Assembly: GCA_965202585.1 (NCBI GenBank) | Contig: OZ241831.1 | Coordinates: 44,020,001 to 44,084,000 of the forward strand | Length of the DNA: 64,000 nucleotides | DNA from: Thalia democratica | Taxonomy: Eukaryota | Reading direction: 5' to 3' | Shown here: positions 1 through 64,000 of the stretch, in pieces | Layout: every line of letters starts with the position of its first letter | Numbering within the stretch: the stretch's first letter is position 1 | Translations under genes and position numbers: made by a program | Notes under the pieces: generated by a model | Seen by the model: only the letters and a program-made list of their open reading frames with translations | Told to the model about the DNA's origin: nothing | Database searches by the model: none

Positions 1-419
1 GTTGACTTTGTTATAAATATCGGATTAATTTATTTTTGAGCTTATTTGAATAACTAATTATTACACTTGTTCGTTGTACTGATGCATTGTGTATAAAATT
101 AAGTATATAATTATTTACCTAATTACAATACAATAAAATGGACTTGGTTTGTTCTATTCAATAAATTTATTAACAGAAAATAGCTATTGAAAACTAAATA
201 AACAAGAAAACTTTAACTTAGCACGACATAGTAAAACAGAATGTTAAACAAAAATGCTGTAAATCAGATAACTTAAGAAAGATAATCCGAAAAATTAGTT
301 GAATTTGAATTAAGGATGCACTTAATCACTTTTTGTTGAAAACCTCCAAAATCAAAATTACAATCACTGTTACAAATATAATCGGAAGAACTAAAACTGC
401 GAAAAACCTTATTAACAGT

Positions 420-1376
420 TTAAACGAATACAGCTAGAACAACGGACAAAGCGAGTCTCAGGTAGAAAGTAAATTCCTTTTCAAAGTTTAATGCGACCAC
501 TTCTTGACCAACAATCTTGTAATTAGTTTTCTTTTTATTGGGTGGTTTTGAAGCTGCAACATCAGAAAAACGTTTACCGATCAGCCTTAGTGGTAAAACT
601 TCACCGGTAACACAGCTAGTGTTTTGATCATCAACTTTAGTCGGACTTCCAGTTCCAACTGCTGGTGGTGTTTCCTGAGAAGAATTTTCGTTCGCACAAG
701 AACTCTTGGAACAGTGACCATTTTCAGATGGCTTAGCATACCGTGACATATTCAAAGAGTCCACCTCAACTACTGTCTTGTTCAACTTTGCATAGGAAAT
801 CGGTTTAGTTTGAAAACTAGCAGAGGATTCTGGACTGCTACTAGTCGATGGCTCAGCATCTTCAGAAGGGATATTATCAGCACTAGAAGTTGTTGATTTA
901 ATTTCCTGATGTTTATCTTTGAAAATTTCAAACCATATACTTTCAATTTGTTTTTCTATCTTGGAAATTTCTAACTTGTTCTTTTCAACAGAACCGTGAG
1001 TAAATTTAATAAAAGTTAATGTAGTCTCACCACGAACATATAAAATTTGAAAATCTATATAACTATCTATTTCTTTTTCCAAAATTAACTTTTTATTTCT
1101 TAATAGTTTGTATTTAATCAATCGTCCAGATCGTACTTGTTTACGAGATTTTTTAGTTTCAGCGTTCTCTAACTCATTACTTTCAATTAGATTGTTTCTG
1201 GCAACAGAAGGCAGGGCACTAGTTTTCGGGTCACTGTTCTCCAATGATTTGTTTTCATCATCGGATGCAGAACCTGGGTTGCTGGTGACATTTTGTATAA
1301 CTGGATCGTTTTCAACAGCCACATTGTTTTCACTTTCAAAACTTTCATCAGATTTCAGTTGGTTTTCACCTGACAT
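420..1376 (-). CDS. Orphan membrane-anchored family, copy 1 (subtype A hairpin); stops right after the TM helix
   Basis: 318-aa ORF homologous to the other eight copies. Acceptor TTTTGCAG lies 26 nt before the ATG, and a minus-strand AATAAA sits at 166-171. A TAT>TAA change ends the protein at ...LAVFV, while the family tail sequence continues beyond the stop. Confidence 0.75.
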   Translation of the reverse strand: MSGENQLKSDESFESENNVAVENDPVIQNVTSNPGSASDDENKSLENSDPKTSALPSVARNNLIESNELENAETKKSRKQVRSGRLIKYKLLRNKKLILEKEIDSYIDFQILYVRGETTLTFIKFTHGSVEKNKLEISKIEKQIESIWFEIFKDKHQEIKSTTSSADNIPSEDAEPSTSSSPESSASFQTKPISYAKLNKTVVEVDSLNMSRYAKPSENGHCSKSSCANENSSQETPPAVGTGSPTKVDDQNTSCVTGEVLPLRLIGKRFSDVAASKPPNKKKTNYKIVGQEVVALNFEKEFTFYLRLALSVVLAVFV

Positions 1377-4300
1377 GACGAATTCAACGGGACTAGAAAG
1401 AGCTGCAAAAATATAATGTTATTAATTTAAAAGTGAAGATTTGAAAATGTTAAGTTAAATTTGACATTAAGAATACTTATTTTATTTAATTTAATTATGA
1501 CACCTTTATTTAAATAAAAACCGATTTATAAATTTTTATAACTATAAGAAAATTAATATTATAACTGTTTATTTTCTCAGCTAGTTATATTGTAAAGAAA
1601 TCTATTTTAGCTAAATTCCTATTAAAACTTATAGTGTTCAAGTTTAAGTATTAAGCTGTAGATATATATAAAAAAAATTATAAAGAAAATTAATTGGAAT
1701 TCAAATAAAATAGAAAATATTAATAAATATTTTCTACTTCTTTTAAGTTTAAATAATTTAGGGTTTCTGTGTTTAACCAGTTAATAAATATTTTATATTA
1801 ATGTAACTGATAATTACATTACACTCTATATAAATTTTATAAAAATCAGGGAAGCTAATAAAGCTACTACAATTATTAATCTCTAACAAGTTTTTTTAAA
1901 CATTTTACAAAACAAAATACAAATGTTATAACTACTGTTTACACAACTAATTACAATATAAAATGTCTAGAAATATCTGTATTAAAAAGTTTACAAATAC
2001 TCAAAGTTTTGTTCAGTTAATAATGTATTCTGGTATGAGTATTAACCTGTAAATCTCTGTATAAAACCTTAAACATTAAAACAATTGCATTGAATAATAA
2101 ACTAATGAAAAAAATAATACCACAGCATCACATTTATAACCTTAGCTTGCTTAGATTTCTTAATGATATGTAGATATTAAGTACTTGTACTCAACTAAGT
2201 AATAGTCCTTAACACTTGTGTAAATTATCTAAAATATAAGATTATAAAAGCCAATTAAACTATTACTAATGTCAAACTTTAACAAGTTGTTTACAAAACG
2301 GACTTTTTCGGCATCATTAGTTTTATAATTTTCGAAGCTAAGTCTGTAATATACCGTTATTTACGATCTAATTCAATATAAAAACATTATAAATAAAATC
2401 TTAATAATTAAAAATAAATATTAGTAAGTATGGCTTCATTTTTTCTGATTTGAGCAAAATTAAAAATAAATGTATATACTTCAAAATAAATTTCACACAT
2501 AACATAAAATGTTTTTTAAGTTTTTTAACATTCGTTGACTAAATTTTTCTTTTGATAAATATGTCAATGTTAATGTAATGTAAACTGGTTATTATTTTTT
2601 ATTACTTTTTGTATCTAAACTAACATAATTAATATTGGATCTAATATTTGTTTTTAAACTTTTTATTTAACCGTGAATAAAACTGCATTTAAAAACTTAG
2701 GTTTAGTACGTTTTAGTAATATTTAATAGTTTTAGTAATATGTTGTTGGTATAAAAGTATATTTATTAATTTATAACATATATAACAAAATTATACAGTT
2801 TTTATAGTCTAACTACTAACTTATTAACTGTGTATATATATATTCTTTATTATTACAGCAAATTCTTGCACGTCTTTTAACATGATATTTTTTTCAGCTT
2901 TTATAGCTTCGATTTTTTCTTTCACTAAAAACTAACCACGTCATTTCAACTGTTCAGCGACTACATCAAAACAATAATATTTTACCATTTAATTTAATTT
3001 ATCATTTAATATACATTACTTTACATTGTTTTATCCTAAAATATACTTTAATTATACTAATGTTTAATCCAGTATACTTTTGTTAGTAAAAATTGTAATT
3101 TTAGTTGTTAAATCAAATTCTTTTAACTTGTGTTTCAAACTTAAATATTTACTTACCAATTGCTAATATTCACTAGCACTATCTAAAAATTAAAAAAATC
3201 ACTTTTTTAGTTTCTTAGTTATTTGATCTAAGGCATAATTTATTTTTTCTTTAAGTTTTAACCAAATGTTAACACAAACACTATTTTCAATTTTAATTGA
3301 AATTATCTGATTAAAACTTGTTAGTACTCGTTTAAACTTATAACTTGTTTTGTTATATAACCAACTTTTAGCTAATAATTAATATCTATTTACACTATTT
3401 TCTACCTGAATCAATTGCTTTTTTTCATTTTACCTATTTTTAATCTTGAGATTATTTAGACAGACACTACTGTTTATGAATTTGCAATTGTATTAATAAG
3501 TGAATTAAAAAGTAATTTAAACATTCTAGAACTAATATTTCATACTTACATTTGTTAAAGCTTTTTTTTTGATAGACATACCATCATTTATAAAAATCTT
3601 TATTAAAAAAAAATTAAATAAAACTGTATTTCTAAAAAAAAAAGTACGTGCTACCCCACTTTAAAAAACAAATAAAATATTAAAAAATAGTCAAAAATTC
3701 GTTTTGAAAACTTTTATTACTTGAAAAGTATTTTCCTAAGTTTTACTTTTAAAAGGTTTCTCATCTCATAAAATATGCTGAGCTAGTAGTAAAAATGCTT
3801 CAACCTGGAGTATTGAACTTAATCTAAATAGGTTTTGTTTTTAAGTAAATTTACACTCAAAGCTTTAACAATTGAAAACAATATTAGTTATTTCTAATAC
3901 AGCTCATTTTTAAATTCATAAAAAAGTGTCTCAGGCAGGTTTTGAACCTTTCAGACTGAACCCAATTTGTAACTAGGTCGTCAGTTAACAGTTAATAGTT
4001 AACTGTCAAAAACACTTGTCCATTACAAATAATGTAAATGTTTTAATATTTTGCATTATGTTATATTTTTTCCACGCAATTGAACTTAAAATGCGTACGC
4101 TTTAGATAATAATAGCAATAAACAAACGCTGTTGGATAACTTTATTTATACACGAATTAAAAAAACATTGTAAAAAACTCAGTAGGTTTATAACACAGTC
4201 TAAATATGTTTGAAACCATTGAAAGTTCATTGTAGATTCATTTAATCGTTTATTGATGTACACCTGAAAAATTACTATCTTCAACCTTTTTGAAAAACTA

Positions 4301-4830
4301 TTTTTATTAGTCAACGAAGTAAGAGTTATTAAAATAAGTTTTTTGATAATTGTGTTCTTAAAAACAATTTAACTAACTTCTAATGAAACTTTGTATCTTA
4401 CACTAAAATAAATAAAACTAAAAAATTATGTTTTAAAATCAAATTTTAATTTATTAACAATAAAAAAGTTATAAAAATGCTTGTTTAATAAAACTAAACA
4501 ATATGTTTAAAACTTTAACTTTTTATTAGAGGTATTAAAAAATAACTAAGTGATTAGCAAACCGAACAAAAAGCTGAGTAGACTTTTATAAAAGCTCTTT
4601 TAAGAAAATTTTAATTCAAAAAAGTATAATATTGTTTTACTAATTACAAAAACGTGAAAACTTTTTTTCATACTTTATTCAAAAAGTAAACTCGATATAA
4701 ATATTTATTAGAATTGTAGTTAGATAAATCCTAAATAGATTTGATTAGTTTTACAATAAACTTAATTGATGTTTTTACAGTCTAGCAATAAACTGAAAAA
4801 CCAACCAAGTAATTACGACGTCACAATGAT

Positions 4831-8197
<3,367 letters not shown>

Positions 8198-11100
8198 TAT
8201 AAGACAAGTTATAAAACCTATCTAAAATAAGTAAATATTTCGAAACGTACTCAATGAAATAAACCAAAAAAAAAAACAGTTTTAGTCTAAAAAAAAATTT
8301 TTTAAATACTAGTTATACTAATGAAACTTTTTTTGAAAGTTTAACAGTTAGTTTTAGACTAAATACTTTTAAATGTATTTTTGAACAACATTGCTACGAA
8401 TCTTACTAAAATATATTCCATATTTTTAGTTCTTTAGATCGCCGAATCGACTACTTGTGTTTTCAAAATTTTTCGATTAGCTTTTATATATAAAAGTTAG
8501 TTTTAAATTATAGTGAATAGGCACAATTTTTTGTTTAGTTAGCTCATCAAATAAACAATTACTAAAATTAAACACATTTGAAAACAATACTTCAAAGAGT
8601 CAGGCCACACCAACGACCAATGAAATGATTTGAAATTGTTTTGACCGAGCTTGCAGCTATTGTTAAACACAGCTTGATGTTTGTTTTAGCTGCATAAAGC
8701 CAATTTCGGTATTAAAACGTGAATAGGCGATCGCTCGATTGTTGTTTAATTGTCTATAAAACTTGTTTATTGACTTTTAAAAATAAGCTTAGCTGTGTTT
8801 TTAATAAATTTAAACTTTTACTTTTATACTCACATAGAAAAATTAAGTTGTTGTTTATTCTAATTTTTCTAGTTTTCTGTATAAAAACTATTAATATGTA
8901 CTCATAACCTTGTACTTGGTATTTTTAATGATTTATGCCTAGTTTGTAAATCTAAAAAAATGTTTTATAAAAAGTAAGTTCTACAACAAACGCAACGATA
9001 GTTTGTATACTTTTTATCTGTAAAAATTTATAAAAAGTAATTTTGGTATGATTGAAAATAACATTAACATTTTTTGAATGTTACCAAACTAAAGCGTAAC
9101 AAAATTACGACTGCTACGCATACTTTCTACATAGTTTTGTTGATGCAATTTTAAGCAAAAAAATCAAAATACTTTTATTATTTAAAGAGAAGGGATGGTA
9201 AACATTTTTTGTCGCTGGGACAGACTTACAGAAAATGTCTAACAAGGACCGGACTCGCAATAAAACATTTTATTGTTTGAGGCGTCTTTTGAATAAATAC
9301 TATAATACTTAACAATAAATTTTAATTGAGTGAATGTTTTAATTAGCATTAGTAAAAATAAACATCAAATAAAAATGTTTTTTATAAAAAACTCTAGTTT
9401 ATTTGTAATGCACAAGTTATTATCAAGCTTAAAAACACTTTGCGGACTAAATGTTGCCCAATCGCAATCTAAAACGGACTAAATTTATAAATCTTAAAGA
9501 AGACTTGATAAAACATTTTTCAATGTGAGATTATAAATATAAGTTTTTTTTTAAGTTTCTTTTTTAATTTTTACAACTTTTAAATTTAAACGACAAGGTT
9601 TTTTTGTTTTATTTTTTACTAGATAATGGTCCGAAGTGTTTACTGATTTTTTTATTCCAGCATAAATTTAATTTAGTTTCAAGCTTTAATAACAGAAACA
9701 AAAGTTTCTTAATTCAAATTATAAAGCTAAATAACTTTAAGAAGAAAATATACAAAAAATCTAATTATAAAACACCTGCAGAAACAAGTGTTTTTCCCCA
9801 AATATAAAATCAAAAACAAAAAAGCTTAAAACTTATTACTTTTAGCGTATCAATTTTTTTCTTATAAGTTAAAAAGCATTTAAGTAAAAACTTGTTTTAA
9901 GCTTGTTAATGTTTATGTTATAAATTAGTTTCAAACTTGAGCTTCTATAAATTAATGACCTAAGATTGAAGTCACAAAACTAATTAAAACAAAAAAAAAC
10001 ACTGATAAGTAATAAGTTACAGTAGTGAAAGTACTTTGAACTAGTTTAAGTATCTAAATAAAAATATGTTTTAAACCAAAACAAGTTTTCTATACTGTTT
10101 TAGCGAATGGAGTTTTAACTTTGAAAAACTTAGTATTTAATAACTTTTTTGTAGTAAAAATAATGTCTTCTTCAAATAAGTGGATAAAAAAAATAACACT
10201 TTTTAATAATTTTCCTTCAAAATTGATCTTGTGCAGTCTTTTTTAATTCTTACAGTACAATTTTTATTTAATCTGAATATTAGGATAGTAGATACAGTAG
10301 GCCATTAAAATTAGTATAGTTTAATTATGATTTCGAATAAATTGTTTTTAATCGATATTGAATTCATAGTAAAAATTTATTATCGGATTAGCAAGTTATA
10401 ACCAAAAAATTATTTACATAGTAGGTACTTAAAATTAATGTTTTTAAAAACTGTTAAAAAAATACTTCACATACTTTTGAAACTAAATCAAAGACCTTTG
10501 CTACAGATATAAAGTAACTATATCAAATTTATTTTCTTAGTCGTCTACTCTAAGTCAACAAGGTCGTAAAAAGTGACTTCTTAGTGATAAAATTTTGAAG
10601 TTTATAATTCTTTTAAAGTTTAATATGTTATTACCGAACACAAACTTATTATAAAATTATACTCAAGTAATCTAGTTAGTCGAAACTTATCTAGTTTAGT
10701 TAATGTATTTTTGTACATAAAACTACCATAGTTTTGTTTCCACTATAATTTAAACCAATTTGAGAAAATTAAGAAAGATATATAAACTTTATACCTGTTT
10801 CTACAAATATATATGTAAAAGCATGTTTTTATAAATTTATATTTAAAATAGCGGAAGTTTGCGATCCTTGTTAATGATATCACTGTAGGAGCGGCAAAAA
10901 AAAGTTAACAAGCAAAAAGCTACTGCTAGTAAAATTAACAATGTTGCAAATACTTTAAGCAAAAACTAATAAATAAGATCATTATGAGTAACACTAAATG
11001 TAAAAAAATGTTTCAAACATCTAAATTTGTAGCAAGTAGTTTTTGTTTGTAAATAGCTGTTTATCGCAATTTTTACGAGAATCTGTTTTATAAATCAAAC

Positions 11101-14100
11101 ATTGTTTTTTAGGTATTGTTGAAGTTTTTAAGATGAAGTTGTGGACAACTAAATAGGCCAAATAGGTCATCATTAGTACTTTGTTTGTCTACATTTTAAG
11201 AACTATACTTACGCTTAATATATATATTATAGTAAACAGTAAAAAATAAGTTTCTATCAAAATGCTTTGATTTGATTCGAACTATTGTTTTAAGTAATAC
11301 AGCTTTAATAAATCGTAAAATGATTAAATTTAAGTTTTTGCTCAGTACGTTTTTATATAACAAAATAGTTCGTTTTTGAAATATGAATAAAACAAATTGT
11401 TTTTTGTTTTAATTTTATGTTAAAATATAATAATTAGAAAAATATAACATATTGTTGTAATATAACAGCTTGACAACGTTTAGTAGATGTTAAGTATAAA
11501 AATTTAATAACGAAACACATCCCAATGAAGTTAACTAATGAAAGAGAGTGTTTTTGTAAAATACGTCGGCTAAAGTTTTCTAAAGATATTTTAAAATGTT
11601 TTATTTTTGTATTGTGCAAAAATGTTCATTTTTGCTTAATTATAAAGTACTAATATTAAGGTTTTTTTTAGTATTTATCAGGGGCGTAGCGTGGGGAGGG
11701 ACACTGGCGCATGCGTGCCACCCAAAAAAAGAAAAATTTAAAAAATAATGTAATATCTTTATTCTTATAGTTTATTTTTTCTGCTTAATTTGCCTTTTTT
11801 CAACTATGTTTATTTAGTATTCAAAAAGTTAAACGAAATTTTGAATACCAATTAGTGACAAGTTAGGAAAGTACATGTTATTACTCAATATACTGATTCG
11901 GTGCGTAATTGCAAATGCGCACCGATGTTGATGAAATACTATTTATATATATATTTCTTAAATTTTTACGAAAAATAACATAATCTGTGAAAGTTTACTA
12001 GGAGAACGACAAAAAAAGTGAAAAAATATTTTTTTCAAATAATAAAATTAATCAAACTACTTATTGAAGAAAACTTTGAAACATTTTAATTATGAAAAAA
12101 TTATTGTTATTTTAAACTGTGTGATTTCTTTTACAAAAAAAAAAATTCATTAAATCAAAAACATATGAAGTTGCGTCAACTGGCATAGTTTCTGTTTTAG
12201 AAGGAATTTTTAAATTAGGTTTAAAGCTGTAGTTTTTATCTGAAAATCACAATAATTTTGTAATAATGAAAACGTTAAGTGGTTTAAGCAAAAGTTTCAT
12301 CTATACATATAACAAGTTTTTAAGAAGTTATTTTAGAATACTTTTAAACCAATGTGTTGATAAACAAGACTGTTTTTGTTGAAAGTTATACTCATGTGTT
12401 AAACAAAAATAGTTTAATTTAGCAACAAAGTTTAAACTTTAAAAGTTTAAAGGTTAAAGTCAAAACAATTAAAAAACTATTATAACTTTATACATACATA
12501 ACTTTTAATTTACAAACCTGGCACATTAAATGTTTATCAAAAGTTTAAAATGTTTTTTAACAAAAACTTTATAAAGCTGTTAAGCTGCAAACTTCAAAAT
12601 AAACTACGTAAAAACATTAATAATCTGATTATATGTATTGTTTTTTTTATTCAAACTTAAGCATAGTGTCAGCTGAAAAGTACAAACTTTTCTTCTCGAA
12701 TATAAAAACACTAAAGTGAATGAAACTAAAAACAAATTTATTAATTGCATTAACTGTTTCGAATAAAAAACTTATTTTAAAAATTTATGTTTACAGTTTT
12801 TCCAATTACTAAAAGTTTAAGATATGTATAAAAAGATATCAATAAAAACAATGATTTTAAACTGTTTTAAAGTTTATAAAATTTTATAATTCAAAGTTTA
12901 ATCGAAAACTCCACTTATCAACTATATTTTATGAAAAAGTAAAACAAGAGGTTTAAAACATTATTAAAGTAGTTTCAGTAATATTTTCTTGAAGTTATTG
13001 CTTTATTTTATCTTAGTTTATATCTAGGCACAAAAAATAGACCTGTCAAAAATATTTGATTAAATGTCTAGTTATCCGTTTGTTTAGATAAAAAAATTTA
13101 ATAAACAAAGATGCGTTTCCATTACTCTAACGTTAAAATGTTTGCCAAAGTAAAGATTCAGTCAACAAGCGTAAATAAAATTAAAAGAATTTTATGTTCT
13201 GTGTAAAAATTACAAAAATAAAACTATATTTAGTTTTACTTTTAGTATGACGTTTTGCTCAAGTCCGAAGAAATGAAATAATACTTACTTCTGTTTCTTT
13301 TTTAATTTTCTTTTAACATGTTGTCTAGTTTATACTTATTTAATTAGTTCGTATTTAACGATATATTTTAGACTTAGCTTAGGAGGTTAAACTATTATTG
13401 ATTCTGAAAAAGTCCGTTTTGTAAGCAACTTATTAGAGTTTCATGTTAATACTAGTTTTATTACCTTTTCTAACTTAATTTATTAAGAATTTCGCATTAA
13501 TATTAAGTAATTATTAACTTGTTTAGTATAAGTATTAAACATCTCTATAGTTTTAAGAAAGCAAACCAAGAAAAGTTAATATATTTTTAGTTATACAATT
13601 ATGGTTTTTCATATTTTTTTTTACTTAAAATAATTTTTGTGTTATGATTTTAGATATAAATTAATAATTATACTCAAATATTTTGTTTAACTGAACAGTT
13701 TTTTAAAATTTCTTAAACCTTTCAACACATATATACTTTAACATTTCATATTGTAAATAGTTGTAAAATAAAGTTTATAACATTAATACTTTCTTTTCTT
13801 GAAAGTTGTTAAAAACTTATAAAGAGTTAAACAATAGTAATAGTTTTATTACCTTGCCTAGTTAAAAAAAATAAAGTTGTTTTGGAATTTAATGTAATTA
13901 ACGATAACATAAATACTAAGTATTTATTAAGTTATTGTATATAGAAATTCAATAATTTAAGCGCTAAATCAACTAGAATGCGTTTATAAACAGATTTTAA
14001 TTAATTATGTTTTAGTTACAATGGATTTTCATGTTCATATATTTATATAGATCTACTGATCACTATTTAAACATGAGTAATTTTTTGTTAATTTAAACTA

Positions 14101-14335
14101 TGTTTAAATTACTGGTAGGTATTTTGAACAAAATGAATTTCTTTACATTATAACTTATTGTGAAAAAAAAAAAAACCGGATTTATCATTTATTTTCTTCT
14201 AGTCATAAAAAGTAAGCTATAGGTCTCTCAATCAAGTTACCTTAAGTTAGAGCTAACTTTTCGTTTTCAAGTCTTCACTTTTTTAAAGTTTTAATTTTAA
14301 TTTTTGCAGCTCTTTGTAGTCCAGTTGAAGTCGTC

Positions 14336-15364
14336 ATGTCAGGTGAAAAGCAACTGAAATCTGATGAAAGTTTTGAAAGTGAAAACAATGTGGTTGTTGA
14401 AAACGATCCAGTTGTACAAAATGTCACAAGCAACCCAGGTTCTGCATCCGATGATGGAAACAAATCATTGGAGAATAGTGATCCGCAAACTAGTGCCCTG
14501 CCTTCTGTTGCCAGAAACAATCCAATTGAAAGTAATGAGTTAGAGAACGCTGAAACTAAAGAATACGGCGAACCAGTACCAGCTGGACGTTCGTTTGAAT
14601 ACACCTCAGCTGTGTCCGAGTTAGAAAAGAAAATGATAATACTGGAAAATCAGATAGAAACATTTGTGGCTACGAAACCTCATGGTGTGATTGATTCAGT
14701 TCGTATTAGAAATAAAGAAATAAAAAATGCCAAACTAGAAGCTGAATTTAAAATTATTCAGTTGAATCTTGCTGAAATAAAACTTGAACTCAAAAAAACT
14801 TCTAGTACTGATGATTTCCCTTCTAAAGATGCTGAGCCATCGACTTATAGCAATTCGGAGTTCCCTGCTGATCTTCATGCTAAACCGGTTGATCTATCAA
14901 CTATATCTGGTATACACCGTCAACGGAAAGCGGTAATTTTCGAAATGGACAAGAAAATAGCGGAGTTGGACACTTTAAATTCGCCACGACCTGTAAAAAA
15001 CATCCCCTCCGAAAATTGTCACAGCTCCAAGAGTTCTTATGCGAACTCTCCTTTCAAAACACCACCTACAGTTGAAAGTCCGACTAAAGTTCATGATCAA
15101 AACACCAGCTGTGTGACCGGTACACTTTTACTACCAAGGCTGATCGGTGGACGTTTTTCTGATGTTGCAGCTTTAAGACAAGTTAATAAAAACGCAAACT
15201 TCAAAAATGAATTTACTTTCTACCTAAGACTCGCTTTGTTCGTTGTTCTAGTTGTATTAGTTTATACTATTAATAAGGTTTTTTGTAACTTTTTACTAAC
15301 GATTGTGTTTTTAATAGTGTTTGAAATATTAATTTTGGAGGTTTTGATTTACAACAAAAAGTGA
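14336..15364 (+). CDS. Orphan family copy 2 (subtype B); a 1-nt frameshift after the TM gives a second hydrophobic tail
   Basis: 342-aa ORF with an acceptor AG ending at 14309. The tail FCNFLLTIVFLIVFEILILEVLIYNKK is the shifted reading of the family tail. Confidence 0.75.
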   Translation: MSGEKQLKSDESFESENNVVVENDPVVQNVTSNPGSASDDGNKSLENSDPQTSALPSVARNNPIESNELENAETKEYGEPVPAGRSFEYTSAVSELEKKMIILENQIETFVATKPHGVIDSVRIRNKEIKNAKLEAEFKIIQLNLAEIKLELKKTSSTDDFPSKDAEPSTYSNSEFPADLHAKPVDLSTISGIHRQRKAVIFEMDKKIAELDTLNSPRPVKNIPSENCHSSKSSYANSPFKTPPTVESPTKVHDQNTSCVTGTLLLPRLIGGRFSDVAALRQVNKNANFKNEFTFYLRLALFVVLVVLVYTINKVFCNFLLTIVFLIVFEILILEVLIYNKK

Positions 15365-16222
15365 TTGAGTGCATCCTGTTGATTTTTCTAGTTGATTTTT
15401 CTTAAGTTATACGATTTACAGCAATTCTGTTAAAAAATGTAATTCTGTTTTACCATGTTATGCTATGTTAAAAGTTATTTTGTTTATTTTGTGTTTAATA
15501 GCTTATTTTTGTTAATAAAAAGAATAGTCTATGCTATTGTATTATATTTGAGTATAAAATAGAATAAATACATTTGCGTTTTGCAATTTTTTAATAAAAG
15601 TTAAAATAGAAAATAATTTAGGCTCACTTAAATATCAGTACATCACTAAATGTAGTATAGTCAAACATAAATAAACTTTCTACGTTAATAAAATTATAAA
15701 TTTATATGTGTATATTTACAAATGGTTAATTGTGAAAAGAACTTGCAGGTTTTTTATGTTTAGTATATTCTTAATATTTTGATTGTATCATCGGATACAT
15801 TTAAATAAACAGCTCTTTAAATTTAACTAATATTAAAAATTTACGATAGTGATTAAACTCCATTAATTAAAAACTAATTTCAGAATACTGAATTAATACC
15901 TTGTTTACTGAATTAAATAAATTGAAAAAAAAAAAAAAAATATATAATAGTAGAAAAATAAACTCCAATGACTGTAACTTTTCTTTTTCTAAGTCAACCT
16001 ACATTGTTAGTGGAGAAGAATGCCAAGTTTTTATTACTAAAAAAATCAGTAAAATCCTTGGATTAAATTCAGAGCTGTATATTTAATGGTATTAACAATT
16101 ATTGAACCGAATTGAAGATTAGTTAAGCTTCAGTGTTCCATATACACAATTTAGAAAGTTAAAAATATGCATTACTTATATATGAGTATAATAATTGTGC
16201 CTGCTATCTAAATTTATCAATA

Positions 16223-16770
16223 CAGTAACCTCTCACATCTTTACGCACTCGTGACGTTACGCACTCGTTTATTTACGCATTTTAAAATTCTGAAAAGTTG
16301 AACTTTTTTTTTAATAATTTTGTACAAATTAGATTTATTCTATAGTTTTAATGTAAAATATACTTTTAAATGCTAAAAAACATCTCATAAAATCATTTAT
16401 AATATTTCTAAAATACAATGTAAAACAAATTTATCCTTATGTGGGCAAAGGTCAAATTAAAAAAAGTTGTAGTAACGTAAACAACTTTTATTAAACATTT
16501 TTCTGATATTTCATATATTTTTGTTTAAAAGAAGAAATCCATTACAGCACCAAATGCATATTTTTGTAAAAGGCTATAGAAAAAAAATATTTTAATAAAG
16601 ACACCACACCATATCTTAATTATAAATTAAACAAGATAGGTAGAATAGCTAAAATATAATTCTAAGTATCAAAAAAGTAATATATAAATAAAGATAGAGT
16701 AAATCAAAGTATTATTAAAATAAGTAAAATTTTTCTAGAAGTATTATTATGTTATATAAATTCAAATCCT
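16223..16770. mobile_element. Foreign sequence interrupting the 3' flank of copy 2; possible Tc1/pogo-like left end
   Basis: Flank homology breaks at TA|CAGTAACCTCTC, followed by two TTACGCACTCGT repeats (16241, 16257). No matching right TIR was found. Confidence 0.3.
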
Positions 16771-17037
16771 TTTACTTTAAAACTCTTAGTTTTAATAGGA
16801 ACTTTACAAAAATAGATATATTTACACTATAAATAGTTGTGAATAAAAGAAGTTACGCTATTAATTTTTTCAAGTTATAAAATTTTATAATTCGACTTTT
16901 ACTAAAATAAAGGTCTCATAATAAAGTTATACGAAATCACTTTTCTTGTAGTCAAAGTTAACTTTTTGTTTTCAAATCTTCACTTTTTTATGTTATAGTA
17001 TTTTTTTACAGCTCTTTCTAGTCCATTCGAAGTCGTC

Positions 17038-18312
17038 ATGTCAGGTGAAAACCAACTGAAATCTGCTGAAAGTTTTGAAAGTGAAAACAATATGGCTGTT
17101 GAAAACGATCCAGTTGTACAAAATGTAATCAGCAACCCAGGTTCTGCATCCGATGATGGAAACAAATCATTTGAGAATAGTGACCCACAAGTTAGTGCCC
17201 TGCCTTCTGATGCCAGAGATAATCCAATTGATAGTAATAAATTACTAATTTCTGAAAATAAAAAATCCGTTGAACTAGAACTAGCTGGACTATTCCTTGA
17301 ATACTCATCAGTTGTGTCCAGATGTGAAAAAAAAAAGAAAATGTTTGAAGAGGAAATAGAAATATCTATCAATGCTGCAAAACCTCCTGGTGAGATTGAT
17401 TTAGATCTTATTAAAAAGAAAAAGATTGAAATAGCAGAAATAGAAGCTAGAATTAAAATGATTCAGTTGAATCTTGCTGAATATATTTTTTCTTTAAAAG
17501 AGAGTTATAAACAAACTACAGTAACAAGTTCCAGTGTTGATGACACCCCTTCTGAAGATGCTGAGCCATCGATTAGTATCAATCTAGAACTCCCTGCTAA
17601 TTTTCCAAACATATCGATTTCATCTTACTCCGATCTACACTATCAACGAGAAGCGGTAAGTGAAGAGTTGCTCAAGAAAATAGCGGAGATAGACACATTA
17701 AAATTGTCACGACTTGTGAAAAATATCCCACCTGAAAATAGTCACTGTTCTAAGAATTCTTATCTGAACGAAAGTTCTTCTCCGGAAACACCACCTGCAG
17801 TTGGAAGCCCGACTAAAATTGATGATCAAAACACCAGCTGTGTTAACCGTTCTAAAGAGAAACATCAACAAACTGAAACAACATCTTCTAGTGTTAAAAA
17901 TATCCCTTCAAAAGATACTGAACTATCGACTATAAGCGATCAAAAATTCTCTGCTGACTATAAAACTAAATTGGCTTATCAATCATCTCCCTCAGATACA
18001 TATCGTCAACAGAAAGCGGTAACTGCAGAGTTGGACAAGATAGTAGTTGAGGTGGACTCTTTGAATAAGCCACATCATGCTTACTCGTCTAAAAATAGTA
18101 ACTGTTCCAAGAGTTCTTGTGTGAACGAAAATTCTTCTCAGGGAACACCATCCGCAGTTGGAAGTCCGACTAAAGTTGATGATCAAAACACCAGCCGTGT
18201 TACCGGTAAAAATTTACCAACGAGACTGATCGGTAAACGTTTTTCTGATGTTGCAGCTTCAAGACCTCCCAAGAAAAACCAAATCTTCGAAAATAAATTT
18301 GCTTCTACCTAA
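17038..18312 (+). CDS. Orphan family copy 3 (subtype B, duplicated S/T/P module); frameshift removes the TM
   Basis: 424-aa ORF ending ...NKFAST*. The TM and tail are still encoded in another frame after about 18303. Confidence 0.7.
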   Translation: MSGENQLKSAESFESENNMAVENDPVVQNVISNPGSASDDGNKSFENSDPQVSALPSDARDNPIDSNKLLISENKKSVELELAGLFLEYSSVVSRCEKKKKMFEEEIEISINAAKPPGEIDLDLIKKKKIEIAEIEARIKMIQLNLAEYIFSLKESYKQTTVTSSSVDDTPSEDAEPSISINLELPANFPNISISSYSDLHYQREAVSEELLKKIAEIDTLKLSRLVKNIPPENSHCSKNSYLNESSSPETPPAVGSPTKIDDQNTSCVNRSKEKHQQTETTSSSVKNIPSKDTELSTISDQKFSADYKTKLAYQSSPSDTYRQQKAVTAELDKIVVEVDSLNKPHHAYSSKNSNCSKSSCVNENSSQGTPSAVGSPTKVDDQNTSRVTGKNLPTRLIGKRFSDVAASRPPKKNQIFENKFAST

Positions 18313-19959
18313 GACTCGCTTTGTCCGATGTTCTAGCTGTATTTGTTTATACTGTTAATAAAGTTTCTCACGGTTTTTGTACTTCCGATTGTATTTGTAA
18401 TAGTGATTATAATTTTGATTTTGAAGGTTTACAACGAAAAGTGATTGAGTGTATCTTTAATTCAAATGCAACTAATTAATTGGATCATTTTTCTTAAGTT
18501 GACTGATATATAGCAGTTTTGTTTAAAAACGTTATTCTGTTTTACCATGTTATGCTATGTTAAAATTTGTCTTATTTATTTTATGTTTAATAGCTAATTC
18601 CTGTCAATTAAATGAATAGAGCAAACCAAGTTTATGCTATTGTACAATAATTGAGTATATAATATAGTAAATACATTTGCGTTCTACAAATTATTTTTAC
18701 CTAAGTAAAAATAACTTAGACACACTTAAATATCAGTACAACTACTAAATGTAGTATTTCAAACATTAATAAAATATAATCCGTAGATTTTCTTTGTTTA
18801 ACTTTCTACGTTAGTTAAATTATAAATTAATATGGGTATAATTATAAATGTTTCTTAGAGAAAAGAACTTGCAAGTTTTTTATGTTTAGCATTTTCTAAA
18901 TATTTTGATTGTTTCATCGGATACATTTTAATAAACAGTATTTTAATTAAACTAAGATTAAAAATATACGATAGTGAATAAACTCCATTAAACTAAAACT
19001 AATTTCAGAATAGTGAAGCTTTAAATAAAGCAACACTCTAAAATTATAAAAAATTTACTTTGTTTACTGGATCAGGTTAATTAAAAAAATAAAAGTTATA
19101 TAGCAGAAAAATAAACGTCAATGAGTTGTGACTTTGGTTCTTCATTTAAATCAACCTTCATTGTAAGTGGAAAAGATTGCCAAGTTTTTATTACTTAAAA
19201 ATCAGTACAATCACTGATTAGATTCAGAGCTGTATGTTTAATGGTATTTGCATTTGTTGAACCGAATTGAAGTTAGTTATAAGGCTTAACTTCAGTGTTC
19301 CTTTTACAAAGTTTAGAAAGTTTCAAACATGCACTACTTATATATGAGTCTATTAGTCGCTATCTGAACTTATCAATACACAATGTTAAAATTACTGAGT
19401 TACTTTTTGTATAGACTATATGCACAATGAAATTAACGATATGTATTTTTGTATTAAAAAAGACTAAGGCAATATTAAAATTTTAGTATTGTATGAAGTT
19501 AAAAAGCTTTTTGTTTACTATTACACTCAAATAAACTTTTTAATTTTTTTTTAACCTCCTCAAAAATATTTTTTTTTTTAACCTCCTCAAAAATAATTTT
19601 TTTTTTAGTTGTTAAAAAATTATCATAATACTAATAAATTTATAAGATAAAGTCTTACAACTAAAAAATTTATCCTGCAAAAAAATTGGAAAATATTTCA
19701 TTCATTTTGTTTTAATAAATCGATAAGTTTTAAAAGATTCGGGTGTTTTTAAAAGTGTACTTCTTTTTATATTCTAAACTTTACTCTGAAATAAATTGAA
19801 ATAAAACTCAACAATAGTTATAAAAAACAACAATAGGTACTTGTTACAAACTTTATTAAAAATTCTTTGAAGCATTGCGACAAAAAAAAAATGCAATTTC
19901 TAAGTAATTATACGAAAACTGAAAGTTTTAAAAAGTAACTATAAGAGAAAGTATTTGTC

Positions 19960-22937
19960 TTATATTTATTTTATTTTAGTTATAAGACACAAAGTTTCAT
20001 TAGAAGTTTGTTAACATATTTAAAAAAATTTAAAATTACTGAAAAACTTGTTTAATAACTCTTATTTTATTGAAAAATTAAAATAGTTTTTTAAGCAGCT
20101 TGAAGATAGTAATTTTTCAGGTGTACATGTACAAACGATCAAATGAACCTCAATGAAATTTCAATGGTTTCAAATAAAGTTTGACTTTTTTTATAAACCT
20201 AATGATTTTTTAAATTTAAATTCGTGTGTAAATAAAATTATTCAATTGCGTTTATTTATTGTTATTATTGTTATAGTTGGTGAGCAGTTTAAAATGCGTT
20301 TCACTAAAACCTATACTATTCAGAAAAACATAATTATTTTAAGTTTAGTTGCGTGGAAAAAACGTAGTTAAAGATATTAAAATAATTACATAACTTGTAA
20401 TAGACTAGTGTTTTAGGCAAATAACTATAAGACTAATTGGGTTCAGTCTGAATGATTCGAAATCTGCCGAAGACGTTTTTTTATGAATTTAGACTGTAAT
20501 GAAATGAACTGTAATAGAAATATCGAATATTGTTTTCTATTGTTAAAACTTTAAATTTAAATTAACTAAAAAAACAAAACCTATAAACATTAAGTTCAAT
20601 ATTCCAGGTTTGAGCATTTTAAATACTAGTTCAGCATGTATTACAATATGAAAAATTTTTATAAATAAGTTAAGGGATATACCTGTCAATAAATAAAAAA
20701 CTTTAGTCCATATTTTAACAACTTTTTTGTCTTTTGTTTTATTTTCAAAGTGGGGTAGCACATACTCTACTTGTTTAGAACTACAGTTTTATTGAAAGAT
20801 GTTTTTAATAATGACTTTTATAAATTATGAAAGTGTTTACTAAAGTGTTTAAACATTTGTTTGTTAGAGCTTTAACAAATGTAAGAATTAAAAATGTTAA
20901 TTTGAAAATGTTTTTGGAACATTGAACTTTATTAATCAATACAGTTTCAATGTTAAAACAGTAGTGTCTGGCTAAATAATCTCAAGAGTATAAATAAGTA
21001 AAATGGAAAAATAAACAATTGTTTCATGTAAAAAATAGTGTAATTATATGTTAATTGTTGTCTTAAAAATTAATATAAAACAAAACAAATTATAAGTTAG
21101 AACGGAGTACTAAAAAGTTTTAATCAGATAATGTCAATTAAATAGTCGTTTGTGCTAAAACTTGGTTAAAACGTTATGACAAAATAAATTATAAGTTAGA
21201 GAAAAGATTAGAAAAATAAAAAACTAGACAACTGAGTTTTTTATATCTTTTGATATTGCTAGTGAATATTAACAACTGGTGAATAAACGTTTAAGTTTCA
21301 AACACAAGTTAAAAGAATTTGATTTAACCGTTAAAACTACAAATTTTACCACTAAAAATTTACTAGATTAAACTTTAGTATAGTTAAAGTATATTTAAGG
21401 ATAAAACAATGTAAAGTATTATATGTTAAATGATAAATTAAATTGACGTGGTTAGTTTTTAGTGAAAAAAAAAATCGAAGCTTTGAGAGCTAAAAAAACC
21501 CAATAAAAAGCGTGCAAGAATTTGATTTAATAAAATAGCAGAGTTATTAAGTGTAGTTAGAATATAAAAGTTGTATCACTTGGTTGTAATACTTATAATA
21601 TAATAAATATTCATTTATACCAACAACAACAGTTAGATATAACTATAACGTACTAAACCTAAGTTTTTAAATGCAGTACTCAGGGTTAAATTAAAAGTTT
21701 ATTAAATAGTATTAGATTACATGTTAAATGTCGGTTAGTTTAAATACAAAAATTGTATTTAAATAATGATCAGTTTACATTACACTAACATTAACATATT
21801 TACCAAAAAATAACTTTAATCAACGAGAGTTGGAAAATTTTAAAAGTTTTTATGTTATGTGTGAAATTAAAATATATATATATACATTTTTAGTATAATA
21901 TTTTCCTTGAAGAAATGAAGTCATACTTACTAATGTTTATATTAAAATTTTGAGCTTTTATTTTAAATGTTGTATAGTTAATACTTACTGATTTATATCG
22001 TAAGTTTTAAAACTAAAGTTTCTGAAAAAGTCAATTTCGTGAACAACTTGTTAGAGTTTCATGTTAATAGTAGTTTCATGGCTTTTATAATTTTGTGTCA
22101 TTGATAATTTACACAAATATTAAGCAATTAACTTGTTGAGTGTAAGTACGTAATATCTACATAGCATTAAGAAAACTAATCAAGCAAAGGATATAAATAC
22201 TACGTTATAATAGCATGTTTTTTCATTAGTTTTTTTCAATGAAATTTGATTTTATATTAAAACTTTAGACATAAATTTACAGGATAATACTCCTACCCGA
22301 GTACTTTTTTTTCAACTAAACAAAACTTTTATTATATTTAAAGCTTTATTTAACAATATTTCTTTACATTTTTTAGTGTAATTAGTTGTGAAAATAAGAT
22401 TTATAACATTTGATTTTTTTTTGTTTTAGATTAAAAATTGTTAGTTCAATAGTAGTAGTTTTATCTTCCTTGGTTTTTATAAAATTAGTTTAGTGTTTAA
22501 TGTAATTAGCTGATACATAAATACTAAGTTTTTTTACTTGTTTAATAAAGAAACTAAATAGTTTACACACTAAAATAAATCTAGCAAGGGTTTCTAAATG
22601 TTGTTTTAGTAGAATGATTGATTACTATTTTTACTTGAAATGAACTTTCATGTTAATTTGTTAGATACAAATCTGCAGCTTAATACTTACACTTCTATAA
22701 TATTTTTTCAATTGAAATACATTATTTTATTTCTAATAGATATTTTGCAAAAAGATATTTCTTTACAAATTAGACAGTTCAGAAAAAAGTGGTTCTGCTT
22801 TTAATTTCCTTAATTTTGTAAAATGTAGGCTTTTACTTAGTTATAGGTCTCATAAACAAAATACTGACTTTATTTTATGTTAACTTTTCGTTTTCAATTT
22901 TTCACTTTTTAAAAATTATAACATGTTATTTTTGCAG
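19960..22937 (+). repeat. Inverted duplicate of the region downstream of cathepsin L; upstream flank of copy 4
   Basis: Colinear with about 46070-49470 and reverse-complementary to parts of 1400-4400. It joins the 3' flank of copy 3 at about 19960. Confidence 0.75.
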
Positions 22938-22958
22938 CTCTTTGTAGTTGAGTTCGTC

Positions 22959-24035
22959 ATGTCAGGTGAAAACCAACTGAAATCTGCTGAAAGTTTTGAA
23001 AGTGAAAACAATGTGGCTGTTGAAAACGATCCAGTTGTACAAAATGTCACCAGCAACCCAGGTTCTGCATCCGATGATGAAAACAAATCATTTGAGAATA
23101 GTGACCCGCAAACTAGCGCCCTGCCTTCTGATACCGGAGACAATCCAATTGAAAGTAATGAATTACAGATTGCTGTAAAATCCGGTAGACTAGTACCATC
23201 TCGACGTAAACATCCTAAAATATCACCAGTTGTGTTTAGTCTTGAATGGATAAAGTTAACATTGTTGAACGAAATAGACAGATATAGGGAGATTGAAAAT
23301 ATTTATGCTCATGGTGAGATTATATCAAATTCTATTAGACTGACTTTCGGTTCTGTTGAAAAGAATCAGTTAGAAATTGACACGATAGAAAAACAAATTA
23401 AAAGGATAAAGTTGGCACATGCTAATCAAAATTCTGATCCAAAAGCGATACATCAACAAACAGGATCCGAAGATTTAGTTCCTGATAATATCAATTCTGA
23501 TGATCGTGATCCATCGACTAGTAGCAATCCAGATTTCTCTGCTGACTTACAAACTAAACCGAACAATTCTGCTATAAATCGTCATCAGAAAGCGGTGATG
23601 GCTGAGGTGCAGAATAATGTAACAGAGGTGGACACTTTAAATTTACCACAGCATAATAACCCATCTGAAAATGGTCAGAGTTCCAAGAGTTCTCTTGTCA
23701 ACTCTCCTTTCAAAACACCACCCGCAGTTGGAAGCCCGACTAAAGTTGATGATCAAAACACCAGCCGTGTTACTGATGAAGTTTTACCGCCAAGGCCGAT
23801 CGGTGAACGTTTTTCTGATGTTGCACCTTCAAGACAACCCAAGAAAAACGCAAACTTCGAAAACGAATTCACTTTCTACTTAAGACTCGCTTTGTCCGTT
23901 GTTCTAGCTGTATTCGTTTATACTGTTAATAAGGTTTTTCACATTTTTGTTACTTCCGATTGTATTTGTAAAAGTGATTGTAGTTTTGATTTTGGAGGTT
24001 TTCAACAAAAAGTGATTGAGTGCATCCTTAAATAG
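22959..24035 (+). CDS. Orphan family copy 4 (subtype A), intact, 358 aa from the ATG at 22959
   Basis: Acceptor AG ends at 22937, so the ORF-track start at 22923 is probably intronic. TM FYLRLALSVVLAVFVYTV plus Cys tail are present, with AATAAA at about 24177. Confidence 0.8.
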   Translation: MSGENQLKSAESFESENNVAVENDPVVQNVTSNPGSASDDENKSFENSDPQTSALPSDTGDNPIESNELQIAVKSGRLVPSRRKHPKISPVVFSLEWIKLTLLNEIDRYREIENIYAHGEIISNSIRLTFGSVEKNQLEIDTIEKQIKRIKLAHANQNSDPKAIHQQTGSEDLVPDNINSDDRDPSTSSNPDFSADLQTKPNNSAINRHQKAVMAEVQNNVTEVDTLNLPQHNNPSENGQSSKSSLVNSPFKTPPAVGSPTKVDDQNTSRVTDEVLPPRPIGERFSDVAPSRQPKKNANFENEFTFYLRLALSVVLAVFVYTVNKVFHIFVTSDCICKSDCSFDFGGFQQKVIECILK

Positions 24036-24497
24036 AATGCAACTAAATTTTTGATTTATTATTCTAAGTTATACGATTTACAGCGATTTTGTTGAAAAAA
24101 CTTTATTCTGTTTTACCACGTTGTGCTATGTTAAAATCATTTTGTTTGTTTTGTGTTTAATAGCTAATTTCTGTCAATAAAATGAATAGAACAAACCAAG
24201 TATACGCTATTGTACAATAATTGAGTATGTAATATAGCATTTACGTTCTACAAATTCTTTTTACTAAGTAAAAATAACTTAAGCTTCTTTAAATATCAGT
24301 ACAACCACTAAATGTAGTATGCCAAACATTAATAAAATATAATCCGATAACTTTCTACTTTTATTAAATCAGATTATAGATGGTTAATAATGAAAAGAAC
24401 ATGCAGGATTTATTCTATGTTTAGTTTTTTCTTAATATTTTGATTGTTTCATCGGATATACTTAGTTAAAATAAAAAAGCTGTTTATTTAAGTATAT

Positions 24498-26748
24498 AGT
24501 ATATGTAATTCAAGATCTTTTTTTAGAATGTTACTAGCCCATTTTGGGCAATAAATCAATGTCAAATGTTTGTAAAGGTCATCTTGAGAGCATGTAAGAC
24601 CTTTTTATATTAGTTGATGGATATCTTTAAAGGTTGAAGAGCTGCTCCAGATAGGTGGAATATGTCTGGCAAACATGGGGTCATACTTAAGATTTCTTGT
24701 TTAAAACAGATTTAACTAGATGGTTTGCCAGCTTTTACGTACGTCATTTATTGGCCAGATTCCGATAATAATCTCAAATTGTGTTTGATCATCAAAAATT
24801 CCTTGGCTTTTGCATTGAACCTCGAAGAGGCTCAATTCCTCTCTTGGCTTTTCCCCTGAAATTTTTCTGAATGCTTTATCAGAAATGCTATTTGATAGCC
24901 TCGAATTAACTGTTTGCTGGAAGTGTTGATTTCTGGGTATCGGATTGTGGTTGCCAAAAATGTTGTTGGTGTTAAGTTGGGTTGTTATGCGTTCGTGGAC
25001 AGGATTTTGGTTTATTGTCTTTTGGAGGTTGTCAGTTTGCCTTTGTAACTGTGCAATCGACTGGTTATTATCTTGTGGTTGACTTCCATTTCTTTCATTT
25101 GATTGGTCAACGTTTAAAATTGAATTGTAATTGCTCGGTATTGTGCAAGATTTGGACGCATGGCTTGATAATGGAATTGGTGTCTGGATTTTGTTGGTAG
25201 GTAATGTCGATACCGCCTCTGTTGTCATTGTTGGTTGTGTTTTTTCAGGATCTGTGAAATTTATATGTGAATTAAGATTATTAACTGTACTTACCTCGGT
25301 ATTTGTAGGGATATTGGATGATTGAGAATTCTGTATAAAAATTGTTTTTAAAATAGTATTAAATCTATCTTCTACTAGTTTGTTACTATTTTCTACTAAT
25401 TTAGTTCAATTCGATTTTTTTTAGTGTTGTCTTCAGTGGTTGGCGGATGTTCGCTTCGGAAGACGCCATTATTGTTACCCAGACTAAGAGCCTCACTGAT
25501 TTCCTTCGAAATTGCCTCGATCTCAGGCTCAACAATTTCATCAGATTCCAGGTTAGCAGTAGTCTCGGAAAAACTTATTTCGGTGCGAGAACGGGTTCGC
25601 GGCGCTTATAAGACTAATGCCTTTTTTAAAGGTTTAAGGACATAACTATTTAATTTATTTAACTAAATATAATGAAACTAAGTAATGTTGGTTTATTATG
25701 TACAAATAAACGCAATGACAACACACAATAAGTATAGACACTTAAAGTTAACAATTAGAAGGAAAACGTGCTCTGGATTCCCTCCTTGACGTGTCACTGG
25801 TCTCCTGTCGCTCAGTTTCTGGCACTCGACTTAGATCCGTCTCGTTTACAGAATCTTGATGAACGTTGCGTGGTCTGTTTTCTTTTCCTTTCCGTGATCG
25901 GAGCGTGGCGGTAAAATACGATATTAAATAGACACGACGATATAATATGTATAAATATTACAATGCAAGTACAATAATGAATAGATATGATAATATAAAT
26001 ATGTATAAATACTATGCTAGAATTAATGTACAGTACAAAAACAACTTGTTCGTAGAAGTGTAGCTAAGATTGACGCCCAGTCTGTGTGGGTTTACTTGCT
26101 AAGATGAATGTTCAATTTTATCTCTTTGAACGCTGTGACTCAATCGTGGAATCCAGCATAGAGTATTTGATGAAAAAGTACTTGCAGTACTTAGATTCTT
26201 GATGCCACAGAATGCGTGGGCTTCTTCGATTAGGTGGTTGTTGAAATCTTCTTGCTTGAAGATTGACGATAGTATCTTCTATCGAGAGTAACGGTGGCTG
26301 TTATTTCTTTTGCGGAGCAGAGTGTCGCTTCGTGCTTGTTTCGAGGTCAATTGCCCGCTTCATGCTCTGATCGGGCGTATTTATAGATTTTGAATTCTTT
26401 TTCTAGAATTTTCCATAAATCACGCGATCGCTCATTTGATTCTCTCATTTTCCTGGACTTTGGACTGTAGATCACTTGATCTCTCATTTTATTCTCTCAT
26501 TTTCCCTTAGCCACACCCATAAACAAGCTATTTCCAGTTTAGTCAAGTAATCAAAGAAAAAAATCATTTTAAGTAGCACTTATTTTGTTTGTGAAAAATA
26601 GTTTTTTTTTGGGAATTAGTTTTACTATATTTATTTGTTGTTGTTTTTTTTTTAAAGAAAAATATAATATCAAGTGAAAAACATTAATTCCTTTAAATTA
26701 TCAAAATTTGGACACAAGGCAAAATAAGATTTTGCACAAGTGTCCTAC
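24498..26748 (-). mobile_element. Decayed LTR-retrotransposon-like insertion with a gag-like ORF remnant
   Basis: Absent from the homologous flanks of the other copies. ORF 25228-24716 ends in PREELSLFEVQCKSQGIFDDQTQFEIIIGIWP, which resembles Gypsy gag N-terminal (DUF7041-like) segments, and stop-interrupted gag-like sequence continues (STFKDIHQLI*KGLTCSQDDLYKHL). A TATA-like CTATAAATA is on the minus strand at 26378-26386. No paired LTRs or TSD were found. Confidence 0.55.
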
Positions 26749-28009
26749 ACATATACACAATTTAGAAAGTTTAAAATGTGCACTACTTATATATGATTAT
26801 AACAATTGTGCCTGCTATCTAAATTTATCAATACACTATTTTAAGATTATTGAGTTACTTTTTTTTATAGACTATGTGCACAATGAAATTAACGACATGG
26901 ATTTTAGTATTAAAAAAGACCAATGCAGTACTATAATTTTAGTATTGTATGAAGTTAAACAGCTGCTTATTTACTATTACACTTAAATAACCTTTTTTTT
27001 TTCCTTTTTAGAAATAAAAATTGTTTTTTAATTTTTAATGAATTATAATAACATTAATATATTTATAAAATAAAGTCTTCTAACTAATAAATTTATCCTG
27101 CAAAAAAACTAAAAATTACTTATTCATTTTGTTTTAATAAATCGATAAGTTTTAAAAAATTATGGTGTTTTTAAAAATATACTTCTTTATATATTTTAAA
27201 CTTTACTCTGAAATTAATTTAAGAAAACTGAGCAATAGTTATAAAAAACTACAAGAAGTCCTAAATAGGTACTTGTTACAAACTTTATTAAAAATTTGAA
27301 TCTTTGCGACAAAAAAAAACAGTTTCTAAGTAATTATACGAAAACTGAAATTTTAAAAAGTAACTATAAGAGAAAGCACTTGTCTGCAAAAAAAGTGAAA
27401 TTAGAGGACGGAAAACAATTTTCTTAAACTTTTCAGTCAAATAGCGCAGAAAGTAACATTAGGCAAAAAAAGTGATGACAGCTAAAACTACCAATTAGAA
27501 AAATTACAGAAACTAGGATAGATAAAAAAAAGCTACTGAAATCGTATATACAAAAATTTATAGTTAAGGAAGACAATAAAAATAAATCGTTAAAAAGCTG
27601 AAAAAAAATACAAAAATAAAATAAACACAGTGCTAAAAAGGTTTGAAAACGTGAAAGTAATATAAAAAGCAAAAAAAAAAAATTATGTTAGTTGAGGTCA
27701 ATTTTATCACAGCCTGAAAGCTAGTATCGACAGCTTCGTTAACTAGTGTTCAGTGACGTCGTATTTGAAATGTAGTGACGTAATAAATCCTTTAACAGTG
27801 ACGTAAAATCAGCACAGTAATAAAAAAACTCACAGCGTAAAAATACAGTCTTTAGTAAAAATATACGTTTAATCGAAACTCAAAACAAGTAAAAGTATTT
27901 TAAACAAGCTAATTTCAAAGTAGGTCTTTCGACAAGCAAGACATGTAAGATTTTGATTCTAGTAAGCAGCCCTCGCTTGTACAATGAAGAACTTTTACTT
28001 TGTTTTCGT

Positions 28010-28466
28010 TCAGTGTCTTCTTCTCCTAATTTCTTGACTCAGCTGGTCCTTCAAAATGGCAGCCTGTAAAAGAAAATATTTGTTTATCAAAAATGTTTGA
28101 TTAGAAAACAACGGAAAACAAAAACTAAGTTACACATAATATTTGTGCTTATAAAAAAAACCTCTTTATTAATGATTTTGTAGGGCTATAAAAAAGAGTA
28201 ATTAATTCACTTGGCAAACCAAGCAAAAAGGAATTGTTTAACTCAATATAAAAATAATCAATTTAATTTTAAAGTGACGTCACAACTTACTTGTTCTTCT
28301 AGTCCCTTGACGCGCTGCCGGTGAGCTCTCTCGCGCGCCTCCGGGGTTTGTTCCGACTGAATCTGAGCCGTCCTCAGCCTCTCGATCTCCAGTTCCGACT
28401 CCTGTCGGTGCCTGGTGGTGATTTCGATCAGCCTCTTGGCGTTCGCCTGCTCCGTGTCCGACAGCT
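28010..28466 (-). pseudogene. Rootletin 3' fragment: last exon plus most of the penultimate exon
   Basis: Exon 28063-28010 reads AAILKDQLSQEIRRRRH*. Exon 28466-28291 is cut at its 5' end and carries R>Q and L>P changes. Confidence 0.9.
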
Positions 28467-28490
28467 CTTTGTAGTCTAGTTAAATTCGTG

Positions 28491-29882
28491 ATGTTAGATG
28501 AAAAACAATTGAAATCTGCTGAAAGTTTTGAAAGTGAAAACAATGTGGCTGTTGAAAACGATACAGTTGTACAAAATGGCACCAGCAAACTAGGTTCTGC
28601 CTCCGATGATGAAAACAAATCATTTGAGAATAGTGACCCGCAAACTAGTGCCCTGCCTTCTGATGCCGGAGACAATCTGATTGAAGTTAATGAGTTCAAA
28701 CACCTTGATAAAAAAGCCAGTAAACTAGTACTAGCAGAAAGATTGCTTAAATACTCATCAGCTGTGTCCAGACTTTAAAAGAAAAAGTTAATGTTGGAAA
28801 AGCAAATAGAAATATCTATAGTTGATGCAAAACTTCATGGTGTGATTGATTTAGATCTTATTAACAAGAAAAAGTAGAAATTGTTGAAATAGAAGCTGAT
28901 ATTAAAATGATGCAGTTAGATCTTGCTGTAGAAAAATTTTTTCTCAAAGAGAAATATCAACAAACTAAATCAACAACTTCTAGTGTTGATGATATTTCTT
29001 CTGATGATGCTGATCTATTGACTAGTAGTAATTTCCTGCTGGTTTTCCAACTATACCGATTTCATCTTCCTCTGATAGACAGCGTAAACGGGAAGTGATG
29101 ATTTTAGAAATGGAAAAGAAAAGAGATGAGGTGCGCACTTTAGATTTGAAACAGCTTATGAAAAACATTCAATCTGAAATTGGTCATTGTTCCAAGAGTT
29201 CTTGTGTGAACAAAAATTCTTCTCCGGAAACACCACCCACAGTTGGAAGCCATTAAACACCAGCTGTGTTACCTGTTCTAAAGAGAAACATCAACGAACT
29301 GAATCAACATCTTCTAGTGTTGAATATTTCCCTTCAAAAGATGCTGAACTATCCACTAGAAGCAATCCAGAATCCTCTGCTGACTTTCAAACTAAATCGG
29401 CTTATCCGTCATCTTCCTCTGGTACATATCGTCAACAGAAAGCGGTAACTGCTTATTTTGACAAGCCAATAGTTGAGGTAGACTATTTGAATTTTCCATG
29501 GCATGATAACTCGTCTGAAAATGGTCATTGTTCTGAGAGTTCTTATGTGGAAACATCACCTGCAGTTGGTAGCCCGACTAAAATTGATGATCAAAACACC
29601 AGCTGTGTTACTGGTAAAGTTTTACCACCAAGGCTGATTGATGAATGTCTTTCTAATGTTGCAGTTTCAAATCTTTGCATGAAAAAAGAAAAAATCGCAT
29701 TAAGCTTCGAAAAGAAAATTACTTTCTTCCTAAGACTTGCGTTGACCGTTGTTCTAGCTGTATTCCTTTACAATGTTAATAAGGTTTTTCGCAGTTGTTG
29801 TATTTCCGATTGTAATTGTGATTGTGGTTTTGAATTTCGAGGTTTTCAACAAAAAGTGTACCCTTATTTTAAATGCAACTAA
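28491..29882 (+). pseudogene. Orphan family copy 5 (subtype B, duplicated module), disrupted
   Basis: In-frame stop at 28776-28778 and further stops and frameshifts. It is fused directly to the rootletin exon fragment at 28462-28466. Confidence 0.85.
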
Positions 29883-31052
29883 TTTTCTGGATGATATTTC
29901 TTAGTTATACGATTTACAGCAATTTGTTATAAAACGTTATTCTGTTTTACCATCTTATGCTATGTTAAAGTTTTTTGTTTATTTTGTTTTTAATAGCTAT
30001 TTTCTGTTAATAAAAAACTACTGAATAGTACAAACCAAGTCTATGCTATTGTATTATAATTGTGTAAATAATATACTAAATATACTTTACTTAAATAAAA
30101 ATAGTTTAGGCCACTGAAATACTAATTCAACAATTAAGTATAGTATGTCAATAAACAAACAAACTATAAACTTAATCCTAAAATTTTATTTTAACTTTCT
30201 ATGTTTGTTTTTTTTAGTTATAAATTTGTAAGTATATAATTACAAATGGTTAATAATGAAAATAGCGTGCAGGTTTTTTTTTTTATGTTTAGTATTTTCT
30301 TAATAATCTAAATAGTGGATCTAAATAAATCTAAATAAATAATAATAGTGGAGCTTTAAATTCAGCCACAGTTTAAAGTTAAAAACTTCTATCCTTGTTG
30401 ATCGAATTACGTTAATTAAAGAAAAATGAAAGTTATGTAATAGTAGCAAAGTAAACTCCAATGAGTTGTGTCTTTAGTTCTTTATATAAATCAACCTTCG
30501 TTGTAAGTGGAAAAGGATGCCAAGTTTTGTAATACTTAGAAATAGTAAAGTTAACTAGATTAAACTAAACTGTATATTTAATGGTATTTTCTATTAAAAC
30601 GAATTGAAGTTAGTTATTAAGCTTAACTTGATTGTACCTTATACACAGTTTGGAAAGCTTCAAATACGCACTACTTATCTATAAGTCTAATAGTTGTGCT
30701 TCCGATCTGAATATATTGATACACTATGTTTAAATTAAACAATTTATAGCTCAATACTTACATTTCTATTATTTTTGTTGAAGTTGAACTACTAATATTT
30801 TAACTATAAATAGATGTTTTGCAAAAAGATAAATCTTTACAAATAAACTAGTTGTTAAAAAAAACGGTTATAACAATAATATTTTTTTACAGCCATAAAA
30901 AATAGGTTTTTACTCAGTTAAAGTTATCATAATAAAATTAAGCAAAATGACTTTTCTTATAGTAAAATTTTCTTCAACTTTTCGTTTTCAAATTTTCATT
31001 TTTTTAAAGTTGTAACATTTTATTTTTGCAGCTCTTTGTAGTTGAATTCGTC

Positions 31053-31571
31053 ATGTCAGATGAAGATCAACTGAAATCTGCTGAAAGTTTTGAAAGTGAA
31101 AACGATGTGCCTGTTGAAAACGATCCAGTTGTACAAATTGGCACCAGCAACCCAGGTTCTGCATCCAATGATGAAAACAAATCATTTGAGAATAGTGACC
31201 CGCAAACTAGTGCCCTACCTTCTGATGCCGGAGACAATTCAATTAAAAGCAATGAATTACAGATTGATGAAACTAAAAAATCCGGTAAACAAGTACCAGC
31301 TAGAGTCTAGACGATTGCATAAAATCTCACCGGTTGTGTTTAGACTTGAAAGGATAAGGTTCATATTGTTAAAAGAAATAGAAAGATATTTAAAGCTTAA
31401 ACATCTTTATGCTCGTGGTATAATCAATTCTATTAGACTAACTCACGGTTCTGTTGAAAAAAACAAGTTAGGAATTGACACGACAAAAAAAAACAAATTG
31501 AATGGATAAAGTTGGCACATGCTAATCAAAATTCTGATCTCAAAGAGATACATGAACAAACAGGATCCGAA
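31053..31571 (+). pseudogene. Orphan family copy 6 (subtype A), frameshifted and 3'-deleted
   Basis: A 7-nt insertion (GTCTAGA, about 31305) causes a stop at 31308-31310. At about 31571 the sequence jumps from ...GGATCCGAA into the distal 3' flank (AAGGCAATACT...). Confidence 0.85.
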
Positions 31572-32635
31572 AAGGCAATACTAACATTATAGTATTGTAA
31601 GAAGTAAAACAGCTGTTTATTTACTATTACACTTAGATAACCTTTTTAATCTTGTTTAACCGTCTTAGAAATAAAAATTATTTTTTATTTGTTTAAAAAA
31701 TTACAAAACACTAATATATTTATAAGATAAAGTCTTTTAACTAACAGATTTATTCTAAAAAAAAAATTATTTGTATTGTTTTAATAATTCGTGTTTTTTA
31801 AAGTATTCCTCTTTTTGTATTCTAAAGTTTACTCTGAAATTAATCAAAAAAAAAAAAAAAACAGTAGTTATAGAAAACTACAATAGGTACTTGTTACTAT
31901 TTTTATTAAAAATTTGAATCTTTGCGAAAGAAAAAAAACAATTTCTAAGTAATTATACAAAAACTGAAAATTTTGAAAAGTAACTATAAGAGAAAGTACT
32001 TGTCTCCAAAATAAAAGTGAAGTTGGAGAACGATAAACTATTTTATGAAATTTTTTAGTCAAATAGCGCAGAAAGTAAAATTAGGCAAAAAAAAATGATG
32101 ACAGTTAAAACTACCAATTAGAAAATTTACAGAAACTAGGATATATAAAAAAAGCTACTGAAATCGTATATACAAAAATTTATAGTAATTTTAGTTAAAG
32201 AACACAATAAAAAAAAAACGTTAAAAAGCTAAAAAAGGTACAAAAATAAAACAAACACAGTTCTAAAAACGGTTTTAAAAGGTGAAAGTAATGTAGAAAT
32301 TAAAAAAAAAATTATATTAGTTAAGATCAACTCTATCACAGCCTGAAGGCTAGTATCGACAGCTTCGTTAACTAGTGTTTTGTGACGTCGTATTTAAAAT
32401 TTAGTGACGTAATAAATCCTTTAACAGTGACGAAAAATCAGCACAGTAAAAAAACTCCGGCATAAAAAATACAGTCTTCAAAAAAAATGTTTGTTTAATC
32501 GAAACTTAAAACAAGTAAAAGTATTTTAAACAAGCTAATTTCAAAGTATATCTTCCGAAAAGAAAGACATGTAAAACTTTGATTCTAGTAAGCAGCCCTC
32601 GCTTGTACACTGAAGAACTTTTACTTTGTTTTTAT

Positions 32636-33030
32636 TCAGTGTCTCCTTCTCCTAATTTCTTGACTCAACAGGTCTTTCAAGGTGGCTGCCTAAAAAAGAA
32701 AATGTTACTTTAAAAACAGTTTTATTATATCAAAATTACGTAACAGAAAATTAAGTTGTACGTAGCATTTAAGCTTAATAAAATATAAAAAATTTCACAA
32801 ATAATTTTGCAAGGTTAAAAAAACAAAAAACAGCAGCACTTAATTCATTTAGCGAAGTAAACAATAAGAGTAATCAAATAATGTGACGTCACAACTTACT
32901 TGTTCCTCCAGTCCCTTGACGCGCTGCCGGTGAGCTCTCTCGCGCGCCTCCAGTGTTCGTTCCGACTGAATCTGAGCCGTCCTCAGCCTCTCGATCTCCA
33001 GTTCCGACTCCTGCCGGTGCCTGGTGGTGA
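32636..33030 (-). pseudogene. Rootletin 3' fragment: last exon plus part of the penultimate exon
   Basis: Exons 32689-32636 and 33030-32900. Homology ends at CCTGGTGGTGA|AACTT. Confidence 0.9.
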
Positions 33031-34273
33031 AACTTAAAACGAAACTTATACATAAATAACGATGCGTTTCCATTACACTGATGTCAAAATGTTTACCAAA
33101 ATAAAAGTTTATCAACAGATGTTAAAAATATTGAACTTTTACTGTTCTGTGTGCAATTTATAAAATATAGAACTATATTTAGTTTCTATTTTAGTATGCA
33201 GTTTTGCTCAAGTCCGAAGAAATGAATTAATACTTACTAATGTTTGTTTTTAAATTTAATTTTTTTAACTTATTGTTTATTTTATACTTACTGAATTAGT
33301 TCGTATTTAACGATATATTTTAGACTTATCTTTGGAAGTTAAAGTATTCCGTAAAAGACCATTTTGTAAACAACTTATTAGATTTCATGTTAATAATAGT
33401 TTTTTAACCTTTTCCAACTTTTTCTAATCAGAATTTACATTAACATTAAAAAATGATTAACTTGTTGAGTTTAAGTATTTAACATCTGTTTGTCATTAAC
33501 AATTCAAACCAAGTCAATTTTAAACAAAATAAGTTTTAGTTATATTATTATGGTTTTTCATCATTATTTTTTTACCTAAAGTATTTTTTTGTTATGTTTT
33601 TAGATGAAAATTTAAAACTTAATACTCACACTTAAATGCTTTGTTAAACTGAACAAATTTTAAGTATATTATAAACCTTTCAATACAGATATTCTTTTAC
33701 ACTTTATAATGTAATTAGTTGTGAAAACGGAAGTTATAACATTAATTTTGGTTATGTTGAATGTAATAAAAACTTACAAGAGTAAATTAATAGTAGTAGA
33801 TTTATAACCTTCTCTATTTAATAAAGTTAGATTGGAATTTATTGTAATTAGCGGTTACATAAATATTAAGTTTTTATCAAGTTATGATATATAAAAATTA
33901 AATAAATAAGCATTAAAATAAAGTAAATGAGTATAAAAACATTTAGTATAGTATAATGATTTTAGTTAATTGTATTTTACTCACAATGAATTTTCATGTT
34001 AGCATTTTGTATATAAATATACAGATCATTATTTAAGCTGAGTACTTTTTCATTAAATTCAACAATGATTTGATTACTAATAAATAATAAGCAAAAATAA
34101 ATTTCTTTAACTAGTTTTGAAACAAACGGACTTAATATTGATTTTGTTGAAGTTATAAAAAGTAAGTTTAAGGTCTCCTAATCAAGTTAGCTGTTTGTTT
34201 TCAAAAACTTTACTTTTTAGAAGGTTTACTATTTAATTTTTTTGCAGCTCTTTGTAGTCCAGTTGAAGTCGTC

Positions 34274-35341
34274 ATGTCAGGTGAAAACCAACTGAAATCT
34301 GCTGAAAGTTTTGAAAGTGAAAACAATGTGGCTGTTGAAAACGATCCAGTTGTACAAAATGTCACCAGCAACCCAGGTTCTGCATCCGATGATGAAAACA
34401 AATCATTAGAGAATAGTGACCCGCAAACTAGTGCCCTGCCTTCCGATGCCGGAGACAATCCAATTGAAAGTAATAAATTAAAGATTGCTAATAAAACTGG
34501 TAAACCAGTATCAGCTAGACGATTGATTAAATTCTTACCATTTCTGTCCAGATTAGAAAAGACAAAGTTAATGTTGGAAAAAGAAATAGAAAGATATATA
34601 AAGTTCGAAAAACGTTATGCTCCTGGTGAGACTAGATCCAATTTTATTAGACTGACTCACGGTTCTGTTGAAAAGAACAAGTTAGAAATAGCCAGGATAG
34701 AAAACAAAATTGAAAGCAAATGGTTGGACATTGGTATAAAAATTCCTGACCTCCAAGAGGTACATCAGCAAACTGAATCCAAAGTTGAAAATATCCATAC
34801 TGATGACAGTAATCTCATGACTACTAGCAATCCGAAATCCTCTGCTGGCTTTCCTACTAAACCGAACAACTATGCTACTTACCGTCAACAGAAAGCAGTA
34901 ACTGCTGAGGTGGAGAATAATGTCTCAGAGGTAGACACTTTAAATTTACCACAACATAATAACCCACCTGAAAATGGTCACTGTTCTAAGATTTCTAACA
35001 TGAACAAAACTTCTTCTCATACACCTCTCGAAGTGGCAAGCCCGACTAAAGTTGATGATCAAAACACCAGCTGTGTTACCGGTGAAGTTTTATCACCAAG
35101 GCTGATCGGTGAACGTTTTTCTAATGTTGCAGCTTCAAAACAACCAAGGAAAAACCAAAACTTCGAAAATAAAATTACTTTCCACCTAAGACTCGCTTTG
35201 TCCGTTGTTCTATCTGTATTCGTTTACATTGTAAATAAGGTTTTTCACGGTTTTTGTGATTCCGATTGGTTTTGTAATAGTGTTTGTAATTTTGATTTTG
35301 GAAGTTTTCAACAAAAAGTGATTGGGTGCATCCTTAAATAA
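34274..35341 (+). CDS. Orphan family copy 7 (subtype A), intact, 355 aa
   Basis: Full ORF with acceptor, TM, Cys tail and a downstream AATAAA at about 35479. Confidence 0.8.
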   Translation: MSGENQLKSAESFESENNVAVENDPVVQNVTSNPGSASDDENKSLENSDPQTSALPSDAGDNPIESNKLKIANKTGKPVSARRLIKFLPFLSRLEKTKLMLEKEIERYIKFEKRYAPGETRSNFIRLTHGSVEKNKLEIARIENKIESKWLDIGIKIPDLQEVHQQTESKVENIHTDDSNLMTTSNPKSSAGFPTKPNNYATYRQQKAVTAEVENNVSEVDTLNLPQHNNPPENGHCSKISNMNKTSSHTPLEVASPTKVDDQNTSCVTGEVLSPRLIGERFSNVAASKQPRKNQNFENKITFHLRLALSVVLSVFVYIVNKVFHGFCDSDWFCNSVCNFDFGSFQQKVIGCILK

Positions 35342-36555
35342 AATGCAATTTTTTGAACAATTTTTCTTAAGTTATACGATTTACAGCAATTTTGTTATAA
35401 AACGTAATTCTGTTTTACCATGTTATGCTATGTTAAAAGTTGTCTTGTTTATTTTGTGTTTAATAGCTAATTTCTGTCAATAAAATGAATAGCACAAACC
35501 AAGTCTATGCTTTTGTACAATAATTGAGTATATAATAAAGTAAATACATTGGCGTTTTACAAATTCTTTTTACTTAAGTACAAATAACTTAAGCTCACTT
35601 TAATATCAGTACAACCACTAAATGTAGTATTTTTAAACATAAATAAAATATAGTCCGATAATTTTCTTTGTTTAACTTTCTACTTTAATTAAATTAAAAA
35701 TTTGTATGTATCAGATTATAAATGGATAATAATGAAAAGAACATGCAAGATTTATTTTATGTTTAGTTTTTTCTTAATATTTTGATTGTTTCATCGGATT
35801 TATTAAATAAACAGCTTTTTTATTTAACTAAGATTAAATAATCTCCATTAATCTATAACTAATTTCAGTATAGTGAAGCTTTGAATTAAGCAACACTCTA
35901 AAATTATAAAAAAATTACTTTGTTTACTGGATCAAGTTTATTAAAAATATAAAAGTTATATAATAGTAGAAAAATAATCGTCAATGAGTTGTGACTTTGG
36001 TTCTTTATATAAACCAACCTTCATTGTAAGTAGATAGGAATGCTAAATTTTTATTACTAAAACATCAGTAAAATCACTGATTAGATTCAGAGCTGTATGT
36101 TTAATGGTATTTACAATTATTAAAACGAATTGAAGTTAGTTATTAAGCTTAAGTTCAGTGTACCTTATACACAGTTTAGAAAGTTTCAAATATGTACTAC
36201 TTATCTATGAGTCTAATAGTTGTGCTTGCTATCTGAATTTATCAATACACTGTTTGAATTACTGAGTTATTTTTTTATAGACTTAAAAAGGACCAAGGCA
36301 ATACTAAAACTTTAGTATTGTATGAAGTTAAACAGCTGCTTGTTTACTATTACACTCAAATAACCTTTTTAACTTTTTTAACCTTCTTAGAAATAAAAAT
36401 TGGTTTTTAGTTGTTAATAAAGTATCATAATTATAATAAATTTATAAGATAAAATCTTTTAACAAATAAACTTATCCTGAGTAAAAACTGAAAAATATTT
36501 TATCCATTTTGTTTTAATAAATCGATAAGTTTTGAAAGATTAGGGTGTTTAAAAA

Positions 36556-38663
36556 GGGAACGGGTCTAAATTGCGCGAAGACAAAATGGCACGAAGATAC
36601 TTTTGCACGGAGACTAGTTTGCACGCAGGCACAAAATTGCACGAGGGAACAAAATTGCACAAAGACTAGTTTGCACGGAAGCTCAATATTGTACAAGTTA
36701 CAATTTTGCACGGAAGGTCAATTTTGCACGAGAGACAGTTTTGCACGGAGGGTCAATTTTGCACAAAAAAGTGTTAACTTAAAATAACTAAATAAAAAAT
36801 ATATTAAAACTTTTATATTTTATAAAAAAAGTAAAATAAGCATGTATTATTGTAGTTAATTTTAATTTATTTAAGTTTAGATTAGTTTTATTTACTTTTT
36901 TAATTTATTTACATTTTTTTAAATCAAAACTAAATTATTGTGTTTAAAAACTAATAAAAAATTTAAAAAATCTTAAATAAAAATAATAATAGGGTTTTAT
37001 TTTAATAAAAATATCCCTTATTAAAGAATAAACATGTATTGATGTAAACTTAAATTAAATTAAAATTATACTAAACTTCAGTATGAAACAAAACAAGATT
37101 AAAAATAATAATAAATAAATAATTTTTACATGGGTAGGTGTTAAAATTGCACGAGCGTACAAAATTGCACGAGGGGACAAAATTGCACGAAGATACTTTT
37201 GCACAGAAAAAAACGAGCATGCAAAAGAGTGAATCAATTAAATAAATTTAGAAAGGAGAAAATCCGTCTGATGAAATTTTTATTGTGCATTGTACAAAAA
37301 GTTCTGTTATGGCTGTGTACTTCCATAAATTATACTTAAAAATTTTTTTTTTTTTTTTTATAAAACTTTTAAACATAATTTATATATCATTATTTTCTAT
37401 TTGTCTAAACTTTATCTTAGTTGCATTACTTTTTGCACGCGTTTTACTCTAATTATATCTTAAGTTTCTCCTGCTCTGTTTTTTCTTTTTATCTAACCCA
37501 GACTTGCGCAAAAGCACTGGCAGAAGCAATTTTTTTCTTACTTTTTTAGAAGAAAAAGGAGATACAAGATTTTGACTAAAATAAAACAAACAAAATAACA
37601 CAACAGCTAGAATTACTTAATTTCTATTTTTAATAAAAAAAAATATTAGTATTTTAACAAAACTCTTTTTGGTAATTATATTTCAATAACGGTTAGAATC
37701 TAATTTTATAACCTAGTTATATTTTTATTTTTATAAAATATTTTTTGATGTATTTCTTTTTATTATTTAATTTCTTCATTTTGAATTTTTTAATTATTAG
37801 TATTTATTTTAAACTTTTTTAATTATTCATTTCATTTATTTTAACTTTTTTTAATAATTTTATTAACTTTTGTCTTGGAGTTTTATTTAATGTATTTATT
37901 ATTTAGTTTATTAATTTTTATAAATCTAATTTATTTTTTCATTTTTCAAAATTTATTTATTATTTAGTTATTTGATTTTTTAAATTCTGACTTCTTTTAT
38001 TATTTACTTTAATCTATTTAACATTTAATGTTTATTTTTTTCTTAAAAATAATTTTTTTTTAACTTAAAAATATTATTATTATTTTTTTTTTTAGTTACT
38101 ATTATTTTTATTTTATTGATTGATTTTTTTTTTACTTAATATTTATTTACTTTTTTATTTTTAATTGTTTGTTTTAATTTTTACTTAATATTTTTTACTT
38201 ATTTTTTTGATTTTCTTAAAATTATATAGTTTTTTTTCGTATTTTTCTATTATTTTGTTATTATTTTTTTTAATTCTGATTTAAAAAAAAATATATTATA
38301 CAAATTTTTTCATGAAAAAGAGTTTTCTCGTGCAATTTTGTCCCCTCGTGCAAAAATGTCTACGCGCAATTTCGACCCGTTCCTGGCCAGGAAACAAAAC
38401 TCGTGCAAAAATGACCCTTTGTGCATAAGCGTCTGCGTGCATCATTGTCTGCTCGTGCAAAAATGTACCCTCGTGCAAAAGTATCTTCATGCAAAAGTGA
38501 ACCTTCGTGCAATTTTGTCTACGTGCAATTTCATCTTCGTGCAATTTTGTGCTCTCGTGCAAATTAGTCTTCGTGCAAAAGTATCTTCGTGCAATTTTGT
38601 GTTTTCGTGCAATTTTGTCCACTCGTGCGATTTTGTACGCTCGCGCAATTTAGACAGCTACCC
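36556..38663. mobile_element. Non-autonomous Mutator/Foldback-like DNA transposon, 2108 bp, 9-bp TSD GTTTAAAAA
   Basis: The TSD lies at 36547-36555 and 38664-38672. Termini GGGAACGGGTCTAAATTGCGCG and (reverse complement) GGGTAGCTGTCTAAATTGCGCG are followed by arrays of about 20-bp AAAATTGCACGA(A/G) repeats in inverted orientation. The interior is AT-rich and non-coding. Near-identical empty sites are present in other copies (for example about 51806). Confidence 0.88.
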
Positions 38664-39514
38664 GTTTAAAAAGTATACTTCTTTTTATATTCTAAACTTT
38701 ACTCTGAAAATACTAAAAAAACTAAACAGTAATTCTAAAAAACTACAATAGGTACTTATTACAAACTTTATTAAAAATTCTTCGGAGCATTGCGACAAAA
38801 AAAAAAAACAACTTCTAAGTAATTATACGAAAACTGAAAGTTTTAAAAAGTAACTATAAGAGAAAATACTTGTCTGCAAAAAATAAAAGTGAAATTAGAG
38901 GACGGAAAACAATTTTCTTAAACTTTTCAGTCAATAAGCGCAGAAAGTAAATTAGGCAAAAATGTAGTGATGACAGCTAAAACTACCAATTAGAAAGTTT
39001 ATAGAAACTAGGATAGATAAAAAAAGCTACTGAAATCGTATATACAAAAATTTATAGTATTTCTTATTTAAAATAGATAATATAAAACAAAAAAAACGTT
39101 AATAAGCTTAAACAAGTACAAAAATAAAATAAACACAGTGCTAAAAACGGTTTGAAAAGGTGAAAGTAATGTAAAAAGTAAAAAAATTAAAGTTAGTTGA
39201 GGTCAACTTTATCACAGCCTGAAAGCTAGTATCGACAGCTTCGTTAACTAGTGTTTCGTGACGTCATATTTGAAATGTAGCGACGTAATAAATCCTTTAA
39301 CAGTGACGTAAAATCAGCACAGTAAAAAAAAACTCACAGCGTAAAAAATACAGTATTTAGTAAAAATATTCATTTAATCGAAACTCAAAACAAGTAAAAG
39401 TATTCAAAACAAGCTAATTTCAAAGTAGGTCTTTCGACAAGCAAGAAATGTAAGATTTTGATTCTAGTAAGCAGCCCTCGCTTGTACAATGTAGAACTTT
39501 TACTTTGTTTTTGT

Positions 39515-39547
39515 TCAGTGTCTCCTTCTCCTAATTTCTTGACTCAG
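39515..39547 (-). pseudogene. Rootletin 3' fragment: partial last exon and 3' region
   Basis: TCAGTGTCTCCTTCTCCTAATTTCTTGACTCAG, then an abrupt switch to the upstream flank of copy 8. Confidence 0.85.
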
Positions 39548-40880
39548 AAAATAGTGGAAATAGATATTATTGGGTAAAAGTTGAATTTAAAACTTAACAA
39601 GTTATAAGTTTTAATCAAAACAAGTTAAGATATAAAAGATTATATCTAAATAATGATCTGCTTACATCACATTAACTTTAACATAATTACCAAAAGAAAA
39701 ATTTAATCAATGACTGTTGAAAATTTTTAAAAGCTTTTTATGTTATGTGTAAAATTAATTAAAAAAACATATACATAGTTTTATTTAAAGTTTGCAATTT
39801 TGCTAAAGTCCGTAGTAATGAAGATACTTGCTAATGTTTATTTTAAATTTTAAGTTATTATTATTTAATATGTTGTATAGTTAATAATTACTGAACTAGA
39901 TCGTAAGTAATAAAACTAAAGATTCTGAAAAAGTCCATTTTGTTAACAACTTTTCAGAGTTTCTTGTTAATAGTAGTTTTATTACCTTTTATAACTTTAT
40001 GTATTAGATAATTTACACATGCATTAAGTAACTGTAAACTTGTTGTGTATAAGTACTTAACATCTACATATCATTTAAAAAGATAGCTAAGTAAGGGTTA
40101 TAATGTTACGTTATAATAACATATTTTTTCATTAGTGTTTATTTGATGCAATAGGATTTTATGTTAAGGTTTTACAAATTAATTTACATATTGATACTCC
40201 TACCTGAGTACTTTTTTTTAAACTAAACTAAATTTTGAATACCTTCTAACTTTTCAATAAAGATATTTCTTTACATTTTATATTGTGATTAATTGTCAAA
40301 CAGAAGTGATAAAGTTTGTTTTTTGTTTTGTTAAATGTTATAAAAAAACTTGTTAGAGTTTAATAGTAGTAGTAGTTTTTTATCTTCCCTGGTTATTTAA
40401 AAAATTAGCTAAGAGTGTAATGTACATACCAATTACTTTAACATAAAGTATTTATAATATTTTTGAATAATTTTTGTGTATATTATACATCTTATTTTAA
40501 TATAAGTAATTTAAGCTTAAAAAAAATAACGTTCATTTATATTTGACATTTATTTAAATTTCAATAAAATTTTAAGTAGATTTTTAATATTTAAGTTTAC
40601 AGTTAAAAACTCAAACTTGTTTACTCTTTGTTCTGTTAGGAACTTTGAAAAAAAAGATATATTTACATTATAACTAGTTGTGAATAAAAGCAGTTATGCT
40701 ATTAATTTCATAAAGTCATATTATTTTATAATTCGATTTTTACTTAAATAAAGGTCTGATAATAAAGTTAAACAAAATTACTTTTCTTGTAGTCATAGTT
40801 AGATGTTTGTTTTCAAATCTTTTCTTTTAAAGTTACAATATGTTTTTTTTGCAGCTCTTAGTAGTCCAGTTAAATTCGTC

Positions 40881-41918
40881 ATGTCAGGTGAAAAACAACT
40901 GAAATCTGCTGAAAGTTTTGGAAGTGAAAATAATCTGTCTGTTGAAAACGATCCAGTTGTACAAAATGTCACCAGCAACCCAGGTTCTGCATCCAATGAT
41001 GAAAACAAATCATTTGAGAATAGTGACCCGCAAACTAGTGCCCTACCTTCTGATGCCGGAGACAATCCAATTGATAGTAATGAATTACAGATTGATGAAA
41101 CTAAAACATCCGGTGAACTAAAACTAGCTACTCTGTTGCAAAAATTATCACCATCTGTGTCCGAATTGAAAAAGAGAAAGTCAATGTTGGAAAAGGATAT
41201 AGAGCAATTTATGGATGCTGCAAAACCTTATGATGAGTTTGATTTAATTTGTATTAGAATAAAAATAATTAGAATTGCCGAAATAGAAGCTCAACTTAAA
41301 ATGATTCAGTTGGATCTTGCTGAAGAAAAACTTGAACTCAAAAAAACTTCTAGTGCTGATAATATCTTTTCTAAAGATGCTGAGCCATCGACTAGTACCA
41401 ATTTTGAATTCCCTGCTGATATTCATGCTAAATCGGGAGATCTATCAACTATATCTGGTATATGCCTTCTACGGCAAGCGGTAGTTGACGAGTTGGACAA
41501 AAAAATAGCTGAGGTGTACACTTTAGATTTGACAAGACTTGTGCAAAACATCCCACCTGAAAATGGTCACTATGTGAACGAAAATTCTACTCCTGAAACA
41601 ACACCCGCAGTTGGAAGCCCGACTGAAGTTGATGATAAAAACACCAACCGTGTTATCGGTAAATTTTTACCACTGAGGCTGATCGATGAACGTCTTTCTA
41701 ATGTTGCAGCTTCAAATGCTCACATGAAAAAAAGAAATTTCGAAAAGGAATTTACTTTCTACCTGAGACTCGCTTTGTCCGTTGTTTTAGCTGTATTCGT
41801 TTATACTGTTAATAAGGTTTTTCGCAGTTTTGGTACTTCCGATTGTATTTGTAATAGTGATTGTAATTTTGATTTTGGAGGTTTTCAACAAAAAGTGATT
41901 GAGTGCATCCTTAAATGA
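40881..41918 (+). CDS. Orphan family copy 8 (subtype B), intact, 345 aa from the ATG at 40881
   Basis: Full ORF with acceptor, TM and Cys tail ending VIECILK. Confidence 0.8.
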   Translation: MSGEKQLKSAESFGSENNLSVENDPVVQNVTSNPGSASNDENKSFENSDPQTSALPSDAGDNPIDSNELQIDETKTSGELKLATLLQKLSPSVSELKKRKSMLEKDIEQFMDAAKPYDEFDLICIRIKIIRIAEIEAQLKMIQLDLAEEKLELKKTSSADNIFSKDAEPSTSTNFEFPADIHAKSGDLSTISGICLLRQAVVDELDKKIAEVYTLDLTRLVQNIPPENGHYVNENSTPETTPAVGSPTEVDDKNTNRVIGKFLPLRLIDERLSNVAASNAHMKKRNFEKEFTFYLRLALSVVLAVFVYTVNKVFRSFGTSDCICNSDCNFDFGGFQQKVIECILK

Positions 41919-44014
41919 AATGCAACTAATTTTTTGAATAATTATTCTAAGTTATACGATTTACAGCGATTTTGTTGAAAAAACTTTATTCTGTTTTACC
42001 ACGTTGTGCTATGTTAAAATCATTTTGTTTGTTTTGTGTTTAATAGCTAATTTCTGTCAATAAAATGAATAGTATAAAAAAAGTATATGCTATTGTACTA
42101 TAATTGAGTATATAGTATAGTAAATAAATCTGCGTTCTACAAATTCTAAAAAATTCTAAATAAATAAGGCTTACTTAAATATCAGTAAAACCACTAAATG
42201 TTGTATGCCAAATATAAATAAAATATGCGATAATTTTCTTTGTTTAACTTTCTACTTTAATTAAATTATAAATTTGTTTGTCTATAATTATAAATGGTTA
42301 ATAATGAAAAGAACATGCAGGATTTATTCTTGTTTAGTTTTTTCTAAATATTTTGATTGTTTCATCAGATACATTTAAATAAGCAGCTTTTTTATTTAAC
42401 TAAGATTAAAAATTTACGATAGTGACTAAACTCCATTAATCTTAAACTAATTTCAGAATAGTGAAGCTTTAAATTAAGCAATACTCTAAATTTATAAAAA
42501 CTTTACTTTATTTACTGGATCAAGTTAATTAAAAAAAATAAAAGATATATAATAGTAGAAAAATAAACGTCAATGAGTTGTGACTTTGGTTCTTTATATA
42601 CACCAACCTTCATTGTAAGTGGGAAGGAATGCCATATTTTTATTACAAAACATCAGTAAAATCACTGATTAGACTCAGAGCTGTATATTTAATGGTATTT
42701 ACAATTATTGAAACGAATTGAAGGTAAGTTATTAAGTTTAACTTCAGTGTACCTTATGCACAGTTTAGAAAGTTTCAAATATGCATTACTTATATATGAG
42801 TCGAATAGTTGTGCTTTCTATCTAAATTTATTAATACACAATGTTTAAATTACTGAGTTATTTTTTTATAGACTATGTGTACAATGAAATTAATGATATG
42901 TATTTTGGTATTAAAAAGGACCAAGGCAATACTAAAACTTTAGTATTGTATGAAGTTAAACAGCTGCTTGTTTACTATTACACTCAAATAATCTTTTTAA
43001 TTTTTTTTAAACTTCTTAGAAACAAAAAAAGTTTTTTAGTTGTAAATAAAGTATCAAAATTTTAATACATTTATAATATAAAGTTTTATAACTAATTAAT
43101 TTATCCTAAAAAAAAAAACTGAAAAATATTTTATTCATTTTGTTTTAATAAATCGATAAGTTTCAAAAGATTAGGGTGTTTTTAAAAGTGTAATTCTTTT
43201 TATATTCAAAACTTTACACTGAAATTAATTAAAAAATACAAAGTAGCTACAAAAAATCTCAATAGGTATTTAATACAAACTTTATTAAAAATTTGAATCT
43301 TTGCGACAAAAAAAAAACAACTTCTAAGTAATTTTTACGAACACTGAAAGTTTTAAAAGTAACTATAAGAGAAAATACTTGTCTGCAATTAGAGGACGGA
43401 AAACAATTTCTTAAAAATTTTCAGTCAAATAGCGCAGAAATTAAAATTAGGCAAAAAAAAAAGTGATGACAGCTAAAACTACCAATTAGAAAGTTTACAG
43501 AAACTAGGATAGATAAAAAAAGCTACTGAAATCGTATATACAAAAATTTAAAGTATTTCTTATTTAAAATAGATAATATAAAACAAAAAAAACGTTAAAA
43601 AGCTTAAAAAAGTACAAAAATAAAATAAACACAGTGCTAAAAACGGTTTGAAAAGGTGAAAGTAATGTAAAAAGTAAAAAAAAAAACTTATTTTAGTTGA
43701 GATCAACTTTATCACAGCCTGAAAGCTAGTATCGACAGCTTCGTTAACTAGTGTTTCATGACGTCATATTTGAAATGTAGTGACGTAATAAATCCTTTAA
43801 CAGTGACGTAAAATCAGCACAGTAATAAAAAAACTCACAGCGTAAAAATACAGTCTTTAGTAAAAATATACGTTTAATCAAAACTCAAAACAAGTAAAAG
43901 TATTCAAAACAAGCTAATTTCAAAGTAGGTCTTTCGACAAGCAAGACATGTAAGATTTTGATTCTAGTAAGCAGCCCTCGCTTGTACAATGAAGAACTTT
44001 TACTTTGTTTTTAT

Positions 44015-45592
44015 TCAGTGTCTCCTTCTCCTAATTTCTTGACTCAGCTGGTCCTTCAAGGTGGCAGCCTAAAAAAAACAGCAGTTGTTTAAAAACAGTT
44101 TTTTTATATCAAAATTACGTAATAGCAAAACTAAGTTATACATAATATTTAAGTTATTAAAAAAAAACGAACTTTTTTATTGAGATATTTGTAAAGCTAT
44201 AAAAAAATAAACAGCTGCACGAAGTAAATATTTAAAGTAATCAACTAATGTGACGTCACAACTTACTTGTTCCTCCAGTCCCTTGACGCGCTGCCGATGA
44301 GCTCTCTCGCGCGCCTCCAGTGTTCGTTCCGACTGAATCTGAGCCGTCCTCAGCCTCTCGATCTCCATTTCCGACTCCTGCCGGTGCCTGGTGGTGATTT
44401 CGATCAGCCTCTTGGCGTTCGCCTGCTCCGTGTCCGACAGCTGCTGCTGCATCGCCTGTTAGAAAGTTTGTTGGTGTTCTATGGTTGAAAATAAATTTTA
44501 TCTAGCTTTATTTTATTCTTTGTTTTTAGACTTATTTTAATATTTGAAGTATCAAAATGTTAATTTGCATATATTTTAAAGCATTAAAAAAAAAAGTTTA
44601 TTAAAAATTACACATTAGCTGAAACTACTTAACTGATTTTTTAAATAACAATTCTCAATTAAATATTTTTTACTTGTATAGTCTTCCTAGCATCTTCTAG
44701 TTCGCATTCAAGGTCTCTGCAAGATCTATCCAAAACTCCTCTGTCCTCAACAAGTCTCATCGACTCCTCTTCAGTCTTCAAACGTTCTCTCTTAACCTTT
44801 TAGTGTTGTTTACGATCAATTGTTTGATAAAAAATAACTTGAAGCTAATTATAAAGTATAAGTACTACAATAGGAAAGACCCTTTATCAGATTAATTAGG
44901 TTTTCGAGCATTAAAGTTTATCAAAAAGTAGTTAAAATGATCTAATTAGTTTTATGATAAAATGCGTTACATCATGATCTCATACTAAAACAGATTTGTA
45001 GTTTTGTTAGAAGGGATCTTTATTAAACCTATTTTTTATATGTAGTAATATATAGCACAAGTAAATGAAAAAAACCACTTACTTGACCAACTTTAAGTAA
45101 ATAACTTAATTGTAAAATATGTTTGGAGTGTATAATTTTAAATTCTCAAACAAAATGTTGTGAAATAATAAACAAACTTTATCAAGTGTCTTCTGCAGCG
45201 CGTTCTTGTCCTTCTCCAGTCTGACTGCTCCCCTCTGAGTTTCTCTCTTCTCGCTGTCCAGCTGTGCGATCGCCCTCTGAAGTCCCGTGATCCTCTCCTG
45301 CAAGATCCTCTTCTCCTCCTGCAATTTCTGGATCCTCACTAATGCCGACTGTTCCGCTTCCTGGCGCTTGTCGCAAACCTTCAAGTTTTGTAGTTGTTTT
45401 CCACAACAAATTTAAGATAATTTACAAAATTAAACAAGTCAAAAAAAATCTATGAAAGTAAATCAAACGCCGTATTTAGCCGTACTTGTTTTCAAATTAA
45501 AAAAATTAAATCATACAAAAGCTGTACAAAAACAATTTAAAAATATTCCAACCTGCTGCAGATCCTTCAGTTGAGTTTCCACATCGGTCCTC
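44015..45592 (-). pseudogene. Rootletin 3' duplicate: four complete terminal exons with intact splice sites plus a partial fifth exon (could be a usable alternative 3' end)
   Basis: Exons 45378-45178, 44796-44674, 44455-44267 and 44068-44015 are open and in phase. A partial exon spans 45553-45592. Confidence 0.85.
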
Positions 45593-45597
45593 CACAG

Positions 45598-45697
45598 TTG
45601 TGGATCATCGTTGGGTGAGAAGAGATACATCAAGATGTCACGTGATATGCAGAACAGCTGCGGAATCGCCACTCAAGCATCATACCCACTTGTTTAA
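45598..45697 (+). pseudogene. Isolated, inverted duplicate of the cathepsin L last exon
   Basis: Matches the reverse complement of 4831-4930, with the acceptor CACAG and the TAA retained. WGSSWGEKG has become CGSSLGEKR. The cathepsin 3' flank follows. Confidence 0.92.
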
Positions 45698-46247
45698 ATC
45701 ATTGTGATGTCGTATTAACTCGGTTGGTTTTTTAGTTAATTGGTTAAATGTAAAAACTACAGTTAAGTTCATTGTAAAACTAATCAAATTTGTTTTGGAT
45801 TATTTAACTATAATTCTAATAAATATCCTATCTCAGTTGCCTTTTTAAATAAAGTGTTAAAAACTTTTTGACAATTTTTTTAAGTAGTTAAATGTTATTT
45901 TTTTTTAATTATTTAAAGAGAGCTTATATAAAAGTCTACTATGCTTAGTTAGTATTTAATACCTCTTATAAACAGTTAAAATTTTAAACATCTTGTTTAG
46001 TTTTATTAAGCAAGCTTTTTTGTGATCCTTTTGTTTTTAATAAATGATAGTTTTGTGTTAAAATATAATTATTTAGTTTTATTTATTATAGTTATAAGAT
46101 ACAAAGTTTTATTAGAAGTTTGTTAACGTATTTTAAAAAACAAAATTACTGAAAAACTTGTTTTAATAACTCTTATTTCATTGACTAGTTAAAATATTTT
46201 TTTAAAAAGCTAGAAGATAGTAATTTTTCAGGTGTATATGTATAAGC

Positions 46248-46750
46248 CAGGGGTCGGCACGGTGTACACTGGTGCAAACTAGTGTTCAAAAATTTTTTTT
46301 AGGGTGCACGATACTTTTGGGGTGCATGAAACTTATTTTGGGGTACATGGCTTTTTTTTTGCGCAAAAACTAAATTTAAGTTTTTTTTTTTTTTTAATAC
46401 ATTTAAGACATATTCAACCTTGATATCTTATTGACCATTTTGTTGCTAATAAAACGACCATTTTTGTACTCTCTTAGTTCTATTTTGTTACATAATGTAA
46501 AACTTCTTCTACCCTTTGCCACCAAAAGTAAAACTGAAGTAAGCAAATCTCATACATTCTTTAAAACAAAATAAAACGGTTAGTATTGTATTAATGTTTA
46601 ATTTTATTGACTCTTATTGTATAAAAGCGTTTTGCTACATTAAAAATCACTATACTAATCAGCTTATTTAACTAATATTTGAACAAAAAATAGTTTGGCC
46701 TAAAATATTCAATAATATTTAACTCATAATAAAATTAAAGTAAAAAAAGG
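46248..46750 (+). mobile_element. Truncated hAT-like insertion
   Basis: Begins CAGGGGTCGGCAC, similar to hAT/Charlie termini. About 500 bp are absent from the homologous 20130-20200 region. No right TIR was found. Confidence 0.45.
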
Positions 46751-49491
46751 TCAGATTTTACAATTTAATTCGTGTGTAAAAAAATTATCCAATAGCGTTT
46801 ATTTACTTATATTATTATTATTATAATTGTTGAGCTTTTCAAAATGCATTTCACCAAAATCTATACTATTTAGAAAAACGTAATCATTTTGAGTTCAGTT
46901 GCGTGGAAAAAACGTAATTAAAAGTATTAAAAACATTACATAACTCATAATGGCCAAGTGTTTTAGAAGAATAATTATAAAACAAATTGGGTTCAGTCTG
47001 AAATGTTCATAATCTGCCGATGACGTATTTTATGAATTCAGAAATGAGCTGTAATAGAAATAACAAGTATTGTTTTCTATTGTTGAAACTTTAAATATAA
47101 ATTTACTTAAAAACAAAATCTATAAACATTAAGTTTAACATTCAAGGTTTAATCATTTTGACTACTAGTTCAGCATATATTATGATATGACAAAATTTTA
47201 AAAGTAAACTAAGGGATATACCTGTCAATAAATAAAAATTTCTAATACATGTTTTTGACAATTTTTTTCGTCTTTTGTTTGAATTTTAGAGTGGGGTAGC
47301 ACATACTCTACTTGTTTAGAACTACAGTTTTATTTAAACTTGTTTTAATAATGACTTTTATAAATTATGAAAGTGTCTATTTAAGTGTTAAAGCATTTGT
47401 TTGTTATAGCTTTAACAAATTTAAATATTAAAAATGTTTTTTTAACTTTAAATTTTAATAATCATTACAATTTCATGTCATAAACAGTAGTGTCTGGCTA
47501 AACAAAATCAAGAGTATAAATAAGTAAAATGAAAAAAATAAACTATTGATTCATGTAGATAATAGTGTAAATATATGTTAATTGTTGGCTAAAAATTGGA
47601 TATAAAACAAAACAATTTATAAGTTTAAACGAGTACTAAAAAGTTTTGATAAAGTAATGTCAATTAAAATTGCAGCTAGTGTTAGTGTTAACATTTGGTT
47701 AAAACTTTATGACAAAATAAATTACAGGCTAGAGAAAAGTTTCAACAAATAAAAAACTAAACAACTAAGTTTTTTATATCTTTTGATATTGCTAGTGAAT
47801 ATTAACAACTGGTAAATAAATATTTAAGTTTGAAACACAAGTTAAAAAGAACTTGATTTAACCATTTAAATTACAAATTTTACCATTAAAAATCTACTAG
47901 ATTAAACGTTAGTACAGTTAAAGTATATTTGAGGATAAAAAAATATAAAGTATTATATTGTAAATGATAAATTATATTGACGTGGTTAGTTTTTAGTGAA
48001 AAAAAAATCGAAGCTTTGAGAGCTAAAAAAACCCAATAAAAGGCGTGCTAGAATCTGCTTTAATAAAAAAGTAGAGTTATAAAGTTTAGTTCGAATATAA
48101 AAATTGTATAACTTGGTTGTAATACTTATAATATAATAAATATTCATTTATACCAACAACAACAGTTAGATATAACTATAACGTACTAAACCTAAGTTTT
48201 TAAATGCAGTACTCAGGGTTAAATTGAAAGTTTATAAAAAAGTATTAGATTACATGTTAAATGTCGGTTAGTTTAAATACAAAAATTGTATTTAAATAAT
48301 GATCAGTTTACATTACACTAACATTAACATATTTACCAAAAAATAACTTTAATCAACGAGAGTCGGAAAATTTTAAAAGTTTTTATGTTATGTGTGAAAT
48401 TAAAAAAAATATATATACATTTTTAGTATAATATTTTCCTTGAAGAAATGAAGTCATACTTACTAACGTTTATATTAAAATTTAGCTTTTATTTTAAATG
48501 TTGTATAGTTAATACTTACTGATTTAGATCGTAAGTTTTAAAACTAAAGTTTCTGAAAAAGTCAATTTTGTGAACAACTTATTAGAGTTTCATGTTAATA
48601 GTAGTTTCATGGCTTTTATAATTTTGTGTCATAGATAATTTACACAAACATTAAGCAATTAACTTGTTGAGTGTAAGTACGTAATATCTACATAGCATTA
48701 AGAAAACTAATCAAGCAAAGGGTATAAATACTACGTTATAATAGCATGTTTTTTCATTAGTTTTTTTCTATGAAATTTGATTTTATATTAATACTTTAGA
48801 CATAAATTTACAGGATAATACTCCTACCCGAGTACTTTTTTTTCAATTAAACAAAACTTTTATTATATTTAAAGTTTTATTTAACAATATTTCTTTACAT
48901 TTTTTAGTGTAATTAGTTGTGAAAATAAGATTTATAACATTTGTTTTTGTTTTGTTAAAGATTAAATATTGTTAGTTTAATAGTAGTAGTTTTATCTTCC
49001 TTGGTTTTTATAAAATTAGTTTAGTGTTTAATGTAATTAGCAGTTACATAAACACTAAGTTTTTTTTTACTTGTTTAATTAAGAAACTAAATAGTTAACA
49101 CACTAAAATAAATCTAGCAAGGGTTTCTAAATGTTGTTTTAGTTGAATGATTGATAACTATTTTTACTTGAAATGAACTTTCATGTTAATTTGTTAGATA
49201 CTAATCTGCAGCTTAATACTTATACTTCTATAATTTTTTTTCAATTGAAATACATTATTTTATTTCTAATAGATATTTTGCAAAAAGATATTTCTTTACA
49301 AATTAGATAGTTCAGAAAAAAGTAGTTCTGCTTTTAATTTCCTTAATGTTGTAAAATGTAGGCTTTTACTTAGTTATAGGTCTCATAAACAAAATAATGA
49401 CTTTATTTTATGTTAACTTTTCGTTTTCAATTTTTCACTTTTTAAAAATTATAACATGTTATTTTTGCAGCTCTTTGTAGTTGAAGTCGTC

Positions 49492-50565
49492 ATGTCAGGT
49501 GAAGATCAACTGAAATCTGCTGAAAGTTTTGAAAGTGAAAACAATGTGGCTGTTGAAAACGATCCAGTTGTACAAAATGTCACCAGCAACCCAGGTTCTG
49601 CATCCGATAATGAAAACAAATCATTTGATAATAGTGATCCGCAAACTAGTGCCCTGTCTTCTGATGCCGGAGACAATCCAATTGAAAGTAATGAATTACA
49701 GATTGCTGTAAAATCCGGTAGACTAGTACTAGCTCGACGATTGCCTAAAATATCATCAGTTGTGTTTAGTCTTGAAAGGATAAAGTTAACATTGTTGGAG
49801 GAAATAAAAAGATATAGGGAGATTGAAAATATTTATGCTCATGGTGAGAATATATCAAATTTTATTAGACTGACTTTCGGTTCTGTTGAAAAGAATCAGC
49901 TAGAAATTGACACGATAGAAAAACAAATTAAAAGGATAAAGTTGACACATGCTAATCAAAATTCTGATCTAAAAGAGATACATCAACAAACAGGACCCGA
50001 AGATATAGTTGCTGATAATATCAATACTGAAGATCGTGATCCATCGACTATTAGCAATCCAGATTTCTCTGCTGACTTACAAACTAAACCAAACAACTCT
50101 GCTAAAAATCGTCAACATAAAGCGGTGATGGCTGAGGTGCAGAATAATGTAACAGAGGTGGACACTTTAAATTTACCACAGCATAATAACTCATCTGAAA
50201 ATGGTCACTGTACCAACAGTTCTTATGTGAATTCTCCTCTCAAAACACCACCCGCAGTTGGTAGCCCGACTGAAGTTGATGATCAAAACACCAGCTGTGT
50301 TACCGGTAAACTTTTACCATTAAGGCTGATCGGTGAACGTTTTTCTGATGTTGCAGCTTCAAGACCTCCCAAGAAAAATAAAAACTTCGAAAAACAAATT
50401 ACTTTCTACCTAAGACTCGCTTTGTCCGTTGTTCTAGCTGTATTCGTTTATACTGTAAATAAGGTATTTCGCAGTTTTAGTACTTCTGATTGTATTTGTA
50501 ATATTGATTGTAATTTTGATTTTGAAGGTTTTCAACAAAAAGTGATTGAGTGCATCCTTAAATAA
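49492..50565 (+). CDS. Orphan family copy 9 (subtype A), intact, 357 aa; convergent with rootletin
   Basis: Acceptor AG ends at 49470. TM plus Cys tail are present, with AATAAA at 50707-50712. Confidence 0.8.
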   Translation: MSGEDQLKSAESFESENNVAVENDPVVQNVTSNPGSASDNENKSFDNSDPQTSALSSDAGDNPIESNELQIAVKSGRLVLARRLPKISSVVFSLERIKLTLLEEIKRYREIENIYAHGENISNFIRLTFGSVEKNQLEIDTIEKQIKRIKLTHANQNSDLKEIHQQTGPEDIVADNINTEDRDPSTISNPDFSADLQTKPNNSAKNRQHKAVMAEVQNNVTEVDTLNLPQHNNSSENGHCTNSSYVNSPLKTPPAVGSPTEVDDQNTSCVTGKLLPLRLIGERFSDVAASRPPKKNKNFEKQITFYLRLALSVVLAVFVYTVNKVFRSFSTSDCICNIDCNFDFEGFQQKVIECILK

Positions 50566-52408
50566 AATGCAACTAATTTTTTGAACAATTATTCTTAAGT
50601 TATACGATTTACAGCAATTCTGTTAAATAATGTAATTCTGTTTTATCATGTTGTGCTAAGTTAAAAGTTATCTTGTTTGTTTTGTGTTTAATAATTAATT
50701 TCTGTCAATAAAATGAATATTATCAACAAAGTCTATGCTATTGCACTATAATTGACTATATGATATAGTAAATACAATTGCGTTCTAAAAATTCTTTTTA
50801 CTTAAGTACAAATAACTTAAGCTCACTTTAATATCAGTACAACCACTAAATGTAGTATGTTAAACATGAATAAAATATTGTCCGATAATTTTCTTTGTTA
50901 AACATTCTACTTTTATTAAATTATAAATTTGTATGTGTCAGATTATAAATGGATAATAAAGAAAAGAACATGCAGGATTTTTTTATATTTAGTTTTTTCT
51001 TAATATTTTGATTGTTTCATCAATATTTATTTAAATAAACAGCTTTTTATTTAACTAAGATTAAATAAATTTCATTAATCTAAAACTAATTTCAGTATAG
51101 TGAAGCTCTAAATTAAGCAACACTCTAAAATTATAAAAAAATTACTTAATTTATTGGATCAAGTTTATTAAAAAAAAATAATATAATAGAAAATAAATAA
51201 ACGTCAATGAGTTGTGATTTTTGTTCTTTATATAAAGCAACCTTCGTTTTAAGTGGAAAGGAATGCTAAATTTTTATTACTAAAACATCAGTAAAATCAC
51301 TGATTAGACTCAGAGCTGTATGTTTAATGGTATTTACAATTATTAAAACGAATTGAAGTTAGTTATTAAGCTTAACTTCAGTGTACCTTATAAACTGTTT
51401 AGAAAGTTTCAAATATGTACTACTTATCTATGAGTCTAATAGTTGTGCTTGCTATCTCAATTTATCAATACACTATGTTTGAATTACTGGGTTACTTTTT
51501 TTATAGACTATGTGCACAATGAAATTAACGACATGTATTTTGGTATTAAAAAAGACCAAGGCAATACTATAATTTTAGTATTGTATGAAGTTAAACAGCG
51601 TTTTGTTTACTATTACACTTAAATAGCCTTTTTAATTTTTTTTAACCTTCTTAGAAATAAAAATAGGTTTTTAGTTGTTAATAAAGTATCATAATTATAA
51701 TAAATTTATAAGATAAAATCTTTTAACTAATAAACTTATCCTGAGTAAAAGCTGAAAAATATTTTATCCATATTGTTTTAATAAATCGACAAGTTTTAAA
51801 AGATTAGGGTGTTTTAAAAAGTATACTTCTTTTTTTATTCTAAACTTTACTCTGAAACTAATTAAAAAAAAACTAAACAGTAATTCAAAAAAAACTACAA
51901 TAGGTACTTGTTACAAACTTTATTAAAAATTTTTCGAAGCATTGCGACAAAAAAAAAAACAACTTCTAAGTAATTATACGAAAACTGAAAGTTTTAATAA
52001 GTAACTATAAGAGAAAGTACTTGTCTGCAAAAAATAAAAGTGAAATTAGAGGACGGAAAACAATTTTCTTAAACTTTTCAGTCAATTAGCGCAGAAAGTA
52101 AAATTAGGCAAAAAATAGTGATGACAGCTATAACTACCAATTAGAAATTTTACAGAAACTAGGATAGATAAAAAAGCTACTGAAATCGTATATACAAAAA
52201 TTTATAGAATTTTTTAGTTAAAGAAGACAATAAAAGAAAAAATAAACGTTAAAAAGCTAAAAAATGTACAAAAATGAAATAAACACAGTGCTAAAAATGG
52301 TTTGAAAAGGTGAAAGTAATGTAAAAAGTAAAAAAAAATATGTTAGTTGAGGTCAACTTTATCACAGCCTGAAAGCTAGTATCGACAGCTTCGTTAACTA
52401 GTGTTTCG

Positions 52409-52460
52409 TGACGTCATATTTGAAATGTAGTGACGTAATAAATCCTTTAACAGTGACGTA
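52409..52460. promoter_or_regulatory. Cluster of three TGACGT (CRE-like) motifs about 200-250 bp past the rootletin stop
   Basis: TGACGTCA at 52409 and TGACGTA at 52431 and 52454. The cluster recurs near 27754, 32383, 39259 and 43759. Confidence 0.3.
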
Positions 52461-52663
52461 AAATCAGCACAGTAAAAAAAACTCACAGCGTAAAAAATAC
52501 AGTCTTTAGGAAAAATATTCGTTTAATCGAAACTCAAAACAAGTAAAAGTATTTTAAACAAGCTAATTTCAAAGTAGGTCTTTCGACAAGCAAGACATGT
52601 AAGATTTTGATTCTAGTAAGCAGCCCTCGCTTGTACAATGAAGAACTTTTACTTTGTTTTTGT

Positions 52664-55600
52664 TCAGTGTCTCCTTCTCCTAATTTCTTGACTCAGCTGG
52701 TCCTTCAAGGTGGCTGCCTAAAAAAGGAAATATTTGTTTAAAAATAATTTTATTTTATCAAAGAACGAAAGAAAAAAACTAAGTTAAATATATTATTTAA
52801 GCTTTTACAAATAAAATAAGATAAAAAATTTTTCATTAACAAATTTTTAAGGCTATAAAAAAAAAACAGTAGCAATTAAGTTATTTTGTGAAGCAAACAG
52901 TAAAAGTAATCAAATAATGTGACGTCACAACTTACTTGTTCTTCCAGTCCCTTGACGCGCTGCCGGTGAGCTCTCTCGCGCGCCTCCAGTGTTCGTTCCG
53001 ACTGAATCTGAGCCGTCCTCAGCCTCTCAATCTCCAGTTCCGACTCCTGCCGGTGCCTGGTGGTGATTTCGATCAGCCTCTTGGCGTTCGCCTGCTCCGT
53101 GTCTGACAACTGCTGCTGCATCGCCTGTTAGAAAGTTTGTTGGTGTTCTATGGTTGAAAATAAATTTTATCTAGCTTCATTTTATTTTTTGGTTTTTAGA
53201 CTTATATATAATATTTCAAATATTAAAGTGTTAAATTGCATAATTTAAACCATTAAAAAAAAAAAATTATAAAAAATAACTCTTTAGCTGAAACTACTTA
53301 ACTGATTTTTTAAATAACAAATCTCAACTTAATATTTTTTACTTGTATAGTCTTTCTTGCATCTTCTAGTTCGCATTCAAGGTCTCTGCAAGATCTATCC
53401 AAAACTCCTCTGTCCTCAACAAGCCTCATCGACTCTTCTTCAGTCTTCAATCGTTCTCTCTCAACCTTTTAGAGTTGTTTACGATCAATAGCTTGATAAG
53501 AACAACTTGTGGCTATTTGTATAGTAAAAGTACTAAAATTGAAAAACTGTTTATCAAATAAATTAAGTTTTCGAGCATTAACATTAATCAAAAAGTAGTT
53601 AAATAATGTTATAAGTTTTATGATAAAATGCATTACAGTACTCTCTTTATATCAAAACGTTTTTGTAGTTTTGTTAGAAGTAATCTTTGTTTCATCAACT
53701 CTTTTATTTAAAGTAATATATAGCACAAGTAAAAGAAAAAAAAAAAACACTTACTTGACCAACTTAAGGTAAAAAAAACTTAATTGTAAAATATGTTTGG
53801 AGTGTATAATTTTCAATCCTCAAATAAAATGTTGTGAAATAATAAACAAACTTTATCAAGTGTCTTCTGCAGCGCGTTCTTGTCCTTCTCCAGTCTGACT
53901 GCTCCCCTCTGAGTTTCTCTCTTCTCGCTGTCCAGCTGTGCGATCGCCCTCTGAAGTCCCGTGATCCTCTCCTGCAAGATCCTCTTCTCCTCCTGCAATT
54001 TCTGGATCCTCACTAATGCCGACTGTTCCGCTTCCTGGCGCTTGTCGCAAACCTACAAATTTTGTAGTTGTTTTCCACAACGAGGTTAAGTAAAAAATAT
54101 GCAGTTAATATCTATTTTTTTTAAGTAAACATTTCAAAAAAAAAAAGTTTAAGATTAAATCAATTCACGTATTTAGCATTAATTGTTTTCAAATTTATAA
54201 TTAAATCATACAAAAGCTGTACAAATCAATTTGAAATTTTTGCAACCTGCTGCAGATCCTTCAGTTGAGTCTCGACCTCGGTCCTCCGCACCTCGCAGTC
54301 CTCCAGCTCGTGGACAGTCGAATGCAGCCTCTCGCTCAGCTGCGCGTTCTGCTTCTTCAGCTCCTGCGCCTGCTGCCTGTTCGACTGCAGCCTCTCCTGC
54401 AGCACCCTCCTGTCGTGCTCCGAAGCGGTGAGCATCTTCTGCAGCTGGCCGATCTTCTCGGTGAGCGACGAGGCGGCCGCTTCCTTCTCCGACATCGACA
54501 GCGACAGCGATTGAACCTGCGCGTGAAAAAGAAGTTTAGATATTTTTGTGGCTGAGAAAGTTTTTTTGTGGAAATTTTACTATCAATTAAAATGATTTTC
54601 GTTTAAATCGTTTAAGTATTTGAAGGAGGTGATGCAGTTACTTTTAAAATTTACCTTGTCTTTCAATTGACTTTCTCCTTCTTCAGTCTTAGCCAGCGCA
54701 TTGCTCAGCCTGTCGATTGTCAGTTGCAGAGAAGTGCATTTCGTTTCCAAGTCCTGGATTTTCGACTGCAAGCTGGAAGATCTTTCTTGCAATACCTTAA
54801 AGAGAAAACAATTTTAATATATTTTAGACAGTAGGTAAAAATTTTGATGATGTTAATTTAAAAGATATTTTTACTGGTTTTTGAAATTTTGGTTAGTATA
54901 TCTGATGAATACTCTGTCATTTTTTTTATATATTATTGCTACTACATCACAAATTTACTTATGCCTTTACTATATGTTGAAAAATTAATTTTTAAAACTT
55001 AGTTAACGACCTGGTTACTAGTTTCTTTATCATTTTGTGCCAGTTTCAATCTCTGGAGGTCGCCTTCAAGTGCTCTTCTTGCGAGTTCAAGCTTAGTAGC
55101 TCTCTGTTCGGATATTTCGAAAGCTTCTTTCAGTTTTCTCTTGTCTGATTCGTTCTTTGCCGCGATGTTCTTCATCTTGTTTATCTTGTCCTGGTTTTAT
55201 AAAAAAAAAAAATATTTATTTTTATACATAACTTCTTGCAAATTTGTAGCGTAAATTTCGATACACCCGACTTAAATACAAAAAAATAAGCAGAACAAAG
55301 GTTATTACAAACTTCAAAAGTTTACAAATTATCTACTTAATTATAAGAGTTTCTTAACTTTGGTACCGCATACTAAGATAAACTAAAATTAATTCATATA
55401 TGAGAAGAAAAAATAGAAGAAATGTGGACACTAAAACAACAGACTGTCTACTTACTTGCAAGCACCTTCTCTCCGCCTCGTTGCTCTGGCACGTCCTCTC
55501 CAGGCCTGCCAACTTCTCCGCCGTCTGCTTCTGCTCCCTCTCGTTCCTCCTTATGGTCTCCTCCTGCAGCATGAGCGCGGTCTGCGCCGACGCCAGCCTT

Positions 55601-58600
55601 CCGTGCGCCCCCCTCTTGCCTTCCTCCGCTTCGCCCAAGGACTTCTGCAGGTGCTGCAACCTCTGGTTGACCCTGTCCCTGTCTCCCTCCATCTCCATCA
55701 ACTGTTTGAATGTTTATTTATTTAATTTAAAAATTTAATACTTGTTAATGTTTAAGTATTTATTACGTTTGTATTTGTTCTGATCATACCTTAAAAAACA
55801 AGCTTGGAATTTTGAAAGTTTAGCTTTATTTATACTCAACTTAAATCTATCCAATAGTAAAATCCACTATCAATTTTCTAATAGTAAACAAATGTAAGTA
55901 TTAGCTAATACTTTTCAGACAATTAACGTTTAAAGTTATCAATTTAAAAAAATAAAACGAAACATACCTGTCTTGTTAGATTGGAAATTTCAATCTTTGC
56001 GTCGTCTTTCTCGCGCTGGGTGTCTTTGAGTTCCTGCAAGAAGTCCCTTAGAGCCGCTCTCACGACCTCAGGATCAATGTCTTGCACCAGTTGCTCTGAG
56101 CGACTGTTTGTAAAATTAGTATAGTAAAAAAAAAAATAATAATTTATTTTAGTGAGAATGTATTTAAAAAATATATGGTGTTTAGCATGATTACTATTTT
56201 CATTTAATAAATAATTCCATGCAGCCGTTTACAATTTAAGTGAAATTTAATATATAATAAATAGTAAGTTTAGTGATGGAAATCTTCTTAAAACAAACTA
56301 TTTTGGTAATTAAAAGTTCGGATAGTTTTTTAATAGCCTCCTTAATCTAAAAGCCTATAAAATTTTGAATTAGATTATTATATCTATATCTATATTTTTA
56401 AAACCTTGGAGAAGCAGATCTGGTAAAGTCTGGGTTGCGTTCCGGAGATCCAGTTGTGGGGATTGGGTCCCCTTTTCCGTCGGTTGTCGTGGTGAACGTG
56501 TTGTCAAAGTTCTTGGATGGTGAACCGCATCTCCTGTTTTACATCGTTTATTATATTTGTGTTTGATAACTTAACAATTTCAGTTCTTCTACAAATCATA
56601 CACTGTAAATGTAACTTATAAGTATTTAAAAGTTTTTAAAACTTCACGACAAGAAAATATATTAAAACTTTTTACTGACCTCTGAGGGGACGGGCTCGCT
56701 GATCTCATTCCTCTCATTGGGCTCATTGTTCTTCCCAATCGGGAAATTCCCAAGGTTCTTCTCAGTGCGCTGTGGAGACTTCCCAGCTTGAATTCAACAT
56801 CTCGCTTCATAGCTGTAGAAAATAGTTAATGTTTTAGAATGAATAAAGATTATGTTCATTCCAACTATAATTTTTTATTTTATTTTAAATTTAATATAAT
56901 GATATTAGAAAAAAGTAGTTTATTTCATTTAGTTTTACAACATTTGAGTACTTCGTGAGCTGCAAATAGTTTTTAAAGTGTTTAATACTCTTTTAAAGTA
57001 AATTTTAAGTCCTAATGAAAAGCGAGCTATTTGAATGCCTTTGAATTCACTTTACATTAATACACACTTAAATAAAAAATTAAAAATAATCAACAACCGA
57101 CCTTCAGTCTTGACCATTTCGTTCTCCAGCCCGTTGACTCTTCCCTCGCTCGCCGACAGCTTCATCTTGTTATCGGCCAGCTCCTCGTCCAAGCTGTCGA
57201 TCTTCCCTTCCAGGCTCCTGATGTCCGTCTTCTGCCGCTTGGCGAACGAGTGCGCCTCCGCCAGCTGCTCCAGGTAGTCCCTCTCCTTGGCGCGCAACTC
57301 GCCTTCCAGTTCCGACAGTTTGCGGGAGAGAAGCGAGTTCTGAGTTTTTTATTTCAATTTGAAAACAAGTTTCGTTAAAGACTTTTTTGTTATAATTTAA
57401 ATGCGTTTTGCTTGAAAGAATGCGTTGAGCATGTTGTTAAGTATGAAACTTCTACTTGAAAGAAATTTGTTAGCAAACTTTGAGAAATAAGTAGAATTTT
57501 TTCACTTTACGACAGCTCAAACTAACTAGCATATACTTAAATGCAAAATTTAATTCAAAGTTTACAAAGACTACTTATATTTCACATTTTATTGATCTTA
57601 CCTCCTTGAGAGCTTGTTCCTTGCTCGCCTCGGTAGCAACGATCTTCTGCTTCAAACCGAACGACTCTCTCCTCGCCTCTTCTTCTTTCTCCTCGTCCTG
57701 AGCCACTCTGTCCTGCAGCTCTTCCACCTCCTTCGACTTCTTGCTGTTCTCAGTGTCAAGCATCTTGACCTAACGAAATACTGTTTTAATATCAAGTTTT
57801 CATTTTAAAGAACAGTAGCAGCTTTAAAAAATTGAAAGTTGCTTTATTATAAAAAAATGTTTTAAGATTTGAAAGAAATTAAAACCTGTCTTCTGAGTTC
57901 TTGAAGTTCCCTTCTCGTTTCGAGCCTGCTTCTTTCCACTTCTCTAAGACTCGCTCTCAGGTCTCCGTTCTCCTTATGAGTCGTATTCCTGCTTTCGTCC
58001 AGCACGGCTATCTTCTGCTCCTTCTCTTCGTTTGCACGCTGTTATTTTTGTTTGTTTTGCATAACTTATAAACAGTTGTTGATGAGTAAACTTTTAATAT
58101 AGTATTAAAAATGTAAAAATAAACTTTACTAATATACTTGAAGTTTTATTTTAAAAGAGTAATAAAAACTTTTTTTCTGCGAGGTATACCAGTTAACGTT
58201 TTTATGTTTAAACACTTAATAACACTAAAAAAAAAACTCACTACATGATAAAACTCTATATGAACTGGTTAAGTATTAGCAAAGTCATATTCAAACGCGA
58301 ACCTTGAGAACGATTCTTTCCTGTTCCGCCCTCTTCACCTGCTCCCTCAGCTCCTCGTTCGCCTTCACCACCGTCTTCTTCTCGTGCACCTCCGCGTTGA
58401 TGCCCCTCTTCAGCTCCAAGTTCTCCTTCCTCTGCCCGTCCCGCTGCTCCTCCGTCTCTCGCACCTTCCTCTGAGCCTCGATGAGGTCTCTGCGCACTCC
58501 GTCGCGCGCGTCCTCGCACATTCGCAGCTGCAGCTTCAACTCCTCTACCTGTGAAAATTTGTGAGATTTTATTAGTATTGCACTTTGAAATAAATGAACT

Positions 58601-61600
58601 TTAAAAAAGAACAATTTTTCAAAGTTAATGAGCTAAAAGCGTTACTTATACTAATTCGTTTGAACTCTAAAAAGAAAATAGTTTACAGTTTTGCTTTGAG
58701 TAACATTGAATTAATTGGCTTGTTTTAATTTAGAAAAAATGATTTTTGTATAACTTTATCAAAGCTTAGTTTTTGTGACAGCTCTAATTTACTAAAAATT
58801 ACAGTAAACTGTTGTTCCTTCTCACCTCTTTCAAAGCGGCCTCTCTCATCTGGTGTACATTCTTGCAAGCCTCATTGACGCTCTTCACTTCTCTCTCGTG
58901 AGCTTCAGTCGTCAGCTCGAATTGAGTCCTGAAGTCCTTCAACTCTTGCGTTATTTGGTTGATGGTGTTCTGTAAATTAATACATAAATTTGTTTTAATA
59001 CTTTTATGATCAGAACTTATACTATGTATAACCTAGTATTTCAAAAATCTTATTGATTGAGAGTAAACTAGGGTGGGTACTTAAACTTGCTATTGCGAGC
59101 ACTGGTCGTTTTAAAACTTAGTTGTAAACACTGAAATTTCTTATCTACTTATATATTGCTTAATATATCCTATATATTTAGTTTAGTATTCTTGCATAAA
59201 CTTAAGTTTTAGAAAAAATTAAAATAAGCTAACGATCAAAATCAAAAACACTGAATAAGCACCTAACGTTTTTGGTTTCAATCGCAACGAATTAGATTTG
59301 TTGACAGTTTGCTTTTAAATATCGGTGAGTTTAAAAACTAGATTTTAAGTAATCAACATAGATTGATAATAACTTACGCTTTCCTTATATAATCTTACTA
59401 CAACTATGGCTAAGTATTAACTGTTTATAATTTTTCAATATACCTGTTATTGTTACCAATAAGTACTATCCTTGTCAATGTGTATACACCTTAAGTTTTA
59501 GTTTTGTATTTTTGCAAAAGTTTTAAAAACAATATGAACCAATCAGATATCATAATTTTTCAATACAAGCTACCAACCCGGTCCTTCTCCTGCTGAGAGG
59601 CGGCGTTCCTCTTCTGCTTCTCAACCTCGGCTTCCACGTCTTGCAGCACCTGCAGCGCGTTGTTCAGCTTCTCCTGCAGCGCGTTCTTCTCCGTCTCCTT
59701 GATGCACAGTGCCTGCTGCTTCTCCGCTTCCGCCATTATCAGCGCTTCGTTGTGCTCCTGTTTGCGATATGTTAGCAATAAGGTTTATGTGAACATAGTT
59801 TGCATGTTAGTTATTATATTGGATTAAAAAAGTAAAAACTTTATCCAAATTTTAGAACTACTCAATTAGTTTTTTGCTACTTAGTATTGCGTTTGTATGA
59901 GTCCTAATCAGTATTTTTAAAGTTATGAAAGGTTTGTTTTAATGTGAAAATAATAAGTAGTTACATACACTTACATGCTTAGCTAATAACTTAAGTTGCT
60001 TAGCTTTGGTTGTAAAAATGTTACATATATGTCTTCAATTTAAGAAAACTACTGATCAAAGGTAAGATACTATCACTGTGCAGTTTTATGCCCAAAATTA
60101 CTTAAAATAAGAATTAAAAGAAGTTCATACTTTTGTTACGTAACGAATTTTGAATAACTGCTAGTCAAAGATGATTGGATAAAAGCTAATTTCTTCAACT
60201 TGTTACATAGTTATTGTTAGATATGTTTGTGGAAATGTTTATCGTTTACAGGTCGCTACAAGATTTTTTGTATGGAAGGTTTTAAACAAACTGAACACTC
60301 CCGCTGAAGCCACGCGGAAAGTACAATCATCAGGACACAAACACTTGTTTGCCGACGCTTTATTTTGTTTGTTTTCGCGGTTACAACTTGAACGGTGTTT
60401 GCGTGCAACTGACAACATGATGGAAGCCTTGAAAGTCGCTGTTGAACTTTGCGTACAATAAGCAATTTAAGCTTTTAAGAGGCTTTAAACTGTACTATTT
60501 GTTTTTGATAAGAATGTTTTAAAGTTTACCAAGCTTCTTAAAGAAGCGTGACTTAAAATTAAAAACAAATACTTTTAATAAAAACTATTTGTTTTTGATA
60601 AGAAATTCTTTGAAATTAGTACACAAGTCAATTGGATAAGTGTTATTTGTAGTAGCTAGCAAATAAAAGTATTCTACATAAAGAAAAGTTTGGGCAAAAA
60701 GCAAAACACTTGAAAAACAATCGTGCTTATGAAACATGGGCAGTCAACAAAAAGCTACAACTAGATTGTAGTGGTTAAAATTAGATTTATACAGGTGAAA
60801 GTAAAACTTACATAACTTATAGGTTTTATTTATGTTAGATCAACAACACAAATTATTTAAATAAAACCATCATTTGATTTTTGTGAAAATCTACAAATAT
60901 CTTAAATTATAGCTTTCACAAAAACTTTGAAATAAGCTTAAATATTTTATATAGAAAAGTATATATAAAAGGCTGTTAAATAAATATATATTTTATAGCA
61001 TCATCTTGTATAATGAGAGATTTTATCTTTACTTTTTTATTAGTTTCTTTTAAATATATACACACATAAATATATAAAATTAAGGTGTTTCATAAAACAA
61101 AACCAAAAATACTTTATTTGCCCAATGTTTTAAAAGTATTAAAGATCTTATCGGAGTTTAAATATATGTTCAAACAAAGTTATATAGACCTTCACAGACC
61201 AAAAACGTTTGTTTTATACTTGCATAATTTTGTTTGTTATGACTATTAATTTTATCAAAATTTATTGTTACTGTTTCGTTTTCCTAAAAAAAAAGTCAGT
61301 TATAATGTATTCGATTCCAATTATACAATTTAATTTCAATGTTCCTTCCAACCTGGATCATGGCTTCCATCTCCTCGTTCAGCTCCGTCTTCTCTCCCTC
61401 GAACTTCGCCTGCATCTCCTCCTTCTCCAGGTTGAAGTTGTGCTGCGCTTCCTGCTTCTCCGACGTCAGCTCCATCCTGAGCTGATCCTTCGCCTTCTGC
61501 GCCTTCTCCATGTCCTCCTCGTGCGCCTGCTGCTCCGTCTTCAGCGCCACCTGCGCCTCCCGCTCCTGCTGGATCATCTGCTGGTTCTGCAGTTGCAGGT

Positions 61601-63175
61601 CTTTTTGTAACTTCTGGTTCTCCACTTCCATCTCCTTGCGCACCTTGCCGATCTCGACTGTCAAAATTTTTGTTTATGTTATGCTTTTTGAAATTTCCAA
61701 ACATTTTTGATTGTTTGCGAAGTTATACATTAACATAAACTAAGTTATTGAATTAAATTGAGTATGTACTTTGAAGTTTTTTTTAAACGATTTTTTTTTT
61801 TTTAGGAAACATCTTAATACCAATACTTAAAACATTTGTCAATTATTAGGTAGCTAGGTCACTTTTCAAAATTTGTACTTCATTTTTATTACTATTAGAA
61901 CACTTTAGTGTACATTTTATAAGGTAAATCATTTTACTTCGTGATAGAAAAACTTACCTTGCAAAGCTTCGTTCTTCAACAAAGCGTTCTGGTTGACTTC
62001 TTCAAGCTGCTCTTTCTTGGCCAACAAAGTCGTGTTGTTTGACTGGGAGTCAAAAAGATTTGTTTCCAAAGCTTCCTTGTCAGATCTTAAATTTAAAAGG
62101 AATGAAAATTTTAGAATTAAGTTTTGAACGCTAAAGCTTTTAAAACATAAACAAGTGCAAACATATAAAAGTTCAAACTAAAATAAGTTAAATACTTTTT
62201 AATAATTTAAGATTTTCTAGATTAATATATTTATTCTTTCAAAAATTTATTTTACAAGCTAAGTTTCGGTCAAAGACCTCTTCAGTGCTTAAATAAATCT
62301 TATTCAAATAGAATCTCTTCTATTTGAATAAGATTTATTTAAGCACTGAAGAGGTCTTTGACCGAAACTTAGCTTGTAAAATAAATTTTTGAAAGAATAA
62401 ATATATTACTTCTCCTCCAGCAGTTGAGATCTCTCTATTTGTTTTCTTGAAACCAAAACATATTATATTTTCTAGATTAAGTAAAAGTGAAACAAACCTG
62501 AGCCCGGCAATTTCTTCAGACAGGGATCTGTTTTCCCTCTCGGTTGCAGTGAGCTGAACAATCAAGTTGGCTTTCTCCTTGGCCAGCTCCTCTTTCTCCT
62601 TCGCCAGCTTTCCGTTGAAGTCGTTCAGTCTCACGTTGTCTTCCTGGCTCCTTGAGAGGTCTTCCTCGATCGCGGCCTTCTGGCGAGTCGTCTGAAGTAC
62701 AATAAGTTGTTGTTGAGAAAATAATGTTGTTTGATGCGTTTAAAAAAAATCTGTTTTTATTATTGAATAAACTTTTGAACACAGTTTTTATTAAACTAAG
62801 ATGCTACTTTTAGAAATCTGTTTTAACTTGATTAATGTTATGTAAGTCTATAAAATAAATTAATTTGTTTAACTTTGTTTTACCGAAAGTTTAAGCGTTT
62901 TATCTGTTTGAAAACAACATTTTTCTTATACTTTAAATACCAACCTGTCCGAGGGTGTCGGCGAGATCCGCTTTCTCCCGGTGGCTCACCATCAGGTCCT
63001 GCTCCAGCTTCTCCCTGCTCTGCTCCGTCAGCACCAGCGAGTGGTCCAATCCGGCCTTCTCGTTGTGCAGGTCCATCTTCTCCTGCTCCGTCTTGATCAG
63101 CTCGGCGCGGATCGAGTCCTTCTCCAGCGCCAGGTCGTGCTTGGCCGCTCCCAACGCCGCGAACTTGTCTTCCAT
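52664..63175 (-). CDS. CROCC: Rootletin (ciliary rootlet coiled-coil protein), 3' part; 5' end not found in the window
   Basis: 21 phase-compatible GT-AG exons: 63175-62945, 62691-62498, 62085-61958, 61657-61353, 59757-59578, 58969-58826, 58548-58303, 58038-57886, 57769-57602, 57339-57102, 56812-56680, 56533-56405, 56103-55968, 55701-55456, 55190-55011, 54795-54655, 54516-54247, 54052-53852, 53465-53343, 53124-52936, 52717-52664. Hallmark segments include AEAEKQQALCIKETEK, DPEVVRAALRDFLQEL and ERTLEARERAHRQRVKGLEEQ. Confidence 0.95.
62223..62408. repeat. Perfect inverted repeat, 91-bp arms, 4-nt loop, inside a rootletin intron
   Basis: 62223-62313 is the exact reverse complement of 62318-62408; the loop is TCTC. 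Confidence 0.97.
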
Positions 63176-64000
63176 CTGTTGTTTGATTTTTGAGTTGACA
63201 GTTTGTTAGAAAAATATTGGTTTTCCCGTTAAACCGTTTACAACTTTACCTGTTGTCTCTATTACTATTTAAAAAATCGGTTTTAATACTTGCTTTTGTT
63301 AGTATCTTACCTATTTTAGTTAAATTATTTGCTTGTTAGATAATCAAATTGAGTTTTTTACTAAATTGCTGTTTTTTTCACTTTTTGTCACTTCGTTTAA
63401 CTCGAAGTGCTTGCCACATAATTCCGTCCTCGCAAGTTTAAGTTTTCTCATTGATGGGACAGTTTTAATAATCTTAAAGTTTAGAAAAAAAAAATGTCGT
63501 TAAAATGTTTACTGCCTTTTTATCTGTTAGCTATAAATTTTAAAGTTTTAAAACTATAAACATAACAGTAAAATTCGTGAGTGGTCGATAATAAAAGTTG
63601 TACAAGAATAAACTAACAGCAAACTGTTTTAATGCTAAAGTTAATAAAAAGCAACTCCAAAATTGTCTACAATACACGGAGTCGTAAACTATAATGATTT
63701 AAAAAATACAGCAAATATTGTTTTTTTAAATACTGTACATAAAATTTTATAACTGTTTGAGATTTACGAAAGTTACTATCGAAACACGTAGTCATTAATA
63801 ACTCATTCAAGACGTTTGTTTGTATGGTAAATAATATGCGGAGCGGAAATTAAAAAAACTAACTAATTTTTATTTGTTTACGATATTTATCGTAAGCAAA
63901 GTATAATATTTTCTTGTAAAACATGGCACAAACTGTCAAATACTAGCAATTTACAACATCAAGTGCATACTTGACGTTTAGCTTCTTAGAAAAGGTTCTT

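Follow-up and report, generated by a model that had tools for sequence, protein, structure and literature searches.

Tail-anchored proteins, which are clients of the GET/TRC40 pathway or the EMC and include SNAREs, cytochrome b5, and Sec61-beta, offer the first point of reference for the family described here. The family shares with them the absence of a signal peptide, a lone transmembrane (TM) helix near the C-terminus, and a sizeable N-terminal part that is predicted to lie in the cytosol, but shows no sequence or fold kinship to any of them; its four-cysteine tail spans 35–46 residues as against the usual under 30, which is long for classical GET clients. SNAREs differ further: the family lacks both a SNARE motif adjoining the TM helix and a Pfam SNARE/synaptobrevin match, and about 130 largely disordered residues lie between its helices and the membrane. 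KASH proteins—nesprins, KASH5, and LRMP/Jaw1—combine a variable cytosolic coiled-coil with a TM helix at the C-terminal end and, in the lumen, a cysteine-bearing peptide of ~30–35 residues, an arrangement predicted in the family also; however, the family lacks a match to PF10541 and a terminal PPPX, and the tail is not kept in its distant paralogues. The TMCC family likewise pairs a coiled-coil with a C-terminal anchor, and one TMCC3 entry was returned by our fold search, but its TM-score of 0.14 on a low-confidence model is meaningless and there is no sequence similarity.

At the level of genome organization, two described systems invite comparison. The sea-urchin SpTransformer (Sp185/333) genes are small and tandemly arranged, with constant ends, a mosaic middle, gain and loss of modules, and recombination among copies, all of which recur here. 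SpTransformer proteins, however, carry a signal peptide, are secreted immune effectors, and are encoded by two exons, whereas members of the present family begin with a hydrophilic acidic N-terminus, are membrane-anchored, and would hold their variable part in the cytosol. The fission-yeast wtf genes likewise form a fast-changing, multi-copy family that is susceptible to gene conversion and in which intact genes and dead ones occur together. Their multi-pass products, however, come from a pair of overlapping transcripts, their loci are scattered close to LTRs, and the array described here bears no sign of a poison–antidote pair.

The locus lies within 64,000 nucleotides of the Thalia democratica genome (GenBank assembly GCA_965202585.1, contig OZ241831.1, positions 44,020,001 to 44,084,000, forward strand), hereafter the window. 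It is probably a real, lineage-restricted protein-coding family of tail-anchored proteins of about 355 residues, arranged in tandem beside the 3′ end of rootletin, as judged from the sequence comparisons below.

Organization of the array

All nine homologous loci announced by the sequence-only reading are present where it had placed them, as paralogous ORFs in which each gene is a single coding exon (Table 1). Four are intact and five damaged, bearing out the earlier description of working genes beside pseudogenes. The count of nine, on the other hand, proved too low: a further intact copy (up0) lies upstream and two more are found on the unplaced contig C919, giving about a dozen genes in a fast-changing, shuffled cluster. 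C919 is a probable divergent haplotig, with ~93% identity to C7 in the flanks and ~81–83% in the coding sequence (CDS) of the copy matching c1.

Table 1. Features of the array, given as window positions except where a contig is named
Feature	Position	Strand	Description
c1	312..1376	minus	full-length homologue; ORF 420-1376; TAA within TM helix; homology continues to ~312
c2	14336..15364	+	342-codon ORF, type-B middle; frameshift in tail after TM helix
c3	17038..18458	+	ORF 17038-18312; S/T/P module duplicated; frameshift directly 5′ of TM; remnants of TM and tail reach 18458
c4	22959..24035	+	intact 358-aa gene; stop TAG
c5	28491..29882	+	pseudogene, numerous stops in middle; ORF 29187-29882 keeps second S/T/P module, TM, and tail open
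c6	31053..31580	+	pseudogene; frameshifts beyond ~codon 80; truncated at ~codon 175
c7	34274..35341	+	intact 355-aa gene; stop TAA
c8	40881..41918	+	intact 345-aa gene; type-B middle; stop TGA
c9	49492..50565	+	intact 357-aa gene; reference copy
c9 splice acceptor (ttatttttgcag) and 20-nt 5′UTR	49462..49491	+	same module 5′ of every copy and of dispersed paralogues
c9 N-block, residues 1-66	49492..49689	+	acidic, disordered; copies on average 93% identical in nucleotides; dS ~0.09
c9 helical hairpin, residues 85-164	49744..49983	+	only soluble part folded confidently; two old sequence types (A, B)
c9 TM helix, residues 303-322	50398..50457	+	hydropathy and AF2 model
c9 C-terminal tail, 35 residues	50458..50562	+	four Cys (CxCxxxC...C)
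c9 AATAAA polyadenylation signal	50707..50712	+	~145 nt 3′ of stop
up0	C7:44011320-44012426		further intact copy, 8 kb upstream of the array in the window

The array is neither a chance nor an assembly effect. Copies differ from one another by 7–35%, and 42–63% of the 31-mers occur in two independent DNA studies, both of which speak against the assembly artefact that the sequence-only reading had allowed for. The three sequencing runs that matched are of unrecorded kind; their reads extend over intergenic DNA too, and the runs are therefore DNA and carry no transcript information.

Variable modules within an unstable array had been proposed, and are borne out by the two hairpin types, the duplicated S/T/P module, and mutually incompatible segment trees. 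The nearest paralogue switches along the unit, and in AU tests the tree of the 3′ segment is rejected on the middle segment (p = 2e-56), as is the reverse (p = 0.001). The array changes through duplication of segments and of modules, through unequal exchange, and through gene conversion that homogenizes both ends. The N-terminal block is indeed near-invariant, averaging 93% nucleotide identity across copies; since its dS is also low (0.09 vs 0.37 in the middle), uniformity within the array is attributable mainly to gene conversion rather than to protein constraint.

Predicted architecture and topology

No copy has a signal peptide, the maximum KD19 over the first 48 residues being at most 0.03 throughout. 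Just one segment per intact copy reaches a KD19 of 1.6; this lone hydrophobic stretch (KD19 ~1.9) is followed by 35–36 residues, or by 46 in up0 and u919, in keeping with the C-terminal anchoring that had been suggested. The TM helix and a tail with CxCxxxC plus one more cysteine were likewise recovered, although the tail of the reference copy measures 35 residues and not the 37 first given. Tails end in ...ECILK or, with 11 further residues, in ...CILNSNATNLLDKYS (u919) and ...CVLKSNATNFLDDFS (up0). The AlphaFold2 (AF2) model of c9 places the helices of residues 85–164 at a pLDDT of ~90 and a TM helix at 297–331, and is disordered at 1–84, 162–206, and 219–296.

From these features we infer that the family proteins are tail-anchored. 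With 35 residues after it, the lone helix would still be inside the ribosome tunnel at termination, so that insertion would have to be post-translational; the net charge of the tail is −1 and favors a membrane derived from the ER rather than mitochondria or peroxisomes. In such a topology the acidic, disordered N-block, the helical hairpin in its two old types, and the S/T/P-rich linker would be cytosolic, and the four-cysteine tail would point to the lumen or the outside. The N-block would serve as the constant module and the hairpin as the variable one. Our best guess for the cellular role would be an adaptor or tether that sits on an endomembrane and faces the cytosol. Inspection by eye of the N-block for FFAT, LIR, and endocytic motifs found none convincing. 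The terminal CILK was also weighed as a CaaX prenylation site and rejected: lysine is unfavorable as the last residue, two intact copies extend 11 residues past CILK, and a cytosolic C-terminus would conflict with a single-span topology.

An orphan family

The sequence-only reading had called the family unrecognized, and profile, sequence, and fold searches returned neither a known family nor a transposon ORF. Pfam gave sub-threshold noise only (MIC19, Mu Gam, YbfN); the PDB, a word-indexed search of 5.8 billion proteins, and the Atlas gave zero matches; and scans of metagenome and viral contigs revealed no relative. Among 1.84 billion proteins, phmmer listed three matches. P0001 is a chain of protocadherin cytoplasmic repeats that matches the TM helix alone and P0002 a helicase with coiled repeats, and both were rejected; only P0003 is a real relative, and the sole outside match to the family, from a related species, is fragmentary. 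A fold search with the whole c9 model gave TM-scores of at most 0.25, which are meaningless because the mean pLDDT of that model is 50.6. By the reach of these searches, the family is lineage-restricted. It is unknown to current databases, and gene predictions for the genome apparently miss it, a genuine gap that its annotation would close.

Selection and the status of the open frames

Intact copies differ by indels that preserve the frame (3, 9, 6, 12, and 15 nt); pairings with c8 show two odd-length indels each (5+22, 5+16), whose sums are multiples of three, whereas the flanks carry mostly 1–2 bp indels. Simulations of neutral substitution leave the frame without a stop in 2.4% of cases when divergence is 8% and in 0.15% when it is 15%; for c7, c8, up0, and u919, terminal branches in the middle segment measure 0.13–0.16. 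Read together at the sequence level, these observations indicate that the genes are real and that their frame is kept open by selection.

Selection on the amino acid sequence looks quite different. The overall dN/dS (omega) is 0.94 (bootstrap CI 0.78–1.15), with values of ~0.6 for the N-block and for the TM helix plus tail. Between c4 and c9, 60 replacement changes face 20 others, an excess that matches the ratio of sites, 841:230 (omega 0.83). For the hairpin, pairwise NG86 estimates alone give an omega of 1.17 (CI 0.82–1.70). Of the rapid diversification claimed earlier, constant ends around a variable middle and the shuffling of modules stand; positive selection does not, with an overall dN/dS of 0.94 and a hairpin interval that spans 1. 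The comparisons show a frame that selection keeps open and an amino acid sequence that is almost unconstrained (omega ~1). The family is a clean evolutionary example of frames preserved by selection as the amino acid sequence drifts near-neutrally, with both ends alone held constant by gene conversion.

An omega of ~1 overall would be equally expected of decaying pseudogenes, and the reading in which the ORFs are non-functional has to be met on this ground. It holds that a recent segmental duplication is decaying neutrally, its open frames being relics or propped up by gene conversion; conversion from one functional master copy could indeed hold other copies open. The overall omega suits this account, as do two negative results: among the runs searched, no RNA run matched any copy, and exact look-up of the proteins in a collection of 15 billion gave nothing. 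Damage to five of the nine window copies favors it as well, and counts against a coding family. Yet six copies hold frames of 345–380 codons at 7–30% divergence, where neutral survival would be at most ~2% per lineage; frame-preserving indels occur in the CDS and not in the flanks; both ends of the protein show the lower omega noted above; and an intact, very divergent paralogue on chromosome C9 has the same architecture. We regard a non-functional array as decidedly unlikely.

Alternative interpretations

The array had also been likened to recognition and conflict systems—SpTransformer, wtf, and allorecognition loci—an analogy that drew its sole support from array dynamics and that did not hold up well, a cytosolic variable domain being ill-suited to classical extracellular recognition. 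This speculative reading would place the hairpin and linker under diversifying selection, driven for example by intracellular symbionts, pathogens, or selfish elements, or by a part in gamete or self/non-self interactions. Hairpin omega lies between 1.0 and 2.0 in most pairs around its mean of 1.17, the middle part is conserved no better than intergenic DNA (68% vs 65–69% identity), birth-and-death, module duplication, and recombination are all present, and the probable haplotig differs from C7 more within the c1 match than in its flanks. The hairpin interval nevertheless includes 1, with P(dN<=dS) = 0.19, and disordered orphan proteins are often near an omega of 1. Moreover, identity between c4 and c9, which is 98% upstream, declines steadily and reaches 85% in the 3′UTR, a gradient that fits recombination tracts rather than selection specific to the CDS, and the variable part is predicted to be cytosolic. 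On this evidence a recognition or conflict system is unlikely; diversifying selection, if later shown, would make this a rare variable family with a cytosol-facing variable part. A bolder version, which we consider very unlikely, would see a new intracellular variable-receptor system in which the N-block, as a docking peptide, and the anchor present a hypervariable cytosolic hairpin, diversified by shuffling and conversion and aimed at symbionts, pathogens, or selfish elements, with the 5′ module as a portable cassette that seeds genes on several chromosomes.

Two further readings concern the origin and kinship of the proteins. In one, they would form a divergent KASH-like family of the nuclear envelope, cytosolic coiled-coil adaptors that engage a SUN protein through a short luminal tail with cysteines. 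The predicted layout fits: a helical domain that is variable and cytosolic, then a TM helix near the C-terminus and ~35 residues that include cysteines. However, no match to the KASH Pfam model (PF10541) emerged with hits allowed up to E = 1, PPPX is missing from the C-terminus, where CILK or an extension of 11 residues stands instead, and the tails of paralogues C6a and C9 number just 5–7 residues. A KASH relationship is highly improbable. Multiple copies, an intronless coding region, and the want of cellular homologues might instead suggest a transposon- or virus-borne gene, or one that descends from such an element. The copies, however, sit in one tandem array with few single-locus relatives rather than being dispersed, each has a host-type splice acceptor and polyadenylation signal, and the searches met no transposon or viral domain and no relative on a viral contig. 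A relic on chromosome C4 was considered as a retrocopy and rejected, since it retains the genomic acceptor and is thus a DNA duplicate. A mobile or viral origin is barely credible, and a cellular, tail-anchored coding family remains the preferred reading.

A 5′ module shared by dispersed paralogues

The acceptor just 5′ of the ATG, noted earlier as common to the copies, reads TTTTTGCAG/CTCTTTGTAG (the slash marking the splice site); in all copies that were aligned or matched, it precedes the ATG by 22–27 nt. Downstream, the polyadenylation signal said to be kept by most copies aligns as AATAAA in seven of the eight compared, c3 having AATTAAA. The acceptor would most likely take a spliced leader, or close a short 5′ intron; a leader sequence for one candidate host genus gave no match, which proves nothing either way.

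The same acceptor, 5′UTR, and N-block motif are carried by paralogues on four other chromosomes (C6, C9, C5, and C4), and the 5′ module recurs on contig L021 from a related species. One module—acceptor, 5′UTR, and N-terminal motif—fronts very different protein bodies on several chromosomes, which suggests that new tail-anchored proteins arise here through its reuse. Within the array, a copy of a rootletin exon adjoins the 5′UTR of c5.

Protein architecture and membrane topology

The family is best described, on the evidence assembled here, as a lineage-restricted group of tail-anchored proteins. The sequence-only reading had proposed nine copies of an unrecognised family with a C-terminal anchor, an account that is confirmed and can be extended: the family is real, coding and structurally dynamic. 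Its evolution proceeds through duplication, gene conversion and the shuffling of modules, with selection favoring an open frame and placing little constraint on sequence.

The domain layout described earlier is borne out by the protein alignment, with near-constant first 66 residues (the N-block) followed by a helical stretch, an S/T/P-rich stretch, a hydrophobic helix and a tail carrying CxCxxxC and one further cysteine. Two visibly distinct versions of the helical stretch exist: type A in c9, c4, c7, c1 and u919 (the first copy on unplaced contig C919), and type B in c8, c2, c3 and up0 (an intact copy that lies 8 kb ahead of the window). An AlphaFold2 model from the nine-paralogue alignment is of low overall confidence (mean pLDDT 50.6); its confident part is a helical hairpin (residues 85-164), and it also shows a long helix (297-331). 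Predicted disorder covers residues 1-84, 162-206 and 219-296.

By hydropathy, the sole hydrophobic window (KD19 about 1.9) is followed by 35-36 residues, and the N-terminus contains no hydrophobic stretch. The ribosome exit tunnel spans about 30-40 residues, and a tail-anchored protein is by definition one whose helix lies near the C-terminal end and is inserted only post-translationally. Because the helix is so near the end relative to the length of the tunnel, insertion would occur only after translation, and the family proteins thus appear to be tail-anchored. Net charge is -13 over the N-terminal 296 residues and -1 over the tail, with its four cysteines. We infer that the large part faces the cytosol and that the target membrane is ER-derived; as a working guess, these proteins may act as cytosol-facing adaptors on an endomembrane.

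Copies, gene ends and coding status

The window corresponds to C7:44020001-44084000. Its six-frame ORF list contains clearly related ORFs of about 320-420 codons, whose starts agree with all nine loci proposed earlier. When the entire 801.8-Mb assembly is searched with copy 9, these nine are recovered together with up0 and two more copies on the 34-kb contig C919, and chromosomes C6 and C4 give weak matches. Intact copies are c4, c7, c8, c9, up0 and u919; five are damaged. Many stops interrupt the middle part of c5, and c6 is frameshifted past about codon 80 and ends at about codon 175. In c1 (TAA within the hydrophobic helix), c2 (frameshift directly after it) and c3 (frameshift directly before it, with a tandemly duplicated S/T/P module), the sole lesions lie in or beside the membrane anchor and >300 codons are still open, which suggests either recent death or tolerance of anchor-less forms. 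Between c4 and c5 sits a Q/N/S-rich ORF of 170 codons with no Pfam match.

Every aligned copy has the acceptor TTTTTGCAG/CTCTTTGTAG with the ATG 22-27 nt further on, and searching the DNA for this module locates it in 12/12 copies. Since the upstream in-frame ATGs of c4, c8 and c9 are unconserved and lie 5' of the acceptor, MSGE is the real start. A candidate promoter is a TATA-like element about 130 nt 5' of the acceptor, which reads GTTATAAAA in most copies. The 3'UTR and AATAAA are likewise conserved across copies, the c9 signal lying about 145 nt past the stop. Four copies stop at one aligned position, where c1 and c3 read TCA; u919 and up0 have no stop there and continue for 11 further residues, including a NAT sequon.

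Indels between the coding sequences of intact copies measure 3, 9, 6, 12 and 15 nt. Pairings with c8 each contain two odd lengths (5+22, 5+16) that together come to a multiple of three. In the flanks of these pairs (1 kb upstream, 800 nt downstream) indels are far more numerous, and most measure 1-2 nt. When random AT-biased substitutions were placed on c9 in a neutral simulation, trials without any stop made up 14% at 4% divergence, 2.4% at 8%, 0.7% at 12% and 0.15% at 15%; the terminal branches of c7, c8, up0 and u919 measure 0.13-0.16 substitutions per site in the middle segment. Indel phase and simulation together argue that the six open frames (345-380 codons) are real genes rather than relics of neutral decay.

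Coordinates of features in and around the C7 array and of related loci
Feature	Coordinates	Strand	Observation
up0	C7:44011320-44012426	minus	intact
Q/N/S-rich ORF	window 24716-25228	minus
Stop, c9	window 50563-50565		TAA
Stop, c7	window 35339-35341		TAA
Stop, c4	window 24033-24035		TAG
Stop, c8	window 41916-41918		TGA
Terminal rootletin exon	window about 52915-53111		GC-rich, genuine
Rootletin-exon copy	window 28270-28466		95% identical; adjoins c5 5'UTR
Rootletin-exon copy	window 32879-33030		95% identical
Rootletin-exon copy	window 44246-44442		95% identical
Larger block	window 44000-45600		86% match to 52649-54290
Dispersed repeat	window 46240-46650		very high copy
C6a	L019:754-1830 = C6:72911908-72912984 (72.912 Mb)		divergent paralogue
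C6b	L034:3296-3675	minus	12 kb from C6a; divergent, short, frameshifted
C9 paralogue	L033:1499-2563 = C9:47243998-47245062 (47.24 Mb)	minus	intact, 354 codons from conserved ATG
C5 paralogue	L043:1128-2500 = C5:24849127 onward (24.85 Mb)		tandem repeats
C613 array	C613:29267-32747		about 3.4 kb
C4 relic	L035:2421-2790 = C4:20193421-20193790	minus	decayed; ATT replaces ATG
Weak relics	C4:20236229; C4:19588893
C919	C919:1-34045 (L036, L039, L037, L040)	reverse	collinear with C7:44.010-44.029 Mb

Duplication, gene conversion and selection

Self-comparison reveals a repeated unit of several kb, flanks included, and copies of the terminal rootletin exon are scattered in the array. These two observations argue that a block comprising the rootletin 3' end and one family gene was duplicated in tandem to build up the array. 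Within the unit, the closest paralogue varies along its length. In c8, for instance, the hairpin is closest to those of c2 and up0, the TM/tail to those of c9 and c4 (93%), the 3'UTR to that of c4 (94%), and the sequence beyond it to that of c7 (90%). The middle and 3' segments yield maximum-likelihood trees that are mutually rejected (AU p = 2e-56 and p = 0.001). Along the c4/c9 pair, identity declines steadily, starting at 98% far upstream, passing through 96%, 94%, 91% and 90% over the CDS and reaching 85% at the 3'UTR, a gradient that fits a recombination history and undercuts the idea of a specially accelerated CDS.

Nei-Gojobori dN/dS by region (six intact copies; codon-bootstrap intervals)
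Region	Omega	95% CI	Mean dS
Whole CDS	0.94	0.78-1.15	0.25
N-block	0.63	0.30-1.60	0.09
Hairpin region	1.17	0.82-1.70	0.37
S/T/P linker	0.97	0.75-1.26	0.30
TM plus tail	0.59	0.32-1.13	0.19

Protein constraint cannot account for the low dS of the N-block and tail, which suggests gene conversion acting on both ends of the unit. Rapid diversification, in the sense of positive selection, is not demonstrated by the omega values of the whole CDS and hairpin region, and the separately noted excess of replacement over silent changes between c4 and c9 (60 vs 20) reduces to a site-count effect (841 vs 230 sites, omega 0.83). The proposal that the array is a recognition or conflict system strikes us as improbable; a lineage-restricted tail-anchored family is the description we retain.

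Relatives within and outside the genome

Profile and DNA searches of the genome show that dispersed relatives have in common the acceptor, the 5'UTR (CAG/CTCNTTGTAG...GTCGNCATGTCA) and the N-terminal motif. C6a, a divergent paralogue on chromosome C6, has an intron past its first coding exon, an in-frame TAG directly before the homologous TM helix, and a 7-residue tail. The chromosome C9 paralogue places four EKQLKPD units ahead of the N-block motif (hhalign probability 82%), has a body that is not alignable with the C7 copies, and carries just 5 residues after its C-terminal TM helix. Its C5 counterpart contains about 29 tandem copies of a 12-residue unit, EKQLK[SP]DKNIES (36 nt), of which contig C613 holds a far longer array. 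Frameshifts interrupt the C5 paralogue near the start and later; the one near the start could be an assembly error, since it falls in an A-run. The C4 relic is ruled out as a retrocopy because it keeps the acceptor, the mark of a DNA duplicate. As dispersed paralogues possess it, the combination of a 5' module with a C-terminal anchor predates the C7 array, which is one expanded branch.

Pfam, PDB, Atlas and two large protein collections yielded no known-family match, and viral contigs, metagenome contigs and the AlphaFold cluster library gave nothing usable. The single true outside match, P0003, is an ORF of 108 residues carried by two short metagenome contigs, with the acceptor-then-ATG layout and N-block motif of the array copies. 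At the DNA level it shares 76% identity with the 5' module of the C6 paralogue, and the sequence contains a dispersed repeat 80-88% identical to copies in the T. democratica genome, which argues for a related species as its source.

Contig C919 and reproducibility of the window

Contig C919 matches C7 in three collinear blocks at 91-94% identity, and about 10 kb has no collinear match. The second family copy on the contig is 93% identical to up0 and has an extra S/T/P module; u919, although it sits at c1's place, shares just about 81-83% CDS identity with c1. C919 is probably a very divergent second haplotype, in which case the array harbors large allelic differences; a paralogous duplicate is the less likely alternative.

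The sequence is reproducible, as 42-63% of the 31-mers are present in three runs (two studies, two organism labels) and perfect-match contigs span intergenic stretches. The runs are DNA, because reads fall on intergenic sequence too; the search for runs turned up none of RNA. In 3/3 of them, summed k-mer depth over the dispersed repeat reaches 3e4 to 9e4, versus about 200-500 in adjacent bins.

Follow-up and report, generated by a model that had tools for sequence, protein, structure and literature searches.

Nine tandem copies of an orphan gene, with two types of predicted hairpin cassette, form a patchwork array in Thalia democratica

Tandem gene families that evolve by birth and death, and in which paralogues exchange sequence through gene conversion or unequal crossing-over, include the MHC and KIR clusters, the globins and the opsins, whereas programmed cassette-conversion systems are represented by Neisseria pilE/pilS, Borrelia vlsE, the trypanosome VSG genes and yeast MAT. 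The array described here lies within a 64-kb window (the whole stretch of DNA that was analysed, 64,000 nucleotides of contig OZ241831.1) and contains nine copies of one orphan gene, four of them intact and five damaged. It resembles tandem families of the MHC/KIR type in that paralogues are arranged in tandem, trees depend on the segment from which they are built, homogenised tracts adjoin divergent islands, intact and decayed copies are mixed, and copies that are otherwise diverged share short identical tracts. It differs from them in belonging to a gene family without described relatives and in that its divergent island matches one small helical hairpin, present in just two discrete types, A and B. 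With programmed cassette conversion the array shares conserved blocks around a variable segment, which conversion shifts between contexts. Unlike those systems, however, it shows no division into one expression site and silent donors, as all nine copies carry the same acceptor, ATG and N-terminal block (N-block) and four are complete genes; its exchanges are old (70–80% identity) save for one short tract, and no initiating element was seen.

The count of nine is given by a 42-nt N-block pattern, which has nine matches in the window (0 expected), and is also borne out by tblastn. The paralogues stand in tandem inside segmental duplicates of about 4–9 kb; duplicated blocks of up to 5 kb are 68–90% identical over their whole length, with single segments reaching 97%. 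The intact ORFs (copies 4, 7, 8, and 9; 345–358 codons) encode, from N- to C-terminus, an acidic disordered head of ∼70 aa, a helical hairpin, a Ser/Pro-rich disordered spacer that holds one further helix, a single membrane helix and a Cys-rich tail of 33 aa ending in …E/G-C-I-L-K. The only hydrophobic segment is near the C-terminus, none being found at the N-terminus; in copy 7 it peaks at about residues 301–325 of 355, and we infer the membrane topology of the encoded protein accordingly. The loci are best read from their sequence as single-coding-exon genes with putatively tail-anchored products, arranged in a lineage-specific tandem array. The copies compared all come from one array, in one genome and one assembly.

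Type A intact copies are copy 4 (22959..24035, + strand), copy 7 (34274..35341, +; 355 aa), in which the predicted hairpin helices span residues 81–115 and 121–168, and copy 9 (49492..50565, +). Copy 4 is sister to copy 9 as far as the stop codon, after which its 3′ UTR is identical to that of copy 8. The sole intact type B gene is copy 8 (40881..41918, +; 345 aa), with predicted hairpin helices at residues 67–112 and 119–157 and a third helix at 191–214. The damaged copies have been altered in different ways. Copy 1 (type A; 312..1376, − strand; ORF 420–1376) has a stop codon right after the membrane helix, with similarity continuing to ∼312, and copy 2 (type B; 14336..15378, +) has acquired an altered C-terminus through a frameshift in the tail that follows the membrane helix. 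In copy 3 (type B; 17038..18458, +) the C-terminal block (C-block) is duplicated internally (17497–17845 and 17854–18202), and the ORF is cut short at 18312 by a 1-nt deletion directly ahead of the membrane helix. Copy 5 (type B; 28491..29882, +) contains frame changes as well as an in-frame stop that break it, and GC-rich sequence derived from a rootletin exon has taken the place of its upstream flank. Copy 6 (type A; 31053..31571, +) is a 5′ fragment consisting of the N-block and cassette, with a frameshift.

The gene family is undescribed and apparently confined to one lineage. Sequence search of the PDB returned nothing at E ≤ 10, copy 7 retrieved nothing in a word-index protein search, and of ten ORF variants looked up for exact identity none was present in the collection. 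When 1.84 billion representative proteins were searched with a profile, two matches and no full-length relative emerged: one is a 108-aa fragment covering the N-block only, which in a word search found only itself, and the other, a protocadherin-like repeat protein, is spurious and was reached via the membrane helix. Metagenome scans with a protein pattern and with a DNA pattern gave no match. Six family proteins scanned against Pfam, along with one unrelated ORF, gave a best E-value of 0.08, all matches being far below the curated cut-offs, and the hairpin matched no Pfam family at E ≤ 1 in any of the six family proteins.

When A and B were modelled separately a helical hairpin was predicted for each, as the first-pass annotation had expected, with a helix pLDDT of ∼90. 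The predicted fold is generic. Foldseek found no match in the PDB below E = 0.2, and VIA-align returned nothing beyond generic hairpins or three-helix bundles, with Z ≤ 9.8, a score too low to be meaningful for helical folds; 85 unrelated chains score Z ≥ 8, ESCRT-III hairpins, prefoldin, Mediator subunits and designed hairpins among them. A suggested resemblance of type A to HR1, the Rho-binding antiparallel coiled-coil finger of PKN1, extends to a predicted hairpin of two antiparallel helices, comparable in length, but not to the HR1 profile (PF02185; no match at E ≤ 1), and the structural match is not significant, PKN1 HR1b ranking 24th in Foldseek (E = 1.5; rmsd 3.7 Å over 61 columns) amid hundreds of generic hairpins. 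The overall layout had also been likened to LRMP/Jaw1. Like the LRMP/Jaw1/IRAG and KASH proteins, in which a cytosolic helical or coiled-coil region is combined with one membrane helix at the C-terminus and ∼30 aa of luminal tail, the array protein has a tail-anchored layout in which the hairpin lies upstream of a single hydrophobic peak, but it is much shorter, and the likeness to LRMP/Jaw1 is one of layout only: there is no MRVI1 (PF05781) match at E ≤ 1, and the PDB sequence search is empty here too. KASH itself (PF10541) has no Pfam match, and the tail ends in C-I-L-K, not in the PPPX terminus of KASH. A syntaxin/SNARE assignment was likewise rejected: Habc and Sso1 are among the weak matches of type B, but there is neither a SNARE motif nor a profile match.

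The division of the copies into two cassette types holds as originally proposed, A comprising copies 1, 4, 6, 7, and 9 and B copies 2, 3, 5, and 8, which are separated in the cassette tree with support of 100/100. Type A is exemplified by the cassette of copy 7 (34550..34756, +) and is also found at 918–1104 (copy 1, − strand), 23238–23444 (copy 4), 31342–31544 (copy 6), and 49768–49974 (copy 9); type B is exemplified by copy 8 (41163..41342, +), with further cassettes at 14618–14794 (copy 2), 17320–17499 (copy 3), and 28770–28948 (copy 5). Fixed differences between the types are confined to alignment columns 2200–2500, B is shorter than A by 27 nt as a result of indels of 6 nt and 21 nt, and each type has conserved motifs of its own (such as G-S-V-E-K-N in A and I-Q-L-x-L-A-E in B). 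The view that the two share nothing beyond helix-loop-helix periodicity proved wrong, as helix 1 is 47% identical at the protein level (E = 2e-6) and both halves can be aligned at the DNA level far better than codon-shuffled controls (z 3–7 for most pairs), the two types aligning at z 5–7 over shuffles. Judged by these alignments, A and B cassettes (55–65% identity) are diverged homologues that differ by substitutions and the two indels, not unrelated modules. The A/B split is best read as old, and selection for two cassette variants is possible.

Cassette type is unlinked to the flanks through recombination, the flank and cassette trees being in conflict, and trees built segment by segment, as the first-pass annotation had suggested, share no common topology across flank, N-block, cassette, and C-block. 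The match noticed earlier between the flanks of copies 2 and 7, which differ in type, is recovered at 100/100 in the upstream-flank tree: the flank of copy 2 (B; 13101..14335, +) has that of copy 7 (A; 33052–34273) as its nearest relative, and blastn with the copy 2 flank plus N-block (13101–14663) finds its best match in copy 7 (33052–34595; 77%), copies 4 and 9 reaching ∼70%. Similarly, the distal flank of copy 8 (B), said to begin like those of copies 4 and 9, groups with copies 4, 9, and 1 at 100/100. AU tests reject A-monophyly, or the cassette topology, in the upstream flank (p = 4.7e-8), reject the flank topology with its pairing of copies 2 and 7 in the cassette (p = 7e-8), and reject A-monophyly in the segment of 5′ UTR, N-block and linker (p = 0.013), the smaller p-values being partly post hoc because segment boundaries were picked after the alignment had been viewed. 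A PHI-type permutation test gave p ≤ 0.001 with three taxon sets. The N-block tree contains a cross-type pair of copies 1 (A) and 2 (B) at 92/94, and in the C-block tree copy 1 (A) falls within the B group at 93/95, where AU support for its B-like position is marginal (p = 0.067–0.079). Copy 2 is a three-part mosaic in which the flank is like that of copy 7, the N-block and linker like copy 1, and the cassette and C-block like copy 8; ∼30 sites in the flank are exclusive to copies 2 and 7 and ∼19 in the gene body to copies 2 and 8. The nearest neighbor shifts from segment to segment in every copy.

The 5′ end of the genes is homogenised. A tract that in copy 7 lies at 34239..34474 (+) and comprises a conserved polypyrimidine-CAG acceptor, ∼27 nt upstream of the ATG, followed by the N-block (codons 1–67), is 88–96% identical among all nine copies regardless of type, and the acceptor, the ATG with its context, and the N-block are kept in all nine. 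The acceptor would presumably serve a 5′ exon or a spliced leader. Synonymous divergence (dS) is 0.05–0.18 in the N-block, 0.26–0.64 in the cassette, and 0.20–0.46 in the C-block; homogenisation of the N-block follows from its dS of ∼0.07 between A and B copies, as against 0.48–0.64 for their cassettes. Simple constraint does not account for this near-identity, because an N-block relative in environmental contigs has a DNA identity of only 72%. At the other end, an exact match of 132 bp joins the 3′ UTRs of copy 4 (A; 24058..24189, +) and copy 8 (B; 41941–42072). Within this tract, 17 sites set copy 9 apart from both. No exact run that joins the sister units of copies 4 and 9 is as long, and by its sequence the 132-bp match is a recent cross-type conversion tract. 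The proposal that the N-block acts as a recombination or conversion anchor is accordingly borne out as far as its homogenisation along with the acceptor and its cross-type groupings go, but not in the special role that was claimed for it, as the 3′ end (membrane helix, tail, 3′ UTR, and downstream flank) has been exchanged equally, the 132-bp tract included.

Alignment errors, heterogeneous rates or chimeric repeat assembly, rather than recombination, might produce conflict of this kind, and the flanks are indeed AT-rich and gappy, with the mosaic known from a single assembly. Such an artefact is highly improbable in view of the reciprocal topology rejections (p ∼1e-8), the sites exclusive to copies 2 and 7 and to copies 2 and 8, and a divergence between copies (10–40%) that is far too great for assemblers to confuse; blastn best matches, which are independent of MAFFT, show the same switches. 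It is also very unlikely that the array is simply decaying without a present function, its open frames being young relics and its mosaic neutral repeat-cluster noise. Stops, frameshifts or truncations do affect five of the nine copies, ω is ∼1 and in no segment departs significantly from that value, and a full-length relative is missing among the representative proteins searched, but the four intact ORFs are open at 7.5–24% nucleotide divergence, for which the probability under neutral substitution is ≤0.02 (copies 4 and 9) or ≤2e-4 (other pairs). Moreover, indels between intact copies are all in frame, the membrane helix and tail have an ω of 0.16–0.28 when copy 8 is compared with copies 4 and 9, and the acceptor and ATG context persist in every copy. 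Judged by these frame statistics, the reading frames of the intact copies are maintained by selection. The combination of an ω of ∼1 with maintained ORFs is not fully explained; a mix of diversifying and purifying selection could be hidden in it and, if so, would favor reading the A/B split in more functional terms.

Such a reading had been put forward in the first-pass annotation, in which A and B were two selected specificity modules and the N-block was dedicated to anchoring the recombination or conversion by which they are swapped from one regulatory context to another. The persistence of two discrete types, each in at least four copies and with both sides exchanged, agrees with it, as do the homogenised N-block and acceptor and the type-specific motifs, and the cassette ω of 1.3–1.4 would be compatible with some diversifying selection. 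That value is nevertheless not different from 1, ω within types is also ∼1, and there is therefore no sign of selected specificity modules; furthermore, five of the nine copies are damaged and type B is left with a single intact copy, the two cassettes are homologous rather than alternative modules, and exchange is seen equally at the 3′ end and in the flanks, so that this explanation is considered unlikely. Little more than a slim chance attaches to the related proposition that A and B, borne on a common tail-anchor scaffold, are modules for binding or oligomerisation that differ in function, are separated by selection and are repeatedly re-paired with different regulatory flanks by conversion at the homogenised ends, although if true it would mean that an orphan gene family of a chordate has a germline ‘two-cassette’ system of diversification.

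The observation of a nine-copy, two-type, flank-shuffled array is therefore confirmed and its original interpretation partly supported. The array reflects ordinary tandem-family exchange, not a dedicated module-swapping system, and is probably a birth-and-death array in which gene conversion or unequal crossing-over between paralogues builds patchwork copies. Birth and death would have left four copies held open by selection and five decaying, while misaligned units would repeatedly have exchanged the flanks, the acceptor with the N-block, and the region of membrane helix, tail, and 3′ UTR through unequal crossing-over and non-allelic gene conversion, so that each copy became a patchwork whose nearest relative varies by segment. 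The two cassette types are likely to persist because, at 55–65% identity, they are too diverged for conversion tracts to cross, this presumably being what blocks conversion in the cassette. As to function, one may guess at an adaptor tethered to the membrane, with a hairpin that serves to oligomerise or to bind a partner.

The array provides a clean, well-resolved case of patchwork paralogues with homogenised ends and one small structural element in two types, the value of which is mainly descriptive because the mechanism is a textbook one. If the two hairpin types had different partners, it would constitute a useful natural experiment for asking how functional variants inside gene clusters are preserved by barriers to recombination.

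The nine copies of this orphan membrane-anchor gene family, whose full unit comprises upstream flank, splice acceptor, N-block, linker, helical-hairpin cassette (type A or B), C-block, membrane segment with tail and 3′ UTR, are known from one assembly of one genome and lie in an AT-rich window (GC 21–37%), in which a search with a 42-nt N-block pattern gives exactly nine matches against none expected by chance. Copies 4 (22959–24035), 7 (34274–35341) and 9 (49492–50565) of type A are intact, as is copy 8 (40881–41918), the sole intact copy of type B. Copy 1 (312–1376, minus strand; type A) has a stop codon directly past the membrane helix, copy 2 (14336–15378; type B) a tail frameshift and copy 5 (28491–29882; type B) an in-frame stop and frame changes, copy 6 (31053–31571; type A) is a 5′ fragment, and copy 3 (17038–18458; type B) carries an internal C-block duplication, after which the frame is lost ahead of the membrane helix. 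The first part of the C-block is tandemly duplicated in both copies 3 and 5 (17497–18202 and 28941–29549), with repeats ∼70% identical to each other, suggesting that the duplication may be older than the split between these copies. A polypyrimidine-CAG acceptor ∼27 nt upstream of the ATG is common to all nine copies, which indicates that the coding part is one exon behind a splice site. Tunicates are known to trans-splice spliced leaders (mentioned in PMC5174732), a process that would be plausible at this acceptor. In copy 5 the AT-rich flank normally found upstream is missing, and the acceptor directly adjoins GC-rich sequence that comes from a rootletin exon (28280–28490). The strand opposite the N-block is open for 56–139 codons in several copies (14275–14604, 16980–17372, 28280–28699 and 49506–49676, minus strand).

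The cassette tree (alignment columns 2232–2440) separates A from B with support of 100/100 and fixed differences between the types are confined to columns 2200–2500, confirming the assignment of copies made in the first-pass annotation. Its view that the two types share only a periodicity was wrong: they align as DNA with one 6-nt and one 21-nt indel, helix 1 is 47% identical at the protein level (E = 2e-6), and both cassette halves score z ∼3–7 over codon-shuffled controls for most pairs. A and B are diverged homologues. A hairpin is predicted for both, with long helices at residues 81–115 and 121–168 in copy 7 (A) and 67–112 and 119–157 in copy 8 (B; helices at pLDDT near 90, loop ∼70), and this reading stands, as every one of the top structural matches is an antiparallel hairpin. 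The head (residues 1–70) is acidic (14 D/E vs. 4 K/R) and predicted to be disordered (pLDDT < 40). Beyond the hairpin, a third helix within a disordered Ser/Pro-rich spacer is well predicted in B (191–214, pLDDT 88–90) and poorly in A (199–223, pLDDT < 50 except for two residues). The protein has a single strongly hydrophobic segment (∼residues 301–325 of 355), beyond which come 33 residues that include four to five cysteines, and its N-terminus shows no hydrophobic stretch, so that the layout is probably tail-anchored.

The mosaic combination of cassettes and flanks is real and statistically solid. The upstream flank and N-block of copy 2 (B; 13101–14663) are most similar to those of copy 7 (A; 33052–34595), at 77% compared with ∼70% for copies 4 and 9, and the flank tree joins copies 2 and 7 (100/100) and groups copy 8 (B) with copies 1, 4 and 9 (all A; 100/100), bearing out both of the cross-type flank resemblances first noticed. 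Between segments, whose boundaries were picked after the alignment was viewed, trees conflict both ways: grouping of the A copies is rejected for the flank (AU p = 4.7e-8) and grouping of copies 2 and 7 for the cassette (p = 7e-8). A PHI-type permutation test, run on three taxon sets, was significant in each (p ≤ 0.001), and in a nearest-neighbour map every copy changes partner between segments. Copy 2 resembles copy 7 in its flank, copy 1 in its N-block and linker (92/94) and copy 8 in its cassette and C-block; copy 1, with an A cassette, is closest to copy 2 in N-block and linker, and in the C-block it is nested within the B copies (93/95), a placement with just marginal AU support (p = 0.067–0.079). 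Copies 4 and 9 are sisters (flank 97% identical). Just past the stop codon, copy 4 is identical to copy 8 (B) over 132 bp (24058–24189 and 41941–42072), a run that exceeds any exact match between copies 4 and 9 across their 4.3-kb common unit and in which 17 sites set copy 9 apart from the other two. Taken as whole segments, the downstream flanks of copies 7 and 9 are 92–94% identical, with individual 200-column windows reaching up to 98%, vs. ∼70% for their upstream flanks. These partner switches, which occur 5′ and 3′ of the cassette as well as in the flanks, argue that exchange is not bound to the N-block, contrary to the proposal that this block is the anchor through which specificity modules are swapped; the 132-bp tract lies 3′ of the cassette. 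The architecture that defines programmed cassette systems is likewise absent, the array having a start region in every copy and four whole genes, and that identity was rejected.

Synonymous divergence differs by segment. In the N-block, dS is 0.05–0.18 over all pairs and ∼0.07 for most A-vs-B pairs; in the cassette it is 0.26–0.44 within type (0.02 for the young sisters, copies 4 and 9) and 0.48–0.64 between types, and in the C-block 0.20–0.46 (0.11 for copies 4 and 9). One N-block relative came up in a profile search, carried by two short, 24%-GC environmental contigs (L001 1–812 and L002 1–746; ENA metagenome assemblies ERZ17174913 and ERZ27291288) that also have a CAG acceptor of this kind; these are the sole outside relatives found, and they end too early to show any cassette. 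The N-block relative is 72% identical to the array in DNA and 40–55% in protein; the N-block is thus able to drift, and its near-identity within the array is best explained by concerted evolution (gene conversion), not constraint alone. The environmental N-block has its own 78-nt tandem duplication (442–519 and 523–600), after which the frame enters AT-rich sequence. In the youngest pair, copies 4 and 9, coding dS (∼0.09) exceeds flank divergence (∼3%), which also fits import of sequence from other copies. Their units (20208–24494 and 46756–51057) are 97% identical in noncoding flank and just 89–95% in coding sequence, the reverse of the usual pattern.

Pairwise omega lies close to 1 for cassette and C-block, at ∼0.5–0.6 for the N-block and at 0.16–0.28 for the membrane segment and tail (copy 8 vs. 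copies 4 and 9). Codon-model values are 0.72 (N-block), 1.30 (cassette), 1.10 (C-block) and 0.71 (membrane segment and tail), none significantly different from 1, and positive selection on the cassette is not demonstrated. Copies 4 and 9 do differ by 10 replacement changes and one silent change in the cassette, but omega over the whole gene is ∼0.8. The probability that intact frames would stay open under substitutions alone is 0.02 for copies 4 and 9 and ≤2e-4 for other pairs, and all indels among intact copies are in frame, so that selection keeps these copies open, with weak constraint or a mix of pressures acting on most residues.

Against the databases searched, this family is new. A Pfam scan returned no family at its cut-off, a PDB sequence search no match, and two very large protein collections and metagenome contigs no full-length relatives. 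The suggested resemblance of type A to HR1 was not upheld, PKN1 HR1b appearing just at Foldseek rank 24 (E = 1.5) amid ESCRT-III, prefoldin, Mediator and designed hairpins. LRMP/Jaw1 was rejected, the noted likeness holding for layout and nothing further, as was KASH, where layout alone is in common and the array protein ends C-I-L-K, not PPPX. The B model including its third helix is weakly similar to three-helix bundles such as BAR, bMERB and syntaxin Habc, at scores (Z ≤ 9.5) that are generic for helical proteins.

Block 40631–45596 repeats 49264–54290 at 83%, and the last rootletin exons are carried along with the array unit (44177–45384 and 52876–54013, minus strand); the rootletin-proximal segment recurs in shorter form at 26752–28466, 31572–33030 and 38665–39547. 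Between copies 1 and 2 are exons of a cathepsin L-like papain-family cysteine protease (5440–7760, minus strand), one ORF piece having a 10-residue active-site motif and another a propeptide-like segment. An insertion past the copy 4 unit contains a Q/N/S-rich ORF of 170 aa (24716–25228, minus strand) with no Pfam match.

The mechanism is ordinary for tandem families. The array probably evolves by birth and death, with non-allelic conversion and unequal crossing-over exchanging segments among copies; the ends of the unit are homogenised and the central segment is not, being probably too diverged or, much less likely, kept apart by selection.
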